64,000 nucleotides of DNA from Bacteroidales bacterium (lineage in GTDB: Bacteria > Bacteroidota > Bacteroidia > Bacteroidales > JAGOPY01): positions 1,588 to 65,587 of the forward strand of contig JAHYJL010000001.1 in NCBI GenBank assembly GCA_019429045.1. Reading direction: 5' to 3'. Positions within the stretch are counted from its first letter, which is position 1, and the number at the start of each line of letters is the position of its first letter. Shown in pieces: positions 1 through 64,000 of the stretch. The position numbers and the translations under genes were made by a program. A model generated the notes under the pieces. The model was not told where the DNA came from. It was given only the letters and a program-made list of their open reading frames with translations, and searched no databases.

Positions 1-595
1 GATATTTTACCGCATCTTCATCCGCCTGGTATTCATCGCTCCGGCTGAAAGCCAGGAAGGCAATGCCGGCAGCCAGATCGGCGGCAATTTCCGCAAGCTG
101 GTTGGGGTTCTGGCCCAGGACGATCGACAGTAAAATCTGCAGACCGTAAGCTTTGGTCAGTTGCTGCGTTGAATGGCGGCGGGCGGCATGTGACATCTCG
201 TGCCCCATCACCCCGGCAAATTCGGCTTCGTTATCGAGGAATTTGATCATGTCCGTAAAGAAATAAACGTATCCTCCCGGGGTGCAAAAGGCATTCATGA
301 TCGTATCGTTGATAATGAAAACCTCCCAGACAAACTCCTTGTCATATTTAACCAGGCCCGTGGCAAGGATGGAGTCCCTCACCCGTTCAATGTGACTGTA
401 TGCCTCCGGGTGCTGGTTTTTGTTTAAAACAGGGTACTTCGCCGGATCGCTCTGTATCATCTCTTTCATCTGTAATCCAAATGCCATGTCATCTTCCACA
501 GTGAAGAGATTAACCCCATTGTCGTCTTTACAGGCCGAAAAGAAAAGGATTGCCGGCAGGGCCAATGCCACCAGCAGCCTCATTGGTTTTCTCAT
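1..595 (-). CDS. M48-family zinc metallopeptidase (lipoprotein-like N-terminus); 3' end lies outside the window
   Basis: Minus-strand translation from the ATG at 595 reads MRKPMRLLVALALPAILFFSAC... and later ...FAGVMGHEMSHAARRH (HExxH). It is missing from the ORF track because it runs off the edge. The listed 200..427 + ORF is its antisense shadow. Confidence 0.8.
   Translation of the reverse strand, partial: MRKPMRLLVALALPAILFFSACKDDNGVNLFTVEDDMAFGLQMKEMIQSDPAKYPVLNKNQHPEAYSHIERVRDSILATGLVKYDKEFVWEVFIINDTIMNAFCTPGGYVYFFTDMIKFLDNEAEFAGVMGHEMSHAARRHSTQQLTKAYGLQILLSIVLGQNPNQLAEIAADLAAGIAFLAFSRSDEYQADEDAVKY
367..379. repeat. Copy of the iterated word (GGATGGAGTCCCT on + strand)
   Basis: Exact 13-mer core inside the M48 CDS, read as R-D-S-I on the coding strand. 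Confidence 0.9.
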
Positions 596-615
596 TATAA
601 TTATTTTTTACAAAG

Positions 616-1107
616 TTAAGAAATTATCACGCCAACACCAAATAACCAACACCCAATACCACTCATAACAGAAAGCTCATCAATATCCCCGCTGGCAGTG
701 GCGATCATGAATGAAACGGCACCCAGGACAATGGTCACGATATCGATCAGGGAGGTCTTTGCCGTATCGGCCTGCCTGCGCGTGACACCGCTTTCTTTCA
801 GGATATTCCCGAAGAACAGCATGCCCAGCAGGGGCATGGCTCCGATCCCCAGGAAGATCAACGGCGGATAAATCCCCCGTGTCACCCCCTGGTATAATAT
901 GTTCAATACGCTGCCATCCCGGTGCCGATGGGGATCAGCAGCAAAGGTTCATATTCATAGCGGATCGCCAGGAAAATAAAGACCAACCCAACGATGATCA
1001 GCCGTATTAAATATAGAAATCGTATCATCGGCAAATGAGAATGCCATTTGCAGGAGGGCCACCAGGGCCAGTATCCCAAAAAATGTAAGTGCTCTTTTCC
1101 GGGTCAT
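616..1107 (-). pseudogene. Relic of a Na+-translocating decarboxylase beta subunit (OadB/MmdB-like)
   Basis: Fragments in different frames: MTRKRALTFFGILALVALL..., then [28 protein letters not shown], then the 616..906 ORF ...[14 protein letters not shown]|[16 protein letters not shown].... The last junction looks like an internal deletion. About 490 bp remain where a gene of roughly 1.1-1.3 kb is expected. Confidence 0.6.
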
Positions 1108-1245
1108 CACTATCAGGCTATTTCCATCAGCATATCACCTTTCCCACGACCGTGATGATCAGCCCATCCTGGCCTTCACGCGGTGTTGAGCAACTCGCGT
1201 ATCTCCCGGTGGTAGTCGTGTATAAATCGCTCTTTCACCATGATG

Positions 1246-1656
1246 CTACTTGTTTTTATCCTCGCAGAACTCCGTCAGCACACCCAGTGTCGACTTGGGG
1301 TGCAGGAACGCGATGTGCAATCCTTCTGCCCCTTTGCGCGGCTGCCGGTCGATCAAGCGAATGCCTTTCGCCTCAGTCTCCTGCAGGCATTCTTCCAGGT
1401 TCTCCACGGCAAAAGCCAGGTGATGCACCCCTTCACCCCTATTGGTAATGAATTTGCCGATAGGGCCCTCCGGATCGGTCGACTCCAGTAATTCAATCTT
1501 GGTCTGCCCCACCTTAAAAAATGCCGTCTTTACTTTCTGGTCTTTTACTTCCTCGATGGCATAACATTTCAGCCCAAGGACATCTTCGTAAAAAGGAATG
1601 GCCTCTGCAAGATTTTGAACGGCAATTCCAATGTGCTCAATATGAGATATTTTCAT
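1246..1656 (-). CDS. mce: Methylmalonyl-CoA epimerase (VOC/glyoxalase fold)
   Basis: The 136 aa ORF (MKISHIEHIGIAVQNL...GVHHLAFAV...) has the typical size and motifs of the epimerase family. Confidence 0.75.
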   Translation of the reverse strand: MKISHIEHIGIAVQNLAEAIPFYEDVLGLKCYAIEEVKDQKVKTAFFKVGQTKIELLESTDPEGPIGKFITNRGEGVHHLAFAVENLEECLQETEAKGIRLIDRQPRKGAEGLHIAFLHPKSTLGVLTEFCEDKNK

Positions 1657-1745
1657 AATAATTCTTTTATTGTGAAATTTTTCACAAAAGTAATAAATAT
1701 GATAGAAACTGCAATAAAAGGCCTGAATTTATTATGAGAAAGGAT

Positions 1746-1982
1746 TTATTCCGAAAGGATGAGCACCTTGTTATTCAATACCTCGACAATTCCCCCCTTG
1801 ATCTCGATATACTGCAGTTGGTCTTTATCGTCGCGAAGCTTCACCCGGCCTTTTTTGAGCACGGCGATCATCGGGGCATGATTCCAGAGGACTGCGAACA
1901 AACCGTCGACACCCGGCATTTGCACCATGCTTACCTTGCCGGTATACAACGTCTGGTCAGGAGTGATGATTTCGAGCGTCAT
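1746..1982 (-). CDS. atpC: F0F1 ATP synthase subunit epsilon (short Bacteroidota form)
   Basis: 78 aa ORF immediately downstream of atpD, beginning MTLEIITPDQTLYTGKV..MVQMPGVDG. Confidence 0.85.
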   Translation of the reverse strand: MTLEIITPDQTLYTGKVSMVQMPGVDGLFAVLWNHAPMIAVLKKGRVKLRDDKDQLQYIEIKGGIVEVLNNKVLILSE

Positions 1983-1989
1983 GGAAGGT

Positions 1990-2051
1990 GTTTCTTGTTT
2001 CTTGTTTCTTGTTTCTTGTTTCGGGACCGCTGACCGCCGACCGCCGACCGC

Positions 2052-2052
<1 letters not shown>
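1990..2052. repeat. Two abutting heptamer arrays: (GTTTCTT)~4.7 at 1990..2022 and (ACCGCYG)~3.9 at 2026..2052
   Basis: Read directly from the sequence. Together they fill the atpD-atpC spacer up to the atpD stop codon. Confidence 0.9.
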
Positions 2053-4521
<2,469 letters not shown>

Positions 4522-4663
4522 AGCTTAGCTTTTTCGTTAGCAAAATCAGACCTGCAAAATTATGTTTTTGTTAATTGTTTAACAATTTGTAGAGAAAAAT
4601 CTGTGGCTTTGCGACAAAAAATTCGTTGATTAAAAAAGATTTGTCTATCAGAATTTTAATCGT

Positions 4664-4671
4664 TAATTTTG
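4664..4671 (+). promoter_or_regulatory. Candidate Bacteroidota -7 box (TAATTTTG)
   Basis: Matches TAnnTTTG about 36 nt upstream of the yceD-like ATG. Confidence 0.3.
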
Positions 4672-4706
4672 CCGCCCAATTTTTAGGAGGGAATATTGTG
4701 GATTAC

Positions 4707-5228
4707 ATGCGACAATTTGTGATCCCTTTCGGCGGGTTAAAGGCAGGAAATTATAATTTTGCCTTCGAAATTGACGATGAGTTCTTTGAGAATTTCGAAT
4801 ACTCGGAGGTCGGCGAAGGGAGGGTACAGGTGGTTTGCCGGTTGGAAAGGCAGGAGCGGATGCTCATCTTTCATTTCCATTTCACCGGCCTGGTAACCAT
4901 TGCCTGCGACCGGTGCGGACAGGACTACAAACAGCCGCTTGACGGAGAAACCCGTCTGATCGTCAAGTACGGAAGTGAGCACCAGGAGGTTTCGGAAGAA
5001 GTGTTGATGATCCATGAAAAGGAAAATGAAATCGATCTGAGCCAGTTTTTCTACGAGTACATCCATTTGCTGCTTCCCATGAAAAGGGTACATGGCGAAA
5101 ATACAGCCGGAGAGAGTCTCTGCGACCCGGAAATCACTCGTTTCATCAGCGAAGATAAGACGCCACAGGTCGACCCCCGGTGGGAGAAGCTTAAACAGTT
5201 AAAAGATAATACGAACCAGGAAAATTAA
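4707..5228 (+). CDS. YceD/DUF177 family protein
   Basis: Position upstream of rpmF-plsX-fabH is the classic context. The family-like sequence begins at MRQFVIPFGGLKAGNYNF, so the ATG at 4707 is preferred over the track start at 4626. Confidence 0.75.
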   Translation: MRQFVIPFGGLKAGNYNFAFEIDDEFFENFEYSEVGEGRVQVVCRLERQERMLIFHFHFTGLVTIACDRCGQDYKQPLDGETRLIVKYGSEHQEVSEEVLMIHEKENEIDLSQFFYEYIHLLLPMKRVHGENTAGESLCDPEITRFISEDKTPQVDPRWEKLKQLKDNTNQEN

Positions 5229-5240
5229 TTTTAAAACGAT

Positions 5241-5429
5241 ATGCCACATCCAAAGCGTAAACACTCGAAAACCAGAAGGGACAAGAGAAGGACCCATGAC
5301 AAGATTGAAAAGCCCACGCTGGCCAAATGCCCGGCAACCGGGGCCATTCATGTTTATCACCGCGCCTATTATGTCGATGGCGACCTTTACTACAAAGGCA
5401 AGCTGGTGATGAGCAAAACCGGGGAATAA
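5241..5429 (+). CDS. rpmF: 50S ribosomal protein L32
   Basis: 62 aa ORF beginning MPHPKRKHSKTRRDKRR. Confidence 0.95.
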   Translation: MPHPKRKHSKTRRDKRRTHDKIEKPTLAKCPATGAIHVYHRAYYVDGDLYYKGKLVMSKTGE

Positions 5430-5454
5430 ATTATTTCCCATTAACTTTGCAAAT

Positions 5455-6417
5455 ATGAAAATAGGACTGGATGTTATGGGAGGGGATTTTGCCCCTGATG
5501 CCACCATATCAGGTGCATACAAAGCCTTGACTGAGATATCCCCTAATGACCGGATCGTGATGATCGGCCCGCAGCAGGTGATCATGGACAGTGTGAAGAA
5601 GATCGGCTGCAACCCGGATCACTTCGATATCGTAGATGCCCCTGAGGTGATTGGCATGAGCGAACATCCGACCCGCGCTATCATGCAAAAACCCAAATCG
5701 GGCATTGCGGTTGGTTTTCATTTGCTCAAGCATGGCCAGATTGATGCTTTCGCCAGCGCCGGTAACAGCGGCGCCATGGTGGTCGGATCTATTTACAGCG
5801 TCAATACCATACAAGGGATAATCCGGCCCTGTACCTCAGTGATCATACCCAAAGAAAACGGTTCCCTTGGTATTTTGCTCGACGTGGGCACCATTCCCGA
5901 TCCCAAACCCGATGTGATGTACCAGTTCGGTATCCTGGGTTCTATTTACGCCCATTACATCTACAAGATTGAAAATCCCCGCGTGGCCTTGCTCAACCTG
6001 GGCCACGAAGCAGAAAAAGGGAGCCTGTTGTGCCAGTCTGCTTACCAGCTGATGAAAGACACGAAAGATTTCAATTTTGTCGGAAATATTGAAGGACGGG
6101 ATATCTTGAAAGATAAAGCCGAGGTGATCGTTTGTGACGGGTTTACCGGCAACGTGGTGCTCAAACTGATGGAATCGGTCTACCGGATGCTGGTAAAGCG
6201 GGGGTTCCATGATGAATATATCGACCGTATGAATTACGAAAACTACGGCGGCACACCGTTGCTCGGGGTCAATGCTTCCGTTATCGTCGGGCATGGTATC
6301 TCCAACAGCACCGCTATCAAGAATATGATTATCCTTTCCAAGGAGGTGTATGAAGCAGAACTTTCCAAAAAGATTCAGCAGGCTTTAATAAAGCATTCTC
6401 TCAATCAAAAAGAATAA
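5455..6417 (+). CDS. plsX: Phosphate acyltransferase PlsX
   Basis: 320 aa ORF ([14 protein letters not shown]...) in the rpmF-plsX-fabH order. Confidence 0.95.
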
Positions 6418-6424
6418 TCGCAGC

Positions 6425-7423
6425 ATGCAAAAGATCAGGGCCGCCATTACCGGGATTCATTGCTGGGTGCCGGATTTTGTATTGACAAACGAAGAATTGG
6501 AGAAGATCGTCGATACAAATGACGAGTGGATTATGACCCGCACGGGCATAAAGGAAAGACGGATCATGCGGGAGCCGGGCAAAGGCACCTCCGATATCGG
6601 CGCCCCGGCCGTCACAGGCCTGCTGGAAAAAACCGGCACAAAGCCAGAGGAGGTTGAACTGCTCATCTGCGCCACAGTCACCCCCGATTATGCATTCCCG
6701 GCCACTGCCAATGTGATCAGCGATAAGTGCGGGCTGAAAAACGCCTGGAGCTTTGATATCAATGCAGCCTGTTCGGGATTTGTCTTTGCCCTGGAAACAG
6801 GAAGGAAATTCATCGAGTCGGGTCAATATAAAAAAGTCATCATCGTCGGTGCGGAAAAGATGTCGATGATGGTCGATTACACCGACCGGGCTACATGTGT
6901 GCTTTTCGGCGACGCCGCCGGCGCTATCATGCTGGAGCCAACCACAGAAGAGGTTGGGGTGATGGACTCCATCCTGAAAACTGACGGCTCAGGCAGGCAA
7001 TACCTTCAACAGAAAGGCGGCGGGGCAGTCAAGCCTGCATCCCAGGAAACCATCGATTTCAGGGAACATTACATATACCAGGAAGGGCAGGCGGTTTTTA
7101 AATTCGCTGTGGTGGGCATGGCCGATGTCTCCGTGGAGATCATGAAAAGAAACAACCTGACAGCCGACGATATCGCTTACCTGGTCCCACACCAGGCCAA
7201 TCTGCGCATCATTGACGCTACCGCCAAAAGGATGGGCCTGCAGAAAGAGAAAGTCATGATCAATATCGAAAGATACGGGAATACTACCTCCGCCACGATC
7301 CCGCTCTGTATCTGGGAATGGGAAAAACAGCTTAAAAAAGGCGATAACCTGATCCTCTCTGCCTTTGGCGGCGGATTTACCTGGGGAGCCATTTGGGTAA
7401 AATGGGCCTACGATCCCAAATAA
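6425..7423 (+). CDS. fabH: 3-oxoacyl-ACP synthase III
   Basis: 332 aa ORF with active-site context NAACSGF and the ...HQAN...GNTS... motifs. Confidence 0.95.
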
Positions 7424-7872
7424 GCACACGCATCATCCGGTTCAGGAATGTCCGGGAACCACGAATGGCCGAAAAGGCGCTCGCCATCCGGCATGAGGTG
7501 TTTGTGAAAGGCCAGAATGTCGATCCGGCCCTCGAATACGAGCATGAAGATGATGCCCATCACTACCTGCTCCTTCTTGATGAAAAACCGGCGGCCACCG
7601 CCCGCTGGCGGGAAACGGAAAGCGGGATCAAACTGGAAAGGTTTGCCACACTGGAAGAATACCGTAACAAGGGATTTGGCGCTGCACTGCTGAAAGAAAT
7701 CCTGAAAGATATCATCCCGCTAAAAAAGAAAATTTACCTTCATTCCCAGCTCACCGCAGTTAAATTTTATGAAAAATACGGGTTTGTCAAAGAGGGAGAG
7801 ATCTTTTTCGAGGCAAACATCGGGCACTACAAAATGATTTTTGCTTCCGGTTCATCCGTGCCATCGCAGTAA
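7393..7872 (+). CDS. GNAT family N-acetyltransferase (start uncertain)
   Basis: 159 aa ORF with ...[10 protein letters not shown]... (acetyl-CoA binding motif A). It overlaps the fabH end by 31 nt, so the true start may lie further downstream. Confidence 0.7.
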
Positions 7873-7890
7873 TGGCAATGCGTATGCAAG

Positions 7891-9153
7891 TTAAACAGGG
7901 ACTCCATCCCAAACCAGTTTATACAATTTATCAGACAAGCGGAGAAAAGTGCCGACCGGTATGGTGATCAGATCCCCCTGTCCGGCAGAGTCAACTTGAC
8001 GATCATCTTTCCAGATTTCTCTCACCTTATCCTCCACAACCCCTGTGGTGGGTCCAAGGATAAGGATATCATCCCCCACGGCAACCGGATGGGCCTCCAC
8101 TTTGATCTCCGCAACGCAGGCTTTGGCGTAGTAATTCATGATCTTTCCCACATACACTTTCCTCCGGGTAGCTTTGGAGCCATGCTGATCGGACCATTCG
8201 CCGGTTTTTCGCCCGAGGTAGTAGCCGTCCCAGAAGCCGCGGTTGTAAACAGTTTCGAGTTTCGAGTTCCAGGTTTCGAGTTTCTCTTTTGTAAACGTCT
8301 CTTCCAGAACTGCCTGGACTGCTTCGTGGTAAACACGGGTGACGGTTTTAACGTATTCGGGTGACCTGCCGCGGCCTTCGATTTTGAGTATCCTCACCCC
8401 CGCATCCAGGATCTGATCAAGGAAGTCGATAGTCTTGAGATCTTTGGGCGACATGATGTATTCATTATCGATGACCAGTTCCACCTCCCCGTCCCGGTCG
8501 AACACCCGGTAAGGGCGGCGGCAGAGCTGCAGGCAGGCGCCGCGATTGGCCGAAGAATTCATATTGTCGAGGCTCAGGTAGCATTTCCCGGATACGGCCA
8601 TGCAGAGGGCGCCGTGGATAAAGACTTCGATCCTTACCAACCGGCCTGAAGGGCCCTTTATCTGCTCGTTTTCAATAGCTTCCGTGATCGCCTTCACCTG
8701 GCGCAACTCCAGCTCACGGGCTGTTACCATCACATCTGCATAGCGGGAAAAGTAGCGGACCGCCTCGATGTTGGTGATGTTCGCCTGGGTGGAGATATGC
8801 ACTTCCATGCCAGCCTGGTTCGCATACTGAATAACGGCATGATCGGAAGCGATGATGGCATCGATGCCTGCCTCTTTTGCCGCATCGGTTATCCGGCGCA
8901 TCATTTCCAGCTCCTCATCGAAAATAACGGTGTTCAATGTAAGATATGTCCGGATACCCTTTTCCCGGCAGATAGATGAGATAGTATGCAGGTTCTCCAG
9001 GGTGAAATTGATAGTCGACCTGGAGCGCATGTTCAGGTGCCCCACCCCGAAATAGACCGAACCGGCCCCTCCCTGGATCGCCGCCGTCAGGGATTCAAAG
9101 GAACCTACCGGTGACATGATTTCAATATCTTTGGAAATCGGCATATTATACAT
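7891..9153 (-). CDS. Peptidase U32 family protein
   Basis: 420 aa ORF carrying the U32 signature region EVFIHGALCMAVSGKCYLS. Confidence 0.85.
   Translation of the reverse strand: MYNMPISKDIEIMSPVGSFESLTAAIQGGAGSVYFGVGHLNMRSRSTINFTLENLHTISSICREKGIRTYLTLNTVIFDEELEMMRRITDAAKEAGIDAIIASDHAVIQYANQAGMEVHISTQANITNIEAVRYFSRYADVMVTARELELRQVKAITEAIENEQIKGPSGRLVRIEVFIHGALCMAVSGKCYLSLDNMNSSANRGACLQLCRRPYRVFDRDGEVELVIDNEYIMSPKDLKTIDFLDQILDAGVRILKIEGRGRSPEYVKTVTRVYHEAVQAVLEETFTKEKLETWNSKLETVYNRGFWDGYYLGRKTGEWSDQHGSKATRRKVYVGKIMNYYAKACVAEIKVEAHPVAVGDDILILGPTTGVVEDKVREIWKDDRQVDSAGQGDLITIPVGTFLRLSDKLYKLVWDGVPV
7896..7910. repeat. Copy of the iterated word (CAGGGACTCCATCCC)
   Basis: Forms the last codons of the U32 peptidase (...W-D-G-V-P-V-stop on the minus strand). 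Confidence 0.9.
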
Positions 9154-9157
9154 TAAA

Positions 9158-9271
9158 GGTTTCCAACCCTGGGGTTTCCAACCCCATTTACCGGCAAAGT
9201 TAAGCCGAATTTGGATATCGTCTGAGCGGCATTGTAAAAATGAGGGTTTCCAACCCTGGGGTTTCCAACCC
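9158..9271. repeat. Two dimers of a 14-nt mini-hairpin unit (GGGGTTTCCAACCC) at 9158..9185 and 9244..9271
   Basis: GGTTTCCAACCCTGGGGTTTCCAACCCC and GGGTTTCCAACCCTGGGGTTTCCAACCC, 58 nt apart, in the divergent U32/phosphatase spacer. Each unit is GGGGTT-TCC-AACCCC. Confidence 0.9.
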
Positions 9272-9312
9272 TTTTATTTATTTTTGCTGCCAATTCAGCA
9301 TATATTCCCATT

Positions 9313-10779
9313 ATGATTAACAGAAAATATTTCCTCCGCATTTTATGGATCACAATCTGGATTCTAGCCGCGCACATCAACATTCTGGCAAATACCTATT
9401 ATGAGGGTGAACCGAAGAACGTTAAATATGTGTTTTTATTTATCGGCGACGGCATGGGCCATGCACAGGTCAGCACCACGGAAGCATACCTGGCAGCGCT
9501 TAAAGGCAATACCGGATTCGAGCCGCTCAATTTTTCCGGCTTTCCACACATAGGTCAAAGCACCACATATGCCAACAACCGGTTGATCACCGGTTCCGCA
9601 GCGGCCGGTACAGCGCTGGCCACAGGTAAAAAAACCAATATCAACCGTATCTCTATGGACCCGGCAGCAACGGTTCCTTACGAAACCATAGCGGAAAAAG
9701 CGAAAAAGCAAGGCTTTAAGGTTGGCATTGTGACCAGCGTCTCGATCGACCATGCCACCCCGGCTGTTTTTTATGCCCACCAACCCGACCGCGATATGTA
9801 TTTTGAAATAGGCATTGATTTGATAAACAGCGGATTTGATTATTTTGCCGGGGGTGGTTTCCTGATCCCCGACGGCATGTGGAACGATCAGGAGGTGAAC
9901 CTGACCACCCTGGCGGCTGAAAAAGGTTACGCTGTGGTCAATTCCGCAGAAGCCTTCCGGAACCTGAAACCTGGCAACGGAAAATCACTGGTTCTATCAC
10001 CCAGGACAGCGGGCGGGGCCTCGCTGCCTTATGCCATCGACACCCATCCCGGCGACCTGACACTGGCCGATTTTACGGCAAAGGGGATTGAGATGCTTTC
10101 AGGAGATGAAGGCTTTTTCATGATGATTGAAGGGGGGAAGATCGACTGGCTGGGCCATGCCAACGATGCGGCTTCTTTGGTTCGCGAGATGATCGCTTTT
10201 AGCGAAGCTGTGGACAAAGCATTGGATTTTTATCACGAATACCCTGAAAACACGCTGATCATTGTCACTTCAGACCATGAAACGGGTGGACTGTCGCTCG
10301 GCCATGTCGCCACGAAATATGAAACCAATGTGGAATTGTTAAAGTACCAGCGCTCATCGGTGGAAGAGCTGAACAAGATCGTCGCCCATTTCCGGGTAAA
10401 CCAGTCGGGTGATTCTGAAGAAGATTTTAACCGCATGCTGCGGGCGCTGGAATTCGACCTGGGCCTGCACAACAGGAAGTACGGGACCCTGCTGGATGAT
10501 GAGGAAATGGCTGTCCTCAAAGAACTTTTCATGACGACCGTTATGGGTATCGGAACCGAAAAAGGGTCGTATGGGTACTCCGAACCTTTCATGGCCAAAG
10601 CCATCGAGATCATGAACAAGAAAGCGGGCATTGCCTGGGGAACAGGTTCGCATACCGGCGTCAATGTCCCGGTTTACGCCATCGGAACAGGTGCAGAACG
10701 ATTTACCGGGGTGATAGATAATACGGATATTCCGAAGATTATCGGGGAGCTAATGGGAGTTCTGAGTTCTGAGTTCTGA
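9313..10779 (+). CDS. Alkaline phosphatase (PhoA family), secreted
   Basis: 488 aa ORF with a signal-like N-terminus and the motifs FIGDGMG, ...DHATPA... and ...TSDHETGG.... Confidence 0.9.
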   Translation: MINRKYFLRILWITIWILAAHINILANTYYEGEPKNVKYVFLFIGDGMGHAQVSTTEAYLAALKGNTGFEPLNFSGFPHIGQSTTYANNRLITGSAAAGTALATGKKTNINRISMDPAATVPYETIAEKAKKQGFKVGIVTSVSIDHATPAVFYAHQPDRDMYFEIGIDLINSGFDYFAGGGFLIPDGMWNDQEVNLTTLAAEKGYAVVNSAEAFRNLKPGNGKSLVLSPRTAGGASLPYAIDTHPGDLTLADFTAKGIEMLSGDEGFFMMIEGGKIDWLGHANDAASLVREMIAFSEAVDKALDFYHEYPENTLIIVTSDHETGGLSLGHVATKYETNVELLKYQRSSVEELNKIVAHFRVNQSGDSEEDFNRMLRALEFDLGLHNRKYGTLLDDEEMAVLKELFMTTVMGIGTEKGSYGYSEPFMAKAIEIMNKKAGIAWGTGSHTGVNVPVYAIGTGAERFTGVIDNTDIPKIIGELMGVLSSEF

Positions 10780-10874
10780 GTTCTGAGTTCTGAGTTCTGA
10801 GTTCTGAGTTCTGAGTTCTGAGTTTTGAGTTCTGAGTTCTGAGTTCTGAGTTCTGAGTTTTGAGTTTTGAGTTA
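10757..10874. repeat. (GAGTTCT/GAGTTTT) heptamer array, about 17 units
   Basis: Read directly. It begins 21 nt before the phosphatase stop codon and encodes ...VLSSEF-stop. Confidence 0.95.
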
Positions 10875-10886
10875 CGGATTTAATCT

Positions 10887-10930
10887 TACAGTCCTACAGT
10901 CCTACCGTCCTACAGTCCTACCGTCCTAAC
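10887..10930. repeat. (TACMGTCC) octamer array, about 5 units
   Basis: Read directly. It overlaps the aspS 3' end, where the minus strand reads ...R-T-V-G-L-stop. Confidence 0.9.
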
Positions 10931-12658
10931 ACCCAGCTCCTTCAATTGTTCACCGGAGATCTCCGCGGGCGAATCGATCATCATGTCCTGTCCTGCATTA
11001 TTCTTTGGGAAGGCGATGACGTCGCGGATGGAGTCCACCCCGGCGAAGAGGGCTACCCAGCGGTCGAAACCGAAGGCGATGCCGCCGTGCGGCGGGGCGC
11101 CGTATTCGAAGGCGTTCATCAGGAAGCCGAACTGGGCCTGGGCGTCTTCGTCGGTGAATCCCAGGATCTGGAACATTTTCTTCTGCAGCTCTTTGTTGTG
11201 GATACGGACTGAGCCTCCACCGATCTCCACCCCGTTGATTACCAGGTCATAGGCATTGGCGCGGACCATGCGCGGATCGGTGTCAAGCAGCGGTATGTCC
11301 TCCGGTTTGGGAGAGGTGAACGGGTGGTGCATAGCGTAGAAGCGTTTTGTTTCCTCATCCCACTCGAGCAATGGGAAATCGAGCACCCATAGTGGCCGGA
11401 ACTCCTCCGGGTTGCGCAGGCCAAGGCGGCTGCCCATTTCCAGGCGCAGCTTGTTGAGCGCCTTACGGGTTTTATAAGTGTCGCCCGCCAGGATCAGGAT
11501 CAGGTCGCCCGGTTTGGCTTTGAATGCTTCAGTGACTTTCTGCAAATCCTCCGGGCTGTAAAACTTATCCACCGAGGATTTCAGAGAGCCATTAGGTTTG
11601 TACTGGATGTAGACCAATCCTTTTGCGCCGATCTGCGGCTTTTTGACAAATTCAGTCAGATCGTCGAGCTGTTTTCTCGAATACTCTGCGCAACCTTCCG
11701 CGCAGATTCCGACCACGAGTTCCGCGAAATCAAATACCGAAAAGCCTTTGTTCTTCAGTAAATCCTTCAATTCGACGAATTTCATCTCAAAGCGGATGTC
11801 AGGTTTGTCGGAGCCGTAGTATTTCATCGCGTCGGCATAGCTCATGCGCGGGAAGCTGCCCGGGTCGATGCCTTTAATAGCTTTGAAGAGGTGCCGGCCC
11901 AATCCTTCAAAGGTGTTTAATATATCTTCCTGGGTGACGAAGGCCATTTCGCAATCGATCTGGGTGAACTCGGGTTGGCGATCAGCGCGCAGGTCCTCAT
12001 CGCGGAAGCAGCGGACGATCTGGTAGTATCGGTCATAACCGGCCACCATGAGGATCTGCTTGAAGGTCTGGGGCGACTGCGGCAGGGCGTAGAACTTTCC
12101 ATGGTGCACGCGGGAAGGGACAACGAAGTCGCGGGCCCCTTCCGGGGTGGACTTGATCAGGAAAGGTGTTTCTATTTCGAGGAAACCCTGGGCATCCATG
12201 TAATTGCGGGTTTCGATGGCCATGCGGTGGCGCAGTTCCAGGTTGCGGCGCAGCGGGTTCCGCCGGAGGTCGAGATAACGGTAGCGCATGCGCAGTTCTT
12301 CCCCCCCGTCGGTCTCTTCTTCGATGGTGAACGGCGGCACTTTGGATGCGTTCAGCACTTCAAGCTTTTCCACCATGATCTCAATCTCTCCCGTGGGGAT
12401 CTTCAGGTTCTTGGAGCTGCGTTCGATAACCTTGCCGGTGGCGGCGATCACGAATTCACGGCCCAGCTTGCGGGCTTGCAGGCAGAGCTCCGGGTTGGTC
12501 TCCATGTTGAAGGCGAGCTGTGTCAGGCCGTAGCGATCGCGCAGGTCGACAAAGGTCATGCCACCGAGGTCGCGGGAGCGCTGCACCCAGCCGCTGAGGG
12601 TGACGGATTTGCCGGTATCGGAAAGGCGGAGCTGGCCGCAGGTATGTGTGCGAAGCAT
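10910..12658 (-). CDS. aspS: Aspartate--tRNA ligase
   Basis: 582 aa ORF with class II motifs and conservation along its full length. Confidence 0.97.
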
Positions 12659-12702
12659 AGATGATTGGCTTTAGTGATTCAGGGTGCGAAGATAGTAAAA
12701 AA

Positions 12703-12737
12703 GTCGGCGGTCGGCGGTCGGCGGTCAGCGGTCGGCA
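12703..12737. repeat. (GTCGGCG) heptamer array, 5 units
   Basis: Read directly. The unit is the reverse complement (cyclic permutation) of the array at 2026..2052. It overlaps the stop of the 12725..13438 gene (...F-A-D-R-stop). Confidence 0.9.
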
Positions 12738-13438
12738 AATAGTATGCCTCCCACATCGGTCAGCGGTCCTTCATCCAGTTCAACGATTTTATAACCAAGT
12801 GATACCAGATATTCCTTGATTTGTCCGCTATCCGGATGATGGGAAAGACTACCGTTGATAAAGACGGTGTTTTCAAGCACTCCGCAGCAGCCGCCGAAGA
12901 AGCCGTGGGGGAAGCCTTCGAGTTTGATTTTGTGGGAGTTGACGAACAGAGAACAGGGATGGAGTCCGCCAGCTGGCGGATGGAGTCCCTGTAAAACCTT
13001 ATGAATCCCCGGATCACTGGTTATAAAATGCCCGTCTTTCAGCGGCAGCAAATTACACCGGCAATAGCCCTGGTCAACATGCACCGGGGTAAGATCTTCC
13101 AGGGTCCGTGTGATGGTAAAATCAGTATGGCGGAAATTATGGATGAGATACTTATCCATCGCAACGGCGTTATACCGGGAGGTGGCAGGGTATTCACCGC
13201 CTACCGGCAATTCGCCGGTAATGTACCTGATCTTGTGATCATCAAGTAATTTAAAGTACTTCTCCGGAAGGTTCGGCGCTGCAAAAAGATGGCCGGGCGA
13301 CTGGCAGAAGAAGATATCAGGATGCCCGGAAATGGCTGAATAAGTGATGCCCTGCGTCTGAAGCTCCATCAGTTCGCCGAACCGGGACAGCTTTTTCTTC
13401 GTACCTGAAGAAATCTTATGATTAATAATGATCAACAC
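12725..13438 (-). CDS. Conserved hypothetical protein (possibly DUF6873-like; family name recalled, not verified)
   Basis: The 237 aa ORF has a codon-usage-consistent frame and lies tail-to-head with the radical SAM gene. I cannot confirm any functional motif. Confidence 0.45.
   Translation of the reverse strand: MLIIINHKISSGTKKKLSRFGELMELQTQGITYSAISGHPDIFFCQSPGHLFAAPNLPEKYFKLLDDHKIRYITGELPVGGEYPATSRYNAVAMDKYLIHNFRHTDFTITRTLEDLTPVHVDQGYCRCNLLPLKDGHFITSDPGIHKVLQGLHPPAGGLHPCSLFVNSHKIKLEGFPHGFFGGCCGVLENTVFINGSLSHHPDSGQIKEYLVSLGYKIVELDEGPLTDVGGILFADR
12954..12991. repeat. Split or double copy of the iterated word around the palindrome GCCAGCTGGC
   Basis: CAGGGATGGAGTCC-GCCAGCTGGC-GGATGGAGTCCCTG on the + strand. 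It is translated on the minus strand as Q-G-L-H-P-P-A-G-G-L-H-P-C. Confidence 0.9.
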
Positions 13439-13446
13439 GCTTCATT

Positions 13447-13478
13447 AACACTTGAACACCCGAACACTTGAACACTCT
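13447..13478. repeat. (AACACYYG) octamer array, 4 units
   Basis: AACACTTG AACACCCG AACACTTG AACACTCT, ending at the radical SAM stop codon. Confidence 0.85.
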
Positions 13479-14488
13479 TAGAAGTACTCAACCCAAAATT
13501 CATTCGCTTTCAACTTCAAATCTTTCCCAAACCTGACCTCCCTGAAATGCTTCAGCAGCCTTTTCCGGTTCCTGCCGTAATATCCGACCGCATAGTTATA
13601 TTGGGATGGATGAACCGAAATCAGGATCACTTCGCCCTCCTCTCTTTGCCCTATGCCCTTCAGCCGGTCCCACCATACTTCGGTCATGGCCAGCTCCCGG
13701 AAAGATTCATGGCACGGGCCTGCCAGCAGCTCTTCACCGCGCAGGAGCCTGGTGGCGCCGTGCAGCCCGACACGGGTCACCTCCACCCCGGCCTCCTCAA
13801 ACAGCGGCAAAAGTTGTTTGACCCACCGGACAGCCTCATCCAGCGACAATGGCTTGTATTTCCCCTTTTCATACCATTCAGCCAGCGTTGTCCCTTTTAT
13901 CACCAACACCGGGTAGATCCGGGTTTCACTGGCCCCCAGCTCTATGATTCTACGCGCCGTGAAGAGCGATTTCTCCAGGGTGTCGCCGGGCAGACCGACC
14001 ATCATCTGCAATCCCAGCCGGAAGCCATGGTTGACAATCATCTGAGATGACATCTCAACATCCTGGGCCGTATGCCCCCGTACCGATTGTATCAATACCT
14101 CTTCATCCATCGACTGTGCGCCGAGCTCAATGGTGGTTACACCGAATTTTTTCAAGGGATGGAGTCCCTGTTCACTGATATAGTCCGGACGGGTAGAAAG
14201 CCTGATGCCCTTCACCTTACCGCTTTCCAGGAAAGAATTGGCCACCCGCAGGTAGCTCTCCTGTTCATCCAGCGGCAGCCCTGTGAAATTCCCTCCGAAA
14301 AAACCGATCTCAATATGATGCTTCCCCCTGGGATACGAAGCAAGATATTCTTCAATCAGGCATCGTACTTCTTCTGCATCGGGAATCTTTTTCCTGTTTG
14401 TGATCTTCCGTTGGTTACAAAAAACACATTGAAACGGGCATCCGAGTTCGGGGACGAAGACAGGTATGGTGTAATGTACAACCATCAT
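13478..14488 (-). CDS. Radical SAM protein (ELP3/MiaB/NifB-type core without an acetyltransferase domain)
   Basis: 336 aa ORF with the CPFQCVFCNQ (CxxxCxxC) cluster near the N-terminus. Confidence 0.8.
   Translation of the reverse strand: MMVVHYTIPVFVPELGCPFQCVFCNQRKITNRKKIPDAEEVRCLIEEYLASYPRGKHHIEIGFFGGNFTGLPLDEQESYLRVANSFLESGKVKGIRLSTRPDYISEQGLHPLKKFGVTTIELGAQSMDEEVLIQSVRGHTAQDVEMSSQMIVNHGFRLGLQMMVGLPGDTLEKSLFTARRIIELGASETRIYPVLVIKGTTLAEWYEKGKYKPLSLDEAVRWVKQLLPLFEEAGVEVTRVGLHGATRLLRGEELLAGPCHESFRELAMTEVWWDRLKGIGQREEGEVILISVHPSQYNYAVGYYGRNRKRLLKHFREVRFGKDLKLKANEFWVEYF
14155..14170. repeat. Copy of the iterated word (AGGGATGGAGTCCCTG)
   Basis: Inside the radical SAM CDS, read as E-Q-G-L-H-P-L. 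Confidence 0.9.
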
Positions 14489-15174
14489 CCCCCAACCTCC
14501 ATCAGCTTTTTCCTATCCAGTATCCGCACCACCCGCCGGTCGACCGAAATGATTCCCTCATCCGCCATTTCGCCCAAGGTGCGGGCCAGTGAAGGGCGTG
14601 CGACACCAAACTGCTCTGCCAGGGCATTCTGTGTCAGCGGCATCTCGACCATCGTTTTATCCGGACCGGCCAGGGAAAGAATGTACTGGGCAATCTTGCC
14701 CCGGATGGTTTTGAATGATAAAAATTTCAACTTGTTGGCCAACATCTGGGTCTGGCCGGAAATCACGTTCAGGAAATTTTGCAGGATGCGAATATCGCTT
14801 TGAAGCATTTTCATGAACTCATATTTGGGAATGTAAAGTATCCTGGTTTTTTCGTTGGCCAGTACATTGACAGGAAACCTGTTCTGCTTACCGAATATGA
14901 AAGCCGTTGCCAGTGTCCGTGGGGCTTTAATGTCATCGATCGTGATCACTTTCCCCGAAAAATCCTGCATCTCCCCCTTCAAACTTCCTTCCAGCACACA
15001 CATCAGAAAGTTTACCGGCTCCCCACTGAAGGCAGCAATCTCCCCCACCTCAAATGTCCGTGTAAAGTGATGGGCATTGCTGAAAACACTCTCGATCTCA
15101 TGCCCGTCAAGCCCTATAAAAATCGGACATCGGGTCAGGATTTCAAGATGCTCGGGTGACAGTTTTGAGGACAT
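14485..15174 (-). CDS. Crp/Fnr family transcriptional regulator (HcpR-like by context)
   Basis: 229 aa ORF with a cNMP-binding-like N-terminal domain and a C-terminal HTH (...LAEQFGVARPSLARTLGEM...). It is divergent from the nitrite/NO cluster. Confidence 0.8.
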   Translation of the reverse strand: MSSKLSPEHLEILTRCPIFIGLDGHEIESVFSNAHHFTRTFEVGEIAAFSGEPVNFLMCVLEGSLKGEMQDFSGKVITIDDIKAPRTLATAFIFGKQNRFPVNVLANEKTRILYIPKYEFMKMLQSDIRILQNFLNVISGQTQMLANKLKFLSFKTIRGKIAQYILSLAGPDKTMVEMPLTQNALAEQFGVARPSLARTLGEMADEGIISVDRRVVRILDRKKLMEVGG

Positions 15175-15243
15175 ATCATGAGAAATTCTAAATTATAGAA
15201 TAACCATGTAAAAATAATGGTTTTATGCAAGTCTTCGAGTTAT

Positions 15244-15259
15244 TGTAACATTTGTTACA
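15244..15259. promoter_or_regulatory. Perfect inverted repeat TGTAACA-TT-TGTTACA; candidate Crp/Fnr (HcpR-type) operator
   Basis: 16 nt palindrome in the divergent spacer, centred about 33 nt upstream of the TAATTTTG box. Confidence 0.55.
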
Positions 15260-15280
15260 TCCAGATAGGATTACAAGGGC

Positions 15281-15288
15281 TAATTTTG
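15281..15288 (+). promoter_or_regulatory. Candidate -7 box (TAATTTTG)
   Basis: TAnnTTTG match 19 nt upstream of the ATG at 15307. Confidence 0.35.
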
Positions 15289-15306
15289 CTTGTAAATGGA
15301 ATCAAT

Positions 15307-16191
15307 ATGCAACGCGAAATCATCAAAATAGACGAAGAAAAATGCAACGGCTGCGGGTTATGCATCCCGGCATGCCCGGAAGGGGCGCTGCAGATCATCG
15401 ATGGGAAGGCGCGGCTGGTATCGGACCTGATGTGCGACGGCCTGGGGGCCTGTATCGGCGAATGTCCGGAAGGGGCCATTGAGATAGAACTTCGCGAAGC
15501 GGAGCCCTATAACGAAAAGGCGGTTATCAAAGAGATTGTCAAATTCGGCGAAAATACCGTAATCGCCCACCTGAAGCACCTGCTGGATCATAATGAAATG
15601 AAGTATTTCGGGGATGCGATGGAGTATCTCGAAAAGCATCATGGTGAACTTACTTTCGATCTTGAAGATACACTTGAAAAGGTATATGGAGAAGGGATCA
15701 ATGGCGGAGGTTGTGCCGTGGGAGGCTGTCCGGGGGTGAAAAGTTTTGATTTCATCATAAAAACGGATGAGAGGGATGGAGTCCCTGTTGAGATTCCTGC
15801 CGAAATTCCTTCTGAACTGCGCCAGTGGCCGGTACAGATGCATCTCATCAACCCGGTCGCACCCTATTTCCGTACCGCCGAGGTGGTGCTGGCCGCCGAC
15901 TGTGTCGCTTTCTCCATCGGCAACTTCCACCAGAAGTTTCTCAGGGGCCGCAGCCTGGCGATCGCCTGCCCGAAGCTGGACCAGGGCAAAGAGGTGTACG
16001 TGGAAAAGCTAAAAACGATGATCGACGAAGCTCAGATCAGTAGTTTGAACGTGATCGTAATGGAAGTGCCGTGTTGCAGCGGCCTGGTTCACATCGCAGG
16101 GCTTGCAAGAGAGGCGGCGGAGAGAAAAGTCCCGCTGAAAAAGACAGTCGTGAGCATTAAAGGGGAAGTGCTGTTCGAGGATTTTATCTGA
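15307..16191 (+). CDS. 4Fe-4S dicluster domain protein
   Basis: MQREIIKIDEEKCNGCGLCIPACPEGAL... plus CDGLGACIGECP. The ATG at 15307 is preferred over the track start at 15217. Confidence 0.75.
   Translation: MQREIIKIDEEKCNGCGLCIPACPEGALQIIDGKARLVSDLMCDGLGACIGECPEGAIEIELREAEPYNEKAVIKEIVKFGENTVIAHLKHLLDHNEMKYFGDAMEYLEKHHGELTFDLEDTLEKVYGEGINGGGCAVGGCPGVKSFDFIIKTDERDGVPVEIPAEIPSELRQWPVQMHLINPVAPYFRTAEVVLAADCVAFSIGNFHQKFLRGRSLAIACPKLDQGKEVYVEKLKTMIDEAQISSLNVIVMEVPCCSGLVHIAGLAREAAERKVPLKKTVVSIKGEVLFEDFI
15772..15787. repeat. Copy of the iterated word (AGGGATGGAGTCCCTG)
   Basis: Inside the 4Fe-4S protein CDS, read as R-D-G-V-P-V. Confidence 0.9.
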
Positions 16192-16207
16192 CAATTGTCG
16201 ATGAATT

Positions 16208-16254
16208 ATTCACCACAGATTTCTCAGATTTACACAGATTTATCACAGATAATT
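16208..16254 (+). repeat. CACAGAT-word element, copy 1
   Basis: TTCACCACAGATTTCTCAGATTTACACAGATTTATCACAGATAA, starting 17 nt after the stop of the preceding + gene. The first 22 nt are identical to the copy at 38106. Confidence 0.9.
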
Positions 16255-16260
16255 AAGCAT

Positions 16261-16292
16261 AAATTCAACATTCAAAATTCAAAATTTAAAAC
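16261..16292. repeat. (AAATTCA/AAAATTC) A/T-rich heptamer-like array
   Basis: AAATTCAACATTCAAAATTCAAAATTTAAAAC, read directly. Confidence 0.7.
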
Positions 16293-16299
16293 TACCCTT

Positions 16300-16629
16300 A
16301 TGGAAACTCAATTATTCAGCCATTCAACAATAATGAACTTCAGCGACAAGGTAGACTATTCCGCAGAAGGGATTGTCAGCAAGCGCGTTATTCAGAAAGA
16401 AAAAGGCAATGTAACGCTGTTTGCGTTCGACAAAGGCCAGAAACTCAGTGAGCACTCCGCCCCTTTCGATGCGTTGGTGCAAGTGCTCGAAGGCAAAGCG
16501 GAGATCATGATCAACCGCGTGCCGTACATTCTGACTGCCGGCCAGGCGATCATCATGCCGGCGAACATCCCGCATGCGGTGAATGCGGTGGAGCGGTTCA
16601 AGATGTTGCTGACGATGATCAAGGAGTAG
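16300..16629 (+). CDS. Cupin domain protein
   Basis: METQLFSH...GQKLSEHSAPFDALVQVLEGKAEI...IIMPANIPHAV. The ATG at 16300 is preferred, because the track start at 16195 lies in repeat DNA. Confidence 0.7.
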   Translation: METQLFSHSTIMNFSDKVDYSAEGIVSKRVIQKEKGNVTLFAFDKGQKLSEHSAPFDALVQVLEGKAEIMINRVPYILTAGQAIIMPANIPHAVNAVERFKMLLTMIKE

Positions 16630-16634
16630 CTATT

Positions 16635-17870
16635 ATGAGCGAACTGATCAACAACTCCGAAAAGCGCAAGGAGCTGCTCAAGCATATGATCCTGCAGCTT
16701 CATGCCGGCGAAGCGCCGGCTGAAGCGCGCAAGCAACTGGTTAACCTGCTGCAGAAAATCCCCTACGGCGAAGTGGTGGAGGTGGAGCAGGAGCTGATCT
16801 CCGAAGGGACCCTCAGCGAGGCTGAAGTGCTGCAATTTTGCGATATCCACAGCGAAGCGCTGGACGGCCATATCGACCTGTCGGGAATGAAAATCGTGCC
16901 CCCGGGGCACCCTGTCGATACCTTCAAAAGGGAAAACAAGGAACTCCTGAAAGTGGTCGATCAACTCGAAGAGCTTTATAAAAAGGGAGCCTCCCTGAAG
17001 GATGAAACGGATATCTCACCCTGGTTCCTGGAGATGAAAACCCTGTTCAACAGCCTGATGGATGTGGAAAAACATTATCTCCGCAAGGAAAACCTGGTAT
17101 TCCCCTACCTGGAGAAATACGGCATCACAGGCCCTCCCAAGGTAATGTGGGGCAAGCATAACGAGATCAGGGAATTGCTGAAAGCAGCCATCGAGGTACT
17201 GAACAACCCGGAGGGACTCCATCCCGAAGAGGCCACCGCCGCCGTGCAGCTAATCCTGAAACCGGCATCCGACGGTGTGGCAGATATGACCATGAAAGAA
17301 GACCAGATCCTGCTACCGATGGTGATGGATAAACTATCGGATATGGAATGGTACGAGATATACCGCCAGACGCTGGAGATCGGTTTTTGCCTGTACGACC
17401 CCGATATTGAATGGAAGCCGGAAAATATCGATGAATCGCAGTTGGAAGTATCCGACAGCGACCTCATCCAGCTTCCTTCCGGCAGCTTCACCAAAGCCGA
17501 ACTGCAGGCTATCCTGAACACCCTTCCGGTGGATATGACATTTGTCGATAAAGACGAGAAAGTCAGGTACTTCAGCCAGGGGAAAGAGCGGATTTTCCAT
17601 CGCAGCCGGGCGATCCTGAACCGGGATGTCAAGCTGTGCCATCCGCCGTCGAGCGTGCATGTGGTGGAACAGATCCTGGATGACTTCAAGAGCAGCCGGC
17701 AGGATCATGCCCCCTTCTGGATCCAGATGAAGGGGAAGTTCATCCACATCGAATACTTTGCCCTCAGGGATGAAAACGGCAATTACCTCGGCACCCTCGA
17801 AGTCTCGCAGGACCTCACCGGCCACCGCGCCTTGGAAGGCGAACAACGGATACTTTCCTATTCGAAATAA
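16635..17870 (+). CDS. DUF438 family protein (hemerythrin-like plus PAS-like domains)
   Basis: 411 aa ORF with the architecture typical of NO/nitrite-responsive clusters. Confidence 0.7.
   Translation: MSELINNSEKRKELLKHMILQLHAGEAPAEARKQLVNLLQKIPYGEVVEVEQELISEGTLSEAEVLQFCDIHSEALDGHIDLSGMKIVPPGHPVDTFKRENKELLKVVDQLEELYKKGASLKDETDISPWFLEMKTLFNSLMDVEKHYLRKENLVFPYLEKYGITGPPKVMWGKHNEIRELLKAAIEVLNNPEGLHPEEATAAVQLILKPASDGVADMTMKEDQILLPMVMDKLSDMEWYEIYRQTLEIGFCLYDPDIEWKPENIDESQLEVSDSDLIQLPSGSFTKAELQAILNTLPVDMTFVDKDEKVRYFSQGKERIFHRSRAILNRDVKLCHPPSSVHVVEQILDDFKSSRQDHAPFWIQMKGKFIHIEYFALRDENGNYLGTLEVSQDLTGHRALEGEQRILSYSK
17212..17225. repeat. Copy of the iterated word (AGGGACTCCATCCC)
   Basis: Inside the DUF438 CDS, read as P-E-G-L-H-P-E. 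Confidence 0.9.
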
Positions 17871-17962
17871 AACATTCGAAACACAAAACACGAAACACGA
17901 AACACAAAACACGAAACACAAAACACGAAACACGAAACACAAAACACGAAACACGAAACACT
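17871..17962. repeat. (AACACGA/AACACAA) heptamer array, about 13 units
   Basis: Fills the whole spacer from the DUF438 stop codon to the GTG of the next gene. Confidence 0.95.
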
Positions 17963-18490
17963 GTGGAACAACTAATCATAACTCCCAAAACAAAAATTCA
18001 CGAACTCCTCCAGGCCTACCCGGAGCTGGAGGAACTGCTGATAGAAATGGCGCCGGTCTTTAAAAAACTCCAGCACCCGGTTCTCCGGCGGACCATCGCC
18101 CGCGTGACGACAATCCAGCAAGCTGCCGCAGTGGGTGAAATTCCTGTACAGCAACTGGTTAACACACTTCGTGCAAAAGTTGGCCAGGACAGCCTGGAGG
18201 GAATAGATTCCATTGGCGGAAAGCCAACCGAAAAACCTCACTGGTTAAATGAAGCCAGGATTGTGATACGGTTAGATGCCCGGCCGGTAATAGAAGCGGG
18301 CGGGCATCCGCTGGGCGAGGTACTTACCGGCGTTTCGGACCTTAAACCCGGTGAGATTTTTCTGCTGACCACCCCTTTTGTCCCTGCTCCATTGATCGAA
18401 AGGGTCGTTGAACAGGGTTTTGATGCCTGGACAGAAAAAATTTCTTCCGATCATTTTTGCAGTTACTTTTTGAAAAAAGATTATATTTGA
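17963..18490 (+). CDS. DUF1858 plus DUF2249-like domain protein
   Basis: 175 aa ORF: MEQLIITPKTKIHELLQAYPELEELL... (ScdA_N/DUF1858-like) followed by a DUF2249-like C-terminal half. Confidence 0.65.
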   Translation: MEQLIITPKTKIHELLQAYPELEELLIEMAPVFKKLQHPVLRRTIARVTTIQQAAAVGEIPVQQLVNTLRAKVGQDSLEGIDSIGGKPTEKPHWLNEARIVIRLDARPVIEAGGHPLGEVLTGVSDLKPGEIFLLTTPFVPAPLIERVVEQGFDAWTEKISSDHFCSYFLKKDYI

Positions 18491-18529
18491 GACCGATGTG
18501 AATGAGATAACCCCTCAATCTGACCGGTT

Positions 18530-19150
18530 ATGATCAGGAAAATCGTTCATTCTTATGCCCCACCCCCGCAATGGTACCTGCCGGTGATCATTGTACTGGG
18601 GGTTTTTGTCGGTGTGGCGGTAATGATTTTCAGGACTTCCCGGGCCCACTCATACCTCTCGGACAAGCCGGAGACCTGCATGAACTGCCACATTATGGCT
18701 CCGCAGTATGCTACCTGGAGCCACAGTTCACATCGTGAAGTTGCTGTTTGCAACGATTGCCATGTACCCCAGGACAATTTCTTCCGGAAATACTATTTCA
18801 AAGCGATGGATGGCATGCGGCATGCCACTATATTTACCCTCAGGCTTGAACCGCAGGTAATCTTTATCAAAAAAGCCGGTGTAGGTGTCGTGCAGGAAAA
18901 CTGTGTGCGATGTCACAATGAGTTGATCCGGGATGCGAAATTGATGTCGCTGGTCCATCATCTGGATCATGAGCGCACCGACCGGCTTTGCTGGGATTGT
19001 CACCGGGAGGTCCCCCACGGAAGGGTCAACAGCATCTCAAGCGTCCCCAATGCCCGCGTGCCGCTTCCCTCGAGCGCCGTGCCGGATTGGATGAAAGTCA
19101 GCCGGCAGCCGGCAGTCAGCAGTCGGCAAAGTTCAAACATTATGCATTAA
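18530..19150 (+). CDS. nrfH: Cytochrome c nitrite reductase small subunit NrfH (NapC/NirT family)
   Basis: N-terminal TM segment and four CxxCH motifs (CMNCH, CNDCH, CVRCH, CWDCH). The C-terminal tail is encoded by repeat arrays. Confidence 0.9.
   Translation: MIRKIVHSYAPPPQWYLPVIIVLGVFVGVAVMIFRTSRAHSYLSDKPETCMNCHIMAPQYATWSHSSHREVAVCNDCHVPQDNFFRKYYFKAMDGMRHATIFTLRLEPQVIFIKKAGVGVVQENCVRCHNELIRDAKLMSLVHHLDHERTDRLCWDCHREVPHGRVNSISSVPNARVPLPSSAVPDWMKVSRQPAVSSRQSSNIMH
19097..19131. repeat. (GGCAGYC-like) heptamer array, 5 units
   Basis: GTCAGCC GGCAGCC GGCAGTC AGCAGTC GGCAAAG, lying inside the nrfH 3' end. Confidence 0.8.
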
Positions 19151-19211
19151 ACATTATGCATTATGCATTATGCATTATGCATTATGCATTATTAATTAAA
19201 CATTAAACATT
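19135..19211. repeat. (CATTATG) and (AAACATT) heptamer arrays
   Basis: AAACATTATGCATTAAACATTATGCATTATGCATTATGCATTATGCATTATGCATTATTAATTAAACATTAAACATT. The array contains the nrfH stop codon and ends 7 nt before the nrfA ATG. Confidence 0.9.
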
Positions 19212-19217
19212 CCTAAT

Positions 19218-20723
19218 ATGGCAACCCTGAACGAAAACATCCGAAAGAAGCCCTGGCTTGGCTGGGTGATCTTCCTGGTCACAGTAGTGATCGTCTTTTT
19301 CCTGGGCCTGCTGGCCTCTTCCATCATGGAGCGCCGGGCGGAGGCGGTGTTTGCCTACACCCCACAGGTGAATTACGAGTCGTGGGAGCCGCGCAACGCC
19401 GTCTGGGGAAAAGTGTTTCCCAGGGAATACCAGTCATATCTGCAAACGGCCGACACCACTTTCCGGAGTAAATATAATGGCGCTGCAATGATCGACATGC
19501 TCGAACTATATCCCCGCCTGTCAGTATTGTGGGCCGGTTATGGCTTTGCCAGGGATTACAACCAGGGCCGCGGCCATTATTACGCCATCACCGATGTGCG
19601 CAACACCCTGCGCACAGGGGCGCCGATGGACGGAAAGCCCAGTCCGCAGCCCAATACCTGCTGGGCCTGCAAAAGCACCGACGTGCCCCGGATGATGCAG
19701 ACCATCGGCATCGCGGAGACCTATGCCGGTACCTGGGAAACGCTCGGACACGAAATAGTGAACGGCATCGGCTGTGCCGACTGCCACGACGCCAAAACGA
19801 TGAACCTGCGCATCAGCCGGCCGGCGTTGGTAGAGGCCTTTGAGAGAATAGGAAAAGACATCACCCGCGCCTCGCACCAGGAAATGCGCTCGCTGGTATG
19901 CGCCCAGTGCCATGTGGAATACTATTTCGATAACAGGGAAGGAAGGCAGAACTATCTTACTCTTCCCTGGGACAATGGGCTGAAAGCGGAAGACATGGAA
20001 CGCTACTACGATGCCATCAATTTTTCCGACTGGACCCATGCCCTCAGCAAAGCCCCTATGCTGAAAGCGCAGCATCCCGACTGGGAGGTGTATATGACGG
20101 GCATCCATGCCGAAAGGGGCGTTTCATGCGCCGACTGCCATATGCCATATAAAAGTGAAGGCGGCCTGAAATTCACCGACCATCACCTGCAAAGCCCGCT
20201 GAACAACGTGGAAGCCTCCTGCGCCGTCTGCCACAGGGAAAAAACCATGACCCTGATCAAAAATGTATATGACCGTCAGGACCAGATATACATGAATAGA
20301 AGTAAACTGGAAGAATTGCTGGTGCGTGCGCATGTTGAAGCAAAAAAAGCCTGGGACCTCGGGGCAACAGGGGAACAGATGCAAGATATCCTGATGGGCA
20401 TCCGCCATTCGCAATGGCGCTGGGACTACGCGGCTGCAGGCCACGGATCCTCCTTCCACGCCCCCGTGGAAACAAGCCGGGTTATCGGTTCAGCGATCAA
20501 TATCGCCCAGGAAACCCGTATAAAACTGGCCAGGTTACTGGCGTCGCTGGGGTATAATGAAGAAGTGCCTTATCCCGATATCTCCACCAAGGCTAAAGCA
20601 CAGGCATTCATCGGCCTGGATATGCAAAAGCTGAACGATGACAAACAGGTATTTCTTCAGAAGGTCATCCCGGTATGGGATAGCCTGGCAGCCGCACGCG
20701 AATCAGAATACCCGCTACGCTAG
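19218..20723 (+). CDS. nrfA: Ammonia-forming pentahaem cytochrome c nitrite reductase
   Basis: 501 aa ORF with the diagnostic CWACK haem motif plus four CxxCH motifs. Confidence 0.95.
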   Translation: MATLNENIRKKPWLGWVIFLVTVVIVFFLGLLASSIMERRAEAVFAYTPQVNYESWEPRNAVWGKVFPREYQSYLQTADTTFRSKYNGAAMIDMLELYPRLSVLWAGYGFARDYNQGRGHYYAITDVRNTLRTGAPMDGKPSPQPNTCWACKSTDVPRMMQTIGIAETYAGTWETLGHEIVNGIGCADCHDAKTMNLRISRPALVEAFERIGKDITRASHQEMRSLVCAQCHVEYYFDNREGRQNYLTLPWDNGLKAEDMERYYDAINFSDWTHALSKAPMLKAQHPDWEVYMTGIHAERGVSCADCHMPYKSEGGLKFTDHHLQSPLNNVEASCAVCHREKTMTLIKNVYDRQDQIYMNRSKLEELLVRAHVEAKKAWDLGATGEQMQDILMGIRHSQWRWDYAAAGHGSSFHAPVETSRVIGSAINIAQETRIKLARLLASLGYNEEVPYPDISTKAKAQAFIGLDMQKLNDDKQVFLQKVIPVWDSLAAARESEYPLR

Positions 20724-20843
20724 ATTATACAATATTCTTAACGTAATGATGTTAATATTTCTGACCGGGTTGTTCCGGGGCAGGGGTTTTCGGTATTACT
20801 TTTATGCCCTGAAAAATATGTTGTTATCCTGATAATATTACTG

Positions 20844-22646
20844 TTGAAGATGAAGAAAAACGTTTCGCTGATACTACTGATCCATTTGCTGCTGTTTATT
20901 TCGGCCCCGATCGTGTTGGCCGTTAGAAATGCCCAGGTGCCCGATTCACTGCTTACCCGGGATGATTTCTACCTGGGCGTGGAAAATCCTGAAGATGATT
21001 CGCTCAAAGACAGGGGCCGGGTGCTGATCAATGATGCCAAACAGGCTGATGAGATCCTGAATGAGTCATTCGCCGCAGGCATGCTCGATAGCCTGACCAA
21101 TATCCCATTTTTCCAGGATTATTTTTTTACTACCGATACATCCCTGCTGAATATTTACAACTTCCCGATAGGGTACGTTCCGACTTACCCCGATTCCATT
21201 TACAGTGAAAGAATAGAAAAGCTGAACCGGGAAACGACCATGGATCTGACCTTCAACCAGACGGTCAAAAACTTTATCGACCTCTATGCCGTCAGAAAGC
21301 GGCAGCTGACCTCAAAAATGCTGGGATTAAAAGAGATCTATTTCCCGTTGTTTGAAGAATATCTCGATAAATACGACATCCCGCTGGAGATGAAATACCT
21401 GGCGGTAGTGGAATCGGCCCTGAACCCGACGGCGGGATCGCGCGCCGGGGCTAAAGGGCTCTGGCAATTCATGTATTATACCGGAAAACTTTACGGGCTG
21501 AAGGTAACCTCGCTCACCGACGACCGTTTTGATCCTTACCTTTCGACTGATGCGGCTTGCCGGCATATGAAAGATCTCTACAATATGTTCGGCGACTGGA
21601 ACCTGGTAATGGCAGCTTACAATTCCGGCGCCGGGAATGTGAACAAAGCGATCAGGCGAGCCGGTGGTGTCAGGGATTACTGGGCCATATGGCCGTTCCT
21701 GCCGCGCGAAACACGGGGGTATGTGCCGGCATTCATCGCGGTCACCTATGTGATGAACTACGCCACCGAACACAATCTCTATCCCCTGCACCCCGGTATT
21801 TTGTATGACGGTATTGATACAGTGATGGTTACCCAACCGCTGGCGTTCGACCAGGTATCCGAATATCTCAATATTCCCAAAGAAGAGGTAGCCTTTCTTA
21901 ATCCCATGTACAAATCGGGGATCATCCCTGCTTACGACGGGAAACGATTTAACCTGAGACTTCCGAAAGAGTATATCCTGACATTTGTTGAAAACGAACA
22001 GGCGATCTATGAATTTAAAAGTAAGAGCGGGTTACAAAAGGAAAAATTAATGACCGAGATCAAGGCAGCCACTGAAAGGCAATATCATATTGTCAGATCA
22101 GGTGAGAATCTTGGATTGATCGCAAGAAGATATAATGTCTCGGTCAGGCAACTCCAGCAATGGAATAATATGAAGGGGACCACTATCCATCCCGGCAAGC
22201 GGCTGGTCGTTTTTTCAGCATCCGGATACACGCCTTCTTCCTCAGCATCAGCATCCTCATCTTCAGGTTCCGCAGCTGCCAGCTCCTCGTCAGCCTCCCC
22301 CACAAGCACACATACCGTTAGGTCAGGCGAAAATCTTGCAGGTATTGCCAGGAGATACGGTTGCACGATAGATGATATTAAAAGATGGAACAATCTCAAA
22401 AGCAATACGATCTATGTAAACCAGAAGCTGAAAGTCTCGGATCAGGCAACAGCCGCTGCATCGGCAGGAACTTCAGGATCAGATGGACAATTCACCTATT
22501 ATACCGTCAAAAGAGGCGATACCCTTTGGGATATTGCCCAGCAATACAAAGGTGTTTCTGTTGAAGATATCAGAAGATGGAACAAGCTTGGAAACTCATC
22601 CAAATTACAGGTCGGGCAAAAATTAAAAATAGCCGCAAAAGGTTGA
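20844..22646 (+). CDS. Lytic transglycosylase with three LysM domains (MltD-like)
   Basis: SLT motif ...VVESALNP...GLWQF..., a Ser/Ala linker and repeated LysM units (HIVRSGENL..., HTVRSGENL..., YTVKRGDTL...). Confidence 0.85.
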   Translation: MKMKKNVSLILLIHLLLFISAPIVLAVRNAQVPDSLLTRDDFYLGVENPEDDSLKDRGRVLINDAKQADEILNESFAAGMLDSLTNIPFFQDYFFTTDTSLLNIYNFPIGYVPTYPDSIYSERIEKLNRETTMDLTFNQTVKNFIDLYAVRKRQLTSKMLGLKEIYFPLFEEYLDKYDIPLEMKYLAVVESALNPTAGSRAGAKGLWQFMYYTGKLYGLKVTSLTDDRFDPYLSTDAACRHMKDLYNMFGDWNLVMAAYNSGAGNVNKAIRRAGGVRDYWAIWPFLPRETRGYVPAFIAVTYVMNYATEHNLYPLHPGILYDGIDTVMVTQPLAFDQVSEYLNIPKEEVAFLNPMYKSGIIPAYDGKRFNLRLPKEYILTFVENEQAIYEFKSKSGLQKEKLMTEIKAATERQYHIVRSGENLGLIARRYNVSVRQLQQWNNMKGTTIHPGKRLVVFSASGYTPSSSASASSSSGSAAASSSSASPTSTHTVRSGENLAGIARRYGCTIDDIKRWNNLKSNTIYVNQKLKVSDQATAAASAGTSGSDGQFTYYTVKRGDTLWDIAQQYKGVSVEDIRRWNKLGNSSKLQVGQKLKIAAKG

Positions 22647-22662
22647 TATATATTAAAATACC

Positions 22663-23691
22663 ATGATTTACAAATTCACAAACCGGCTGCTTCTATTCCT
22701 GATAACAGCCTTGTTCCTCTTTGGGGCAGGCTCATGCACCCTAAGTGAATCGGGGATGCAGCGATCTTCAGGCTCGATCAATGAACTCCTGGTCGTTACC
22801 AACGATAAACCACAATGGGAAGGTGAACCGGGCGACACGATCCGGGAATTTTTCGGGGGTCCGACTATCGGATTATCCCAGCCCGAGCCGATGTTCGATA
22901 TACTGAACATTGCCCAGAAAAACCTGAACGACCTCTTTAAAAGATATCACAACATCTTTATTGTCGATATCAACCCGGACTTCACCCAGCCATTATCTGA
23001 AACCAGTAAAAATCTCTGGTCGGAGCCCCAGCGGGTCATCAAGGTAACAGCCCCCAGCCTTGCTTCATTCTATGAAGAATTTGAAAAAAATAAAGAGACT
23101 TTCCTGCAGCTTTTTATTCAGCTGGAGCGGGAAAGAACCCTGGCCATCAACCAGATGGCCACGAATATCCAGCTTGCAGGCACCCTGGAAAGGAAATTCA
23201 ACATCTTCCTTCCAATCCCCGGCGGGTTTTATCTCGCCAAAGAGGCCCCTGACTTTGCCTGGGTCAGGCACAAGATAACCAAAGTCAAACAGGACACTGA
23301 ACTCAGTATCCTGATCTATACCATGGATTACAAGGACACGATTGTTTTCAACCCCAGGCATATCATCCAGTGGCGTAATACGATCACGCTGGAGCATATT
23401 CCGGGGCCCTCCCCTTTATCATTCATGAAAGTGTCCGAAGCATATATTCCACCTGTTTTCAATGTAATCACCGATTTTCCCGGCGGCTATGCGGTGGAAA
23501 CTAGGGGACTGTGGGAAGTCGAAAACGATTTTATGGGCGGTTCGTTTATCAACTACACTTTTATTGACCAGGCCAATAACAAGGTCATCACCCTCGATGG
23601 GTATGTGTATAATCCCAATAACGATAAGAAGAATTACCTGCGGCAGCTGGAATCAATATTCTTTGCCTTGAAATTCAGCAAAGAAGAATAG
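22663..23691 (+). CDS. DUF4837 family lipoprotein
   Basis: 342 aa ORF with lipobox ...GAGSC. The family assignment comes from recollection of the sequence pattern. Confidence 0.55.
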   Translation: MIYKFTNRLLLFLITALFLFGAGSCTLSESGMQRSSGSINELLVVTNDKPQWEGEPGDTIREFFGGPTIGLSQPEPMFDILNIAQKNLNDLFKRYHNIFIVDINPDFTQPLSETSKNLWSEPQRVIKVTAPSLASFYEEFEKNKETFLQLFIQLERERTLAINQMATNIQLAGTLERKFNIFLPIPGGFYLAKEAPDFAWVRHKITKVKQDTELSILIYTMDYKDTIVFNPRHIIQWRNTITLEHIPGPSPLSFMKVSEAYIPPVFNVITDFPGGYAVETRGLWEVENDFMGGSFINYTFIDQANNKVITLDGYVYNPNNDKKNYLRQLESIFFALKFSKEE

Positions 23692-23694
23692 GGA

Positions 23695-24099
23695 CTATTT
23701 TTTCTCTTTCACGAAAACCGTTTTGATCCGGATTTCCGGATTCTCTTCGATATTGACCAGTTTCCCGTCTTCATAACGGCCCAGCAGGATGGTATCATAG
23801 GTGCCAGGGAAGATGATGTAAACAGATTTTTCATTTTTTACGTACAGCCATTCGCTTTCAAAAGTCGTAAAACCGGTGTAAACCCTGGCCGTTTTATCGG
23901 CCAGTAATTCGTAACTGATTGATTTCTGACTTCTCTTTGATGCCTCTACCAACTGCTCATCCAATTCATATTCCGATTCGAATTCCATGTCTTCAACAAC
24001 CCAAATCCCAGGTAATTTCTTTTCAACAGGGTTGGAACAACTGAATAAAACGACACCGGCACATATCGCCAGGATGGAAACCAATATTCGGCTTTTCAT
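23695..24099 (-). CDS. Hypothetical lipoprotein
   Basis: 134 aa ORF with signal peptide and lipobox (VLFSC). Confidence 0.5.
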   Translation of the reverse strand: MKSRILVSILAICAGVVLFSCSNPVEKKLPGIWVVEDMEFESEYELDEQLVEASKRSQKSISYELLADKTARVYTGFTTFESEWLYVKNEKSVYIIFPGTYDTILLGRYEDGKLVNIEENPEIRIKTVFVKEKK

Positions 24100-24248
24100 A
24101 GGATTGTCTTTAGGATAAGTGATGTTATCAATTAATAACTAAAATTCTTGACAAAATTAATGAAATTTCAACTGAAACTTGCGTAAATCAAACTTTGTAT
24201 TATTTTTGTCCAATTATTTAAACCATTTGGTTAAATTATTTGGTTAAT

Positions 24249-24860
24249 ATGAATCCGAATTATAACGAAACAGAGCTGCAAATCCTGGAAGCAGCCCGCA
24301 AAGTCTTTCTGCAATATGGTTTCGACGGAGCTACCACGCAGATGATTGCCACCGAGTCAGGGATCAATAAAGCCTTGCTGCATTATTATTTCCGGAGCAA
24401 AGACCGCCTGTTTGAAGCCGTTTTCATGGAGGCCTTCACCCGCATGATACCCAATCTTTTAAAAATCTTCACCGCCGAAATTGATTTTTTTGAAAAGATC
24501 AGGGCCTTTGTTGGCGCTTACATTGATGCGCTGTTGCAATATCCGCAAATCCCCTTGTTCGTCCTGCACGAACTGAAAAGAAACCCCGACCGCATCGTGC
24601 AGCTCATCAAATCATCAGGGATCAGGCCCGAATTCATCCTGGAAATGTTTCGCGGAGAGGTCGGGAAAGGCAACATCGCTCCCATTGATCCTTATCATTT
24701 ACTGGTGAATATGCTTTCACTCTGCATTTTCCCCTTCGCCGCCAAACCGATGATACAGGGATTTATTTTTCACAATGACGAGGCGGCCTTCCAGGAATTC
24801 CTTGTAAGCCGTAAAGAACAGGTTGCCGAATTCATCATAAAAGCCATCAAGCCATGTTAA
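24249..24860 (+). CDS. TetR/AcrR family transcriptional regulator
   Basis: N-terminal HTH ...GFDGATTQMIATESGINKALLHYYF.... The ATG at 24249 is preferred over the TTG at 24240. Confidence 0.85.
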   Translation: MNPNYNETELQILEAARKVFLQYGFDGATTQMIATESGINKALLHYYFRSKDRLFEAVFMEAFTRMIPNLLKIFTAEIDFFEKIRAFVGAYIDALLQYPQIPLFVLHELKRNPDRIVQLIKSSGIRPEFILEMFRGEVGKGNIAPIDPYHLLVNMLSLCIFPFAAKPMIQGFIFHNDEAAFQEFLVSRKEQVAEFIIKAIKPC

Positions 24861-26125
24861 AAAGAATCATGCCATTGCTGGTGAGCATTTTATTCATTCA
24901 TTCCTTACCAGCCCAGGAAAAAATATTGACCCTGGAGGAATGCCTGGAAAAATCAGCGTTGAATCACCCGGTGCGTGACCAGGCCGATTACCTGGCCGCT
25001 TCGGGAGCGATGAAGATACGTAACCTGAACCGGCATTATCTTCCTGAATTTACAATCAACGGGAATATTCATTATCAATCCGATGTGACGGAAGTGCCGA
25101 TACGCATCCCGCAATTTGAATTCGAGGCACTCTCCAAAGACTGGTATAAGATATCCCTGGATGCCAGCCAGGTGATTTGGGATGGTGGCATTACCCGCAG
25201 GTCAAAAGAGGTGGAAGAACTCGAAAACATGATCGGTTTGCAAAATGTAGGCATTGAGATATATCGTATGAGGGAGAGGGTCATCACCGCCTATTTCAAT
25301 ATCCTGGCCTTGCAGGAACAAAAAGCCTTGCTGGAGCTGCACCTGGAAACCCTGCAATCGAAACTTAATGAGGTGGAATCGGGCATAAGGCATGGCGCTG
25401 TTCTGGCATCAAATGCCGACATTTTGAAAGCTGAAATGTTGAAAATGGATCAGAAACTGGCAGAAAATGAATTAAATATAGTGTTAGCGTATAAAATCCT
25501 CTCCATTCTTACCAATGAAGAGATAACTGTGGATACTGACCTGGAAATGCCGGTTCAGGATACCTATATGACTGCCGGCGGGCAGGACCGGCTGGAATAC
25601 GGGCTGTTCAGCCTGCAGGAACAAAAGGCTGAATCCATGAAGAAGGTGGTTTCTTCCCGCCTGATGCCGCGGTTTATGGCATATGGCCAGGCAGGTTATG
25701 GGCGTCCGGGTTTTGATATGTTGAAGAATGAGTTCGATGATTTCTACATGATCGGCGCCAGGATGAGCTGGAATTTCTGGGACTGGAACAAGGGCCGGAA
25801 CGAAAAATCGATCCTGGATCTTAACAGGAATATTATTCAAAGCAACCGCGACCTCTTCAGCCAGAATATCTCCATTGAGTTGGAGAGAAAACAGGCTGAG
25901 GTACTCAGGTACCGGAAGCTGATCGAAAAAGACGAAGAAATCGCGGCATTGCGCGCCGGCATTGCCAAAACCTACGCTTCCCGCTTAGCCAACGGGGTCA
26001 TCACCGCCACAGAGTATATCACCGAACTGAACGCAGAAACAGAGGCGCTGCTCAATCTTAAGATCCACCAGGTTCAACTGGTGAAAGCGCAGTACGATTA
26101 CCTGGTAACAGCCGGAAAACTGTAA
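24854..26125 (+). CDS. TolC family outer-membrane efflux protein
   Basis: 423 aa ORF with a signal peptide and two coiled-coil/barrel repeats, placed as in an efflux operon. Confidence 0.8.
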   Translation: MLKRIMPLLVSILFIHSLPAQEKILTLEECLEKSALNHPVRDQADYLAASGAMKIRNLNRHYLPEFTINGNIHYQSDVTEVPIRIPQFEFEALSKDWYKISLDASQVIWDGGITRRSKEVEELENMIGLQNVGIEIYRMRERVITAYFNILALQEQKALLELHLETLQSKLNEVESGIRHGAVLASNADILKAEMLKMDQKLAENELNIVLAYKILSILTNEEITVDTDLEMPVQDTYMTAGGQDRLEYGLFSLQEQKAESMKKVVSSRLMPRFMAYGQAGYGRPGFDMLKNEFDDFYMIGARMSWNFWDWNKGRNEKSILDLNRNIIQSNRDLFSQNISIELERKQAEVLRYRKLIEKDEEIAALRAGIAKTYASRLANGVITATEYITELNAETEALLNLKIHQVQLVKAQYDYLVTAGKL

Positions 26126-26136
26126 ATCATCCAATT

Positions 26137-27027
26137 ATGAAAAAAATAATTATAATATCAGTGATCATCCTTCTTGGAATATCTTGTTCCAGGAATGAAA
26201 AATCGGATGCTTACGGCAACTTCGAAGCCATTGAGGTCATTGTATCTTCTGAAGCCAACGGGCGGATTTTGTTTCTTCATATGGAAGAAGGAATCCGGGT
26301 GAGTGTGGGCGATACCCTGGGGTTAGTGGATACAACAGACCTGGCGTTAAAAAAGGAACAGATCTACAGCCAGAAAAAGGTATTGCTGGCCCGTGCCAGG
26401 AGCATAGACGCCCAAATCCTTGTTCAGGAGCAGCAGAAAAAAAACCTGCTGGTTGACCTGGAAAGGGTGCAGAACCTGCTGAAAGACGGCGCGGCGACCC
26501 AAAAACAGCTTGACGACCTTACCGGCAGCCTCGGGTTGCTGAACCAGCAGATCGTCTCAACCAGGGTACAGAAAGAGAGTATTACAGCGGAGATGGCCAC
26601 CCTGGATATTCAGATCAGGCAGGTGGATGAGGCCTTGCGCAAGGCCTGGATCACCAGTCCGCTGGCGGGAACCATACTGGTGAAGTATACCGAAGCGGGA
26701 GAGATCACGGCCATGGGCAAGCCTGTCTGCAAGATCGCCAACCTGGATGCGCTGGAGCTGAAAGTCTATATCAGCGGCGACCAGTTGCCATATCTTTTCC
26801 TTGGGAATACGGTGGAAGTCCTCGTCGACCAGGATAAAAAGAACCTCGTCCGGCTGGAGGGCGTTGTCACCTGGATCAGTCCCAAAGCCGAATTCACCCC
26901 GAAAACCATACAGACGAAACGGGAACGGGTGAACCTGGTCTATGCCGCCAGGATCAGGGTTGTCAACGATGGCAGCCTGAAAATCGGCATGCCCGGGGAG
27001 ATCAACTTCATGCCTGACGGCAAATAA
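26137..27027 (+). CDS. HlyD family periplasmic adaptor
   Basis: 296 aa ORF with a lipoprotein-like N-terminus and a coiled-coil middle, in operon context. Confidence 0.8.
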   Translation: MKKIIIISVIILLGISCSRNEKSDAYGNFEAIEVIVSSEANGRILFLHMEEGIRVSVGDTLGLVDTTDLALKKEQIYSQKKVLLARARSIDAQILVQEQQKKNLLVDLERVQNLLKDGAATQKQLDDLTGSLGLLNQQIVSTRVQKESITAEMATLDIQIRQVDEALRKAWITSPLAGTILVKYTEAGEITAMGKPVCKIANLDALELKVYISGDQLPYLFLGNTVEVLVDQDKKNLVRLEGVVTWISPKAEFTPKTIQTKRERVNLVYAARIRVVNDGSLKIGMPGEINFMPDGK

Positions 27028-27039
27028 TACAGGCCTGCC

Positions 27040-28467
27040 GTGGAAATATCGGTTCATACTAACCAGCTCAGCAAATCATACAATGGCCGGAAAGCGCTTG
27101 ATGATATCAGCATTGGCATAAAAACAGGCGAATTGTTCGGTTTTATCGGCCCTGACGGAGCGGGGAAAAGCACGCTTTTCAGGATCCTGGCCACCCTGCT
27201 GCTCCCCGACCAGGGTCATGCGACAATTGAAGGCTTCGATACAGTCAGCGACTATAAGAAGATCCGCCGTATTATCGGTTACATGCCCGGCCGGTTCTCA
27301 CTTTACCAGGATCTTTCAGTGGAAGAAAACCTGAATTTTTTTGCCAGCATTTTCAAGGCTTCGGTTAAGGAGAACTATTACCTGATCCGCGACATCTACC
27401 GGCAGCTGGAACCTTTCAGAAACCGGCCTGCCGGGAAGTTGTCGGGTGGCATGAAGCAAAAGCTGGCGCTTTCATGCGCCCTGATCCACAAACCATCGGT
27501 GCTGATCCTCGATGAGCCGACCACTGGCGTCGATGCCGTCTCCCGGATCGAATTCTGGGATATGCTAAGCCGATTGAAGCATGAAGGCATCACCATCCTG
27601 GTTTCCACGCCATATATGGACGAAGCCGTCCGGTGCGACCGGGTGGCACTGATGCAGGAGGGAAAGGTCCTCATGACTGATGCTCCGGAAAACATAGCCC
27701 GCTCTTTTCCCCACCCGCTGCTGGCTGTTAAGTCGGAAATGACCGAAAAAGAACATATCATCGAGGTAAACAACCTGGTCAAGAAATTCGGCTCCTTTGT
27801 CGCCAACGACAACCTGAATTTTTTCGTGAAAAAGGGAGAGATTTTTGGGTTCCTGGGGGCAAACGGCGCAGGGAAGACTACGGCGATCAAAATACTTTGC
27901 GGGCTCTGGAAACCCACATCGGGAAAAATAACAGTAGCTGGCTTTGATGTGTACCATCAAACGGAAAAAATCAAGAAAAATATTGGCTATATGAGCCAGC
28001 GGTTTTCTCTCTATGAAGACATGACCATCGCTGAAAACTTTACATTTTACGGGGGAATTTACGGACTGCCGCGGAAAAGGATCAGGGAGAGGATGGCCTT
28101 TTTCCTGGAGAAACTGGGAATGAACGATTACAAAGACCGGATCATACAGTCGCTGCCACTGGGATGGAAACAAAAACTGGCTTTTTCCATTGCTATCATG
28201 CACGAGCCGGCCATCGTGTTCCTCGATGAACCGACCAGCGGGGTGGACCCTGTCACCCGCCGGCAGTTCTGGGATATGATCTACGAGGCGGCGCACGAGG
28301 GGATCACCGTGTTCATGACCACCCACTACATGAAAGAGGCGGAATATTGTGAAAGGGTTTCCATCATGGTCGATGGCCGGATAGCGGCCCTGGACACACC
28401 GGAGGGTCTAAAGTTAAAATTTGAGGCTGCTACGATGGAGGAGGTGTTTCTTAAGATTGCAGGATAA
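27040..28467 (+). CDS. ABC transporter ATP-binding protein (two fused NBDs)
   Basis: Two Walker A motifs (GPDGAGKST, GANGAGKTT), signature LSGGMKQK, and two Walker B motifs (LILDEPT, VFLDEPT). Confidence 0.9.
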   Translation: MEISVHTNQLSKSYNGRKALDDISIGIKTGELFGFIGPDGAGKSTLFRILATLLLPDQGHATIEGFDTVSDYKKIRRIIGYMPGRFSLYQDLSVEENLNFFASIFKASVKENYYLIRDIYRQLEPFRNRPAGKLSGGMKQKLALSCALIHKPSVLILDEPTTGVDAVSRIEFWDMLSRLKHEGITILVSTPYMDEAVRCDRVALMQEGKVLMTDAPENIARSFPHPLLAVKSEMTEKEHIIEVNNLVKKFGSFVANDNLNFFVKKGEIFGFLGANGAGKTTAIKILCGLWKPTSGKITVAGFDVYHQTEKIKKNIGYMSQRFSLYEDMTIAENFTFYGGIYGLPRKRIRERMAFFLEKLGMNDYKDRIIQSLPLGWKQKLAFSIAIMHEPAIVFLDEPTSGVDPVTRRQFWDMIYEAAHEGITVFMTTHYMKEAEYCERVSIMVDGRIAALDTPEGLKLKFEAATMEEVFLKIAG

Positions 28468-29567
28468 TGCGGGGATTTATCATCAAAGAATTCTACCACA
28501 TTTTCCGCGACGTACGGACGATGATCATCCTGTTCGGGATGCCGGTGGTCCAGATACTGTTGTTCGGGTTTGCCCTGACCAATGAGATCAAAAATGCCCG
28601 TATCGGCGTGCTGGACCATTCCAAAGATGTGGTTACACAGGGAATCATTTCCCGGATTACCGCTTCCGATTACTTTTTGCTGGAAGAAAACCTGGTGCAT
28701 GAAAGTGAGATAGAGGAAAATTTCCGGCGTGGAAAGGTCAAACAGGTCATCGTTTTTGAGGAAAATTTTGCCGAAAAGCTCATGCGGGATCAAAAAGCCG
28801 CGATACACATCATCGGTGACGCCTCCGATCCCAATACGGCCAGTCTGCTGGCCAATTACACCGAGGCGATCATCAGGGATTACCAGGCAGAAATGACCGG
28901 GATTCAGGCCGGCCAACAACCGGGGATCATCCCGGAACCACAGCTTCTGTACAACCCGGAGCTGAAAGGGGTGTTCATGTTCGTGCCTGGCATCATCACC
29001 GTGTTGCTGATGCTGGTTTGCGCCATGATGACCTCCATTTCCATTGCCCGCGAAAAAGAGCTGGGGACTATGGAAGTGCTGCTCGTTTCTCCCCTGAAAC
29101 CCATCCAGATCATTGCCGGGAAGGTCGTCCCTTACGTCCTGCTTTCCCTGATCAACGCTGCTACTATCGTGGCGCTAGGTTATTTTGTTTTCGGGGTACC
29201 CGTTCGTGGAAGCTTGCTTCTTCTCATGCTCGAGGCCTTGTTATTCATCCTGATGGCTTTGTCGTTGGGAATCCTGATCTCTACCATCAGCAAAAACCAG
29301 CAAATCGCCCTGATGATATCACTTGCCGGCCTGATGATGCCGGCAATCCTTCTCTCCGGTTTCATCTTCCCGGTTGAAAATATGCCGAAATTGCTGCAAT
29401 GGCTGAGCAACATCATCCCGGCCCGCTGGTTCATCGTCATAATTAAGAACATCATGCTGAAAGGTTCCGGCCTTCAGTATATCTGGAAGGAAACCCTGAT
29501 CATCATTACCATGCTGGTGATCCTCATCGGGTTAAGTGTGAAAAATTTCAAAGTAAGGCTGGAATAA
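28467..29567 (+). CDS. ABC-2 type permease
   Basis: 366 aa ORF with multiple TM segments, following the ATPase. Confidence 0.8.
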   Translation: MRGFIIKEFYHIFRDVRTMIILFGMPVVQILLFGFALTNEIKNARIGVLDHSKDVVTQGIISRITASDYFLLEENLVHESEIEENFRRGKVKQVIVFEENFAEKLMRDQKAAIHIIGDASDPNTASLLANYTEAIIRDYQAEMTGIQAGQQPGIIPEPQLLYNPELKGVFMFVPGIITVLLMLVCAMMTSISIAREKELGTMEVLLVSPLKPIQIIAGKVVPYVLLSLINAATIVALGYFVFGVPVRGSLLLLMLEALLFILMALSLGILISTISKNQQIALMISLAGLMMPAILLSGFIFPVENMPKLLQWLSNIIPARWFIVIIKNIMLKGSGLQYIWKETLIIITMLVILIGLSVKNFKVRLE

Positions 29568-29585
29568 TCGGGAAAGGCATTTATC

Positions 29586-30695
29586 ATGAGGACAATCGGC
29601 TATATCATACGAAAAGAATTTATCCAGCTCTTCCGGAACAAGGTCATGGTGAGGATCATTTTCATCATGCCCCTGCTTCAGATGCTGGTACTGGCCTATA
29701 CCGCCACTTTCGAGATAAGGCAGATACGCCTTCATGTGGCGGACCTGGACCGTTCAGGGACTTCCCGTGAATTGACCGGTCATTTTCAGGGCTCCCCTTT
29801 TTACAAGATAGTAAATTTTTCTAACGCCTACAAACTGGCCGAACAGGATATCATCGACAACAGCGCCCACCAGGTACTCATGATCCCCGCCGGATTTGAG
29901 AAAGAGCTTGTCACGACGGGTACGGCCAGGATACAGGTGGTGACAAACGCGATCGACGGCGCCGCGGCCGCCCTGATGAATGCCTATACGCTATCCGTTA
30001 TCCGTGACTTCAATATCAACCTGTTGGTGGAAACAAGCGGGGTCATTGTTGAGCAACCCATACAGACGACGTGGTCGTTCTGGTATAACCCTGAGCTGAA
30101 CTATATCAATTACATGGTGCCGGGCATCCTGGTGCTCCTGGTCACCCTCATCGGAATGCTTCTATCAGGAATGAACCTGGTCAGGGAAAAAGAGATCGGT
30201 ACGATCGAGCAGATCAACGTAACACCAATCCGCAAATACCAGTTCATCATCGGCAAACTCCTCCCCTTCTGGCTGGTGGCCCTGGCAGAACTCGCCTTTG
30301 GCCTTACACTCGCTAAAATGATCTTCAATATACCCATTCTCGGAAGCGTCGGCCTGATCTTTTTCTCCGCGGCCATTTTCCTGCTGGTAGCACTCGGACT
30401 CGGATTGCTCATTTCCACCAAAACCAACACCCAGCAACAGGCCATGTTCCTTTCGTGGTTCTTCCTTGTGGTTTTTATCCTGATGAGCGGTCTGTTCACT
30501 TCTGTTGAAAACATGCCAAAATGGGCACAAACCATAAATTATATCAATCCCATCGCTTATTTTATTGAAATTCTCCGGATGATCATGCTGAAAGGATCAG
30601 GTTTAACAGACATTTCCAGAAATCTTCTCGCCCTGACGATCTATGCAGTGGTTGCATTATCATTCGCTATCTGGCAATACAGAAAGATCATCTGA
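29586..30695 (+). CDS. ABC-2 type permease (paralogue)
   Basis: 369 aa ORF, similar in layout to the preceding permease. Confidence 0.8.
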   Translation: MRTIGYIIRKEFIQLFRNKVMVRIIFIMPLLQMLVLAYTATFEIRQIRLHVADLDRSGTSRELTGHFQGSPFYKIVNFSNAYKLAEQDIIDNSAHQVLMIPAGFEKELVTTGTARIQVVTNAIDGAAAALMNAYTLSVIRDFNINLLVETSGVIVEQPIQTTWSFWYNPELNYINYMVPGILVLLVTLIGMLLSGMNLVREKEIGTIEQINVTPIRKYQFIIGKLLPFWLVALAELAFGLTLAKMIFNIPILGSVGLIFFSAAIFLLVALGLGLLISTKTNTQQQAMFLSWFFLVVFILMSGLFTSVENMPKWAQTINYINPIAYFIEILRMIMLKGSGLTDISRNLLALTIYAVVALSFAIWQYRKII

Positions 30696-30884
30696 AAGAA
30701 TTATATTTGTAACTACCTGCTTCCGGGTCTTGACTTTTTTTATAAATTAATTACCTTTGATCTGATTTTGTGATTAAAAAAATTCTGGTCAGCCCAAAGT
30801 CTTAATTTTCATAATATCAACAATATATATTTTTGTCGCATATGTATGAAGCATTCTTTTTAACCACTAAACCAAGTGAATCAT

Positions 30885-33380
30885 ATGAAAAATTTTGTTA
30901 CTAAACAGTTAATTTTTCTGATTTTCCTGTCAGGCTTGTTTGGGTCATCACTAGCCCAGGAATTCCTTCCCGCCCTGAATGACAATTACATGGGCATTAA
31001 CCAGGCTACTTTGCAGCCCGGAGCTATCGCCGACAGCCGATTTAAGATAGATGTTAATTTTTTCGGCTTTAATAGTGATATATACAATAATATGATCCGC
31101 TTCAAATCAGCCGGACTGGTCAATCCATACAAAATATTTACCGAGGATGACTGGTGGGATGAAAACAGCTACCTGGCCGATCCGGACGGTAAAGATAAAA
31201 GCGCCATATTCAACCAGACACTGCTGGGATTATCCTTTCTTGTTACCATCGACCAGAAACAAGCGGTGGGTTTCACTTTCCGGACACGAAACATCATAAA
31301 TGTTGATGATGTCAGCGAGCCCCTGGCCAGGTCTATTTACGGTGACTTCAAATATTCCGAGTATTGGCAGAAGTGGTATTACGATGAAAACCTGCGGGCA
31401 GTCAACCACATCTTCACCGATTATGGTCTGACATATGCCAGGGAGGTGTTTGACCTCGGGGTTAATTATCTGAAGGCCGGTCTTACGGTGAAACTGCTGC
31501 AGGGGATTGGCGGGGCTTATGTGCAGGCAGATGACTTCTATTACTATTTCTATAACCAGAATAACAATCCCGAAGATGCCGACTATATGTCCTGGAATTC
31601 CCCCTATGTCAATTCCGGTGTTTCCGACAACTGGAACTGGGGATCGAACGAAAACAGCAAGTATGAAAGTGATTTCATGTATGCGTTTACAGCGAAACCT
31701 TCCGTCGGGCTCGACCTGGGGGTTGTCTATGAATTCCGGCCAAAGTATAAGAATTACCGGTATGATATGGACGGAGAGACCAACCTGATAAGAAAGGATC
31801 AGAACAAATACATGCTGAAAGTAGGTGTATCTGTCCTGGATATCGGACGATTGAGGTATGAAAAAGCCTATAGCAGCCAGGATTTTACCGCAGGTTTTAC
31901 CCCAGATTACCTGCAGCGTTATCAGAGCAGCAACAATGCCGTGCCGGGAAGCACCCACTGGATGGACATCGAGGAGGTGAACTTTGGCTTTCCACCTTAC
32001 GTGAACTTTGCCGATACGGTATACCGCAGGATACAACTTGACCAGGGTATTACCAAGGGAAATGAAAACAAGGAAGACTTCACCATCAAACTGCCGACGG
32101 CTTTCAGCCTGCAGGTCGACTTAAACATTTTCCAGGGGCTATACCTCAACCTGACCACTTTTACGGCACTTAACCAGGGTTTTTCCAAAGCGGGAAATTC
32201 GCATTATATCTCCAATTACAGCCTCACCCCGAGGTATGAGCACAAGTGGTTCGGCGCCATGCTGCCCATGTATTTCAACCAGTACCAGAAATTTAACATG
32301 GGGATCGGGCTGCGCGCCGCCTTCGTCTATTTCGGGATCAATAACCTGTTCACGGGATTATTCGATGATCCTTACGGCTCAAGTATTTACCTGGGTGTCA
32401 AGATTCCCATCTGGTATAGTAAACCCCCGAAAGATCTTGATAATGATGGCGTTTCGGATAAGCTTGACAATTGTCCGACCGTTCCCGGGCCGTGGGAGTT
32501 CAGGGGATGCCCCGACAGGGATGGGGATGGAGTCCCGGATCATGAAGATGAATGTCCAGATATTCCGGGGCTGAAGGAATTCAAGGGCTGTCCCGACAGG
32601 GATGGGGATGGCATCCCTGACAAGGATGACCTGTGTCCCGATGAACCAGGGCCCAAGACAACCCAGGGCTGTCCCGACAGGGATGGGGATGGAGTCCCGG
32701 ATTACCTGGACGAATGTCCCGACGATCCAGGCCCTGCCAGCCTGAATGGCTGTCCCGACAGGGATGGGGATGGTGTCCCGGACCATAAGGACCTTTGCCC
32801 GGATGTGGCCGGTAAAATAGAATACGGCGGCTGTCCGTTCCTTGACACAGACGGTGATGGGGTGAGAGATGAAGATGATATGTGCCCGACCATACCTGGC
32901 CCTGCCGAAAACAGGGGCTGCCCATGGCCCGACACCGACGGGGACGGCATTCCCGATCACCTCGATAAGTGCCCCCTGACCCCCGGCCCGCCGGAAAATA
33001 ACGGCTGCCCGATCATCGAGGAAAAAGAACAGGAAATCATTAAAACTGCCTTTGAAAACCTCGAATTTGAAACCGGCAAGGCGGTGATCCGTTCCTCTTC
33101 ATTTGCATCGCTCAACGAACTGGCTACCTTGCTGATCAGCAAACCCACGTGGAAAATACAGATCTCCGGGCATACCGATAGTGTGGGTAGCGATGAAGCC
33201 AACATGAAGCTTTCCAAAGACCGTTCACAATCGACGGCGAAATACCTGGAAGGCCGGGGCGTTGCACCCAGCCGGCTGATCACCGAATGGTTCGGCGAAA
33301 CCAGACCGATAGCCGACAATGACACGCCTGAAGGCCGCCAGAAGAATAGAAGGGTGGAAATGCAGATCGTGTTTGAATAA
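30885..33380 (+). CDS. OmpA-family outer-membrane protein with thrombospondin type-3 Ca-binding repeats
   Basis: Signal peptide and barrel-like N-terminal half. About 8 repeats of the CPDRDGDGVPDxxDxCP type, followed by a C-terminal OmpA domain (...HTDSVGS...NRRVE...). Confidence 0.85.
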   Translation: MKNFVTKQLIFLIFLSGLFGSSLAQEFLPALNDNYMGINQATLQPGAIADSRFKIDVNFFGFNSDIYNNMIRFKSAGLVNPYKIFTEDDWWDENSYLADPDGKDKSAIFNQTLLGLSFLVTIDQKQAVGFTFRTRNIINVDDVSEPLARSIYGDFKYSEYWQKWYYDENLRAVNHIFTDYGLTYAREVFDLGVNYLKAGLTVKLLQGIGGAYVQADDFYYYFYNQNNNPEDADYMSWNSPYVNSGVSDNWNWGSNENSKYESDFMYAFTAKPSVGLDLGVVYEFRPKYKNYRYDMDGETNLIRKDQNKYMLKVGVSVLDIGRLRYEKAYSSQDFTAGFTPDYLQRYQSSNNAVPGSTHWMDIEEVNFGFPPYVNFADTVYRRIQLDQGITKGNENKEDFTIKLPTAFSLQVDLNIFQGLYLNLTTFTALNQGFSKAGNSHYISNYSLTPRYEHKWFGAMLPMYFNQYQKFNMGIGLRAAFVYFGINNLFTGLFDDPYGSSIYLGVKIPIWYSKPPKDLDNDGVSDKLDNCPTVPGPWEFRGCPDRDGDGVPDHEDECPDIPGLKEFKGCPDRDGDGIPDKDDLCPDEPGPKTTQGCPDRDGDGVPDYLDECPDDPGPASLNGCPDRDGDGVPDHKDLCPDVAGKIEYGGCPFLDTDGDGVRDEDDMCPTIPGPAENRGCPWPDTDGDGIPDHLDKCPLTPGPPENNGCPIIEEKEQEIIKTAFENLEFETGKAVIRSSSFASLNELATLLISKPTWKIQISGHTDSVGSDEANMKLSKDRSQSTAKYLEGRGVAPSRLITEWFGETRPIADNDTPEGRQKNRRVEMQIVFE

Positions 33381-33407
33381 TTTATTTCTAACAGCTTGAT
33401 ATTCAAT

Positions 33408-33446
33408 AAAAATCCATCCCGGTGAACATTGGGATGGATTTTTTGT
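33408..33446 (+). terminator. Rho-independent terminator after the OmpA-family gene
   Basis: AAAAATCCATCCC-ggtgaacatt-GGGATGGATTTTTTG: a stem of at least 10 bp followed by a T-run. Confidence 0.75.
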
Positions 33447-33447
33447 T

Positions 33448-33455
33448 TACCTTTG
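33448..33455 (+). promoter_or_regulatory. Candidate -7 box (TACCTTTG)
   Basis: TAnnTTTG match upstream of the MltF-like gene. Confidence 0.3.
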
Positions 33456-33560
33456 CAGCCCTGTACAATAATAACAGTACAGGTGAGTTAATACAGCCAT
33501 GAATGTAACAAATACTCGTTTAATTACGTAAAAGGCTGATGTTGAACGAAAAATGATTAA

Positions 33561-35036
33561 ATGAAGGTATTAAAATTCAAATTCATACCGATCCCGATAC
33601 TACCCAACCTCTTTTTCCTGATCCTTACTACACTCTTCTTAACCTCCTGCCTCGACAGTCACCGGGATAAACTCAACCGGGCCCTTGCGGATGATGGTTC
33701 AGTGAAGCGCTGTCGAATCCAGGAGATCCAGGAAAGAGGAAGACTGGTTGCCATAACGGATATGAACACTACCGATTATTTCGTATTCCGTGGCGAACCG
33801 ATGGGTTACCAGTTTGAGAAACTAAAGATGTTCGCCGATTTCCTGGGCGTAGATCTTGAAATCAAGCTCAGCAACAACCTGGATGAAGCTTTCCGCAAGC
33901 TGGACAAAGGCGATGCCGACCTTATTGCCATGGGTATAACGATAACCCTCAACGGTCCGGATTTTGTTGAATTCACCGACCCCATCATGCAAACCCGGCA
34001 AATGCTGGTGCAGCGCAAACCAGATAACTGGCGGAAAATGAGGAGCTGGGACGAGATCGAAAATGCCCTGGTCAGGAATCCGATCGACCTGGCAGGTAAA
34101 ACTGTCCATGTCCCCAAAAATTCCCCCTTTGCCAGCCGGCTGAAAAACCTGTCAGAGGAGATCGGTCAGCCGGTTGATATCAGGGAAGAGCGGGACCGGA
34201 AAACAGAACAACTGGTGGAGGCCGTTGCCAACGGAGAACTCGGTTATACGGTCTGCAATGAACATACTGCGCTGCTTTTTGAAAGGATGTACCCCGAACT
34301 GGATATCCGGACAGCCATCAGTTTCCCGCAAAACCTGGCCTGGGCCGTCAGGGAGGATTCCGACAGCCTCCGGGTAACCATCAACCAGTGGCTCCGGGAA
34401 TTCAACCAGAGCGCTGCCTCCAGGTTCCTGATAGAGAAGTACTTTAATTCCACGCGAATGGCTTTTATGGCCAGAAGCGAATATGCTTCCTATAACCAGG
34501 GCAAAATATCGGCGTATGATGAACTATTGAGAAATATGTCGAGAAAATACAATCTCGACTGGCGGCTGGTAGCCTCGCTGATCTACCAGGAATCGCAATT
34601 CAATCCCGATGCCAGGTCGTGGAAAGGGGCGTTTGGCCTGATGCAAATGATGCCCGCCACAGCAGCCATTTTTGGAATTGACACGAACTCGACCGCGACG
34701 GAACAACTCGAAGCCGGTATCCGTTATATCAAGGCCCTGGATCGGGAATTACCCGCGGAGATCAAAAATCCCAATGAAAGGATCAAGTTCATCCTGGCTT
34801 CTTATAATGTCGGTATCGCCCACGTTTACGACGCCCGCAGGCTGGCTGAGAAAAACGGCCATGATCCGAATGTCTGGTCAGGGAATGTCGATTTTTATAT
34901 CCTGAACAAATCAAACCCGGCTTATTACAGGGATTCGGTGGTGCGTTACGGCTACGCGCGCGGTGAAGAAACCTACAACTTCGTGATCGAGATCCTCGCT
35001 CGGTTTGAGCATTACAAGAACGTTATCAATGATTGA
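33561..35036 (+). CDS. MltF-like lytic transglycosylase (solute-binding domain plus SLT domain)
   Basis: 491 aa ORF with SLT motif ...YQESQFNPDARSWKGAFGLMQMMP.... Confidence 0.85.
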   Translation: MKVLKFKFIPIPILPNLFFLILTTLFLTSCLDSHRDKLNRALADDGSVKRCRIQEIQERGRLVAITDMNTTDYFVFRGEPMGYQFEKLKMFADFLGVDLEIKLSNNLDEAFRKLDKGDADLIAMGITITLNGPDFVEFTDPIMQTRQMLVQRKPDNWRKMRSWDEIENALVRNPIDLAGKTVHVPKNSPFASRLKNLSEEIGQPVDIREERDRKTEQLVEAVANGELGYTVCNEHTALLFERMYPELDIRTAISFPQNLAWAVREDSDSLRVTINQWLREFNQSAASRFLIEKYFNSTRMAFMARSEYASYNQGKISAYDELLRNMSRKYNLDWRLVASLIYQESQFNPDARSWKGAFGLMQMMPATAAIFGIDTNSTATEQLEAGIRYIKALDRELPAEIKNPNERIKFILASYNVGIAHVYDARRLAEKNGHDPNVWSGNVDFYILNKSNPAYYRDSVVRYGYARGEETYNFVIEILARFEHYKNVIND

Positions 35037-35037
35037 A

Positions 35038-35117
35038 GATTTACAGTTTACGATTTACAATCTAAAATCTGACTTTAAGAATTAAAATTCAAGATTTTAG
35101 ATCGTAAACTGTAAATC
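35038..35117. terminator. Long bipartite hairpin spanning the convergent spacer
   Basis: GATTTACAGTTTACGAT (35038..35054) is the perfect reverse complement of 35101..35117. A second pairing joins ATCTAAAATC (35060..35069) to 35093..35102. The structure runs from stop codon to stop codon. Confidence 0.45.
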
Positions 35118-35642
35118 CTAGATCATCTCAAATTCCGCTTTTATCTGTTTCACCCATTTCTCAACCCGTTCATCGGTCAGTTCTTTCTGATAGTCAAGGT
35201 CGAGGGCGAGACCGTAGAACATATCGTTTTCCACTGATTCAGACTCCTGGAAATCATAGCCTTCCGTCGGCCACCAGCCTTTGTGCACGGCCCCCTGCTT
35301 TTCAAACATCTCCTTCAGAAAGGTCATCCCATCGACAAAATGATTCGGGTAAAGCACCTGGTCGCCCAGTCCGAACAAGGCAAAGGGCTTGCCTTCTAAC
35401 TCCGCTTTTTCAATCTTGGCAAAGAAACCGGTCCAGCGCGTCTTATGCGCCTGTCCCCAGCTATCGGCGCCGGTGGTGCTCCCGCCGATGATGAAAGCAT
35501 CGTACAGCGCGAACTCCGCCGTGTTGATCTCCGTAATGGTGAAAATATCGATGATATCTTTATCAAACTTCGAATAGATCTTATACGCAGCCTCTTCCGT
35601 ATTGCCTTTCTTAGGCCAGTAAACCAAAGCGATTTTTTTCAT
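35118..35642 (-). CDS. fldA: Flavodoxin (long-chain)
   Basis: 174 aa ORF beginning MKKIALVYWPKKGNTE.... Confidence 0.85.
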   Translation of the reverse strand: MKKIALVYWPKKGNTEEAAYKIYSKFDKDIIDIFTITEINTAEFALYDAFIIGGSTTGADSWGQAHKTRWTGFFAKIEKAELEGKPFALFGLGDQVLYPNHFVDGMTFLKEMFEKQGAVHKGWWPTEGYDFQESESVENDMFYGLALDLDYQKELTDERVEKWVKQIKAEFEMI

Positions 35643-35686
35643 GGGATTGGTGTTTTAAGAATGCAAAGTTAGGAAAAAGATGCGAA

Positions 35687-35703
35687 CAGGGACTCCATCC
35701 CCT
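35687..35703. repeat. Intergenic copy of the iterated word (CAGGGACTCCATCCCCT)
   Basis: Lies between the flavodoxin start and the stop of the epimerase gene. Confidence 0.9.
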
Positions 35704-35721
35704 TTGAACGACCGCCGGCCT

Positions 35722-36732
35722 TCACCTTCCTTCCATAAAAATTTTACAAAAATGCCGGATTGTTTCCTCAATGGGGATGTATTCGAAATCCAGCGCCTGC
35801 CGGATCTTTTGACTGGAATATTCATACCGCTGTACGGCGGTGCGGGCCGTTTCGCGGGTTACCAGTGGCTTGCGGCCCCTGATCCCCGACAGCACCTTCT
35901 CCACACGCCAGCTAAGTCCTGCAAGCAGCGGGCTGATCCCGATCTGCGGCCCTTTCTTTCCGAAACCTTCCGCGATCAGGTCGAACAGCCGCTTATAGGT
36001 CACATTTTCGGTGTTCAGGATGAAGCTTTCGTTGCGGATATCGCTATCCATTAGTAAAACCATCGCCCGGACCACGTCGCGAACATCCACAAAGCCATTC
36101 TGCCCCGGGGGATAGAACTTCAGGCCTTCCCACACCACGTTGAACAACCTTGAACTGCCCATCGACAGGCCCGCCACTCCCACGATCACCGAAGGATTCA
36201 CCACCACCGCCTTCAGCCCCTCTGCCACACCGCGCCACACCTCCCGCTCCGCCCCGTATTTGCTGATGGCATAGTTGGAATTGTTCTTCGATGTCTTCCA
36301 GACCAGGTTCTCATCGATCACCTCATTCTGTTTTTCCGGCCGCCCCAGCGCTGCAATAGAAGACACATGGATTAGCTTGCGGATGTTTTTCTCCAGGGCC
36401 GCATTCACCACGTTGGCCGTCCCCTCTACATTGATGCGCATCAGGCTTTTCCGGTCGCCGGGCAGAAAGGAAACCAGTGCAGCGCAGTGATACACCTGTT
36501 CCACGCCCTCCATGGCGTCCTCCAGGGAGAAAATGTCAAGTATATCGCCGTCCACCCATTCGATCCGGCTGAATAGATCGCCGGCATTTTCTGCATAGCG
36601 GCCAAACACATTCCGGATCATGGTCAGATCGGATGCCGGGCGCTTCAATGCCCGCACTGTTTTGGCGTTCTTCAGCAGTCCGAGGGTTAGGAATGAGCCG
36701 ACAAGGCCCGTGGCACCGGTTACTAAAATCAT
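35722..36732 (-). CDS. NAD-dependent epimerase/dehydratase family (SDR) protein
   Basis: 336 aa ORF with Rossmann motif MILVTGATGLVG. Confidence 0.8.
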   Translation of the reverse strand: MILVTGATGLVGSFLTLGLLKNAKTVRALKRPASDLTMIRNVFGRYAENAGDLFSRIEWVDGDILDIFSLEDAMEGVEQVYHCAALVSFLPGDRKSLMRINVEGTANVVNAALEKNIRKLIHVSSIAALGRPEKQNEVIDENLVWKTSKNNSNYAISKYGAEREVWRGVAEGLKAVVVNPSVIVGVAGLSMGSSRLFNVVWEGLKFYPPGQNGFVDVRDVVRAMVLLMDSDIRNESFILNTENVTYKRLFDLIAEGFGKKGPQIGISPLLAGLSWRVEKVLSGIRGRKPLVTRETARTAVQRYEYSSQKIRQALDFEYIPIEETIRHFCKIFMEGR

Positions 36733-36801
36733 TCTGTAAAATTAGAAAAATCCTGCTTTTTATTATTAACCGCCCCAGTTCATAAAAAAGCATATAATCA
36801 C

Positions 36802-36809
36802 TAAATTTG
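36802..36809 (+). promoter_or_regulatory. Candidate -7 box (TAAATTTG)
   Basis: TAnnTTTG match 17 nt upstream of the tyrS ATG. Confidence 0.3.
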
Positions 36810-36825
36810 CCGCAAATACACACCC

Positions 36826-38103
36826 ATGAACTTCATCGACGAGCTCCGCCGGCGCGGGATGGTCCACGATATGACCCCGGAAATTCACGATCTCTTCAAA
36901 ACCGGCGAAATGGTCACTGCTTATGTCGGCATCGATCCCACAGCCGATTCTCTGCACATCGGCCACCTGGTGGGCATTATGATGCTGAAGCACCTGCAGC
37001 TGGCCGGCCACAAACCGCTGGCCCTCATCGGCGGCGCCACCGGTATGATCGGCGACCCTTCCGGCAAATCTGAGGAAAGAAACCTGCTCAGCGAGGATAC
37101 GATCCGCCATAACCAGGACTGCATCCGGAAACAACTGGCCAAACTGCTGGACTTCGACAGCGGGAAAAACGCCGCGGAAATGGTGAACAATTACGACTGG
37201 ATGAAGGAATTCAGCTTTCTGGGCTTTGTGCGCGACGTGGGCAAGCACATCACCGTGAACTACATGATGGCCAAGGATTCGGTCAAAAAGCGCCTTGAAA
37301 CGGGGATCTCTTTCACCGAATTCACCTATCAGCTCGTACAGGGCTACGATTTTCTCTACCTGTATGAGCACAATAACTGCAAGCTGCAAATGGGCGGTTC
37401 CGACCAGTGGGGCAATATCACCACCGGCACCGAGCTGATCCGTCGCAAAACCGGTGGCGACGCCTACGCCCTCACCTGCCCGCTGATCACCAAAGCCGAC
37501 GGCGGCAAGTTCGGCAAAACCGAAGAGGGAAATGTCTGGCTCGACCCGGCCCGCACATCTCCCTATAAATTCTACCAGTTCTGGCTGAATACTTCCGATG
37601 AAGACGCAGAGAAATATATCAAAATCTTCACCCTTTATTCTCATGCCGAAATTGAGCAGATGGTAACCCGGCACAAGGAGGCGCCGCACCTTCGCGAACT
37701 GCAGAAAGCCCTGGCCCAAGACCTCACCTGCCGCGTCCACTGCGAAGACGATTACCAGGCTTCCGTCGAATCATCCGCCATCCTGTTCGGCGCCGGGACT
37801 ACCGAAACGCTGAAAAACCTTTCTGAAGAGCTGTTCCTTTCCGTATTTGAAGGCGTGCCGCAAAGTGAAATATCCAAAGAAAAGCTCACCGCCGGCATCC
37901 CGGTCATCGAATTCCTGGCTGATGAAACAGGCATCTTCCCTTCCCGCGGCGAAGCGCGAAGGACCATTAAGGAAAATGCGCTTTCCATCAATAAGCAGAA
38001 GGTCGGGGATGATAAGATTGTCGGAACGGATGATTTGCTGAACGGTAAATATATTCTGGTTCAAAAAGGGAAGAAGAACTACTTTCTGGTTATCGTGAAG
38101 TGA
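36826..38103 (+). CDS. tyrS: Tyrosine--tRNA ligase
   Basis: 425 aa ORF with HIGH (..LHIGHL..) and KFGKT motifs and a C-terminal S4 domain. Confidence 0.97.
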
Positions 38104-38105
38104 TT

Positions 38106-38152
38106 TTCACCACAGATTTCTCAGATTAACACAGATTCAGCACAGATTAACG
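38106..38152 (+). repeat. CACAGAT-word element, copy 2
   Basis: TTCACCACAGATTTCTCAGATTAACACAGATTCAGCACAGATTAACG, starting 3 nt after the tyrS stop codon. Confidence 0.9.
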
Positions 38153-38178
38153 AAAACTCAGAACTCAGAACTCAAAAT
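38153..38178. repeat. (AACTCAG) heptamer array, about 3.5 units
   Basis: Same unit family as the arrays at 42514 and (reverse complement) 10757. Confidence 0.85.
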
Positions 38179-38193
38179 TTAATGAGTCCCCAA

Positions 38194-38224
38194 CTAAAAC
38201 CTTAAAACTCAAACCTTAAACCTA
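38194..38224. repeat. (AACCTTAA/AACTCAA) word array
   Basis: CTAAAACCTTAAAACTCAAACCTTAAACCTA, running into the cysS stop codon. Confidence 0.75.
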
Positions 38225-39712
38225 CTCCGCCATCTCCCAGCTCGCCCCTTCCTTCCCATCCTTAATCTGAATATTGATCTTCAACAGCTTGTCCCGGATC
38301 TGGTCTGAAGTGGCGAAATCTTTCTTCGCCCTTGCTTCGGCCCGGATATCGATGATGGTCCCCATCAGGCCGTTGATAATCTCGTCCTTCTTCCCCGATT
38401 GTTCCTCCGGCACCAGGCCGAGGATATCCACCAGGAAGGTGCGGTAAGTCTGGGCCAATACAACCATATCATTTTCCGGCAACTTCTCCTTGCCCTCCTT
38501 CACCGCGTTGATGATCCGCAACGCTTCAAACAACTGCGCGATTACCACCGTGCTGTTGAAGTCGTCGTTCATGGCAGCGTAGCAGGCAGCGCTTACCTCA
38601 CACCCTGGCCCCCTCTCCAATTGGAGAGGGGGAACAGGGGGCCGGGGGGTTAAGGGGGTGAGGCACTGGAGCCCCGCGAGCAATCTTCGCAGTCCTTTCT
38701 CGCTCGCCTGCAGCGCTTCGTTGGAGAAATCGACCGTGCCGCGGTAATGGGCCTGCAGGATGAAGAACCGGATCGTCATCGGGCTGTAGGCCTTTTCGAG
38801 CAACGGGTGGTTGCCGGTGAAGAACTCTTCCAGGGAAACGGCGTTCCCCAGCGATTTGCCCATCTTCTGCCCGTTGATGGTGATCATGTTGTTGTGCATC
38901 CAGTATTTCACCGGCATCTTATCGTTCGCAGCTACTGACTGTGCGATTTCCGACTCATGGTGCGGGAAAAGCAGGTCCATTCCCCCGCCGTGAATATCGA
39001 ACTGCTCGCCCAGGTATTTGGTGCCCATGGCTGAGCACTCCAGGTGCCAGCCGGGGTAGCCTTCGCCCCAGGGGGAAGGCCAGCGCATGATGTGCTCGGG
39101 CGTGGCCTTTTTCCATAAAGCGAAATCAAAGCTGCTCTTCTTCTCCTCCTGCCCTTCCAGTTCGCGGGTGTAAGCCAGCAGCTCATCCACCTTACGCCCC
39201 GAAAGAACCCCGTAAGGATGCTTTTTGTTGTATTTTTCTATATCGAAATAAATGGAACCGTTTCGCTCATAGGCAAAACCGGCGTCCAGTATCTTCCGGA
39301 TCATCCCGATCTGTTCGATGATATGGCCCGAAGCGTGCGGCTCGATGCTGGGATGCAGCACGTTCATCATCCCCATCGCTTCATGGTATCGGTTTGCATA
39401 ATACTGCACCACCTCCATCGGCTCAAGCTGCTCCAGGCGCGCCATTTTGCCGATCTTGTCATCACCCGCGTCGGCATCGCCTTCCAGATGGCCGACATCG
39501 GTAATGTTCCGCACATACCTGACTTTATAGCCGATGTGTTGCAAATAACGGAATACCAGGTCGAAGGTGACGGCCGGCCGCGCATGCCCCAGGTGCGGAT
39601 CACCGTAAACCGTAGGTCCGCAAACATACATGCCGACATGCGGAGGGCTGAGCGGCTCGAAAAGCTCTTTCTTCCGAGTCAGGGAGTTGTGGATGAAGAG
39701 ATTGTTTTCCAT
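38222..39712 (-). CDS. cysS: Cysteine--tRNA ligase
   Basis: The conserved sequence starts at [18 protein letters not shown] (ATG at 39712; the track ORF extends upstream to 39820). HIGH-type (PHLGHAR) and KMSKS-like (KMGKS) motifs are present. Confidence 0.95.
38609..38658. other. 24 nt perfect palindrome plus four G5-6 tracts embedded in frame in cysS
   Basis: CCCCCTCTCCAATTGGAGAGGGGG occupies 38609..38632. G-tracts lie at 38628-32, 38637-41, 38644-49 and 38654-58, with loops AACA, CC and TTAA. Confidence 0.9.
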
Positions 39713-39810
39713 TATTGACTTGATCTTAGGGCAAAAGTAGTGAATCTCTTCCTTTTTATTAACAGTATCGGGTATAAATGAAGCTTTTCCGGTATTAATG
39801 GATATCGTGT

Positions 39811-39854
39811 TTAACCACAAAGGGCACGAAGGGTTTTCACGAAGGACACAAAGG
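39811..39854. repeat. Left inverted-repeat arm flanking the GxxExxY gene
   Basis: TTAACCACAAAGGGCACGAAGGGTTTTCACGAAGGACACAAAGG, built of CACRAAGG words. Confidence 0.9.
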
Positions 39855-39885
39855 AATACTCATATAATTTAAGAAAGGAGTAAGT

Positions 39886-40257
39886 ATGATAGATGAAGTG
39901 ATATTTAAGAAAACTTTGGATTGTGCTTTTAAAGTTCACAGTTCATTAGGTCCGGGATTATTAGAAAGTTCCTATGAAGAGTGTCTTTATTATGAACTGA
40001 AAGCAATGGGATTGATGGTGGAAAAACAAAAGCCTATGCCATTGGTTTATAATAATGTGCATCTTGATATTGGCTACCGAATTGATTTGATTGTAGAGAA
40101 TTCTGTGATTGTTGAGATAAAATCAGTCGAGGCAGTAAATGCAGTTCATTATGCTCAATTATTGACTTATATGAAACTGTCCCGTTGCCGTTTGGGATTA
40201 TTGGTAAATTTCAATGTTGCACATTTGAAAGAAGGAATAAAGCGATTAATTCTTTAA
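39886..40257 (+). CDS. GxxExxY family protein
   Basis: 123 aa ORF with ...GPGLLESSYEECLYYEL... (GxxExxY). An AAGGAG lies 8 nt before the ATG. Confidence 0.8.
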   Translation: MIDEVIFKKTLDCAFKVHSSLGPGLLESSYEECLYYELKAMGLMVEKQKPMPLVYNNVHLDIGYRIDLIVENSVIVEIKSVEAVNAVHYAQLLTYMKLSRCRLGLLVNFNVAHLKEGIKRLIL

Positions 40258-40262
40258 TAAAT

Positions 40263-40307
40263 CCTTGGTGTTCCTTGGTGAAAACCCTTCGTGCCCTTTG
40301 TGGTTAA
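40263..40307. repeat. Right inverted-repeat arm flanking the GxxExxY gene
   Basis: The reverse complement is TTAACCACAAAGGGCACGAAGGGTTTTCACCAAGGAACACCAAGG. Its first 30 nt are identical to the left arm. Confidence 0.9.
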
Positions 40308-40367
40308 ATAAGAAGGAGATAAAAGAATCTTTTTTAATTACACATATCACATTAGTTTAATATTAAC

Positions 40368-40375
40368 TACCTTTG
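40368..40375 (+). promoter_or_regulatory. Candidate -7 box (TACCTTTG)
   Basis: TAnnTTTG match about 60 nt upstream of the EF-G start. Confidence 0.35.
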
Positions 40376-40397
40376 CACCCCGTTTTAAAATCCCTGA

Positions 40398-40426
40398 CTT
40401 AAACCTTAACCCTTAAACCTCAAAAC
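40398..40426. repeat. (TTAAACC/TTAACCC) heptamer array, about 4 units
   Basis: CTTAAACCTTAACCCTTAAACCTCAAAAC. The words are related to those at 38194..38224. Confidence 0.75.
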
Positions 40427-40435
40427 TTTACAAAA

Positions 40436-42514
40436 TTGCCACTACATAAACTTAGAAATATCGGCATTGCCGCGCACATCGATGCCGGCAAGACCACCGT
40501 AACGGAAAGAATCCTGTTCTACACCGGCGTCACCCGCAAGCTGGGTGAGGTCCACGACGGGCAGGCGACCACCGACTTTATGAAACAGGAACAGGAGCGC
40601 GGGATCACCATCGCTTCGGCGGCCATATCCTGCTTCTGGAAAGACGCGCATATTAACCTGATCGACACCCCGGGGCACGTCGATTTCACAGTAGAAGTGG
40701 AACGCTCCCTGCGGGTGATCGATGGTATGATCGCCCTGTTCTGCGCCGTTGGCGGCGTGGAACCGCAAAGCGAGACGGTCTGGAACCAGGCCGACCGCTA
40801 CCGGGTGCCGCGTATCGCCTTCATCAACAAAATGGACCGCACCGGCGCAGATTTTTACGACGTCGTGAACCAGATGAACCAGGTGCTCGACGCCAATGCC
40901 GTGGTTATCCAGATCCCGATGGGCGCGGAAGATGAATTCGAAGGCATTATCGATGTCATCGAAGGTATCGCCTATCGCTTTGATGATAAAGGGAGGATCG
41001 AGACCCCCGTTCCTGAGCAATACAAGGATAAACTGGCAGAAGCCAGGGCGCAGCTGCTTGAAAAGCTGGCCGATTTTAGCGATGAAGTGGCCGAATTATT
41101 CCTGGAAGATCGGGAAGTCAGCAATGAACTGCTGAAAAGAGCTGCCCGAGAGGCCACCCTCCGGCTCAACATCACCCCGGTGTTATGCGGTGCGGCCTAT
41201 AAAAACAAAGGCGTGCAGCTGCTCCTGGATGCGGTTATCGATTACCTGCCATCTCCGCTCGACATCGGGGCAGTGATAGGCACCGACATCAATAACCCCG
41301 AAAAATCCAATGTGCGGCATCCATCGGCAAACGACCCGTTCTCTGCCCTGGCCTTCAAGCTGATCAATGATCCGTTTGTCGGGCAACAAACCTTTGTACG
41401 TGTATATTCAGGGCTGCTGAAAAGCGGCATGCAGGTACTCAATTCTACCAAAGATAAGCACGAGCGCATCGGGAGGATCATGAAGATCCACGCCAAGAAC
41501 CGGGAAGAGGTCAGCGAAGCGGGCCCGGGAGATATTGTAGCCCTCATCGGTCTGAAACTCACCAAAACCGGCGATACCCTTTGCGATCCGGCGCACCCGC
41601 TGCACCTGGAATCGATTACCGTACCGGCAACCGTTATCGAGATGAAGATCAGCCCGGCTTCCCGCAAGGACCAGAGCAAGCTCGGCGAGGCCCTGCACAA
41701 GCTGACTAACGAGGATCCCTCTTTCAACGTGAGATACGATGAAGAAACTGAGGAAACGATCATCGCCGGCATGGGCGAGCTTCACCTGGAGATCATCATC
41801 GACCGGCTGAAGCATGAGTTCGGGGTGGAGGTGGATGTCAGCGAACCGTCGGTAGCTTACCGGGAAACAATCACTACCGAAAGGGAAGCCTCCTACCGCT
41901 ATTCCAAGCAAACCGGCGGCCGCGGCCAGTTCGCCGAAACCCATTTCCGGATCGAACCCAACGAGGGCAACGGCTACGAGTTTGTCGACCGCATCAAGGG
42001 CGGAGCCATCCCGACCGAATTTGTGCCCTCGGTTAACAAGGGTATCGCGAAAACCCTCGAAAAAGGCGTCCTGGCCGGGTTCCCCATCGTGGATGTCCGC
42101 ATCGTGCTGCACGACGGCAAATTCCACCCGGTCGACTCATCCGACATGGCCTTCCAGACCTGTGCATCGATCTGCTTCAAGGAAGGCTTCATGAAGGCCC
42201 ATCCTATCCTGCTGGAACCGATCATGAAAGTCGAGATCAACACCCCGGACGATTACATCGGCGATATCACCGGCAACCTGAACAAGCGCCGCGGCAGGGT
42301 CGAATCCATGCGCCGGCACCGGAAAGGGTCCCAAAAAGTCGTCGCTTTCGTGCCACTGGTGGAAATGTTCGGTTATGCTACCGCGTTGCGTAATATCTCC
42401 AGCGGCCGCGCCAGCTTCTCCATGGATTTCTTTCAGTACATGCCGCTCAGCAAATCGGTGCAGGAGGAAGTGCTGAAGAAACTGGCCGAGAAAAAGGCGG
42501 CCATGAAGAAATAA
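40436..42514 (+). CDS. Elongation factor G (paralogue outside the str operon; TTG start)
   Basis: 692 aa ORF with G1 motif AHIDAGKTT and EF-G domains throughout. Confidence 0.9.
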
Positions 42515-42574
42515 ACTCAAAACTCAGAACTCAAAACTCAGAACTCAGAACTCAGAACTCAGAACTCAGAACTA
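42514..42574. repeat. (AACTCAR) heptamer array, about 8.5 units
   Basis: Runs from the last base of the EF-G stop codon (42512..42514) to the kbl stop codon (42572..42574). Confidence 0.95.
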
Positions 42575-43765
42575 CTTAATCACTCCAAGTTCTTTCCCCA
42601 CCTTGTTAAACGCCGCGATACACTTGTCGAGGTGCTCCCTTTCGTGTGCTGCGGAGATCTGCACCCGGATACGGGCAAGGCCTTTGGCGACCACCGGGTA
42701 GTAGAACCCGATCACGTAAATGCCTTCCGCCAGCAGTTTCTCGGCCATGACCTGTGAAAGCTTGGCGTCATAGAGCATGACGGCGCAGATCGCTGATTTG
42801 GTGGGCTTGATGTCGAACCCGGCGGCTTTCATTTTGCCCAGGAAATAGTCGGTATTGGTATGCAGTTTATCCTGCAGTTCATTGGTTTCGGTCATCATGT
42901 CGAACATCTTGATGCCGGCGCCGACAGCGGCAGGAATGAGTGAGTTGGAGAAGAGGTAGGGACGCGAGCGCTGCCTGAGCAGTTCGATGATCTCTTTCCG
43001 GCCGGTGGTGAAACCGCCGATACCACCGCCGAATGCTTTCCCGAGGGTCCCGGTGATGATGTCGACCTCCCCGCGGATATTGAATAATTCGGTCACGCCG
43101 CGGCCTGTTTTGCCGACAACACCGGCAGAGTGACATTCATCCACCATGATCAGGGCATCGTATTTCTTCGCCAGTTCATTGATCTTATTCATCGGGGCCA
43201 CGTTGCCATCCATCGAAAATACGCCGTCGGTCACAATGACCTTGAAGCGGGCCGTCCTGGAGGCTTCCTTCAGCTTCTCTTCCAGATCTTCCATGTTGGC
43301 GTTTTCATAACGGAACCGCTGCGCTTTGCAAAGACGAACGCCGTCGATGATCGAAGCATGGTTCAGAGAGTCGGAGATGATGGCATCCTCGGCTGTGAAC
43401 AAGGGCTCAAAAACACCACCGTTCGCATCAAAGCAGGCGGCATAAAGGATGGTATCCTCGGTGCCGAAAAATTCGGCGATCTTGCGCTCCAGGGTCTTGT
43501 GGATATCCTGGGTGCCGCAGATAAAGCGGACCGATGACATGCCAAATCCGTGGGAGTCCAGTGTGTCTTTAGCTGCCTCAACAAGGGCCGGATGGTTCGA
43601 AAGCCCCAGGTAATTGTTGGCGCAGAAATTCAATACCTCATTACCTGTATTGATTCCAATCTCTGCCTCCTGCGGCGTGACAATGATGCGTTCTTTCTTG
43701 TATAACCCGGCTTCCTCGATGCTCTTCAGCTCATTCTTCAGCCAGTCTTGCAATTTTCCGTACAT
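42572..43765 (-). CDS. kbl: Glycine C-acetyltransferase (2-amino-3-ketobutyrate CoA ligase)
   Basis: 397 aa ORF of the PLP-dependent alpha-oxoamine synthase type (...FSMDG.. ...TLGKA..). Confidence 0.88.
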   Translation of the reverse strand: MYGKLQDWLKNELKSIEEAGLYKKERIIVTPQEAEIGINTGNEVLNFCANNYLGLSNHPALVEAAKDTLDSHGFGMSSVRFICGTQDIHKTLERKIAEFFGTEDTILYAACFDANGGVFEPLFTAEDAIISDSLNHASIIDGVRLCKAQRFRYENANMEDLEEKLKEASRTARFKVIVTDGVFSMDGNVAPMNKINELAKKYDALIMVDECHSAGVVGKTGRGVTELFNIRGEVDIITGTLGKAFGGGIGGFTTGRKEIIELLRQRSRPYLFSNSLIPAAVGAGIKMFDMMTETNELQDKLHTNTDYFLGKMKAAGFDIKPTKSAICAVMLYDAKLSQVMAEKLLAEGIYVIGFYYPVVAKGLARIRVQISAAHEREHLDKCIAAFNKVGKELGVIK

Positions 43766-43978
43766 AACCGTATCGTTTTTAAAGTGTTACTAATGTTAAT
43801 CAATTCACAATGGGAGCACAAAGATAGGATTTTCAATGATATAAAGCGGGTACCTTCCATTTTTTTCAACCGTAATGTCTCAATGAAGTTTAACATTTTA
43901 TTAACAACATATCAAATATATTCGATATATTTTTGGCGCTGTCAATGAAATAATTACCAATAAGTCAATCATTTCAAA

Positions 43979-44340
43979 ATGAAAAAGTTCTTTAAAATTC
44001 TGCTATGGATTGGTTTTGTGCTGGTCCTGGTTATCGTTGTGTTTTTCAGTTATGTACAGCTATCCTGGAAGAAAACCTTTGATGCCCCATATCCTGACAT
44101 TGTGGCCAGTGATGATCCTGTTTTGATCGAGCGGGGCAAATACCTGGCTTATGGTCCGGCACATTGCGCCGTTTTAAGAGCGGAAGGGTACACAAGGGAA
44201 GCCCCATGCCATGGGGATGCTTTTCCCGCATGGATGAAGATGATATGAAAGCGCTGTATCGCTATCTTAAATCGCTGGAACCGGTGGAGTTTGCCACAGG
44301 CAAAACGGTTTACTCCCCCGGAGAGGTGCTCCCCAGGTAA
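43979..44340 (+). pseudogene. Degenerate c-type cytochrome fragment, copy A
   Basis: N-terminal TM segment, then ERGKYLAYGPAHCA, where the haem motif is lost. A frame change then leads to ...MPWGCFSRMDEDDMKALYRYLKSLEPV.... This looks like a collapsed cytochrome c. Confidence 0.6.
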
Positions 44341-44347
44341 TTATCTG

Positions 44348-45811
44348 CTACCTTTGAATTACCAATTTTCCTGAATAAAGCACCTCCCCCAACGCCAGCC
44401 GGTAAAAGTAAACCCCAACAGGCAGTTCACTTACATCTAAAATGGTTTGTTCTGAAGCAATATCTTTTCTTGCCACCTGCCTGCCAAAAACATCAAACAA
44501 GTGTAATTCATAAATGTCGATCCCGAAGGCTCTGGATAAACCCCGAATCTCGAATTGTACAAGGTCTTTTGCCGGGTTTGGAAAAACCTTTACATTACCG
44601 GAAATTTTCGCTTCATCCATTCCAACTATTACCAGCGGGGTTCCCCATTCTTCATTTCCTTTTTTGTAATAGACGAGGGTACGATAATTTTCCGCGTACC
44701 AAAACCAGCACGACAGGTATGGGCCTCCAAGTCCTTTGTAATAAGCATAATCTGTCATGCAACCATCATAGATTATTGGATACCAGCAAGTGTCGCCATA
44801 ATAGTCTAACCAGTAATCCGGACCAGGCGATATTTTAGCGATATGAGTACCTGAATACATTCTTAGCGCATATGTAAAATATATATCAACCACAACTTCT
44901 CCCGGCAATTTGTCGAAAATGAGATTGGGTTGGATTATCTCCGGAATGGTATCATGGATAAAAGTATAGGTATTATTGCCATAATAATAGTAAGACCGGC
45001 TGAAAATCCGCTCAGCCTGATACACAACCGAATCAGGATAGTCAGTCCGCTCAAGATACCGCAATATAAGTAACTGATAATCGGAGGCTTCCAAAGCTGG
45101 TTTCCAGAACCATTTCACATGAATCTCATCTCCCGGTTGAAAATCAAAAATTTCCATCCAGTTAAAATCCTGGATTCCGGCAACAGGTTGTGACAATCCT
45201 GAAATATCAAACTCAATCAGGTATCCAAACTGCACCGGAAACGATCCAGGCACCAGGTCGGGGAAAACAGAAAAATTCAAGGTTCTGATAAAACCATGGT
45301 TTTTACTTAACCTGATAGTGAAATCGTTTATAGAATGGTTCACAGGGTTCATTAATGAGTCATAAACCTGAAAACCGATTGTTTTAACGGAGTCTTGTAA
45401 TCCCAGAAAACTCATCGTATCATGGCTTATCAGGGTTGAAATGATGGAAAGTTCCCCCGGGCGGTGGAACGCCGTCCAACTGTCATTCAATGACGATGCG
45501 GTATTGATGTAGATGCTGTCTCCGTCTTTGTTCATGATAATATTCATACCATCATCGCGGATGATGATCTTATCACCAAGCCAGTGTGTGCCATCAATGA
45601 CAAAACAGTCATAATCAATATCCTGTATGTTCCGGAATGGGATCAGAATAGAATCCGCTTCATAGGCAACAGAATCTATTCTCACAAAGCCATGATCATT
45701 CAAATACTGGAAAGAGGCAATCTTGCCCGAATTTACTGTTTGGTAATTCTGGGCTGCGGTTTGTAAAAACAGACCTGCAATGATTATGGATATTAGTATC
45801 AGGTTTTTCAT
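44348..45811 (-). CDS. T9SS C-terminal-domain (CTD) secreted protein
   Basis: Signal peptide MKNLILISIIIAGLFLQTAAQ and a type-A sorting domain (...VKVFPNPAKDLV...GVYFYRLALGEVLYSGKLVIQR). Confidence 0.75.
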   Translation of the reverse strand: MKNLILISIIIAGLFLQTAAQNYQTVNSGKIASFQYLNDHGFVRIDSVAYEADSILIPFRNIQDIDYDCFVIDGTHWLGDKIIIRDDGMNIIMNKDGDSIYINTASSLNDSWTAFHRPGELSIISTLISHDTMSFLGLQDSVKTIGFQVYDSLMNPVNHSINDFTIRLSKNHGFIRTLNFSVFPDLVPGSFPVQFGYLIEFDISGLSQPVAGIQDFNWMEIFDFQPGDEIHVKWFWKPALEASDYQLLILRYLERTDYPDSVVYQAERIFSRSYYYYGNNTYTFIHDTIPEIIQPNLIFDKLPGEVVVDIYFTYALRMYSGTHIAKISPGPDYWLDYYGDTCWYPIIYDGCMTDYAYYKGLGGPYLSCWFWYAENYRTLVYYKKGNEEWGTPLVIVGMDEAKISGNVKVFPNPAKDLVQFEIRGLSRAFGIDIYELHLFDVFGRQVARKDIASEQTILDVSELPVGVYFYRLALGEVLYSGKLVIQR

Positions 45812-45861
45812 TTTTAATGAATTGGTTTTCTTGTTAAATGCATTTATCCCACCATTTTCCG

Positions 45862-47463
45862 CTATCTTTGGATTACTATCTTTCCCGTGTAAACCACCTC
45901 CCCCAACGCCACCCTGTAAAAGTAAACCCCAACCGGCAGCTTGCTCACATCTAAAATGGTTTGTTCTGAAGTGATATCTTTCCCTGCCACCTGTCTGCCG
46001 AAAACATCAAACAAGTGCAATTCAAAAACGCCGAACACCGAACCACGAACCTCGAACTGTATGTAGTCCTTTGCCGGATTAGGGTAAACACTTATTTCAC
46101 TTGCGGTTGTAGCCGGTTCAATTACATTGGTGGTATCATCCTTCAATATCTCAAACACCCAGAAATCTCTGTCCATTACATTACCGCCATAAGGCGTGCA
46201 GCCTACATCATAGGAAGGGCCAAAGTTGGTGACACCTGCTATCACAAAATTGTTGTCGCTATTTCTTAACGCACCATAAGAAACTTCTTCTCTTCCTGCG
46301 CCTCCAAAACACTGCTGCCATTGCAGTTCTCCATCACTGTTAATCTTAAACATCCAGATATCGCTATAATGCTCACTAATTGAATGATTACCCCAAACAT
46401 CTCCGTTATTGGAATAAGTATTTCCAGCTATAATAAAACCATTGTCATCAGTTGAGTAAATTTTATACCCTGCTTCTCCTCTTGAGCCGCCGAATGCTTT
46501 TTGCCAGATAATGTTTCCGTCAAAATCAATCCTGACAACCCAAACATCCACATCTCCTTTGTACCCCGGCATATTGGTTGATTCTGTTGAGCCTATAAAT
46601 ACATATCCATCCTCAATCTCAAGTATGCCGGATATTGCATCATGGTTATTTCCTCCGTAGCATCGTTGCCATTGAACATTCATATCCGCATCAAATTTGG
46701 TTAATACGCCGGTAACATAGCCGTAGGAAGGAGGGATGCAAGTTATATTCCCCACAGCGCCCTGCAATATAATGGAGTTGCTGCCGGCAAGGTAGCCCCC
46801 GTCAGATGTTTGAATGATGGCCTGCCCAATGTCGAACCAGCCGGTTCCAATGGTGTAATCCCATTCCACTACACCTTCGGCGCTCAATTTCACCATCCAG
46901 GTATCATTACCCCCATAAAACACACTCACATGGCCATCATCGGAGCTTATTTCGCCTATGGCCACAACCCCTCCGTCTGCCGTTGCGGCACTGGTCCAAA
47001 GATAATCTCCTTTAGTACCACCGACTATTTTATCCCATAAGATATTACCGTCAATATCAATTTTTACTATCCAAAAACTACCCGTGCCCGGATAAGGGTT
47101 ATAGGAAATATCACCATCTAATGACCATGATGTGCCAAGCAAATAAAAATTTCCATCTGTTGATGGCAATATCCGCTGGAAACCTTCCGAATCAGAACCT
47201 CCAAAGGTTTTTTCCCACAACAGATTGCCAGTACTATCAGTTATCACCAACCAACCATCGCCCATTCCATGAGAAAAAGATATATCACCATCACTTGAGC
47301 CTGTACCTCCGGCAATAAAATATCCATTTTCGATGGCGATAATGTCATTTGCGACATCTATATCACTTCCACCAAAACATTGCTGCCATTTAATATCCCA
47401 ATTTTGTCCAATTAAAATTACCGGCGCCAAAAAGAGCATTAATAAATAAATGATAAGTTTCAT
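45862..47463 (-). CDS. Repeat-rich (about 8 units of ~55 aa, FGGS..D...DGG..) T9SS CTD secreted protein
   Basis: Signal peptide from the ATG at 47463 (MKLIIYLLMLFLAPVIL), internal repeats of the W..FGGS..D type, and a CTD nearly identical to that of the neighbouring gene. Confidence 0.75.
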   Translation of the reverse strand: MKLIIYLLMLFLAPVILIGQNWDIKWQQCFGGSDIDVANDIIAIENGYFIAGGTGSSDGDISFSHGMGDGWLVITDSTGNLLWEKTFGGSDSEGFQRILPSTDGNFYLLGTSWSLDGDISYNPYPGTGSFWIVKIDIDGNILWDKIVGGTKGDYLWTSAATADGGVVAIGEISSDDGHVSVFYGGNDTWMVKLSAEGVVEWDYTIGTGWFDIGQAIIQTSDGGYLAGSNSIILQGAVGNITCIPPSYGYVTGVLTKFDADMNVQWQRCYGGNNHDAISGILEIEDGYVFIGSTESTNMPGYKGDVDVWVVRIDFDGNIIWQKAFGGSRGEAGYKIYSTDDNGFIIAGNTYSNNGDVWGNHSISEHYSDIWMFKINSDGELQWQQCFGGAGREEVSYGALRNSDNNFVIAGVTNFGPSYDVGCTPYGGNVMDRDFWVFEILKDDTTNVIEPATTASEISVYPNPAKDYIQFEVRGSVFGVFELHLFDVFGRQVAGKDITSEQTILDVSKLPVGVYFYRVALGEVVYTGKIVIQR

Positions 47464-47517
47464 TTCTGAAAGTTTAAAAGGCGCTACGCCAAAGATAAGG
47501 CGTAGCACCCGATAAAT

Positions 47518-50500
47518 TTATTTACTGATAACAATTTTTCCGTGCTTGCTAAAGCCGCCTGCATTTAAGGTGTAGAAATATACGCCGGATTGAACCGCGC
47601 GCGTATCCCAAATCTGCTGGCCTTGCTTTCCGCTTACGGGCATGGAAGCAACTTCCCTGCCCGATGCATCGCTGATCACAATCACTCCACCTGTGGCATT
47701 TCCGGGCAAAGTATAGTTGAAAGCCGCCCAGGCTTTGGCAGGGTTGGGCACAACCGTGATTTCAATGCCCGACAGTTTTTCAAGCGAGGCCGGGTTGAAA
47801 GGCTTGCCGCTTTTTAAACTTGATTCGTCGGCTTCAATGCAGTTGCAGAAATGATAACCGTAAGCATACTCCAATATCCCCTTAGCCTGTATGCCTGCGG
47901 TTCCCTGGCTGTTTTCTGCAATGTTTACCAGGTTGGCAACCTCTAAACTGTCAAGGCCAAAAATGGTGCGTTGTTGCTGTTCAAGGTTGATCTGAAGGTT
48001 CAGCATGTCCATGTAATAGCTGTGTTCGGCCAGTTCATTGCCTGAGTAGTTGTAAAGCGCCGGCATCATGTTTGCCAGGGCAAATGCATTGGTAAAATTG
48101 CCTTCGCTCAAATAGGAAGCAATTATTTGCTCATCTGCCCGCTTGCCGCCGATATTGTCGAGCCAGTTGCGAAGCTCATCATTGTCGCTGATGGTATCGT
48201 TGAGCAGGCTTCTGATGATGTTGTGGGCTGCACGGTTTTTCAACTGGCCGTAATGAGCCATTTGCCTTAACAGCACAGTTTTGTATGAAGAACCCATAGC
48301 TACCTGCCTCAGGATGTCGATCATGTATTCGGGCAGCGGGTTATCTTTATCTTCAAGATACTTTATGAGTTCTTCTTTTTTCAGTTCATCCGGATTAGCT
48401 GCCATGATTTCAAAGATAACACTTTCGGGAAGAACGTCTGTCCTGTCGGCGGCAGCCTTTAACACATCCATTGACAGGTGGGGCGATTTGCCAAGCAGTT
48501 CGGCACGCAAGGCCCACATATCCGAGGGCCAGGCTGTGGTTATATCGTTAAGTGTAGCCGTTGTACTGCCTCCATCCTTCAGGTTGTCGAACAGCGTTTT
48601 AACGTTATTGTAATCCGAAAGGCCTGCTGTATATTCCATTTCAGCCTGCTGCTTCTGCGCAGGTGTCATCACCACATCCCTTTCCGAGCTGCTGCCTCCG
48701 CCACCATAATTAGAAGGGCACTGGTTTTGGATACCCACAACCTCTTCACGTGTAACCCTGTAAACGTTGGCAGGGTAATATGGAGTATTTGTATAACCGG
48801 GCGAAGGTGCATAATAGTAATATCCAAACCAGTATTCACCTAAGTTATTGATATGGTAATCAGCATTGCTGGAAAAGATATTGCCTGAGGGCAATGAAAT
48901 TGAACCTATAGGATTTTGAACTCCACCCCTGGGTGGAAAATCACTGTTCATTACAACCTTTATATCCTGCGTGTTACCCGCATTCTCGTTGCAGTAGTAT
49001 GCGAGGCCTTTCCAGGTTTGTCCTAAAAACCAATTCTTCCCCACCGCATAATTCCCGTAGCTCAGACCATTGAAAGTGTTTCGGTACACCTGGTCAACAG
49101 CCTGGGTTTCGGCAATGAGGATACCGGTATAATACCCAAGCGGCGCGCCCGGTGCCTTGGTAAAGTAGCTTTCCTCAATGGCAAAACCGGTGCAGCCGGT
49201 CATGTGTATGCCGAATCCGGAGGCGTTTTTGCCTTCAGTGTCGCAAGGTTCCAGTTCAGGCGTATTATAGCCGATATGGAAATCGGAATTCAGCACAGTA
49301 AAATTATTGATTCCTGAAACACGGATTCCATAGGCATTGCTGTTGAATTTGGCACGGTTCACATAAAAGGTCCGGGTTGATAAATCGGTGTTATTGGCAT
49401 TAATGGCCCAGTTTAAACCGGTAAAAGTGCTATGATCATAATTTTGACAAGGAATATAATTGTCGGAGCAGATAGCATTTACGCTGAAACCGGCGCTGTA
49501 TGAACCTATACCCATATTCCAGGCTGAAACATTAGGCACATTGGGCGAGAGCGAGAAATTGCAAGCCAGGAATTTTACACCCTTAACCCTGCTAAGATCA
49601 ACATGTTTGTAGAAAGTTTCCGCGCCTGGGTAGTTTTCGTTAATTTCAAAGGTGCAACGGGTAAAACTTGCACGGTAGTCCATTTCCTTTTCGCTAACCG
49701 GATGGTAATTCCTGTAATACAGCGCATGAACTGACGTTCTGTTATTTCTGAACACCGAATTTCCGGCAACAACAATCCCCCCTGTTTTTGAATAATCACC
49801 GGGCTTCCAGAGGCTTACAGCAACAATAGCGTTTTCAATAATGGCATCGTTGAGTTCAAGATAGCCTTGTGCGTAATTGCCTTGTGCATCGGGCCATTGG
49901 TGTGCCTGGCTGTCGCCCCATACTTCGATGCCTTGCCAGGTGTTTTCACAGGAAGAAGTAAGCAAGCTGTTTTCAATAACCAACTTTCCTCCGTTTTTTA
50001 TTTGAATCCTACTCTGCCCCGATGAAAAAGTTAATGCAGTACTATTGACTGTAAGTTTGCCGCCTTCCTCTATGGCAAGGATTTCTGGCATAATGTATTG
50101 TCCATGGCTAATAATAACATCCGTTGTTATTGTTAAATACGGAAAGATAACATCAGCTGGGTGAATGGTATTAGGTGTAATAATAGCACCGCTAGCTATT
50201 TCAATATTTTGAAAACCATTGGAAAAGAATAAACTTGCTTCCGGCGATAAATGCAATGTAGCCCCATTCTCAACTATCAGCTTTCCGACACCCAATATCA
50301 ATAAAGAAGCACAATCATCAACAATCAGATGTGAGCCCTCCTTTATGACAAGTTCTGAATTACTATTTACTATAAGTTTGCTACCTGTTTCAAGTTTAAG
50401 TGTACTTCCGTTTTTAACTATGAATTCAGAATCTGGTTCAATGTTTATAACTGCATCTTGTTTCGCCCTAAAATAAGTTGGCGATGCAAAAACCTGTTTT

Positions 50501-52407
50501 CCTTCAATAGAAATCGGATTCGACATCCTTGTTGCGGTTAATCCTTGATCAAGTGTGATAGAATTCCCACTTTTCAGGTTCAGTGAATAACCGCTTTGGG
50601 TAGGAATGGGATTTAATATAATTTCATCGGCACACCAGCGCAGGTCATTTGTAATATCAACATCGTCGAAACGTATCTGCACCTGAATATTTCCATTTTC
50701 ATCATGATTAAGCATTTCAATTGATACACCGTTGAGGTAAATCTTTCTGATGTTTGAAGCGTCCGGGGTAGGATAATTCCAGCCAACCATGTTCATAAGT
50801 GGAACAGAGGATGGATTGCTCGAAATACATACTTTATTATTTCCCGAAAGTGTAAAAATATGATCGGCATGGCCTAACTCGAATAAATTCTTATGATACT
50901 GACCATCATCCTCCTCAACCCAATTATGTAATTGATCACCATTTTTAATTATATTGGGTTCATTCAGATCCCATGTATACTGTTCCTGATCGCCACCTCC
51001 AGATAAAGGATTAGGGGATAATCTTTGAAATGGCCGTTCATTCGTCCCGGAAACACAATTATTAAATACCGTCTGATCTGGAAAATTCCGATCCCATAGT
51101 CCATTTGCAGGTAAGGGCCGGATATAACCGGCATATCCTCCATATAACACCGAAGCATCGTTTGATTCCCTAATATCTTTATCAATCTGGATATAAATGC
51201 CTAACCCTGGTACGCTTCCAACTACGCAATCCGGATGGGATGATTGATACTGCCACTGATCGAAAGGATTGTTGTTAAAGTCAATACCTTGCCTGTTTTC
51301 AATCCATATCCACTGTTGGAACTCGTTATCAGAGTCAATAAACGGCAATTTAATTCGTATGGCATCGCCTGTTGTTACAAAATCTCTTAATGTATAAATT
51401 CCGGCATGATTGTGGTTAGATGCATCTATATCGCCATTGACCTCATCGGTATTATTGCTGTTCCGTGCTGAAGGGTTAAAATCGTTTCCCGGGGCACCCC
51501 ATCCCAATCGCTGCCGATCCCAGGCATTCCAGCTTAAAAATGAACAACCATATAATCCTAGCATACTCCATCCGCCTACTTGTGGAATCCAATAGTCTCC
51601 GTAAGTCCCCCCCCCACCTCCTCCGGCATGAAACTTATTGCCTCCCAATAAGTTATGAGCATATTAGTGACGAACAACACTTGTTGGAATCCTTTCATGG
51701 GTGCACTGTATTGTGTATGAATCGCCATTATAACCAAGTAAGTTATTAAAAGCTCCACTTGCATAACCAAGTCCATTACTGGGATCTAATGAATTACGCA
51801 CAATAAAAACTACATTGTCCCATTTGTCATTTCCAATTGGATCTTTAGGCAATCCTTGATCTGTAGGTGTCCATTTATCAAAATCTGAAATAGAATTATA
51901 CCCATTGGCAGTTATTATCGTGTTACCAAGCTTTGAATTTATAGCAGCTATTAAAGGGTTGGGACTTACTGCAGATCCATTAGACGTTAGCACCTGAAAA
52001 ACACCGCCATTGTCAGGTGAAACCAGGTAGTCTCCAAGTAATACCTTATTTCCACTTGAGGCATCCTGGAAGTATCTTGTTAGCACGCCTTGAGCTACGC
52101 CTGATGGTGTTACGTGATCAAACAGTTCAGCAGCCCAAACAGGCAACTGCCCAACAGGCCATTCATCCGTTCCATTGGGTGAAGGATCAAAGTTGGGATC
52201 ATAATACACCATCTCCAGAAATGCTACCAGCACTCTCAACTCTCCTTGAGCTGGCAGTCTATAACCATTACTGCTTTTCCGTATTCCTCTGGTTGTATCG
52301 GTATCATAAGGAATATCTTCAAAACCACACCATTGATGCTGAGCCTCTGAATTAATAGTAAATATCAATATTGTTAAAACATTAATCAATACTAATAAAT
52401 TTTTCAT
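47518..52407 (-). pseudogene. Giant T9SS-sorted zinc-metalloprotease-like protein interrupted by one in-frame TAA
   Basis: The ORFs 51664..52407 and 47518..51648 share one frame. The junction reads ...VVRH-TAA-YAHNLLGGNKFH, i.e. H-[stop]-Y-A-H where HExxH is expected. A beta-helix-like middle and a C-terminal T9SS sorting domain follow. Confidence 0.7.
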
Positions 52408-52483
52408 AATAAGCGAGGTTTTTAGGGGTCTTTTGCTTTTGTGGAGGTGAAGATAATAAAAAAAATAACAAAAGGCAAGAAAA

Positions 52484-52790
52484 ATGTTCAGTCAAGCAGA
52501 ACTATTTGCAAAAGCCTTACCCATAGAGGCACCGTGGTTTGTTTCCGAGATCAGGTTTGACCAGGATGGTGGTCGCCTTGTGATATATGGATTGATTTTG
52601 AACGCGGGCCATTGTTCTTTTATGAGGAGTTCAGGACAACTTCCCCAATGCTGATATTGTCTTTGACCGGTTCCACATCAAGAAAATCATCAATGAGGCC
52701 GTTGATGCAGTACACAAGAAGGTAGTAGTAGTTAATCCTATCCTTAAAGGTTCCGGGTACATCTTTCTGAAGAACCAAAATTCATAAAGA
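52484..52790 (+). mobile_element. ISL3-family transposase relic (frameshifted and internally deleted)
   Basis: Fragments MFSQAELFAKALPIEAPWFVSEIRFD, IWIDFERGPLF and FPNADIVFDRFHIKKIINEAVDAV...LKGSGYIFLKN lie in different frames. Only about 300 bp remain. Confidence 0.6.
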
Positions 52791-52806
52791 TTTTATTCTG
52801 GGCAGG

Positions 52807-53133
52807 CTTTGTGCTGGTCCTGGTAATCGTTGTGTTTTTCAGCTATGTGCAACTATCCTGGAAAAGAACCTTTGACGCCCCTTATCCTGACATTGTGGCC
52901 AGCGATGACCCTGTGCTGATCGAACGGGGAAAATACCTGGCTTATGGTCCGGCGCATTGCGCCGTTTTAAAAGCGGAAGGGTACACAAGGGAAGCCCCAT
53001 GCCATGGGGATGTTTTTCCCGCATGGATGAGACTGACATGAAAGCGCTGTATCGCTATCTTAAATCGCTGGAACCGGTGGAGTTTGCCACAGGCAAAACG
53101 GTTTACTCCCCCGGAGAGGAGCTTCCCAGGTAA
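52807..53133 (+). pseudogene. Degenerate c-type cytochrome fragment, copy B
   Basis: Collinear with 44014..44340 over 327 nt, with roughly 20-25 mismatches counted by eye. It carries the same internal collapse as copy A. Confidence 0.6.
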
Positions 53134-53160
53134 GGGGACCATAAATTTAGTGGGATTGAA

Positions 53161-53434
53161 TTAAACTTCTTCAGTCTCCTCAGCCAGCCGGACTTTGGCA
53201 TATTCCTTCTTCCAGGCTATCAAGAATAATCCCAGGGCAATGACACCGATATTGAATACGCCCAGCGAGAAGACCCCGATACTGAACAGCCCTACAGAGA
53301 TAATCCCAACGGAAAATAATCCCGCTGAAAAAATTCCTGCCGAGAATGCTTTTAATACAGGTATGAATGGTGGGGGCCTGGTTCTTGGTTCCTGGTTCTT
53401 GGTTCTTGGGTTCCAACCAAATCTGTGAATTACC
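53161..53434 (-). other. Start-less ORF encoding a G-x-F-S-x pentapeptide-periodic membrane segment
   Basis: The stop-to-stop frame reads ...PFIPVLKAFSAGIFSAGLFSVGIISVGLFSIGVFSLGVFNIGVIALGLFLIAWKKEYAKVRLAEETEEV-stop. There is no ATG, GTG or TTG upstream, and the 5' part runs through the array at 53378. Confidence 0.4.
53378..53412. repeat. (GGTTCTT/GGTTCCT) heptamer array, 5 units
   Basis: CTGGTTCTTGGTTCCTGGTTCTTGGTTCTTGGGTTCC, read directly. Confidence 0.9.
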
Positions 53435-53542
53435 GCTTACCCTGGAAATACGTTCCGTGTTCAGATTTGATGAATAACAGGTCTCTTACAGAAACGATCA
53501 CCTCTTCCCTTCCGTAAATCGCGGTTGAATGGGTGCCTCCCC

Positions 53543-53585
53543 CCTTTGTGTACTTTGTGATACCCTTCGTGTCCTTTGTGGTTAA
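53543..53585. repeat. Solo copy of the GxxExxY-cassette arm (right-arm orientation)
   Basis: CCTTTGTGTACTTTGTGATACCCTTCGTGTCCTTTGTGGTTAA. Compare with 40263..40307. Confidence 0.85.
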
Positions 53586-54016
53586 GAAAAAAGGATAAAA
53601 TAGACAAAGAAAAACCTACCATTGATCTAAGCATCCAGGATGCCTTCCCGGTGAATTGCGACACCCTGTATTTCGGTGAATCCTTCACCATGAGAGTACG
53701 CTTCACCGATAATGTGGAACTGGGTTCATTCAGCATTGAGATCCATCAGAATTTCGACCATCATTCCCACAGCACAGAGGTCACCGAATGTAACATGGAT
53801 CCCATCAAAGCGCCAGTCAATCAGTATCTCTTCATCCAGGACTACGACATCCCGGCCGGACTGAGCGAGCATGTGACCGATCTGACCATTACCATTCCGT
53901 CAGGAAATGCCCATGGCCCGTTTGATACCGGCGATTATCATTTATACATCAGCCTGACGGATGCCGAAGGCTGGTCGGCGCAGAAGGGGCTGAGTGTGAA
54001 GATGGTGGGGAGGTGA
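53576..54016 (+). CDS. DUF4625-like protein, apparently 5'-truncated
   Basis: ...KDKIDKEKPTIDL...FTDNVELGSFSIEIHQNFDHHSH... The only available start is a TTG inside the repeat arm, and no signal peptide or lipobox is present. Confidence 0.55.
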   Translation: MWLRKKDKIDKEKPTIDLSIQDAFPVNCDTLYFGESFTMRVRFTDNVELGSFSIEIHQNFDHHSHSTEVTECNMDPIKAPVNQYLFIQDYDIPAGLSEHVTDLTITIPSGNAHGPFDTGDYHLYISLTDAEGWSAQKGLSVKMVGR

Positions 54017-54102
54017 GGGAGAAGAGGGGAAGAGGGGAAGAGGGGAAGAGGGGAAGAGGGGAAGAGGGGAAGAGGGGAAGAGGGGAAGAGGGGAAGAGGG
54101 GA
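54015..54102. repeat. (GGGGAAGA) octamer array, about 11 units
   Basis: Begins within the stop codon of the DUF4625-like gene. Confidence 0.95.
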
Positions 54103-54189
54103 ATTATGTGATTGTCGGTTTTCGATTTTATGGCACGCGGATGAGGCGGATCGGGGCTACAAAGGCTGCACCGGACGAAGCTTTATTTA

Positions 54190-54423
54190 TTATGTAAGGT
54201 GTTTCTTAAGTTCTTCGAATACTTTTTGTTGATCTTGGCGATTATCAAACAAAGTGATTATTTCGATTTCATCATTTTTTATACGGTAATAGAAAGAAGA
54301 TTGGGGAGTAATCACACACCTGAAAATGCCATTCATTTCATGAGACTCCGGACAGCTTTTTGGGTGGATGGACACTTGTTTGATTGCGTTCTTAAACTTT
54401 GATAGAAATTTTTCTTTAGCAAC
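54190..54423 (-). pseudogene. RelE/ParE-type toxin lacking its N-terminal ~20-25 codons
   Basis: The open frame reads VAKEKFLSKFKNAIKQVSIHPKSCPES...FYYRIKNDEIEIITLFDNRQDQQK. The only start codon is an internal GTG at 54375. Confidence 0.5.
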
Positions 54424-54628
54424 TTAAAAATTCTTCAAAAGATATTCTTTGACCATTGTCCAATTGATCTATTCCGAAAATGATTTCCTGCTTTTCGGAT
54501 TCACTTAACGTATGCCAGAAATCACCCGATTCTTTTGTGAGTAACTCCTTGATTTTAGCAATCAATGTAGGACTGTCAATGCTAAGAATGAGTTTCGCTA
54601 ATTCTATTTTCGCTGTTTGTATATCCAT
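54416..54628 (-). CDS. Putative antitoxin (small helical protein upstream of the toxin)
   Basis: 70 aa ORF whose end overlaps the toxin frame by 8 nt. The assignment rests on position and composition only. Confidence 0.4.
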   Translation of the reverse strand: MDIQTAKIELAKLILSIDSPTLIAKIKELLTKESGDFWHTLSESEKQEIIFGIDQLDNGQRISFEEFLSC

Positions 54629-54885
54629 ATTGTAAAAATACTACAATAATAAACGTGATATTGTTTCAAAACATTTTTGTTTGTTCCGGGCAAATTCACC
54701 ACTCATTCCCGGGCAAAGTGGTACAAGTTGGGCAGGAATATTCACATTATAGAACGCGGACCCCAATAGCTATCGGGGCGGATCGGGGGATGGCATTCTA
54801 ATTATACACTGTCAGGGCCTGCAGACGCTTACAGGCCGGGGGATGCAACAGGGAGAGTTTCCAGCCCGCGGGTTGGAAATCCTGG

Positions 54886-55413
54886 TTACTTCTCCCCTGC
54901 CAGAAATCGCGCGGTATTGACATTTCTCACGGTCATAAGCTGATAATACCTGTGGCTGATGATCTTGTTTAATTGGCTTTTGTTGTAGTTATTCCTGTCG
55001 ACATTCCAGAAGATGGCGCCTTTCACATAGCGTATATCCAGGAACTCCTTTTTTAATGGAAGTTCATTAATGGTCTTTTCCGAGTCGATTTGTGGAAAAA
55101 GGTAAGCCACGTCGGTCTTGTACGTCGCATCGTTCAACCATTCATCAGGGATGGCTTCCGCAATGGCTTTCATTTCTTGTATTGTCATGACAAGTGTCGG
55201 GATGTCGGCATTGAATTCTTTTTTTAATGTGGTGATGATTTTTTCAAGTACCTTATCCTGATTTTCATCTGATTCGAAAATAATATTCCCTGAGTTGATA
55301 TAGGTCGAAACATTGGTATAGCCGAGCGCTTCAAATAACGTCTTCAGCGCTTTCATATCTACGCGGATCGATTTTCCAACGTTAATTCCTCTGAGGAGAG
55401 CAATGTATTTCAT
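54886..55413 (-). CDS. DUF1697 family protein
   Basis: 175 aa ORF beginning MKYIALLRGINVGKSIRVDM.... Confidence 0.75.
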   Translation of the reverse strand: MKYIALLRGINVGKSIRVDMKALKTLFEALGYTNVSTYINSGNIIFESDENQDKVLEKIITTLKKEFNADIPTLVMTIQEMKAIAEAIPDEWLNDATYKTDVAYLFPQIDSEKTINELPLKKEFLDIRYVKGAIFWNVDRNNYNKSQLNKIISHRYYQLMTVRNVNTARFLAGEK

Positions 55414-55951
55414 GGCGGGGTTCCCGGTTTTTGATTGGGTATAATTCCTTCTTTGGCGAGTTCAAATATCGGTATCATTTCATTATATTTTCAAACCTGG
55501 TATTGCTGATCGGGTGGTGACTGAGGATTTTTCCTTTAAAGATGATGCAAAAGGTTTCGAATGCGCAGGGCGATTGCTGGGAACGGAGAATTGATACACC
55601 CTCGCTGACAGGCCAGTTGAGGAAGAAGCTGGATCTGGGCGACCGGAAAAGGTAGGTTAAAAAAAACAGGGGCCCGATCACGGAAACCTCTTTCTCTTCG
55701 CTTTTTCCCGGTAATCAAATATCCCTTACAGCTGCCTGCTGATAAACAATGCATTCGCCATACTGCCGATAAATCCCAGGCCTGTTCAACAGTTGCCGGG
55801 GCAAATTGCTTTTTTATCAATTGATGAAAGGCCATTCTAAATATCTAAATTATTTGTGAAAGTACTTTATGTCGAAATTATCACCACCGAGGCACTGAAG
55901 GCACTGATAAACACTAGGTTCTATCTCCTTAGGGCCCCTTAGCGGTCATTA

Positions 55952-57401
55952 TTACCCGGTTTTGGCAATATTCCCGATCATCCCCCGGAAGATAAAGCCA
56001 TGAAAAGGCAGAACGGAATACCAGTACAACCTTCCCAACAATCCAAGGGGCCGAAAAGTAGCGGTCTGAAACAAAATGCCATCTTGAATCTTAAACTCCA
56101 GCCATGCTTCCCCGGGTAGCTTCATTTCAGCATAGAGCAGCAAGCGTTTTTCCTCTTTGCTGGCATACAAAACCCGCCAGAAATCAAGTGAATCGCCGGC
56201 CGCCAGGTGCTGATCGTCCCTCCTGCCCCTGCGCAAGCCCACACCTCCGCTCATTTAATCCAGAAAGCCCCTGATCTCCCATAACCAATTGCCGTAGTAC
56301 CATCCATTCTTTCCTCCGATGGACCAGATCCGGTCTAAAACCCTCGCTTCGTTATCGATAGTTCTTTTCCGAATGTCCTTAAAACACCCGTTTTCCGGTA
56401 TTTCGACCAGCCGGCTGATGCCTTTCGATAGCTTTGCCCCAGACATAGCGTCCGTCCAGCTCGAAAGCACATCATGCTGCTCTATCTTGTCGAAGGCCAG
56501 GCGAACAGCATCTTCATAGCTGAGCAATTCAATATTGAGCAGCCGGGAAAGGTTGTTCCCGCTGCAAACAATTTCGACTTTCATGCTGTCGACCAGGTTC
56601 ACGGCAAGTTTATACGAAGTGGAGGTGATAAAATACAGCCAGTAGGATGATAGCTTTGGCGTCATGACCGGGACGACAAAAATGCCGCGCCTGAGCTTCC
56701 GGACCTTAGCAAACCGCAGCAGCATTTCTTTGTAGGTAAGGATCTCCGGGCCGCCGATGTCGAAGCTCTTGTCGAACGTTTCCTCCCGGAGCAAAACCCC
56801 GTTGAGGAACTGGATGACATTCCGGATGGCGATCGGCTGGGAACGGGTATCGAGCCACCTGGGAGCGATCATCACCGGCAGTTTCTCCACCAGGTCGCGG
56901 ATAATTTCGAATGAAGCGCTCCCACTGCCGACAATGATCCCAGCCCTGAGGGTGGTCAGTTGGTAATTGCCCTGCCTGAGGGTATCTTCAACCGCCTTTC
57001 GGGAAGAAAGATGTTTGGATAAATCCTGGCTGTTGATGATCCCGCTCAGGTAGATGACCTGTTTGGCTTGAGTCTGGTTGATCCGGTCCCTGAAATTTTC
57101 TGCCGAGCGTTTCTCCATTTCCTCAAAATCGCCGATTGCCGACGACATGGAATGCACCAGGTAATATGCCACATCAATGTCTTCCGGTATCGCTCCCAGG
57201 CTTTGTTCATCCAGAAAATCAACTTTAATAATAGTTAAGCCGGAACCCGGAATCTTGTCCGCCAACCGGCGGATGAAACCGGGAACCATCAAATCGCCTT
57301 TTATCCCTGACACAACACACCACCTCGTGGCCCTGTTCGAGTAAAACCGGAAGAAGTCTTTTGCCAATGTAACCGGTTACGCCGGTGAGAAGGATTTTCA
57401 T
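55952..57401 (-). pseudogene. SDR-family NAD(P)-binding protein with C-terminal DUF2867, broken by one frameshift and one in-frame TAA
   Basis: The Rossmann start MKILLTGVTGYIGKRLLPVLLEQGHEVVCCVRDK (ATG at 57401) is in a different frame from the 56255..57367 ORF. The junction ...RGFLD-TAA-MSGGVGLRRGRR at 56255..56257 joins the 55952..56254 ORF in frame. Confidence 0.7.
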
Positions 57402-57507
57402 GCTTACGGAACATTGAATATCCCGAAATGTTCAGTTTTCGATTTCTAAAGAACCGCAACTGCCTCCGCCTCGATCAGGCAGCAGTAATGTAATTTATTC
57501 GCCTGAA

Positions 57508-60164
<2,657 letters not shown>

Positions 60165-60188
60165 TTGAAATCTTCTCTTGAAAGAATT

Positions 60189-60204
60189 ATTCTTATATAA
60201 GAAT
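60189..60204. promoter_or_regulatory. Perfect 16 nt palindrome ATTCTTATATAAGAAT; candidate Fur/PerR box
   Basis: Lies 25-40 nt upstream of the fur-family start codon and is an A/T-rich dyad like Fur/PerR boxes. Confidence 0.45.
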
Positions 60205-60266
60205 CAGCAAATTTAAATAAATTTTTTCACATTGCTGTCATGAATTGTTCCTTTTGTCTTCATGTT

Positions 60267-61034
60267 CTATCTTTTTGCAATAACCAACATTTCATAGTCT
60301 TCGGTCGTTAATTTATCTTCACGGGAAAAAGCACCGAGTTTGGCTCCGAAGATTTCAATTTTTGCAAATCCAAGTGTTTTCAGCAACCAGGTTATTTCAG
60401 ATGGCATATAATACCTTTCGTTGCAATCGAGTTCTTTTTCTACTCCGTTGTCATCAACCATTTTGGTAATGTTGAAATCCCTGAAAGTCATCAGATCAAA
60501 ATTCTTGCTGTCGTATGTGGCACTGGCTTCAACAGACCCATCAGCGTGAAAATCATTTATTGAGTGAAACAATGGGAATAATCCGTTTAAGGTTGTGAAA
60601 ATGAATTTTGACTTGCTCTTCAAAGATTTTGTAACATTTTTAAGAATTTCGAAATTCATTTCATCGGTTTCCATTAGTGGAAAGCCTCCTTCACACATCA
60701 TGATAGCCAGATCAAATTGGTTTTCAAACGGCAAATTTCGTGCATCGTGCCTTAAAAATTCAATTTGTAAACCGTTCTGTTTTGCCTTTTCTCTCGCTTT
60801 TTCGAGTAACGATTCAGACAGATCAATCCCTGTCATTGAATAACCTCTTTTTGATAACTCAATTGAATGACGACCTGTGCCGCATCCAATATCAATAATC
60901 TTTGACTCCTTGTTGTAACTTATCTCTTTCTCAATAAAATCACATTCGCCTATTGTTCCCTGTGTGAAACATTCATTGTCATATTTTTGACCATAGTTTT
61001 CAAATAATGTTTCGTACCATTGTTTTTTATTCAT
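60267..61034 (-). CDS. Class I SAM-dependent methyltransferase
   Basis: 255 aa ORF with motif I IIDIGCGTGRH. Confidence 0.8.
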   Translation of the reverse strand: MNKKQWYETLFENYGQKYDNECFTQGTIGECDFIEKEISYNKESKIIDIGCGTGRHSIELSKRGYSMTGIDLSESLLEKAREKAKQNGLQIEFLRHDARNLPFENQFDLAIMMCEGGFPLMETDEMNFEILKNVTKSLKSKSKFIFTTLNGLFPLFHSINDFHADGSVEASATYDSKNFDLMTFRDFNITKMVDDNGVEKELDCNERYYMPSEITWLLKTLGFAKIEIFGAKLGAFSREDKLTTEDYEMLVIAKR

Positions 61035-61046
61035 TTTTTTAATTTT

Positions 61047-61646
61047 TTATATTTTCAATTCCGCTCTAAATATTGTTATTGCTTTCCCCCATATCTCAAC
61101 CCGGTTGTCAATCTGCTTAACTCTCAGGATTCCAGTCCGCTTAGACAATTGAAATGAGTTTAGCTCTGATTTCGCCGTTATTATCAAGTGTCCTAAACCG
61201 TTTCTTTTCATTGTTTCGAAATCTGGCTTCGCCTGTATGATTTCTTCCGGCGATTTAGCAACTGCAATTATCCAGTCATACAGGCTCGAGTACATTTCAA
61301 CTGGCTCAAATCCAATAGTATCCTTAAATGCTTTTATTGGATTAATCTTTTTTAAAGGATATTCTGGGAAGTTCATTTTAATCCAGTCCGACTCCCGGGA
61401 TACCGTCAAGTCTCCACCTTCTGCCTTAAAAATAATTACTTCATGATCACCAAGTATTCCCGTTTCATAAATTATATGGGCACTGGCCAGCGTAGCATGT
61501 CCGTATAAAGGCACTTCTCTTTCAGGTGTAAAATACCGTATCTTGAAAAAGCCCCCATTATGAATAATAAATGCAGTTTCCGACAGGTTCATTTCCAGCG
61601 CAATATTCTGCATCCATTCGGGTTCGGTGTTTTCATCAATCATCAT
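61047..61646 (-). CDS. PhzF-family protein, shortened (possibly non-functional)
   Basis: 199 aa ORF starting at ...EWMQNIALEMNLSETAF.... Family members I recall are about 260-300 aa and begin ~25 aa earlier, and a C-terminal segment also seems missing. Confidence 0.55.
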   Translation of the reverse strand: MMIDENTEPEWMQNIALEMNLSETAFIIHNGGFFKIRYFTPEREVPLYGHATLASAHIIYETGILGDHEVIIFKAEGGDLTVSRESDWIKMNFPEYPLKKINPIKAFKDTIGFEPVEMYSSLYDWIIAVAKSPEEIIQAKPDFETMKRNGLGHLIITAKSELNSFQLSKRTGILRVKQIDNRVEIWGKAITIFRAELKI

Positions 61647-61657
61647 TTGTAATCAAT

Positions 61658-62524
61658 TTATCTCGGTCCTATAAATTTATCTCCGTTAAAGTGGATCATA
61701 TGATCTGGGAAGCTGACTACCCAAACTTCCGTTTCCCAGGCAATTTCAGAAGTATGGCGTTTGAACTCCTTGAAATCAGGAAAAGCTGTCACGTATATTT
61801 TCCCGGCTTTGCAATTCTTCAACATCTTTTCCATTTCTACAATCCGTTTTGGTGAAACCGGACCATGTGACGTAACCGCTTCAATCAGGAACAACCACTT
61901 TTTCTTTTTGTCGTACAGAACGACATCCGGCAACTTACTGTGCTCATCAATCGGGATTCCCAGTTTTTCCAAACCCTTTTTATCCATGTAAAGATCTTTC
62001 TTGGCGGTATCACCTACATAAAGTAAATCACTTCCGGGAGCAAAGCGTGGAGAAAATTCTTCAATGATGGCAATCTGAACTTCATTGTGTTTGCCCGGAG
62101 AAAATGTAAGTTCTGTACCGTCCTTCAGCTTCAATGGGATTTTGCGTAATTCTCTTTTCTTGTGATATTTGTCTCTTAACAAGCCCACATTCTCTTTGAA
62201 ATATTTAATCTCTTTATTCCAGTTTCTACTGTTGAAGGATTTAATGACTTTCAAGGCTTCTGGTGATAATCGGTAATGATTGTCCTTACTGTTTGTTGCT
62301 AATTCAAGATTTTCAGGATTGTGGTTAACGATAACTGCCTGAACAAATTGATGAAGTGTTTGTCTGCGGAATGTTTCCCGTGAGTTTTCCGCATACGGTT
62401 TGTTGTAATGCTTGGCAATGAAACACATCACGCCTTCATACTTGGCATTCTCCTTATTACCAACAACAGACATGCTAACGGCTTTGGCCTTGTTCCATTT
62501 GTCCTTTTCTTTCAGGTTGCACAA
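61658..62524 (-). CDS. BsuBI/PstI-family type II restriction endonuclease
   Basis: C-terminal half: ...LPDVVLYDKKKKWLFLIEAVTSHGPVSPKR...HMIHFNGDKFIGP. It sits adjacent to an N6-adenine methyltransferase. Confidence 0.6.
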   Translation of the reverse strand: MCNLKEKDKWNKAKAVSMSVVGNKENAKYEGVMCFIAKHYNKPYAENSRETFRRQTLHQFVQAVIVNHNPENLELATNSKDNHYRLSPEALKVIKSFNSRNWNKEIKYFKENVGLLRDKYHKKRELRKIPLKLKDGTELTFSPGKHNEVQIAIIEEFSPRFAPGSDLLYVGDTAKKDLYMDKKGLEKLGIPIDEHSKLPDVVLYDKKKKWLFLIEAVTSHGPVSPKRIVEMEKMLKNCKAGKIYVTAFPDFKEFKRHTSEIAWETEVWVVSFPDHMIHFNGDKFIGPR

Positions 62525-62581
62525 AGCAAGGCGTTAATGCAGAGCGATCATTTTGCTGCCTCTTTGGAAGTCCCAACGCTT

Positions 62582-64000
62582 TCAATATCTGTTTTGCTTC
62601 TTCAATTTTACTAATTTACTGTATGCTGGTTCAAAATATTCATTTACAATCCGGTTTGTATTCTCTACTGAAAAAACGTTGGACAGGATAATTGTGTTAC
62701 CGATTTCCTGAATGGTATCTAGTGGAGGCAATGACATTTCCCTTAACTCTGTGGCACTCACATTAACATTGCCGTTAAAAATCCTGAAATACGCATCAAA
62801 TAAGCTGCTGTTAAGTAATGCACAAAGCCCAACAACTTCATTTCGCTCAAGGTGTCCTTTTGGACGATATATGTAATTCACCTTATTTTCAACACCGATA
62901 AAATCTGATTTAATGAAGTTGCAGAAGTATGGGGCGGCAATCAACCGGTTTTTATCATCCTTGCTGCTGAAACGTCTCAACAGGATATAGTTTTTGTTGG
63001 GAATGAGGAGCGGCATGGCCTTTTCCTCAATGTTTATGTATTGCTCTTTATTCGGCTTGACTATTGGCCATTCCAATATCATCTGTTTCACATTGTGCAA
63101 CCAGAAAAGAGGGGCTAATTGCACCTTTCCATTCTCAAAATTCTCACTTAGGTAATTCCTGGCCCGGAAAGCCACAACAGGACCGGTTGAAATCTTGAGA
63201 TTGTATTTGGCTAAATTACCTGTCCAGTTTTTGAAAATTTCCAACACCTCTTCATCATAGTTGGTTGTTGGTAGATAGAGGATTTTCTCATTTGAATTCA
63301 TATCTATGATGTCATTTTTGGGAAAAGTCTTGATTAATGGAGCGTGTAAGTCTTTCAATCCACTTGATGATGAAATAATTACATGAGATTCGGGCGTGGC
63401 TCGTTTTGTTCCTTTAATAATAACGGTTTCCTGCAGTACTTTATCTCTGCAAAAAGTGTCTTTTCGGGAAACAAAAAGGTGCACCCTATCCAAATCTATG
63501 AGTTTAAAGAAAAAATCCCGGAAGATTTTGAAATATCTGCCTGCCGCATAGCTGCGTGGAGTGATAAAAATTAACTCGCCGTTTTCTTTTAGCATTTTTG
63601 CCGATAATGCCATGAAGATGGCATAAATATTCGGGTGGCCATTCACTACGACTTTTGCAACTTTTACTCTTATGTCGTCAATAGATAGTTTGAAATAGGG
63701 AGGGTTTGAAATGACAATGTCGAACTGCTCAAACGGTTTGGAAAACAAATCGCCAGTTTCTTTAAAACGATCGGAATTATGAAGAATAAAGTCTTCGGTA
63801 TGAAGTTTTGTTTTGATATTGATTCCCTGTTGATTTCCCCATTTTTCTAAATAATCAAGCGCCTGTTGTAAAATAGTGATAAGTTCTGAATCTGTTTCGT
63901 AAGCGACCAACTCAATGGTTTTTAGAATCTTGTTGCTGTTTGCAATATGCTCAATTAGGTTACAAGACAAAACCGCAGAACCGCATCCGGGGTCAAGTAT
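62582..64000 (-). CDS. N6-adenine DNA methyltransferase (Eco57I/M.PstI-like); 5' end lies outside the window
   Basis: NPPY motif (VISNPPYFKL). The frame stays open to the window edge, where it reads ILDPGCGSAVL (SAM motif I), so the track start at 63970 is not the true start. Confidence 0.8.
   Translation of the reverse strand: MLDPGCGSAVLSCNLIEHIANSNKILKTIELVAYETDSELITILQQALDYLEKWGNQQGINIKTKLHTEDFILHNSDRFKETGDLFSKPFEQFDIVISNPPYFKLSIDDIRVKVAKVVVNGHPNIYAIFMALSAKMLKENGELIFITPRSYAAGRYFKIFRDFFFKLIDLDRVHLFVSRKDTFCRDKVLQETVIIKGTKRATPESHVIISSSSGLKDLHAPLIKTFPKNDIIDMNSNEKILYLPTTNYDEEVLEIFKNWTGNLAKYNLKISTGPVVAFRARNYLSENFENGKVQLAPLFWLHNVKQMILEWPIVKPNKEQYINIEEKAMPLLIPNKNYILLRRFSSKDDKNRLIAAPYFCNFIKSDFIGVENKVNYIYRPKGHLERNEVVGLCALLNSSLFDAYFRIFNGNVNVSATELREMSLPPLDTIQEIGNTIILSNVFSVENTNRIVNEYFEPAYSKLVKLKKQNRY

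Follow-up and report, generated by a model that had tools for sequence, protein, structure and literature searches.

The short word that recurs in unrelated genes of a 64,000-nucleotide stretch of Bacteroidales DNA (the window; GCA_019429045.1, JAHYJL010000001.1:1588-65587) is probably the REP, a short hairpin repeat, of a REP/RAYT system belonging to a clade of uncultured Bacteroidales, with RAYT standing for REP-associated tyrosine transposase. In related genomes the same unit flanks a RAYT gene in an ordered manner and builds arrays with a 21-nt period, and it was therefore assigned as a REP cognate to this RAYT and not as an uptake sequence or HIP1-type word, which it had been thought to resemble. 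The window itself was found to contain no RAYT gene, so we infer its presence in that genome from relatives with 85-89% DNA identity.

The repeat family in the window

The exact word GGGACTCCATCC was found nine times in the 64-kb window. Dinucleotide shuffles give an expectation of 0.02, and none of the 100 shuffles reached nine; the over-representation claimed on first inspection is thus real. Seven of these nine loci form one DNA-level repeat family with the solo consensus aACAGGGACTCCATCCCtt (Table 1), which amounts to seven loci per 64 kb, six of them in coding sequence and none between 36 and 64 kb. The loci given in the original prediction were correct, with exact coordinates off by 1-3 nt because the starts of longer forms had been listed; its list of copies had overlooked the exact matches at 32525 and 32687 and a second 11-nt match at 11026. 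Several copies had been said to extend to 17 nt, and indeed the 17-mer AACAGGGACTCCATCCC is present four times. An Rfam scan of the whole window matched no family.

Table 1. Repeat copies and exact matches to GGGACTCCATCC in the window
Feature	Position	Strand	Exact match at	Context and reading
Solo copy GAGGGACTCCATCCT	366..380	-	367	M48-type peptidase CDS, read as RDSIL
Solo copy AACAGGGACTCCATCCC	7894..7912	+	7898	Antisense, last residues and stop of U32 peptidase (WDGVPV*)
Composite dimer ACAGGGACTCCATCC-GCCAGCTGGC-GGACTCCATCCCTGT	12953..12992	-	12978	DUF6873 (QGLHPPAGGLHPC), hot spot B
Solo copy AACAGGGACTCCATCCC	14154..14172	-	14157	Radical SAM CDS, QGLHP
Solo copy AACAGGGACTCCATCCC	15771..15789	-	15774	4Fe-4S protein CDS, antisense, RDGVP
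Solo copy GAGGGACTCCATCCC	17211..17225	+	17213	DUF438/hemerythrin/PAS CDS, EGLHP, hypervariable loop
Match outside the family		-	32525	OmpA-family protein
Match outside the family		-	32687	OmpA-family protein
Intergenic solo copy AACAGGGACTCCATCCC	35685..35703	+	35689	Between flavodoxin (35118-35642, -) and epimerase (35722-36732, -)

The two exact matches outside the family fall in an OmpA-family protein (30876-33380; Pfam TSP_3 E=3.9e-24 plus OmpA), within its 81-nt thrombospondin type 3 repeats, which have the DxDxDGxxDxxD calcium-binding pattern. Since both encode DGDGVPD, a TSP3 motif, they represent a protein-level coincidence unrelated to the repeat family. The 11-nt match at 11026 falls within AspRS, in a region which we take to be the conserved SIRDVIAFP stretch.

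The unit was defined as a 13-nt hairpin core, GGGA-CTCCA-TCCC, together with a conserved 5′ (A)ACA, the full form being AACAGGGACTCCATCCCTGTT. Its conserved core is asymmetric and 13-17 nt long, the variable linker measures 4-6 nt and the period is 21-22 bp; the 21-mer is predicted to fold as a hairpin (-7.2 to -8.1 kcal/mol, z -3.8 to -4.7). The longer hairpin that had been proposed, CAGGGA-CTCCA-TCCCTG, is complete only in the composite at 12953-12992, whose outer arms form it, while solo copies have a stem of only 4-5 bp. Among the arrays, 43 of 55 have a period of 21, the largest holds 22 copies, and each has its own linker. Direct arrays predominate, and +/- doublets at 21-nt spacing adjoin the RAYT gene and occur at some loci. 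CRISPR was rejected on the identical 'spacers' of the array in L084, and parS, iterons and type IIS restriction sites were also weighed and rejected.

A RAYT gene with ordered flanking units

In relatives, the RAYT is an HUH/Y1 transposase of 200-215 aa (contigs L107/L120, L130 and L131-L134, and the end of JAWOHY contig L072). The gene in L107 (5024-5668, minus strand) matched Pfam Y1_Tnp (E=4.7e-4) and NCBIfam REP_Tyr_transpos (E=8.9e-15), both below the curated cut-offs (20.7 vs 23 bits; 54.8 vs 80 bits), and it has 1480 homologues, many of them named RayT by JGI. A single-sequence search of the PDB returned noise only, and a profile search was therefore needed; with a profile of 32 homologues the sole PDB match was 4ER8 (TnpArep, E=1.4e-6), in which the HuH and YIxxNP motifs were aligned. 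The HuH motif reads NHFH, the tyrosine motif reads YIHKNP, and H61, H63 and Y126 are invariant. The gene order Methyltransf_24, RAYT, gyrB-like is shared by L131-L134, and the orthologues are 59-75% identical to the RAYT of L107.

Around this gene the units keep fixed 21-nt spacings, mostly forward upstream (about -176/-155/-134 and -66/-45) and mostly reverse downstream (+6/+27). The scheme is complete in L131, shows small gaps and shifts in L132-L134 and has a comparable arrangement in L107 and L130; at the end of L072 the RAYT C-terminus adjoins a 22-nt array. In L131-L134, where 6.7-20.6 kb were examined, no unit is more than 180 nt away from the RAYT gene. In L130, which of all the relatives is closest to the window, the RAYT is present twice and 85 units were counted in 20.6 kb; this density, like all those outside the window, is biased upwards, since the word itself was the query with which the contigs were retrieved. 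The stem was found to co-vary, with GGGA/TCCC in L107, L130 and L131, GAGA/TCTC in L132 and L133 and a G.T intermediate in L134; these three variants track the divergence of the RAYT, GAGA...TCTC being a compensated variant at the more distant orthologues. No transposase was recognized by Pfam in 10 JAWOHY ORFs adjoining arrays or in 30 further ORFs of the window, only ordinary genes.

If the RAYT works like E. coli TnpA_REP and the enzymes of the IS200/IS605 family, it would bind the hairpin on single-stranded DNA and would cut and join beside it, seeding new copies. Replication slippage could then produce local gain and loss of copies in 21-22-nt steps, and ectopic conversion or template switching could exchange sequence between loci. 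The window's own lineage would have seen the family grow to a density of about one locus per 4-9 kb and enter coding sequence, where the copies that persist, in variable loops or gene ends, would be only those that are free of stops and have a length divisible by three. Mobilization of REPs by RAYTs has been demonstrated only in part, even in model organisms.

Occurrence in related genomes and in coding sequence

A scan of 185,579 species returned 91 stretches, 12 of which belong to the JAWOHY01 MAG; the others were single matches, except in one more contig from Bacteroidales, where the word has multiple copies. When metagenomes were scanned for tandem dimers, 33 contigs were obtained, with 190 cores over 184 kb, and one additional locus per 4.4-5.5 kb was counted in the Ga0114946/Ga0209498 population, both figures carrying the upward bias mentioned above. 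The search of related genomes proposed earlier as a check thus found the word to be abundant in related uncultured Bacteroidales genomes and metagenome contigs, where it occurs in lineage dialects (A, G and GAGA variants). A scan of viral contigs gave one match only, and hence no link to phages. A literature search for the word itself returned nothing but eukaryotic primers.

Copy number at orthologous sites varies between close relatives, and sequence has been copied between loci. In DUF6873, site B holds 1 to 7 units across contigs, and site A, which has none in the window, holds 2-4 units in five other contigs, 22 nt of the site-B flank having been copied along with the array. One DUF6873 segment has been swapped for another allele, with 70% identity as compared with 86-89% in the flanks. 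Furthermore, 38 nt of the composite at 12953..12992 recur identically in a different gene (4Fe-4S) of the related genome L128. The orthologous 4Fe-4S site carries one unit in the window, two in L128 and three in JAWOHY and L092. The intergenic copy at 35685..35703 is retained at the corresponding position in JAWOHY (L083), and the L092 orthologue of the DUF438 site at 17211..17225 differs by a single synonymous base. The copy at 366..380 is a weak member, having no 5′ ACA and a T in place of the last C. The copy at 7894..7912 lies exactly on a ~160-nt deletion junction, with outgroups as the reference, and its JAWOHY counterpart also provides the ATG of the downstream PHP gene.

Across the window and the related contigs, 71 of 109 loci (about 65%) are coding, with hosts confirmed by Pfam, and all six frames are used (37 sense, 34 antisense). 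The host proteins are mutually unrelated by Pfam, and in-frame arrays were seen inside a FolC-like ligase, TsaB, PBP1, glycosidases and radical SAM enzymes. For the window, Pfam assigned the host genes to U32 peptidase, DUF6873, radical SAM, 4Fe-4S and DUF438/hemerythrin/PAS, and an HEMSH motif in the translation identifies the M48 host. The frames were as predicted: GLHP at 12957, 12978, 14157 and 17213, DGVP at 7898 and 15774, and RDSI at 367.

Alignment of the host proteins, another check proposed earlier, revealed distant homologues without the peptide for both DUF438, where the site is a hypervariable loop, and radical SAM. The six frames, the unrelated hosts and the missing peptide together support the view that the word is a DNA-level element and not a protein motif. 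At the radical SAM site no insertion was found among more than 100 homologues, and length is unchanged with respect to them. Because the solo copies in radical SAM and DUF438 bring no change of length, conversion or point-mutational drive fits them better than insertion. In other lineages the radical SAM site carries 1 to 6 additional GLHPSxQ heptads. In L093 it reads AAGAGACTCCATCTC, which equals the GAGA...TCTC variant and may be either an ancestral near-match or that REP variant. A protein search with a concatenated heptad query of all six frames gave one weak match, for which low complexity is probably the reason.

Competing explanations and related systems

It is improbable that the family does without a dedicated enzyme, slippage, hairpin-driven template switching and ectopic conversion being sufficient and the RAYT gene a mere hot spot. 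The separate linker of each array would fit local amplification, the composite and the flank were copied between loci, and solo copies show no change of length where a site already resembled the word. However, in four lineages the repeat is otherwise absent from the 6.7-20.6 kb and is confined to within 180 nt of the RAYT, with conserved spacings and orientations; the stem co-varies with RAYT divergence, and RecA-type conversion alone could hardly place a 17-nt word in unrelated loci by the hundred. We consider it highly unlikely that the word is an uptake signal spread by biased uptake in natural transformation and subsequent recombination, even though coding copies without change of length at poorly conserved positions, the dialects and the DUF6873 allele replacement would all suit such a signal. 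DUS (Neisseria), USS (Pasteurellaceae) and HIP1 are also over-represented words that occur in both orientations, coding sequence included, and form lineage dialects. They are found about once per kb without tandem arrays or association with a transposase, DUS and USS being evenly spread. Here, in contrast, the density is one locus per 4-9 kb, units are repeated in tandem up to 22 times and some doublets are inverted; nor does an uptake model have room for units set closely and in order around a transposase gene. HIP1 is moreover a perfect 8-nt palindrome and the present core an asymmetric 13-17-mer. The suggested likeness to DUS and HIP1 is not supported.

Equally slight is the chance that the units are host-selected, iteron-like sites of a DNA-binding protein spaced by two helical turns. 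The conserved asymmetric core of 15-17 nt, the variable linker and the 21-22-bp period would be expected of such sites, but they are scattered at random among housekeeping genes, whatever the frame or orientation, their number changes freely among close relatives, and nothing ties them to promoters or to a chromosomal domain. A favoured peptide, codon usage or chance explains two of the nine exact matches (TSP3) and the 11-nt match in AspRS, where the stretch is presumably conserved; for the seven other loci it is already refuted by the six frames, the intergenic copies, the distant homologues without the peptide and the shuffles, and as a general explanation it deserves almost no credence.

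Among known repeats, Rickettsia palindromic elements (RPE) are likewise selfish palindromic repeats tolerated in frame in unrelated protein-coding genes; they measure 100-150 bp and lack tandem iteration, whereas the unit here has 17-21 nt. RPE are not known to have a cognate transposase or to occur outside Rickettsia. The small dispersed repeats (SDR) of Nostoc, which reportedly can also form hairpins, have units of 21-27 nt, and their mobility is said to have been inferred from filled and empty orthologous sites in a genome reportedly also rich in heptamer tandem arrays. They belong to another phylum and have no known relation in sequence; the present word, in contrast, lies outside the heptamer arrays of its genome and has an identified cognate RAYT.

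Classical REPs are extragenic and replicate as inverted doublets (REPINs). Here, about 65% of the loci are in coding sequence and direct 21-22-nt arrays predominate over such doublets. In other respects the family is like the REP/RAYT systems of E. coli (TnpA_REP, PDB 4ER8) and the Pseudomonas REPINs: a short hairpin repeat is present in high copy number, it flanks in inverted orientation a single-copy syntenic HUH/Y1 transposase gene, and repeat and enzyme co-vary between lineages. PMC3733652 describes REPs as bearing a conserved tetranucleotide, GTAG or CGTC, on one of their ends, whereas the 5′ flank here has the consensus aACA, neither of the two, and the core is only 13-21 nt. TnpA_REP (RAYT) subclasses 2.4 and 2.6 with flanking secondary structures have been reported in Bacteroidetes (PMC6006769); entry of the repeat into the end of the transposase gene itself is shared with subclass 2.4, and NHFH and YIHKNP match neither signature exactly. 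The statement that no such element had been described for Bacteroidota was thus too broad with regard to RAYTs, and it stands for this particular repeat and its spread into coding sequence, of which we found no description in the literature.

We lean towards the view that this REP/RAYT system departs from the 'extragenic' rule, in that a 21-nt module free of stops in six frames colonizes housekeeping enzymes and multiplies as a direct 21-nt repeat and not as a REPIN doublet. If so, heptad tracts of 7 to ~150 residues would have been added to proteins, with lengths that differ between close relatives, and RAYT activity would generate variation in protein length as well as deletion junctions and new gene ends, an example being the U32/PHP junction, where a REP copy would mark a deletion at which one gene end and one gene start were rebuilt. 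By definition, and in models, REPs are hitch-hikers outside genes that are assumed to leave proteins unaffected, whereas here a REP family apparently cognate to a Bacteroidales RAYT occupies coding sequence in all six frames. The lineage would offer a natural test of RAYT target choice, through direct 21-nt iteration and through sites with a prior resemblance to the repeat, and would indicate how much repeat load enzymes tolerate. The arrays also create spurious open reading frames, and they break short-read assemblies, as seen from the many contigs that end in arrays.

Distribution of the word in the window and in other genomes

The hairpin-capable word that is over-represented in the window is a REP (short hairpin repeat) cognate to a RAYT (REP-associated tyrosine transposase), and it is expanded in the window's lineage. 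Matches to GGGACTCCATCC were found nine times in the 64-kb window against 0.02 expected, and none of 100 dinucleotide-preserving shuffles reached nine; the 17-mer AACAGGGACTCCATCCC occurred four times. A k-mer census revealed no other long dispersed word, each remaining long word being restricted to a single local tandem array. The word loci had a density of one per 9 kb, and no REP copies were found at 36-64 kb. The positions, frames and host genes of the original prediction were correct; two exact copies had been omitted from it. Both lie within thrombospondin type 3 (TSP3) repeats, where GGGATGGAGTCCC occurs twice along with two near-matches, and because they code for DGDGVPD they were set aside from the repeat family as a protein-level coincidence. 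We read these copies as a codon-level coincidence with that peptide; alternatively, they may have been converted by the REP family. All seven other loci have AGGGACTCCATCC in common.

Repeat loci and other features of the window
Feature	Position	Host or context	Remark
Word locus	366-380	M48-type peptidase	read RDSIL
Word locus	7894-7912	tail of U32 peptidase	
Word locus, dimer	12953-12992	DUF6873	
Word locus	14154-14172	radical SAM	
Word locus	15771-15789	4Fe-4S protein	
Word locus	17211-17225	DUF438/hemerythrin/PAS protein	
Word locus	35685-35703	intergenic	
Exact word copy	32525	OmpA-family protein	TSP3
Exact word copy	32687	OmpA-family protein	TSP3
TSP3 repeats	32495-32786	OmpA-family protein	three and a half 81-nt repeats
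PHP-family phosphatase gene remnant	7780-7897		first ~18 codons
Divergent segment	12736-13081	half of DUF6873	
7-/8-nt-unit array	1989-2052		
7-/8-nt-unit array	10757-10928		
7-/8-nt-unit array	12703-12736		
7-/8-nt-unit array	13447-13476		
7-/8-nt-unit array	16214-16291		
7-/8-nt-unit array	17877-17961		
7-/8-nt-unit array	19099-19211		
7-/8-nt-unit array	38111-38224		
7-/8-nt-unit array	40398-40428		
7-/8-nt-unit array	42514-42573		
7-/8-nt-unit array	53379-53409		
7-/8-nt-unit array	54015-54103		
Lower-G+C segment	44000-64000		38-44% G+C in places
Restriction-modification methylase, Eco57I-type	62582-63970	lower-G+C segment	

A search for the word in related genomes, proposed originally, found it in the Bacteroidales MAG 'Bacteroidales bacterium CWP5-1.bin.50' (JAWOHY01), in the Bacteroidales contig L084 and in 33 metagenome contigs. 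When the 17-mer was scanned against one genome per species (185,579 species), 91 stretches were obtained, about the chance expectation; 12 of these belonged to JAWOHY01, several showing synteny with the window (85-89% DNA identity). Outside JAWOHY01 the matches were single, several being hits to one conserved gene across related species, with the exception of L084, which has several copies. The word in JAWOHY01 formed tandem arrays with a period of 21-22 nt, e.g., ACAGGGACTCCATCCCTCTCC, and a variant with G for A, GGGACTCCGTCCC, gives a perfect hairpin; inverted doublets were also seen besides the direct arrays. The 33 contigs, retrieved by a metagenome scan for tandem dimers, held 190 cores in 184 kb, with arrays of up to 22 units. 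Most of them belong to a single population (Ga0114946 and Ga0209498, mutually 99-100% identical), in which one further locus per 4.4-5.5 kb was found after the triggering array of each hit had been discounted.

L084, from a third Bacteroidales genome (CAZSDK01), also carries at 7355-7595 an array with a 61-nt period, the unit being an inverted REP doublet (CAGGGACTCCATCCCCTGAGGGGGATTGAGTCCCTG) plus a constant 25-nt spacer; its identification as a CRISPR was rejected.

The RAYT enzyme and its flanking units

Since TnpA_REP subclasses have been reported in Bacteroidetes in a paper on HUH endonucleases (PMC6006769), the collected contigs were scanned for the pattern HuH...YIxxNP, and one ORF was obtained, in L107 and its duplicate L120. 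This ORF matched the NCBIfam 'REP-associated tyrosine transposase' (E=8.9e-15; 54.8 bits, under the cut-off of 80) and the whole Pfam profile Y1_Tnp (E=4.7e-4; 20.7 bits, under the cut-off of 23). Among its 1480 homologues, many bear the name RayT in JGI annotation, and a profile of 32 homologues gave a single PDB match, 4ER8 (E. coli TnpArep, E=1.4e-6), in which both the HuH and the Tyr motif were paired. Catalysis by the RAYT is presumed, on the basis of the known activity of TnpA_REP and IS200/IS605 enzymes. L130, a contig from the same assembly as the window's nearest relative (L092), carries 85 units and two RAYT copies within 20.6 kb, and the JAWOHY contig L072 ends within a RAYT gene, beside a 22-nt array. 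No RAYT gene was found within the 64-kb window, which is why only dispersed copies are seen there.

The word was mostly forward upstream of the L107 RAYT gene and mostly reverse at its 3' end and downstream. Five RAYT homologues were looked up, and DNA was obtained for four of them. The homologues showed conserved synteny (Methyltransf_24 / RAYT / gyrB-like / YjeF / TrmA-like), with units at about -176/-155/-134 and -66/-45 upstream and +6/+27 downstream; L131 has the complete scheme, and in L132-L134 it recurs with slight gaps and displacements. All units found in the 6.7-20.6 kb of L131-L134 fall within 180 nt of the RAYT gene. The stem was GGGA/TCCC in L107, L130 and L131, GAGA/TCTC in L132 and L133, and GGGA/TCTC (with a G.T pair) in L134, co-varying with RAYT divergence; the folding energy of the 21-mer is -7 to -8 kcal/mol.

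REP copies were also observed, two or three per unit, within a higher-order tandem repeat with a unit length of 187-208 nt (L130 4743-7282; L022 438-811). In L130 about 13 such units lie near the RAYT genes and yield a string of small spurious ORFs.

The suggested likeness to DNA uptake sequences or HIP1 was not supported. REP/RAYT systems are already known, and the original view that no such element had been described for Bacteroidota needs qualifying for RAYT subclasses (PMC6006769). The present system departs from known ones in four features, namely a location largely within coding sequence, direct 21-nt arrays, an ACA tag and remodelled gene ends, no description of which was found in the literature.

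Coding residence, copy number and gene ends

Coding sequence harboured 71 of 109 loci, and all six frames were used among them (37 sense, 34 antisense), giving the peptides GLHP/GLRP, DSIP, GTPS, DGVP, MES/TES and WSP; the repeat unit is free of stop codons in all frames. The period was 21 in 43 of 55 arrays, and in 29 of the 34 within long ORFs. Pfam-confirmed array hosts were unrelated: FolC-like Mur ligase, TsaB, PBP1, GH94-type phosphorylase, GH35, amylases, a GH18/CUB secreted protein, Eco57I-type methylase and DUF6873. When host proteins were compared with homologues, the DUF438 site proved to be a hypervariable loop, and distant homologues were without the peptide; at the radical SAM site more than 100 homologues had no insertion, and three had additional GLHPSxQ heptads (1, 2 or 6) at precisely this point. 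The use of all six frames, the unrelated hosts and the absence of the peptide from distant homologues bear out the predicted DNA-level element; a protein motif accounts for the two TSP3 copies only. For solo copies without length change (radical SAM, DUF438), our best guess is conversion of sites already resembling the repeat.

Many radical SAM homologues have RLHLL or GLHLL where the window has GLHPL. At this site (L093 10313) the DNA GAGACTCCATCTC is identical to the REP variant flanking RAYT in L132 and L133; it is either an old REP copy tracking the lineage variant or a native near-match.

Unit number at orthologous sites differed among close relatives. The 4Fe-4S site has one unit in the window, two in L128 and three in JAWOHY and L092. 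Of two hot spots within the DUF6873 gene, site B has two units in the window and one to seven in other genomes, and site A is empty in the window (ATCACACGGACCCTGG, itself a near-match) and L094 and holds 2-4 units in five other contigs. The site A fill includes 22 nt of site-B flank in a different reading frame, and the window's DUF6873 shares an identical 38-nt composite, GGGATGGAGTCCGCCAGCTGGCGGATGGAGTCCCTGT, with the L128 4Fe-4S gene. Slippage in 21-nt steps and copying between loci were shown by these comparisons.

Half of the window's DUF6873 had 70% identity to JAWOHY/L092, against 86-89% in the flanks, and was similar to the allele of L094, a more distant relative; this pattern is suggestive of allelic replacement through recombination at a REP hot spot.

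In outgroups the U32 peptidase ends in ...KWVDSRKVMPQSE*, followed by a terminator, about 100 nt and the start of the PHP gene (MNYFNFHTH). The 17-nt word takes the place of this whole stretch in both the window and JAWOHY, and gives the peptidase its end, WDGVPV*; in JAWOHY the same copy gives the ATG of the PHP gene (MESLFNLHTH). The PHP-family gene is intact in JAWOHY (L078 3437-4288) and outgroups, and in the window about 777 nt were lost directly beside the REP copy.

Other features of the window

Tandem repetition of a 7- or 8-nt unit, in as many as 16.7 copies, is found in many intergenic regions, and relatives have arrays at these positions too, with differing lengths or units; the unit AGAACTC occurs at three separate array loci (10757, 38155 and 42514). 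These arrays are reminiscent of cyanobacterial STRR heptamers and of repeats of TAACTGA that have been reported for some Bacteroidetes (PMC4679880). The lower-G+C segment encodes three T9SS-cargo proteins.

Follow-up and report, generated by a model that had tools for sequence, protein, structure and literature searches.

The window, by which we mean the whole stretch of 64,000 nucleotides analysed here, carries a small gene enclosed by two inverted arms of 45-46 nt each between cysS (38222-39712, minus strand) and a gene for an EF-G-like protein (40436-42514, plus strand). The enclosed gene (39886-40257, plus strand) encodes a protein of 123 aa that is matched by the PF13366 and TIGR04256 (GxxExxY) profiles. 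The left arm (39811-39855, plus strand; TTAACCACAAAGGGCACGAAGGGTTTTCACGAAGGACACAAAGGA) consists of TTAACC followed by four CACRAAGG words, of which the starts are spaced by 9, 13, and 9 nt, and was matched by the HMM of the arms at 39808-39854 with an E-value of 2.7e-10. The right arm (40262-40307, minus strand; TTAACCACAAAGGGCACGAAGGGTTTTCACCAAGGAACACCAAGGA when reverse-complemented) repeats the design of the left arm in inverted orientation, begins 4 nt past the stop codon, and was matched by the same HMM at 40262-40311 with an E-value of 2.1e-9. A repeat search delimited the pair as 39805-39846 and 40272-40313, with a length of 42 nt and a complementarity of 93%. The sequence-only reading, made before this analysis, had described the gene as boxed by inverted repeats with identical outer 30 nt, which we confirmed. 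Its description of each arm as four CACRAAGG words is exact for the left arm, but the right arm has two exact words and two CACCAAGG variants. In total, the window contains 10 CACRAAGG matches (4.0 +/- 1.9 in shuffles), six of them in the two arms and three in a solo arm at 53543-53589 (see below).

The same reading regarded the gene and its arms as a minimal cassette between cysS and the EF-G-like gene. The cassette is indeed discrete, AT-rich (GC of 33% vs 55% in the flanks), and boxed throughout the family, but the conserved unit exceeds the boxed part and reaches to the left to about position 39750. The portion outside the left arm, which we call the leader (39750-39810, plus strand), contains TTAAC at 39759-39763 and a TATAAAT box at 39773-39779, and both blastn and alignments found it conserved with three related loci described below, namely the L001 and L089 copies and the L090 remnant. 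The leader may serve as a promoter. As cysS is divergent in the window, transcription of the left arm would require a promoter within 39750-39810. Between the left arm and the AAGGAG box, a TATAAT-like hexamer (39863-39868) could instead initiate transcription past the left arm. We rejected a conserved promoter borne by the cassette, as the GGGTATAAA box was confined to the copies of the window, L001, and L089 and a sigma-70 promoter scan of the locus gave nothing convincing. An Rfam scan of 39600-40500 with E-values up to 10 returned only noise and no family match. The AAGGAG boxes pointed out earlier are present at 39875-39880 (plus strand; read from the sequence, 5 nt before the ATG) and at 40313-40318, 3' of the right arm. 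Nevertheless, a strong Shine-Dalgarno box was rejected as a feature of the family, since no more than 15 of the 82 family loci possess a Shine-Dalgarno-like 4-mer.

The assignment of the protein to the family is firm, with an E-value of 1.4e-41 (141.9 bits vs the cut-off of 22) for PF13366 (PDDEXK_3) and an E-value of 1.9e-43 (147.5 bits vs the cut-off of 35) for TIGR04256. The eponymous motif is represented by G24-L-L-E27-S-S-Y30. Among 86 homologues, D67, E77, and K79 (E77-x-K79) are invariant or nearly so and Q91xxxY95 is invariant. The AF2 model of the protein (pLDDT of 87.4) was matched best by Cas4 (4ic1), LHK-Exo (3syy), and lambda exonuclease (1avq), and also by 9iac in Foldseek, in agreement with the nuclease fold that had been suspected from the sequence. 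The match to Cas4 SSO0001 (4ic1) had a probability of 0.96-0.99, a query TM-score of 0.52, and an rmsd of 4.0 over 101 columns, albeit the E-values of the nuclease matches were only 8e-3 to 0.2. A Pfam scan of the window protein detected PF13366 and a weak match to Cas4 and nothing else, and a sequence search of the PDB with the family profile gave no match. The window protein and the Cas4/RecB nucleases share the fold and the motifs (D...ExK and QxxxY) with a marginal sequence similarity (E-values of 1e-3 to 5e-3). The window protein differs from Cas4 in being half the size and in lacking both the Fe-S cluster cysteines and a CRISPR context. Altogether, the modelled fold, with an alpha-beta-beta-beta-alpha-beta core that superposes on those of solved nucleases, and the motifs support the window protein as a putative PD-(D/E)XK nuclease of the Cas4/RecB/lambda-exonuclease branch. 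Profile searches detected no recognised transposase (DDE, HUH, serine, or tyrosine) in it. A homologue search returned at least 7,999 GxxExxY homologues at E-values below 1e-5 among the 8,000 candidates scored, and no biochemical report on the family was found in the literature searched.

We then regarded the family as a whole, using the loci of 82 relatives that represent 43 genomic contexts. The usual box in the 82 loci comprises TTAACC and four CRCNNAG words on each side; the anatomy of the arms is constant across the family, and the arms lie right at either end of the ORF. When the upstream flank was aligned with the reverse-complemented downstream flank, 71 of 85 loci and 31 of 41 independent contexts scored above the 99th percentile of shuffles. 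Words flank the gene in B. finegoldii, Gemmatirosa (Gemmatimonadota), and Bernardetia, and on the upstream side only in Sphingomonas. The boxed cassette is spread over Bacteroidota and reaches some other phyla. The literature searched on GxxExxY, PDDEXK_3, and the arm sequences yielded no description of arms or repeats. The GC content of the cassette was lower than that of the flanks in all 82 loci. In 56 of 75 loci (29 of 39 contexts), the gene and both neighbours run in one direction, and the gene occurs inside such strings as fabD-GxxExxY-fabG and radA-GxxExxY-FAD-protein. The gaps to the neighbours, with medians of 74 nt upstream and 79.5 nt downstream, are nearly filled by the arms, and in 27 of 43 loci the upstream stop codon falls between -4 and +10 nt relative to TTAACC.

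The arms could be ordinary leader- or terminator-like repeats of the host or phage, between two of which GxxExxY merely tends to lie. Consistent with this explanation, we found 87 arm matches in 66 stretches of phage-like contigs that carry no GxxExxY gene (tblastn of the phage collection detected no GxxExxY homologue), where the upstream gene ends in the TAA of TTAACC and the words extend to the next start codon. The solo arms in these contigs are mostly in the sense orientation, with 37 same/same vs 18 opposite/opposite, and about half of the latter are the second halves of hairpins. Back-to-back arms were also seen in ordinary spacers of L026, and many tandem word arrays in the window begin directly after stop codons. 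On the other hand, 69 of the 73 '>...<' arm pairs spaced by 150-1600 nt in all the DNA examined enclose GxxExxY, and other gene families were found inside only four of them, three of which are weak. Furthermore, the arms were nearly absent from 80 cysS-anchored loci of Bacteroidales chosen irrespective of the gene, except for the gene-bearing one, and the HMM detected only three arms of the cassette type in the 64-kb window, two of them at the gene. The variant of the word tracks the clade of the protein but not the host, as seen in Flavobacterium clades A and B and in the comparison of Draconibacterium L012 with L081. These last observations argue against generic intergenic signals, an explanation that we regard as highly improbable.

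The closest copy of the window cassette is that in L001, of which the protein is 93% identical in amino acids but which lies in another spacer and in the other orientation. By blastn, positions 39730-40310 of the window matched positions 3845-4425 of L001 over 581 bp with an identity of 92.4% and no gaps, well above the identity of 72-82% in the flanks. Likewise, the dS of the cassette gene (0.21) is 5-7 times lower than those of the flanking genes (1.03-1.55). An intact cassette occupies the epimerase/tyrS spacer in L001-L008. At the cysS/EF-G spot of the window, the spacer that had been singled out for comparison, L089 possesses a different allele (69%) and L090 retains only a decayed left end. 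The window cassette thus displays presence/absence polymorphism at a conserved site and a divergence out of step with its flanks. A simple inversion carrying the cassette from one of the two spacers (tyrS and cysS) to the other was rejected on the junction sequences, because leader-like sequence is kept in both. In the comparison of filled and empty spacers, TTAA stands at the right junction and occurs once in the empty site, and the left side has no matching duplication; a TTAA target-site duplication was not demonstrable. In Flavobacterium, the cassette is syntenic with a normal dS, and its gene is under purifying selection, with a dN about 0.57 of that of the flanks. The sequence-only reading had held that GxxExxY paralogues lacking flanking repeats, together with the presence of the cassette at the orthologous site in all relatives with normal divergence, would refute it; the window locus shows no such pattern. 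The Flavobacterium cassette, however, is orthologous and diverges normally, and we therefore regard the cassette as for the most part stably resident rather than actively jumping. Altogether, cassettes have been gained, lost, and swapped in intergenic spacers over evolutionary time, leaving remnants, and the cassette is shown to be a discrete unit that relocates occasionally and is inherited vertically under purifying selection in some lineages.

The main rival to the explanation favoured below is an element acting at the level of DNA, which we consider rather doubtful. In such an element, the arms would be terminal inverted repeats composed of arrays of nuclease binding sites about one helical turn apart, TTAACC would be the end or the cleavage site, and the whole would amount to a minimal unit, mobile or semi-domesticated, like a RAYT with its REPs or a free-standing homing endonuclease gene, the arm-only copies being non-autonomous derivatives or target sites. 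The link between word type and protein clade fits this explanation, and so do the distal arms, 24 of 25 of which belong to the same word class as the GxxExxY arms nearby. Arm-only copies were found in L011, L023, L026, L027, and L042, and arm-only hairpins or local amplification of arms beside the gene in L009, L026, L055, L077, L085, and L087; the latter, as well as the rarity of arms in the 80 cysS-anchored loci, also speak for a DNA-level element. The relocated L001 copy with its low dS is equally in line with it, and the right arm of the window has been converted to match the left arm, as the outer 30 nt of the two arms agree at 30/30 positions in the window and at 26/30 in L001. However, neither a target-site duplication nor a clean empty site was observed, and homology on the left ends only some 60-80 nt beyond the arm. 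The cassette encodes no known transposase chemistry, and we know of no transposon that relies on a PD-(D/E)XK nuclease only. The co-orientation with the neighbours and the sense-strand bias of the solo arms in phage-like contigs are unexpected for a pure DNA site, and the occurrence of arms without the GxxExxY gene in those contigs argues against it as well.

The REP/REPIN-RAYT systems, reportedly described by Nunvar in 2010 and by Bertels and Rainey in 2011, resemble the GxxExxY cassette. In both, the gene for a DNA-cutting enzyme (the nuclease being putative here) lies between inverted copies of a short repeat; the repeat also occurs alone and as intergenic hairpin doublets; and the type of the repeat co-varies with the clade of the enzyme, which is mostly inherited vertically under purifying selection. 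The vertical inheritance under purifying selection in Flavobacterium, as for RAYTs, would also suit a DNA-level element. Unlike RAYTs, GxxExxY was identified by the Pfam scan as a PD-(D/E)XK nuclease and not as an HUH/Y1 (IS200/IS605-like) transposase, and unlike palindromic REPs, the GxxExxY arms are direct word arrays. Dispersal of the GxxExxY arms is documented only in part, by one solo arm of the type in the 64-kb window and by the arm-only copies named above. Free-standing homing endonuclease genes are known from phage T4 (the seg and mob genes), and I-Ssp6803I is a homing enzyme of the PD-(D/E)XK type. As is the case for GxxExxY, these are small AT-rich nuclease genes in the spacers of conserved genes, usually co-oriented with them, showing presence/absence and allele polymorphism in close relatives and an identity discordant with the flanks. 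Nevertheless, homing endonuclease genes are not known to carry conserved inverted arms at their flanks, and the stable synteny and normal dS of GxxExxY in Flavobacterium set it apart from them.

At the level of RNA, the transcript spanning both arms was predicted to fold with an MFE of -169 kcal/mol, compared with -114 +/- 5.6 in shuffles (z of -9.7), and the predicted closing stem formed by the arms is a duplex of about 47 bp from which the ORF is looped out. No covariation of pairing was detected: among the syntenic loci of Flavobacterium, the left-right identity was 0.82 within a locus vs 0.80 between species. The mismatches between arms are mostly transversions (193 of 305), and only 41 would give G-U wobbles on the plus-strand RNA, compared with 71 of the opposite kind. 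Both candidate signs of RNA pairing, i.e., the asymmetry of G-U wobbles and the covariation within loci, are thus negative. As the words are kept between arms with varying inter-word spacers, and CRCNNAG recurs from phylum to phylum, the arms look more like targets of sequence-specific recognition than a plain stem. Both the lack of covariation and the conservation of words but not spacers agree with the DNA-level element. The solo arms in the window and phage-like contigs are incapable of forming a stem.

The system closest to the GxxExxY cassette is the ORF-bearing intervening sequence (IVS) of 23S rRNA in Coxiella burnetii and Leptospira, of which the ORF encodes S23p / 23S_rRNA_IVP (PF05635; TIGR02436). 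In both, 0.4-0.6 kb contain one small ORF and inverted repeats that give a long enclosing stem. RNase III cleaves the inverted-repeat stem of the Coxiella IVS, of which the ORF is preceded by tandem GACAGAT heptamers (PMC4990558); the GxxExxY cassette likewise has short tandem words beside its ORF. A sporadic distribution, evidence of horizontal transfer, and decay of the ORF in some lineages, all reported for rRNA IVSs (PMC4990558), are also shared by the GxxExxY cassette. The window cassette differs from IVSs in its position between cysS and the EF-G-like gene instead of within a 23S rRNA helix, in its PF13366 PD-(D/E)XK nuclease in place of the S23p four-helix bundle, and in the fixed design of its arms (TTAACC and four CRCNNAG words) conserved across phyla.

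Unrelated genes for four-helix-bundle (23S rRNA IVS) proteins were found to be boxed by inverted word arrays as well, each with its own word. These boxes are plain tandem heptamer arrays, such as (GTCGGAR)n / (CGACYTC)n around the gene of Nostoc punctiforme. In Flavobacterium, a four-helix-bundle cassette lies one spacer away from a GxxExxY cassette. In the Flavobacterium loci and on one replicon of Bernardetia, the two kinds of cassettes keep different words, as a DNA-level element would predict. A tblastn search with six four-helix-bundle proteins over all the DNA examined gave no match in the window. These genes bear on a further alternative, in which the arms serve expression control only: the word arrays would act as operators, or as sites in RNA, by which either the protein itself or a factor of the host tightly represses a potentially toxic nuclease, with no role in mobility or RNA excision. 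Both arms are held to the consensus under purifying selection, they lie immediately at the ends of the ORF, and the gene itself is under purifying selection, as expected from such control. However, it explains neither the arm-only copies distant from the gene or in phage-like contigs, nor relocation, allele swap, and remnants, nor the identical architecture at an unrelated protein family, including inside the rRNA IVS, and we consider it improbable.

The explanation that we favour, albeit tentatively, is an IVS-like cassette between co-directional genes that carries a Cas4/RecB-like nuclease and of which the arms loop out the ORF in RNA. In its favour are the family-wide architecture and the placement of the cassette, the predicted fold of the transcript, the like design around four-helix-bundle genes, the Coxiella precedent, the discreteness and turnover of the cassette, and the nuclease fold. 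Against it are the negative signs of RNA pairing, the conservation of words but not spacers, the divergent cysS together with the hexamer at 39863-39868, and the solo arms. By analogy to the Coxiella IVS, for which excision by RNase III has been demonstrated, the duplex in read-through transcripts or those from its own promoter may be a processing site of the RNase III type, and processing of the duplex would separate or silence the cassette RNA. If so, the insertion would be tolerated and the expression of the nuclease would be kept low. The nuclease may serve the persistence or spread of the cassette itself, e.g., through DNA cleavage in or close to sites that carry arms, with the ensuing repair copying or retaining the cassette, and the arms may provide about 45 bp of homology for the exchange of cassettes.

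GxxExxY (PF13366) is a very large family that is shown here to carry a fixed non-coding architecture, and the design is common to it and the equally enigmatic four-helix-bundle / 23S rRNA IVS proteins. Two families of 'hypothetical proteins' and unexplained short-word repeats thereby become one problem open to experiment. A broader proposal, unlikely in our estimation, is that the GxxExxY and four-helix-bundle cassettes constitute one large undescribed class of protein-coding intervening elements in spacers, operons, and rRNA genes. Each protein would recognise its own word and propagate it by cutting and repair or by slippage, and the cassettes would be the source of arm-only repeats and of at least some STRR-like heptamer arrays at gene 3' ends in the genome studied here, in cyanobacteria, and in some phages. 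The STRR heptamers of cyanobacteria were reportedly described by Mazel et al. in 1990. The STRRs and the arrays of the four-helix-bundle genes and the window are alike in being intergenic tandem heptamer arrays; unlike the perfect tandem heptamers of STRRs, each GxxExxY arm comprises four words with irregular spacing. The practical consequences concern annotation, as the arms yield spurious ORFs and N-terminal extensions (NHKGHEG and LTTKDTK) and the cassettes split operons, e.g., fabD-fabG.

The generic arm pattern was found five times in the window, compared with 0.17 in shuffles. The solo arm of the GxxExxY-cassette type (53543-53589, minus strand; TTAACCACAAAGGACACGAAGGGTATCACAAAGTACACAAAGG) was matched by the arm HMM with an E-value of 8.1e-10; neither a GxxExxY gene nor its remnant was found near it, and tblastn detected no second copy of the gene in the 64-kb window. 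A solo arm-like element with a second word type (38106-38152, plus strand) begins 3 nt past the tyrS stop codon and comprises TTCACC and ACAGATT, TCAGATT, and CACAGATT words. Another element of the TTCACC/CACAGATT type (16209-16262, plus strand) is identical to it in the first 22 nt. The link between the protein family and word arrays suggested in the sequence-only reading stands as an association only, seen in the arms being word arrays themselves, in the elements at 16209 and 38106, and in the boxed four-helix-bundle genes. Finally, leader-like TTTTTTATGAACTGGGGCGG is joined straight to TTAA at 36760-36791 (minus strand) in the epimerase/tyrS spacer of the window. This site corresponds to the spot that holds the intact cassette in L001-L008, and its sequence is possibly the scar of a lost cassette.

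The GxxExxY gene (39886-40257, plus strand) encodes a protein of 123 aa matching PF13366 (PDDEXK_3; 1.4e-41) and TIGR04256 (GxxExxY; 1.9e-43), and is situated between cysS on the minus strand and an EF-G-like gene on the plus strand. The repeat search of the window retrieved inverted arms at 39805-39846 and 40272-40313 (42 nt, 93% complementary, 425 nt between them); the boundaries read by eye were 39811-39855 for the left arm and 40262-40307 for the right arm. The outer 30 nt of the two arms are identical. All four CACRAAGG words of the left arm are exact; the right arm combines two exact copies with two CACCAAGG variants. This word was counted 10 times in the window (4.0 +/- 1.9 in shuffles). 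AAGGAG precedes the ATG by 5 nt and recurs directly past the right arm. The locus agrees with its description in the sequence-only reading. An arm profile search detected exactly three arm copies in the window, namely the two at the GxxExxY gene and a solo arm (53543-53589), and no second GxxExxY gene or gene remnant was found within the window. The window ORFs 43979-44248 and 52811-53041 have a near-identical stretch of ~70 residues in common (…VLVIVVFFSYVQLSWK[KR]TFDAPYPDIVASDDPVLIERGKYLAYGPAHCAVL…), representing a gene fragment duplicated at a distance of ~9 kb; the second copy is near the solo arm.

We sampled 80 loci with relatives of the protein (60-73% aa identity) from species genomes, mainly of Bacteroidota with some Ignavibacteria and one member of Terriglobia, and for each gene aligned 150 nt of upstream sequence with the reverse-complemented downstream 150 nt. 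The flank inverted repeat exceeded the 99th percentile of shuffles in 71 of 85 loci (from this sample, the window and L001-L008, the loci of the closest homologues), with a median score of 34 versus 16 in shuffled controls. After syntenic loci were collapsed (82 loci into 43 distinct genomic contexts), the repeat reached significance in 31 of the 41 contexts that could be scored, and an arm was found on one or both sides in 36 of them. The arm anatomy is constant across the family: an outer TTAACC (occasionally TTTACC, TTAAAC or TTCACC) is followed by four CRCNNAG words starting ~9, 12-13 and 9 nt apart, 42-47 nt in total. The right arm starts 0-10 nt past the stop codon, and the outer end of the left arm lies 40-120 nt ahead of the start codon. 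The boxed architecture thus holds family-wide. Further lineages were examined through plasmid-collection records. Words flank the gene in Bacteroides finegoldii (TTCACCACAGAGGACGCAGAGG...) and, on both sides, in Bernardetia (CACAGAGA); Gemmatirosa (Gemmatimonadota) carries GAACCGCAGAGGACGCAGAGG hairpins, the CGCGAAGG-type words of Sphingomonas reach the ATG on the upstream side only, and Treponema has nothing beyond a short 11-nt inverted repeat.

The cassettes are tightly packed among their neighbours. GxxExxY and both neighbouring genes are co-directional in 56 of 75 loci; counted by independent contexts, the figure is 29 of 39. The median intergenic gaps of 74 and 79.5 nt hardly exceed the arms, and the upstream stop codon lies -4 to +10 nt from TTAACC in 27 of 43 loci. 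The gene is also found inside gene strings, between fabD and fabG in Sphingomonas and between radA and a gene for an FAD-dependent protein in B. finegoldii.

Structure prediction, considered earlier as a check for a nuclease fold, supports such a fold. The AF2 model (86 homologues; pLDDT 87.4) had Cas4 SSO0001 as its best Foldseek PDB match (probability 0.96-0.99, TM 0.52), followed by LHK-Exo, lambda exonuclease and a Cas4-family ACE1 protein, with splicing endonucleases lower down; the E-values were only 8e-3 to 0.2. Matches to Cas4 profiles were weak. The conserved residues are G24xxE27xxY30, D67, E77-x-K79 and Q91xxxY95.

The closest homologues (92-93% aa; L001-L008) are located in the spacer separating tyrS from an epimerase gene instead of the cysS/EF-G spacer; the two sites are one gene pair apart on the shared syntenic backbone, and the orientation is opposite. 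Window 39730-40310 aligned with L001 over 581 bp without gaps at 92.4% identity, while the flanking housekeeping genes showed 72-82%; dS was 0.21 for GxxExxY, 1.03 for tyrS, 1.37 for cysS and 1.55 for EF-G. The homology continues for ~60-80 nt past the left arm on its outer side, taking in a leader with TTAAC and a TATAAAT box that is present also in a more distant allele. A leader-like fragment fused to TTAA remains in the epimerase/tyrS spacer of the window (36760-36791). The cysS-anchored sample comprised eighty metagenomic loci and yielded three informative relatives. L089 (cysS 85% aa) bears another GxxExxY allele (69% aa) with its own arms at the same spot upstream of cysS, and L090 (cysS 79%) lacks the gene and retains a decayed leader and left arm. 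The left-right arm match is 30/30 in the window and 26/30 in L001, and the right arm of the window has been converted to the left-arm sequence. In every one of 82 loci, GxxExxY is more AT-rich than the flanking sequence (GC 33% versus 55% in the window). In these comparisons the cassette is a discrete unit subject to turnover, but in Flavobacterium it is syntenic in many species (ruvC and a hemW-like radical SAM gene on one side, a cyclase gene on the other), with dS equal to that of the flanks (ratio 1.09) and dN about half. The cassette thus mostly stays in place under purifying selection and is occasionally transferred, relocated, replaced or lost. The cysS genes of the window clade (window 38600-38700, minus strand; L089:3700-3850; L090) carry a proline/glycine-rich in-frame insert, longer and internally repeated in L089 (ERGPGGEVEWHHKEKGPGGEV); shorter match lengths suggest that most of the 80 cysS relatives lack it.

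A second, unrelated gene family shares the design. A four-helix-bundle probe 62% identical to real genes gathered genes annotated as 'four helix bundle protein' (TIGR02436/PF05635, the 23S rRNA IVS protein family). Inverted short-word arrays box these genes, the word differing from gene to gene: (TAGTGAT)n versus ATCACTA in Bernardetia, (GTCGGAR)n versus (CGACYTC)n in Nostoc punctiforme, GATGAAG words in Chlorohelix, GTGGAAA versus CCACTCT in Treponema and a AATTAGGAATGAG inverted repeat in Monoglobus. Some are operon-internal: in plasmid records L243-L246 they lie in operons of defence systems or mobile elements, where they separate hsdS from hsdR (Monoglobus), a helicase gene from an N6-methylase gene (Chlorohelix) and cas2 from cas1 (Anabaena), or adjoin tnsA (Nostoc). 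In Flavobacterium, such a cassette occupies the spacer that separates ruvC from the hemW-like gene, with the GxxExxY cassette in the next spacer downstream (L028:1305-1822, L067:1060-1750, L039:1130-1750 and L055:800-1450). Since it is boxed by inverted (AGTGTTC)n/(GAACACT)n arrays and the nearby GxxExxY cassette by CGCAAAG arms, word identity is a property of the cassette, not of the host. The Coxiella IVS, with an S23p ORF, a stem of inverted repeats cut by RNase III and tandem GACAGAT heptamers of variable number ahead of the ORF, is of the same construction; its authors noted ORF decay and suggested horizontal transfer (PMC4990558).

Because the design is shared with characterised IVSs, and because of the operon-like placement and tight packing, we tentatively favour an IVS-like cassette, in which the arms would act in RNA and the nuclease would serve persistence or spread. 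In RNA of 39800-40320, the arms pair as a ~47-bp closing stem (MFE -169 versus -114 +/- 5.6 kcal/mol, z -9.7), which follows from the inverted repeat by construction; any transcript spanning both arms would thus carry an RNase III-type substrate. No Rfam family matched the cassette region.

The arms do not behave like a freely covarying stem. Across 13 syntenic Flavobacterium loci, pairing covariation was absent, left-right identity within a locus (0.82) equalling that between species (0.80) and left-left identity between species (0.84). Transversions predominate among the mismatches, no enrichment of G-U-compatible mismatches on plus-strand RNA was detected, and the inter-word spacers diverge between the two arms while the words are retained. 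The word variant tracks the protein clade, not the host: Flavobacterium clade A has CGCAAAG/CGCAAGG and clade B CACAAAG/CACAAGG, Draconibacterium has CAC words in L012 and CGC words in L081, and three Prolixibacteraceae loci have CGC words and one CAC words. Of 25 arms more than 700 nt from the gene, 24 had words of the same class as the GxxExxY arms of their locus.

Arms also occur apart from an intact cassette. In gene-bearing loci, extra arms take several forms, among them alternating arrays adjoining the gene in L009, L077, L085 and L055. L087:3333-4034 (Saprospiraceae MAG) has four tandem 174-bp units, each combining the 3'-terminal ~30 nt of the GxxExxY ORF (GIKRVANEL*) with the right arm and, beyond a 7-nt spacer, a forward arm, which looks like local amplification across the arm junction. 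In L026 (Bacteroidaceae MAG), three ordinary intergenic spacers (1350-1440, 5027-5130 and 6160-6260) hold back-to-back arms of the form [words..GGTTAA]-13 nt-[TTAACC..words], the 13 nt between the arms being conserved (AYACGTANNGAGR); one pair brackets an epimerase gene. Scanning viral contigs with TTAACCACRAAG-N(2,3)-CACRAAG yielded 87 arm matches in 66 stretches, none of which contained a GxxExxY gene. These arms are mostly intergenic and in sense orientation, the upstream stop codon being the TAA of TTAACC and the words reaching the next start codon; some are face-to-face hairpins of roughly 100 nt. Among all DNA examined, 69 of 73 arm pairs 150-1600 nt apart enclosed GxxExxY. Leaving aside the gene-bearing L089, no more than two arm matches, both weak, came from the 80 cysS-anchored loci.

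The conserved, clade-specific words, the absent covariation, the arm-only derivatives and the arm conversion speak for a model at the DNA level, in which the arms would be terminal repeats built from arrays of binding sites, in the manner of REP/RAYT or homing systems. We rank this model a close second and consider it possible, if somewhat unlikely; it is compatible with the IVS-like reading. Pure expression control by the arms explains less and is improbable, and arms as generic host signals, also explaining less, are more improbable still. The GxxExxY family and rRNA IVS elements are already known; a limited literature search found no account of the arm architecture or its co-variation with GxxExxY clades, nor of the design shared with four-helix-bundle cassettes outside rRNA.

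The window also has many perfect tandem 7-8-mer arrays that begin 0-8 nt past the stop codon of a preceding gene, on its sense strand (1989-2052, 10757-10928, 13447-13476, 16261-16291, 17877-17961, 38155-38223, 42514-42573 and 54015-54103), for example (GAGGGGAA)11. (CGAAACA)12 follows the gene ending at 17870, (AACTCAG)8.6 exactly fills the convergent EF-G/kbl spacer, and the AACTCAG family at 38155 and 42514 recurs in reverse complement at 10757 as (GAGTTCT)16.7. The EF-G-like gene is preceded by a (CTTAAAC)n/(GGTTTAA)n array (40398-40428) that is conserved at L001:680-710 in a spacer otherwise unalignable, the backbone being ~80% identical. Solo arm-like elements of a second word type (TTCACCACAGATTTCTCAGATT[T/A]ACACAGATT...) lie shortly past stop codons at 16209-16262 and 38106-38152, neither matched by the arm HMM; their CACAGAT word resembles the Coxiella IVS heptamers and the CACAGAT arms of L035 (Chitinophagaceae). 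Finally, arms give rise to spurious ORFs and false N-terminal extensions (window 53461-53736, minus strand; proteins P0058, P0111 and P0035), an annotation artefact whose tell-tale peptides (NHKGHEGYHKVHKG, SLTTKDTKVVTKFHKG and FVSLCGKK) could serve to find arms in protein databases.
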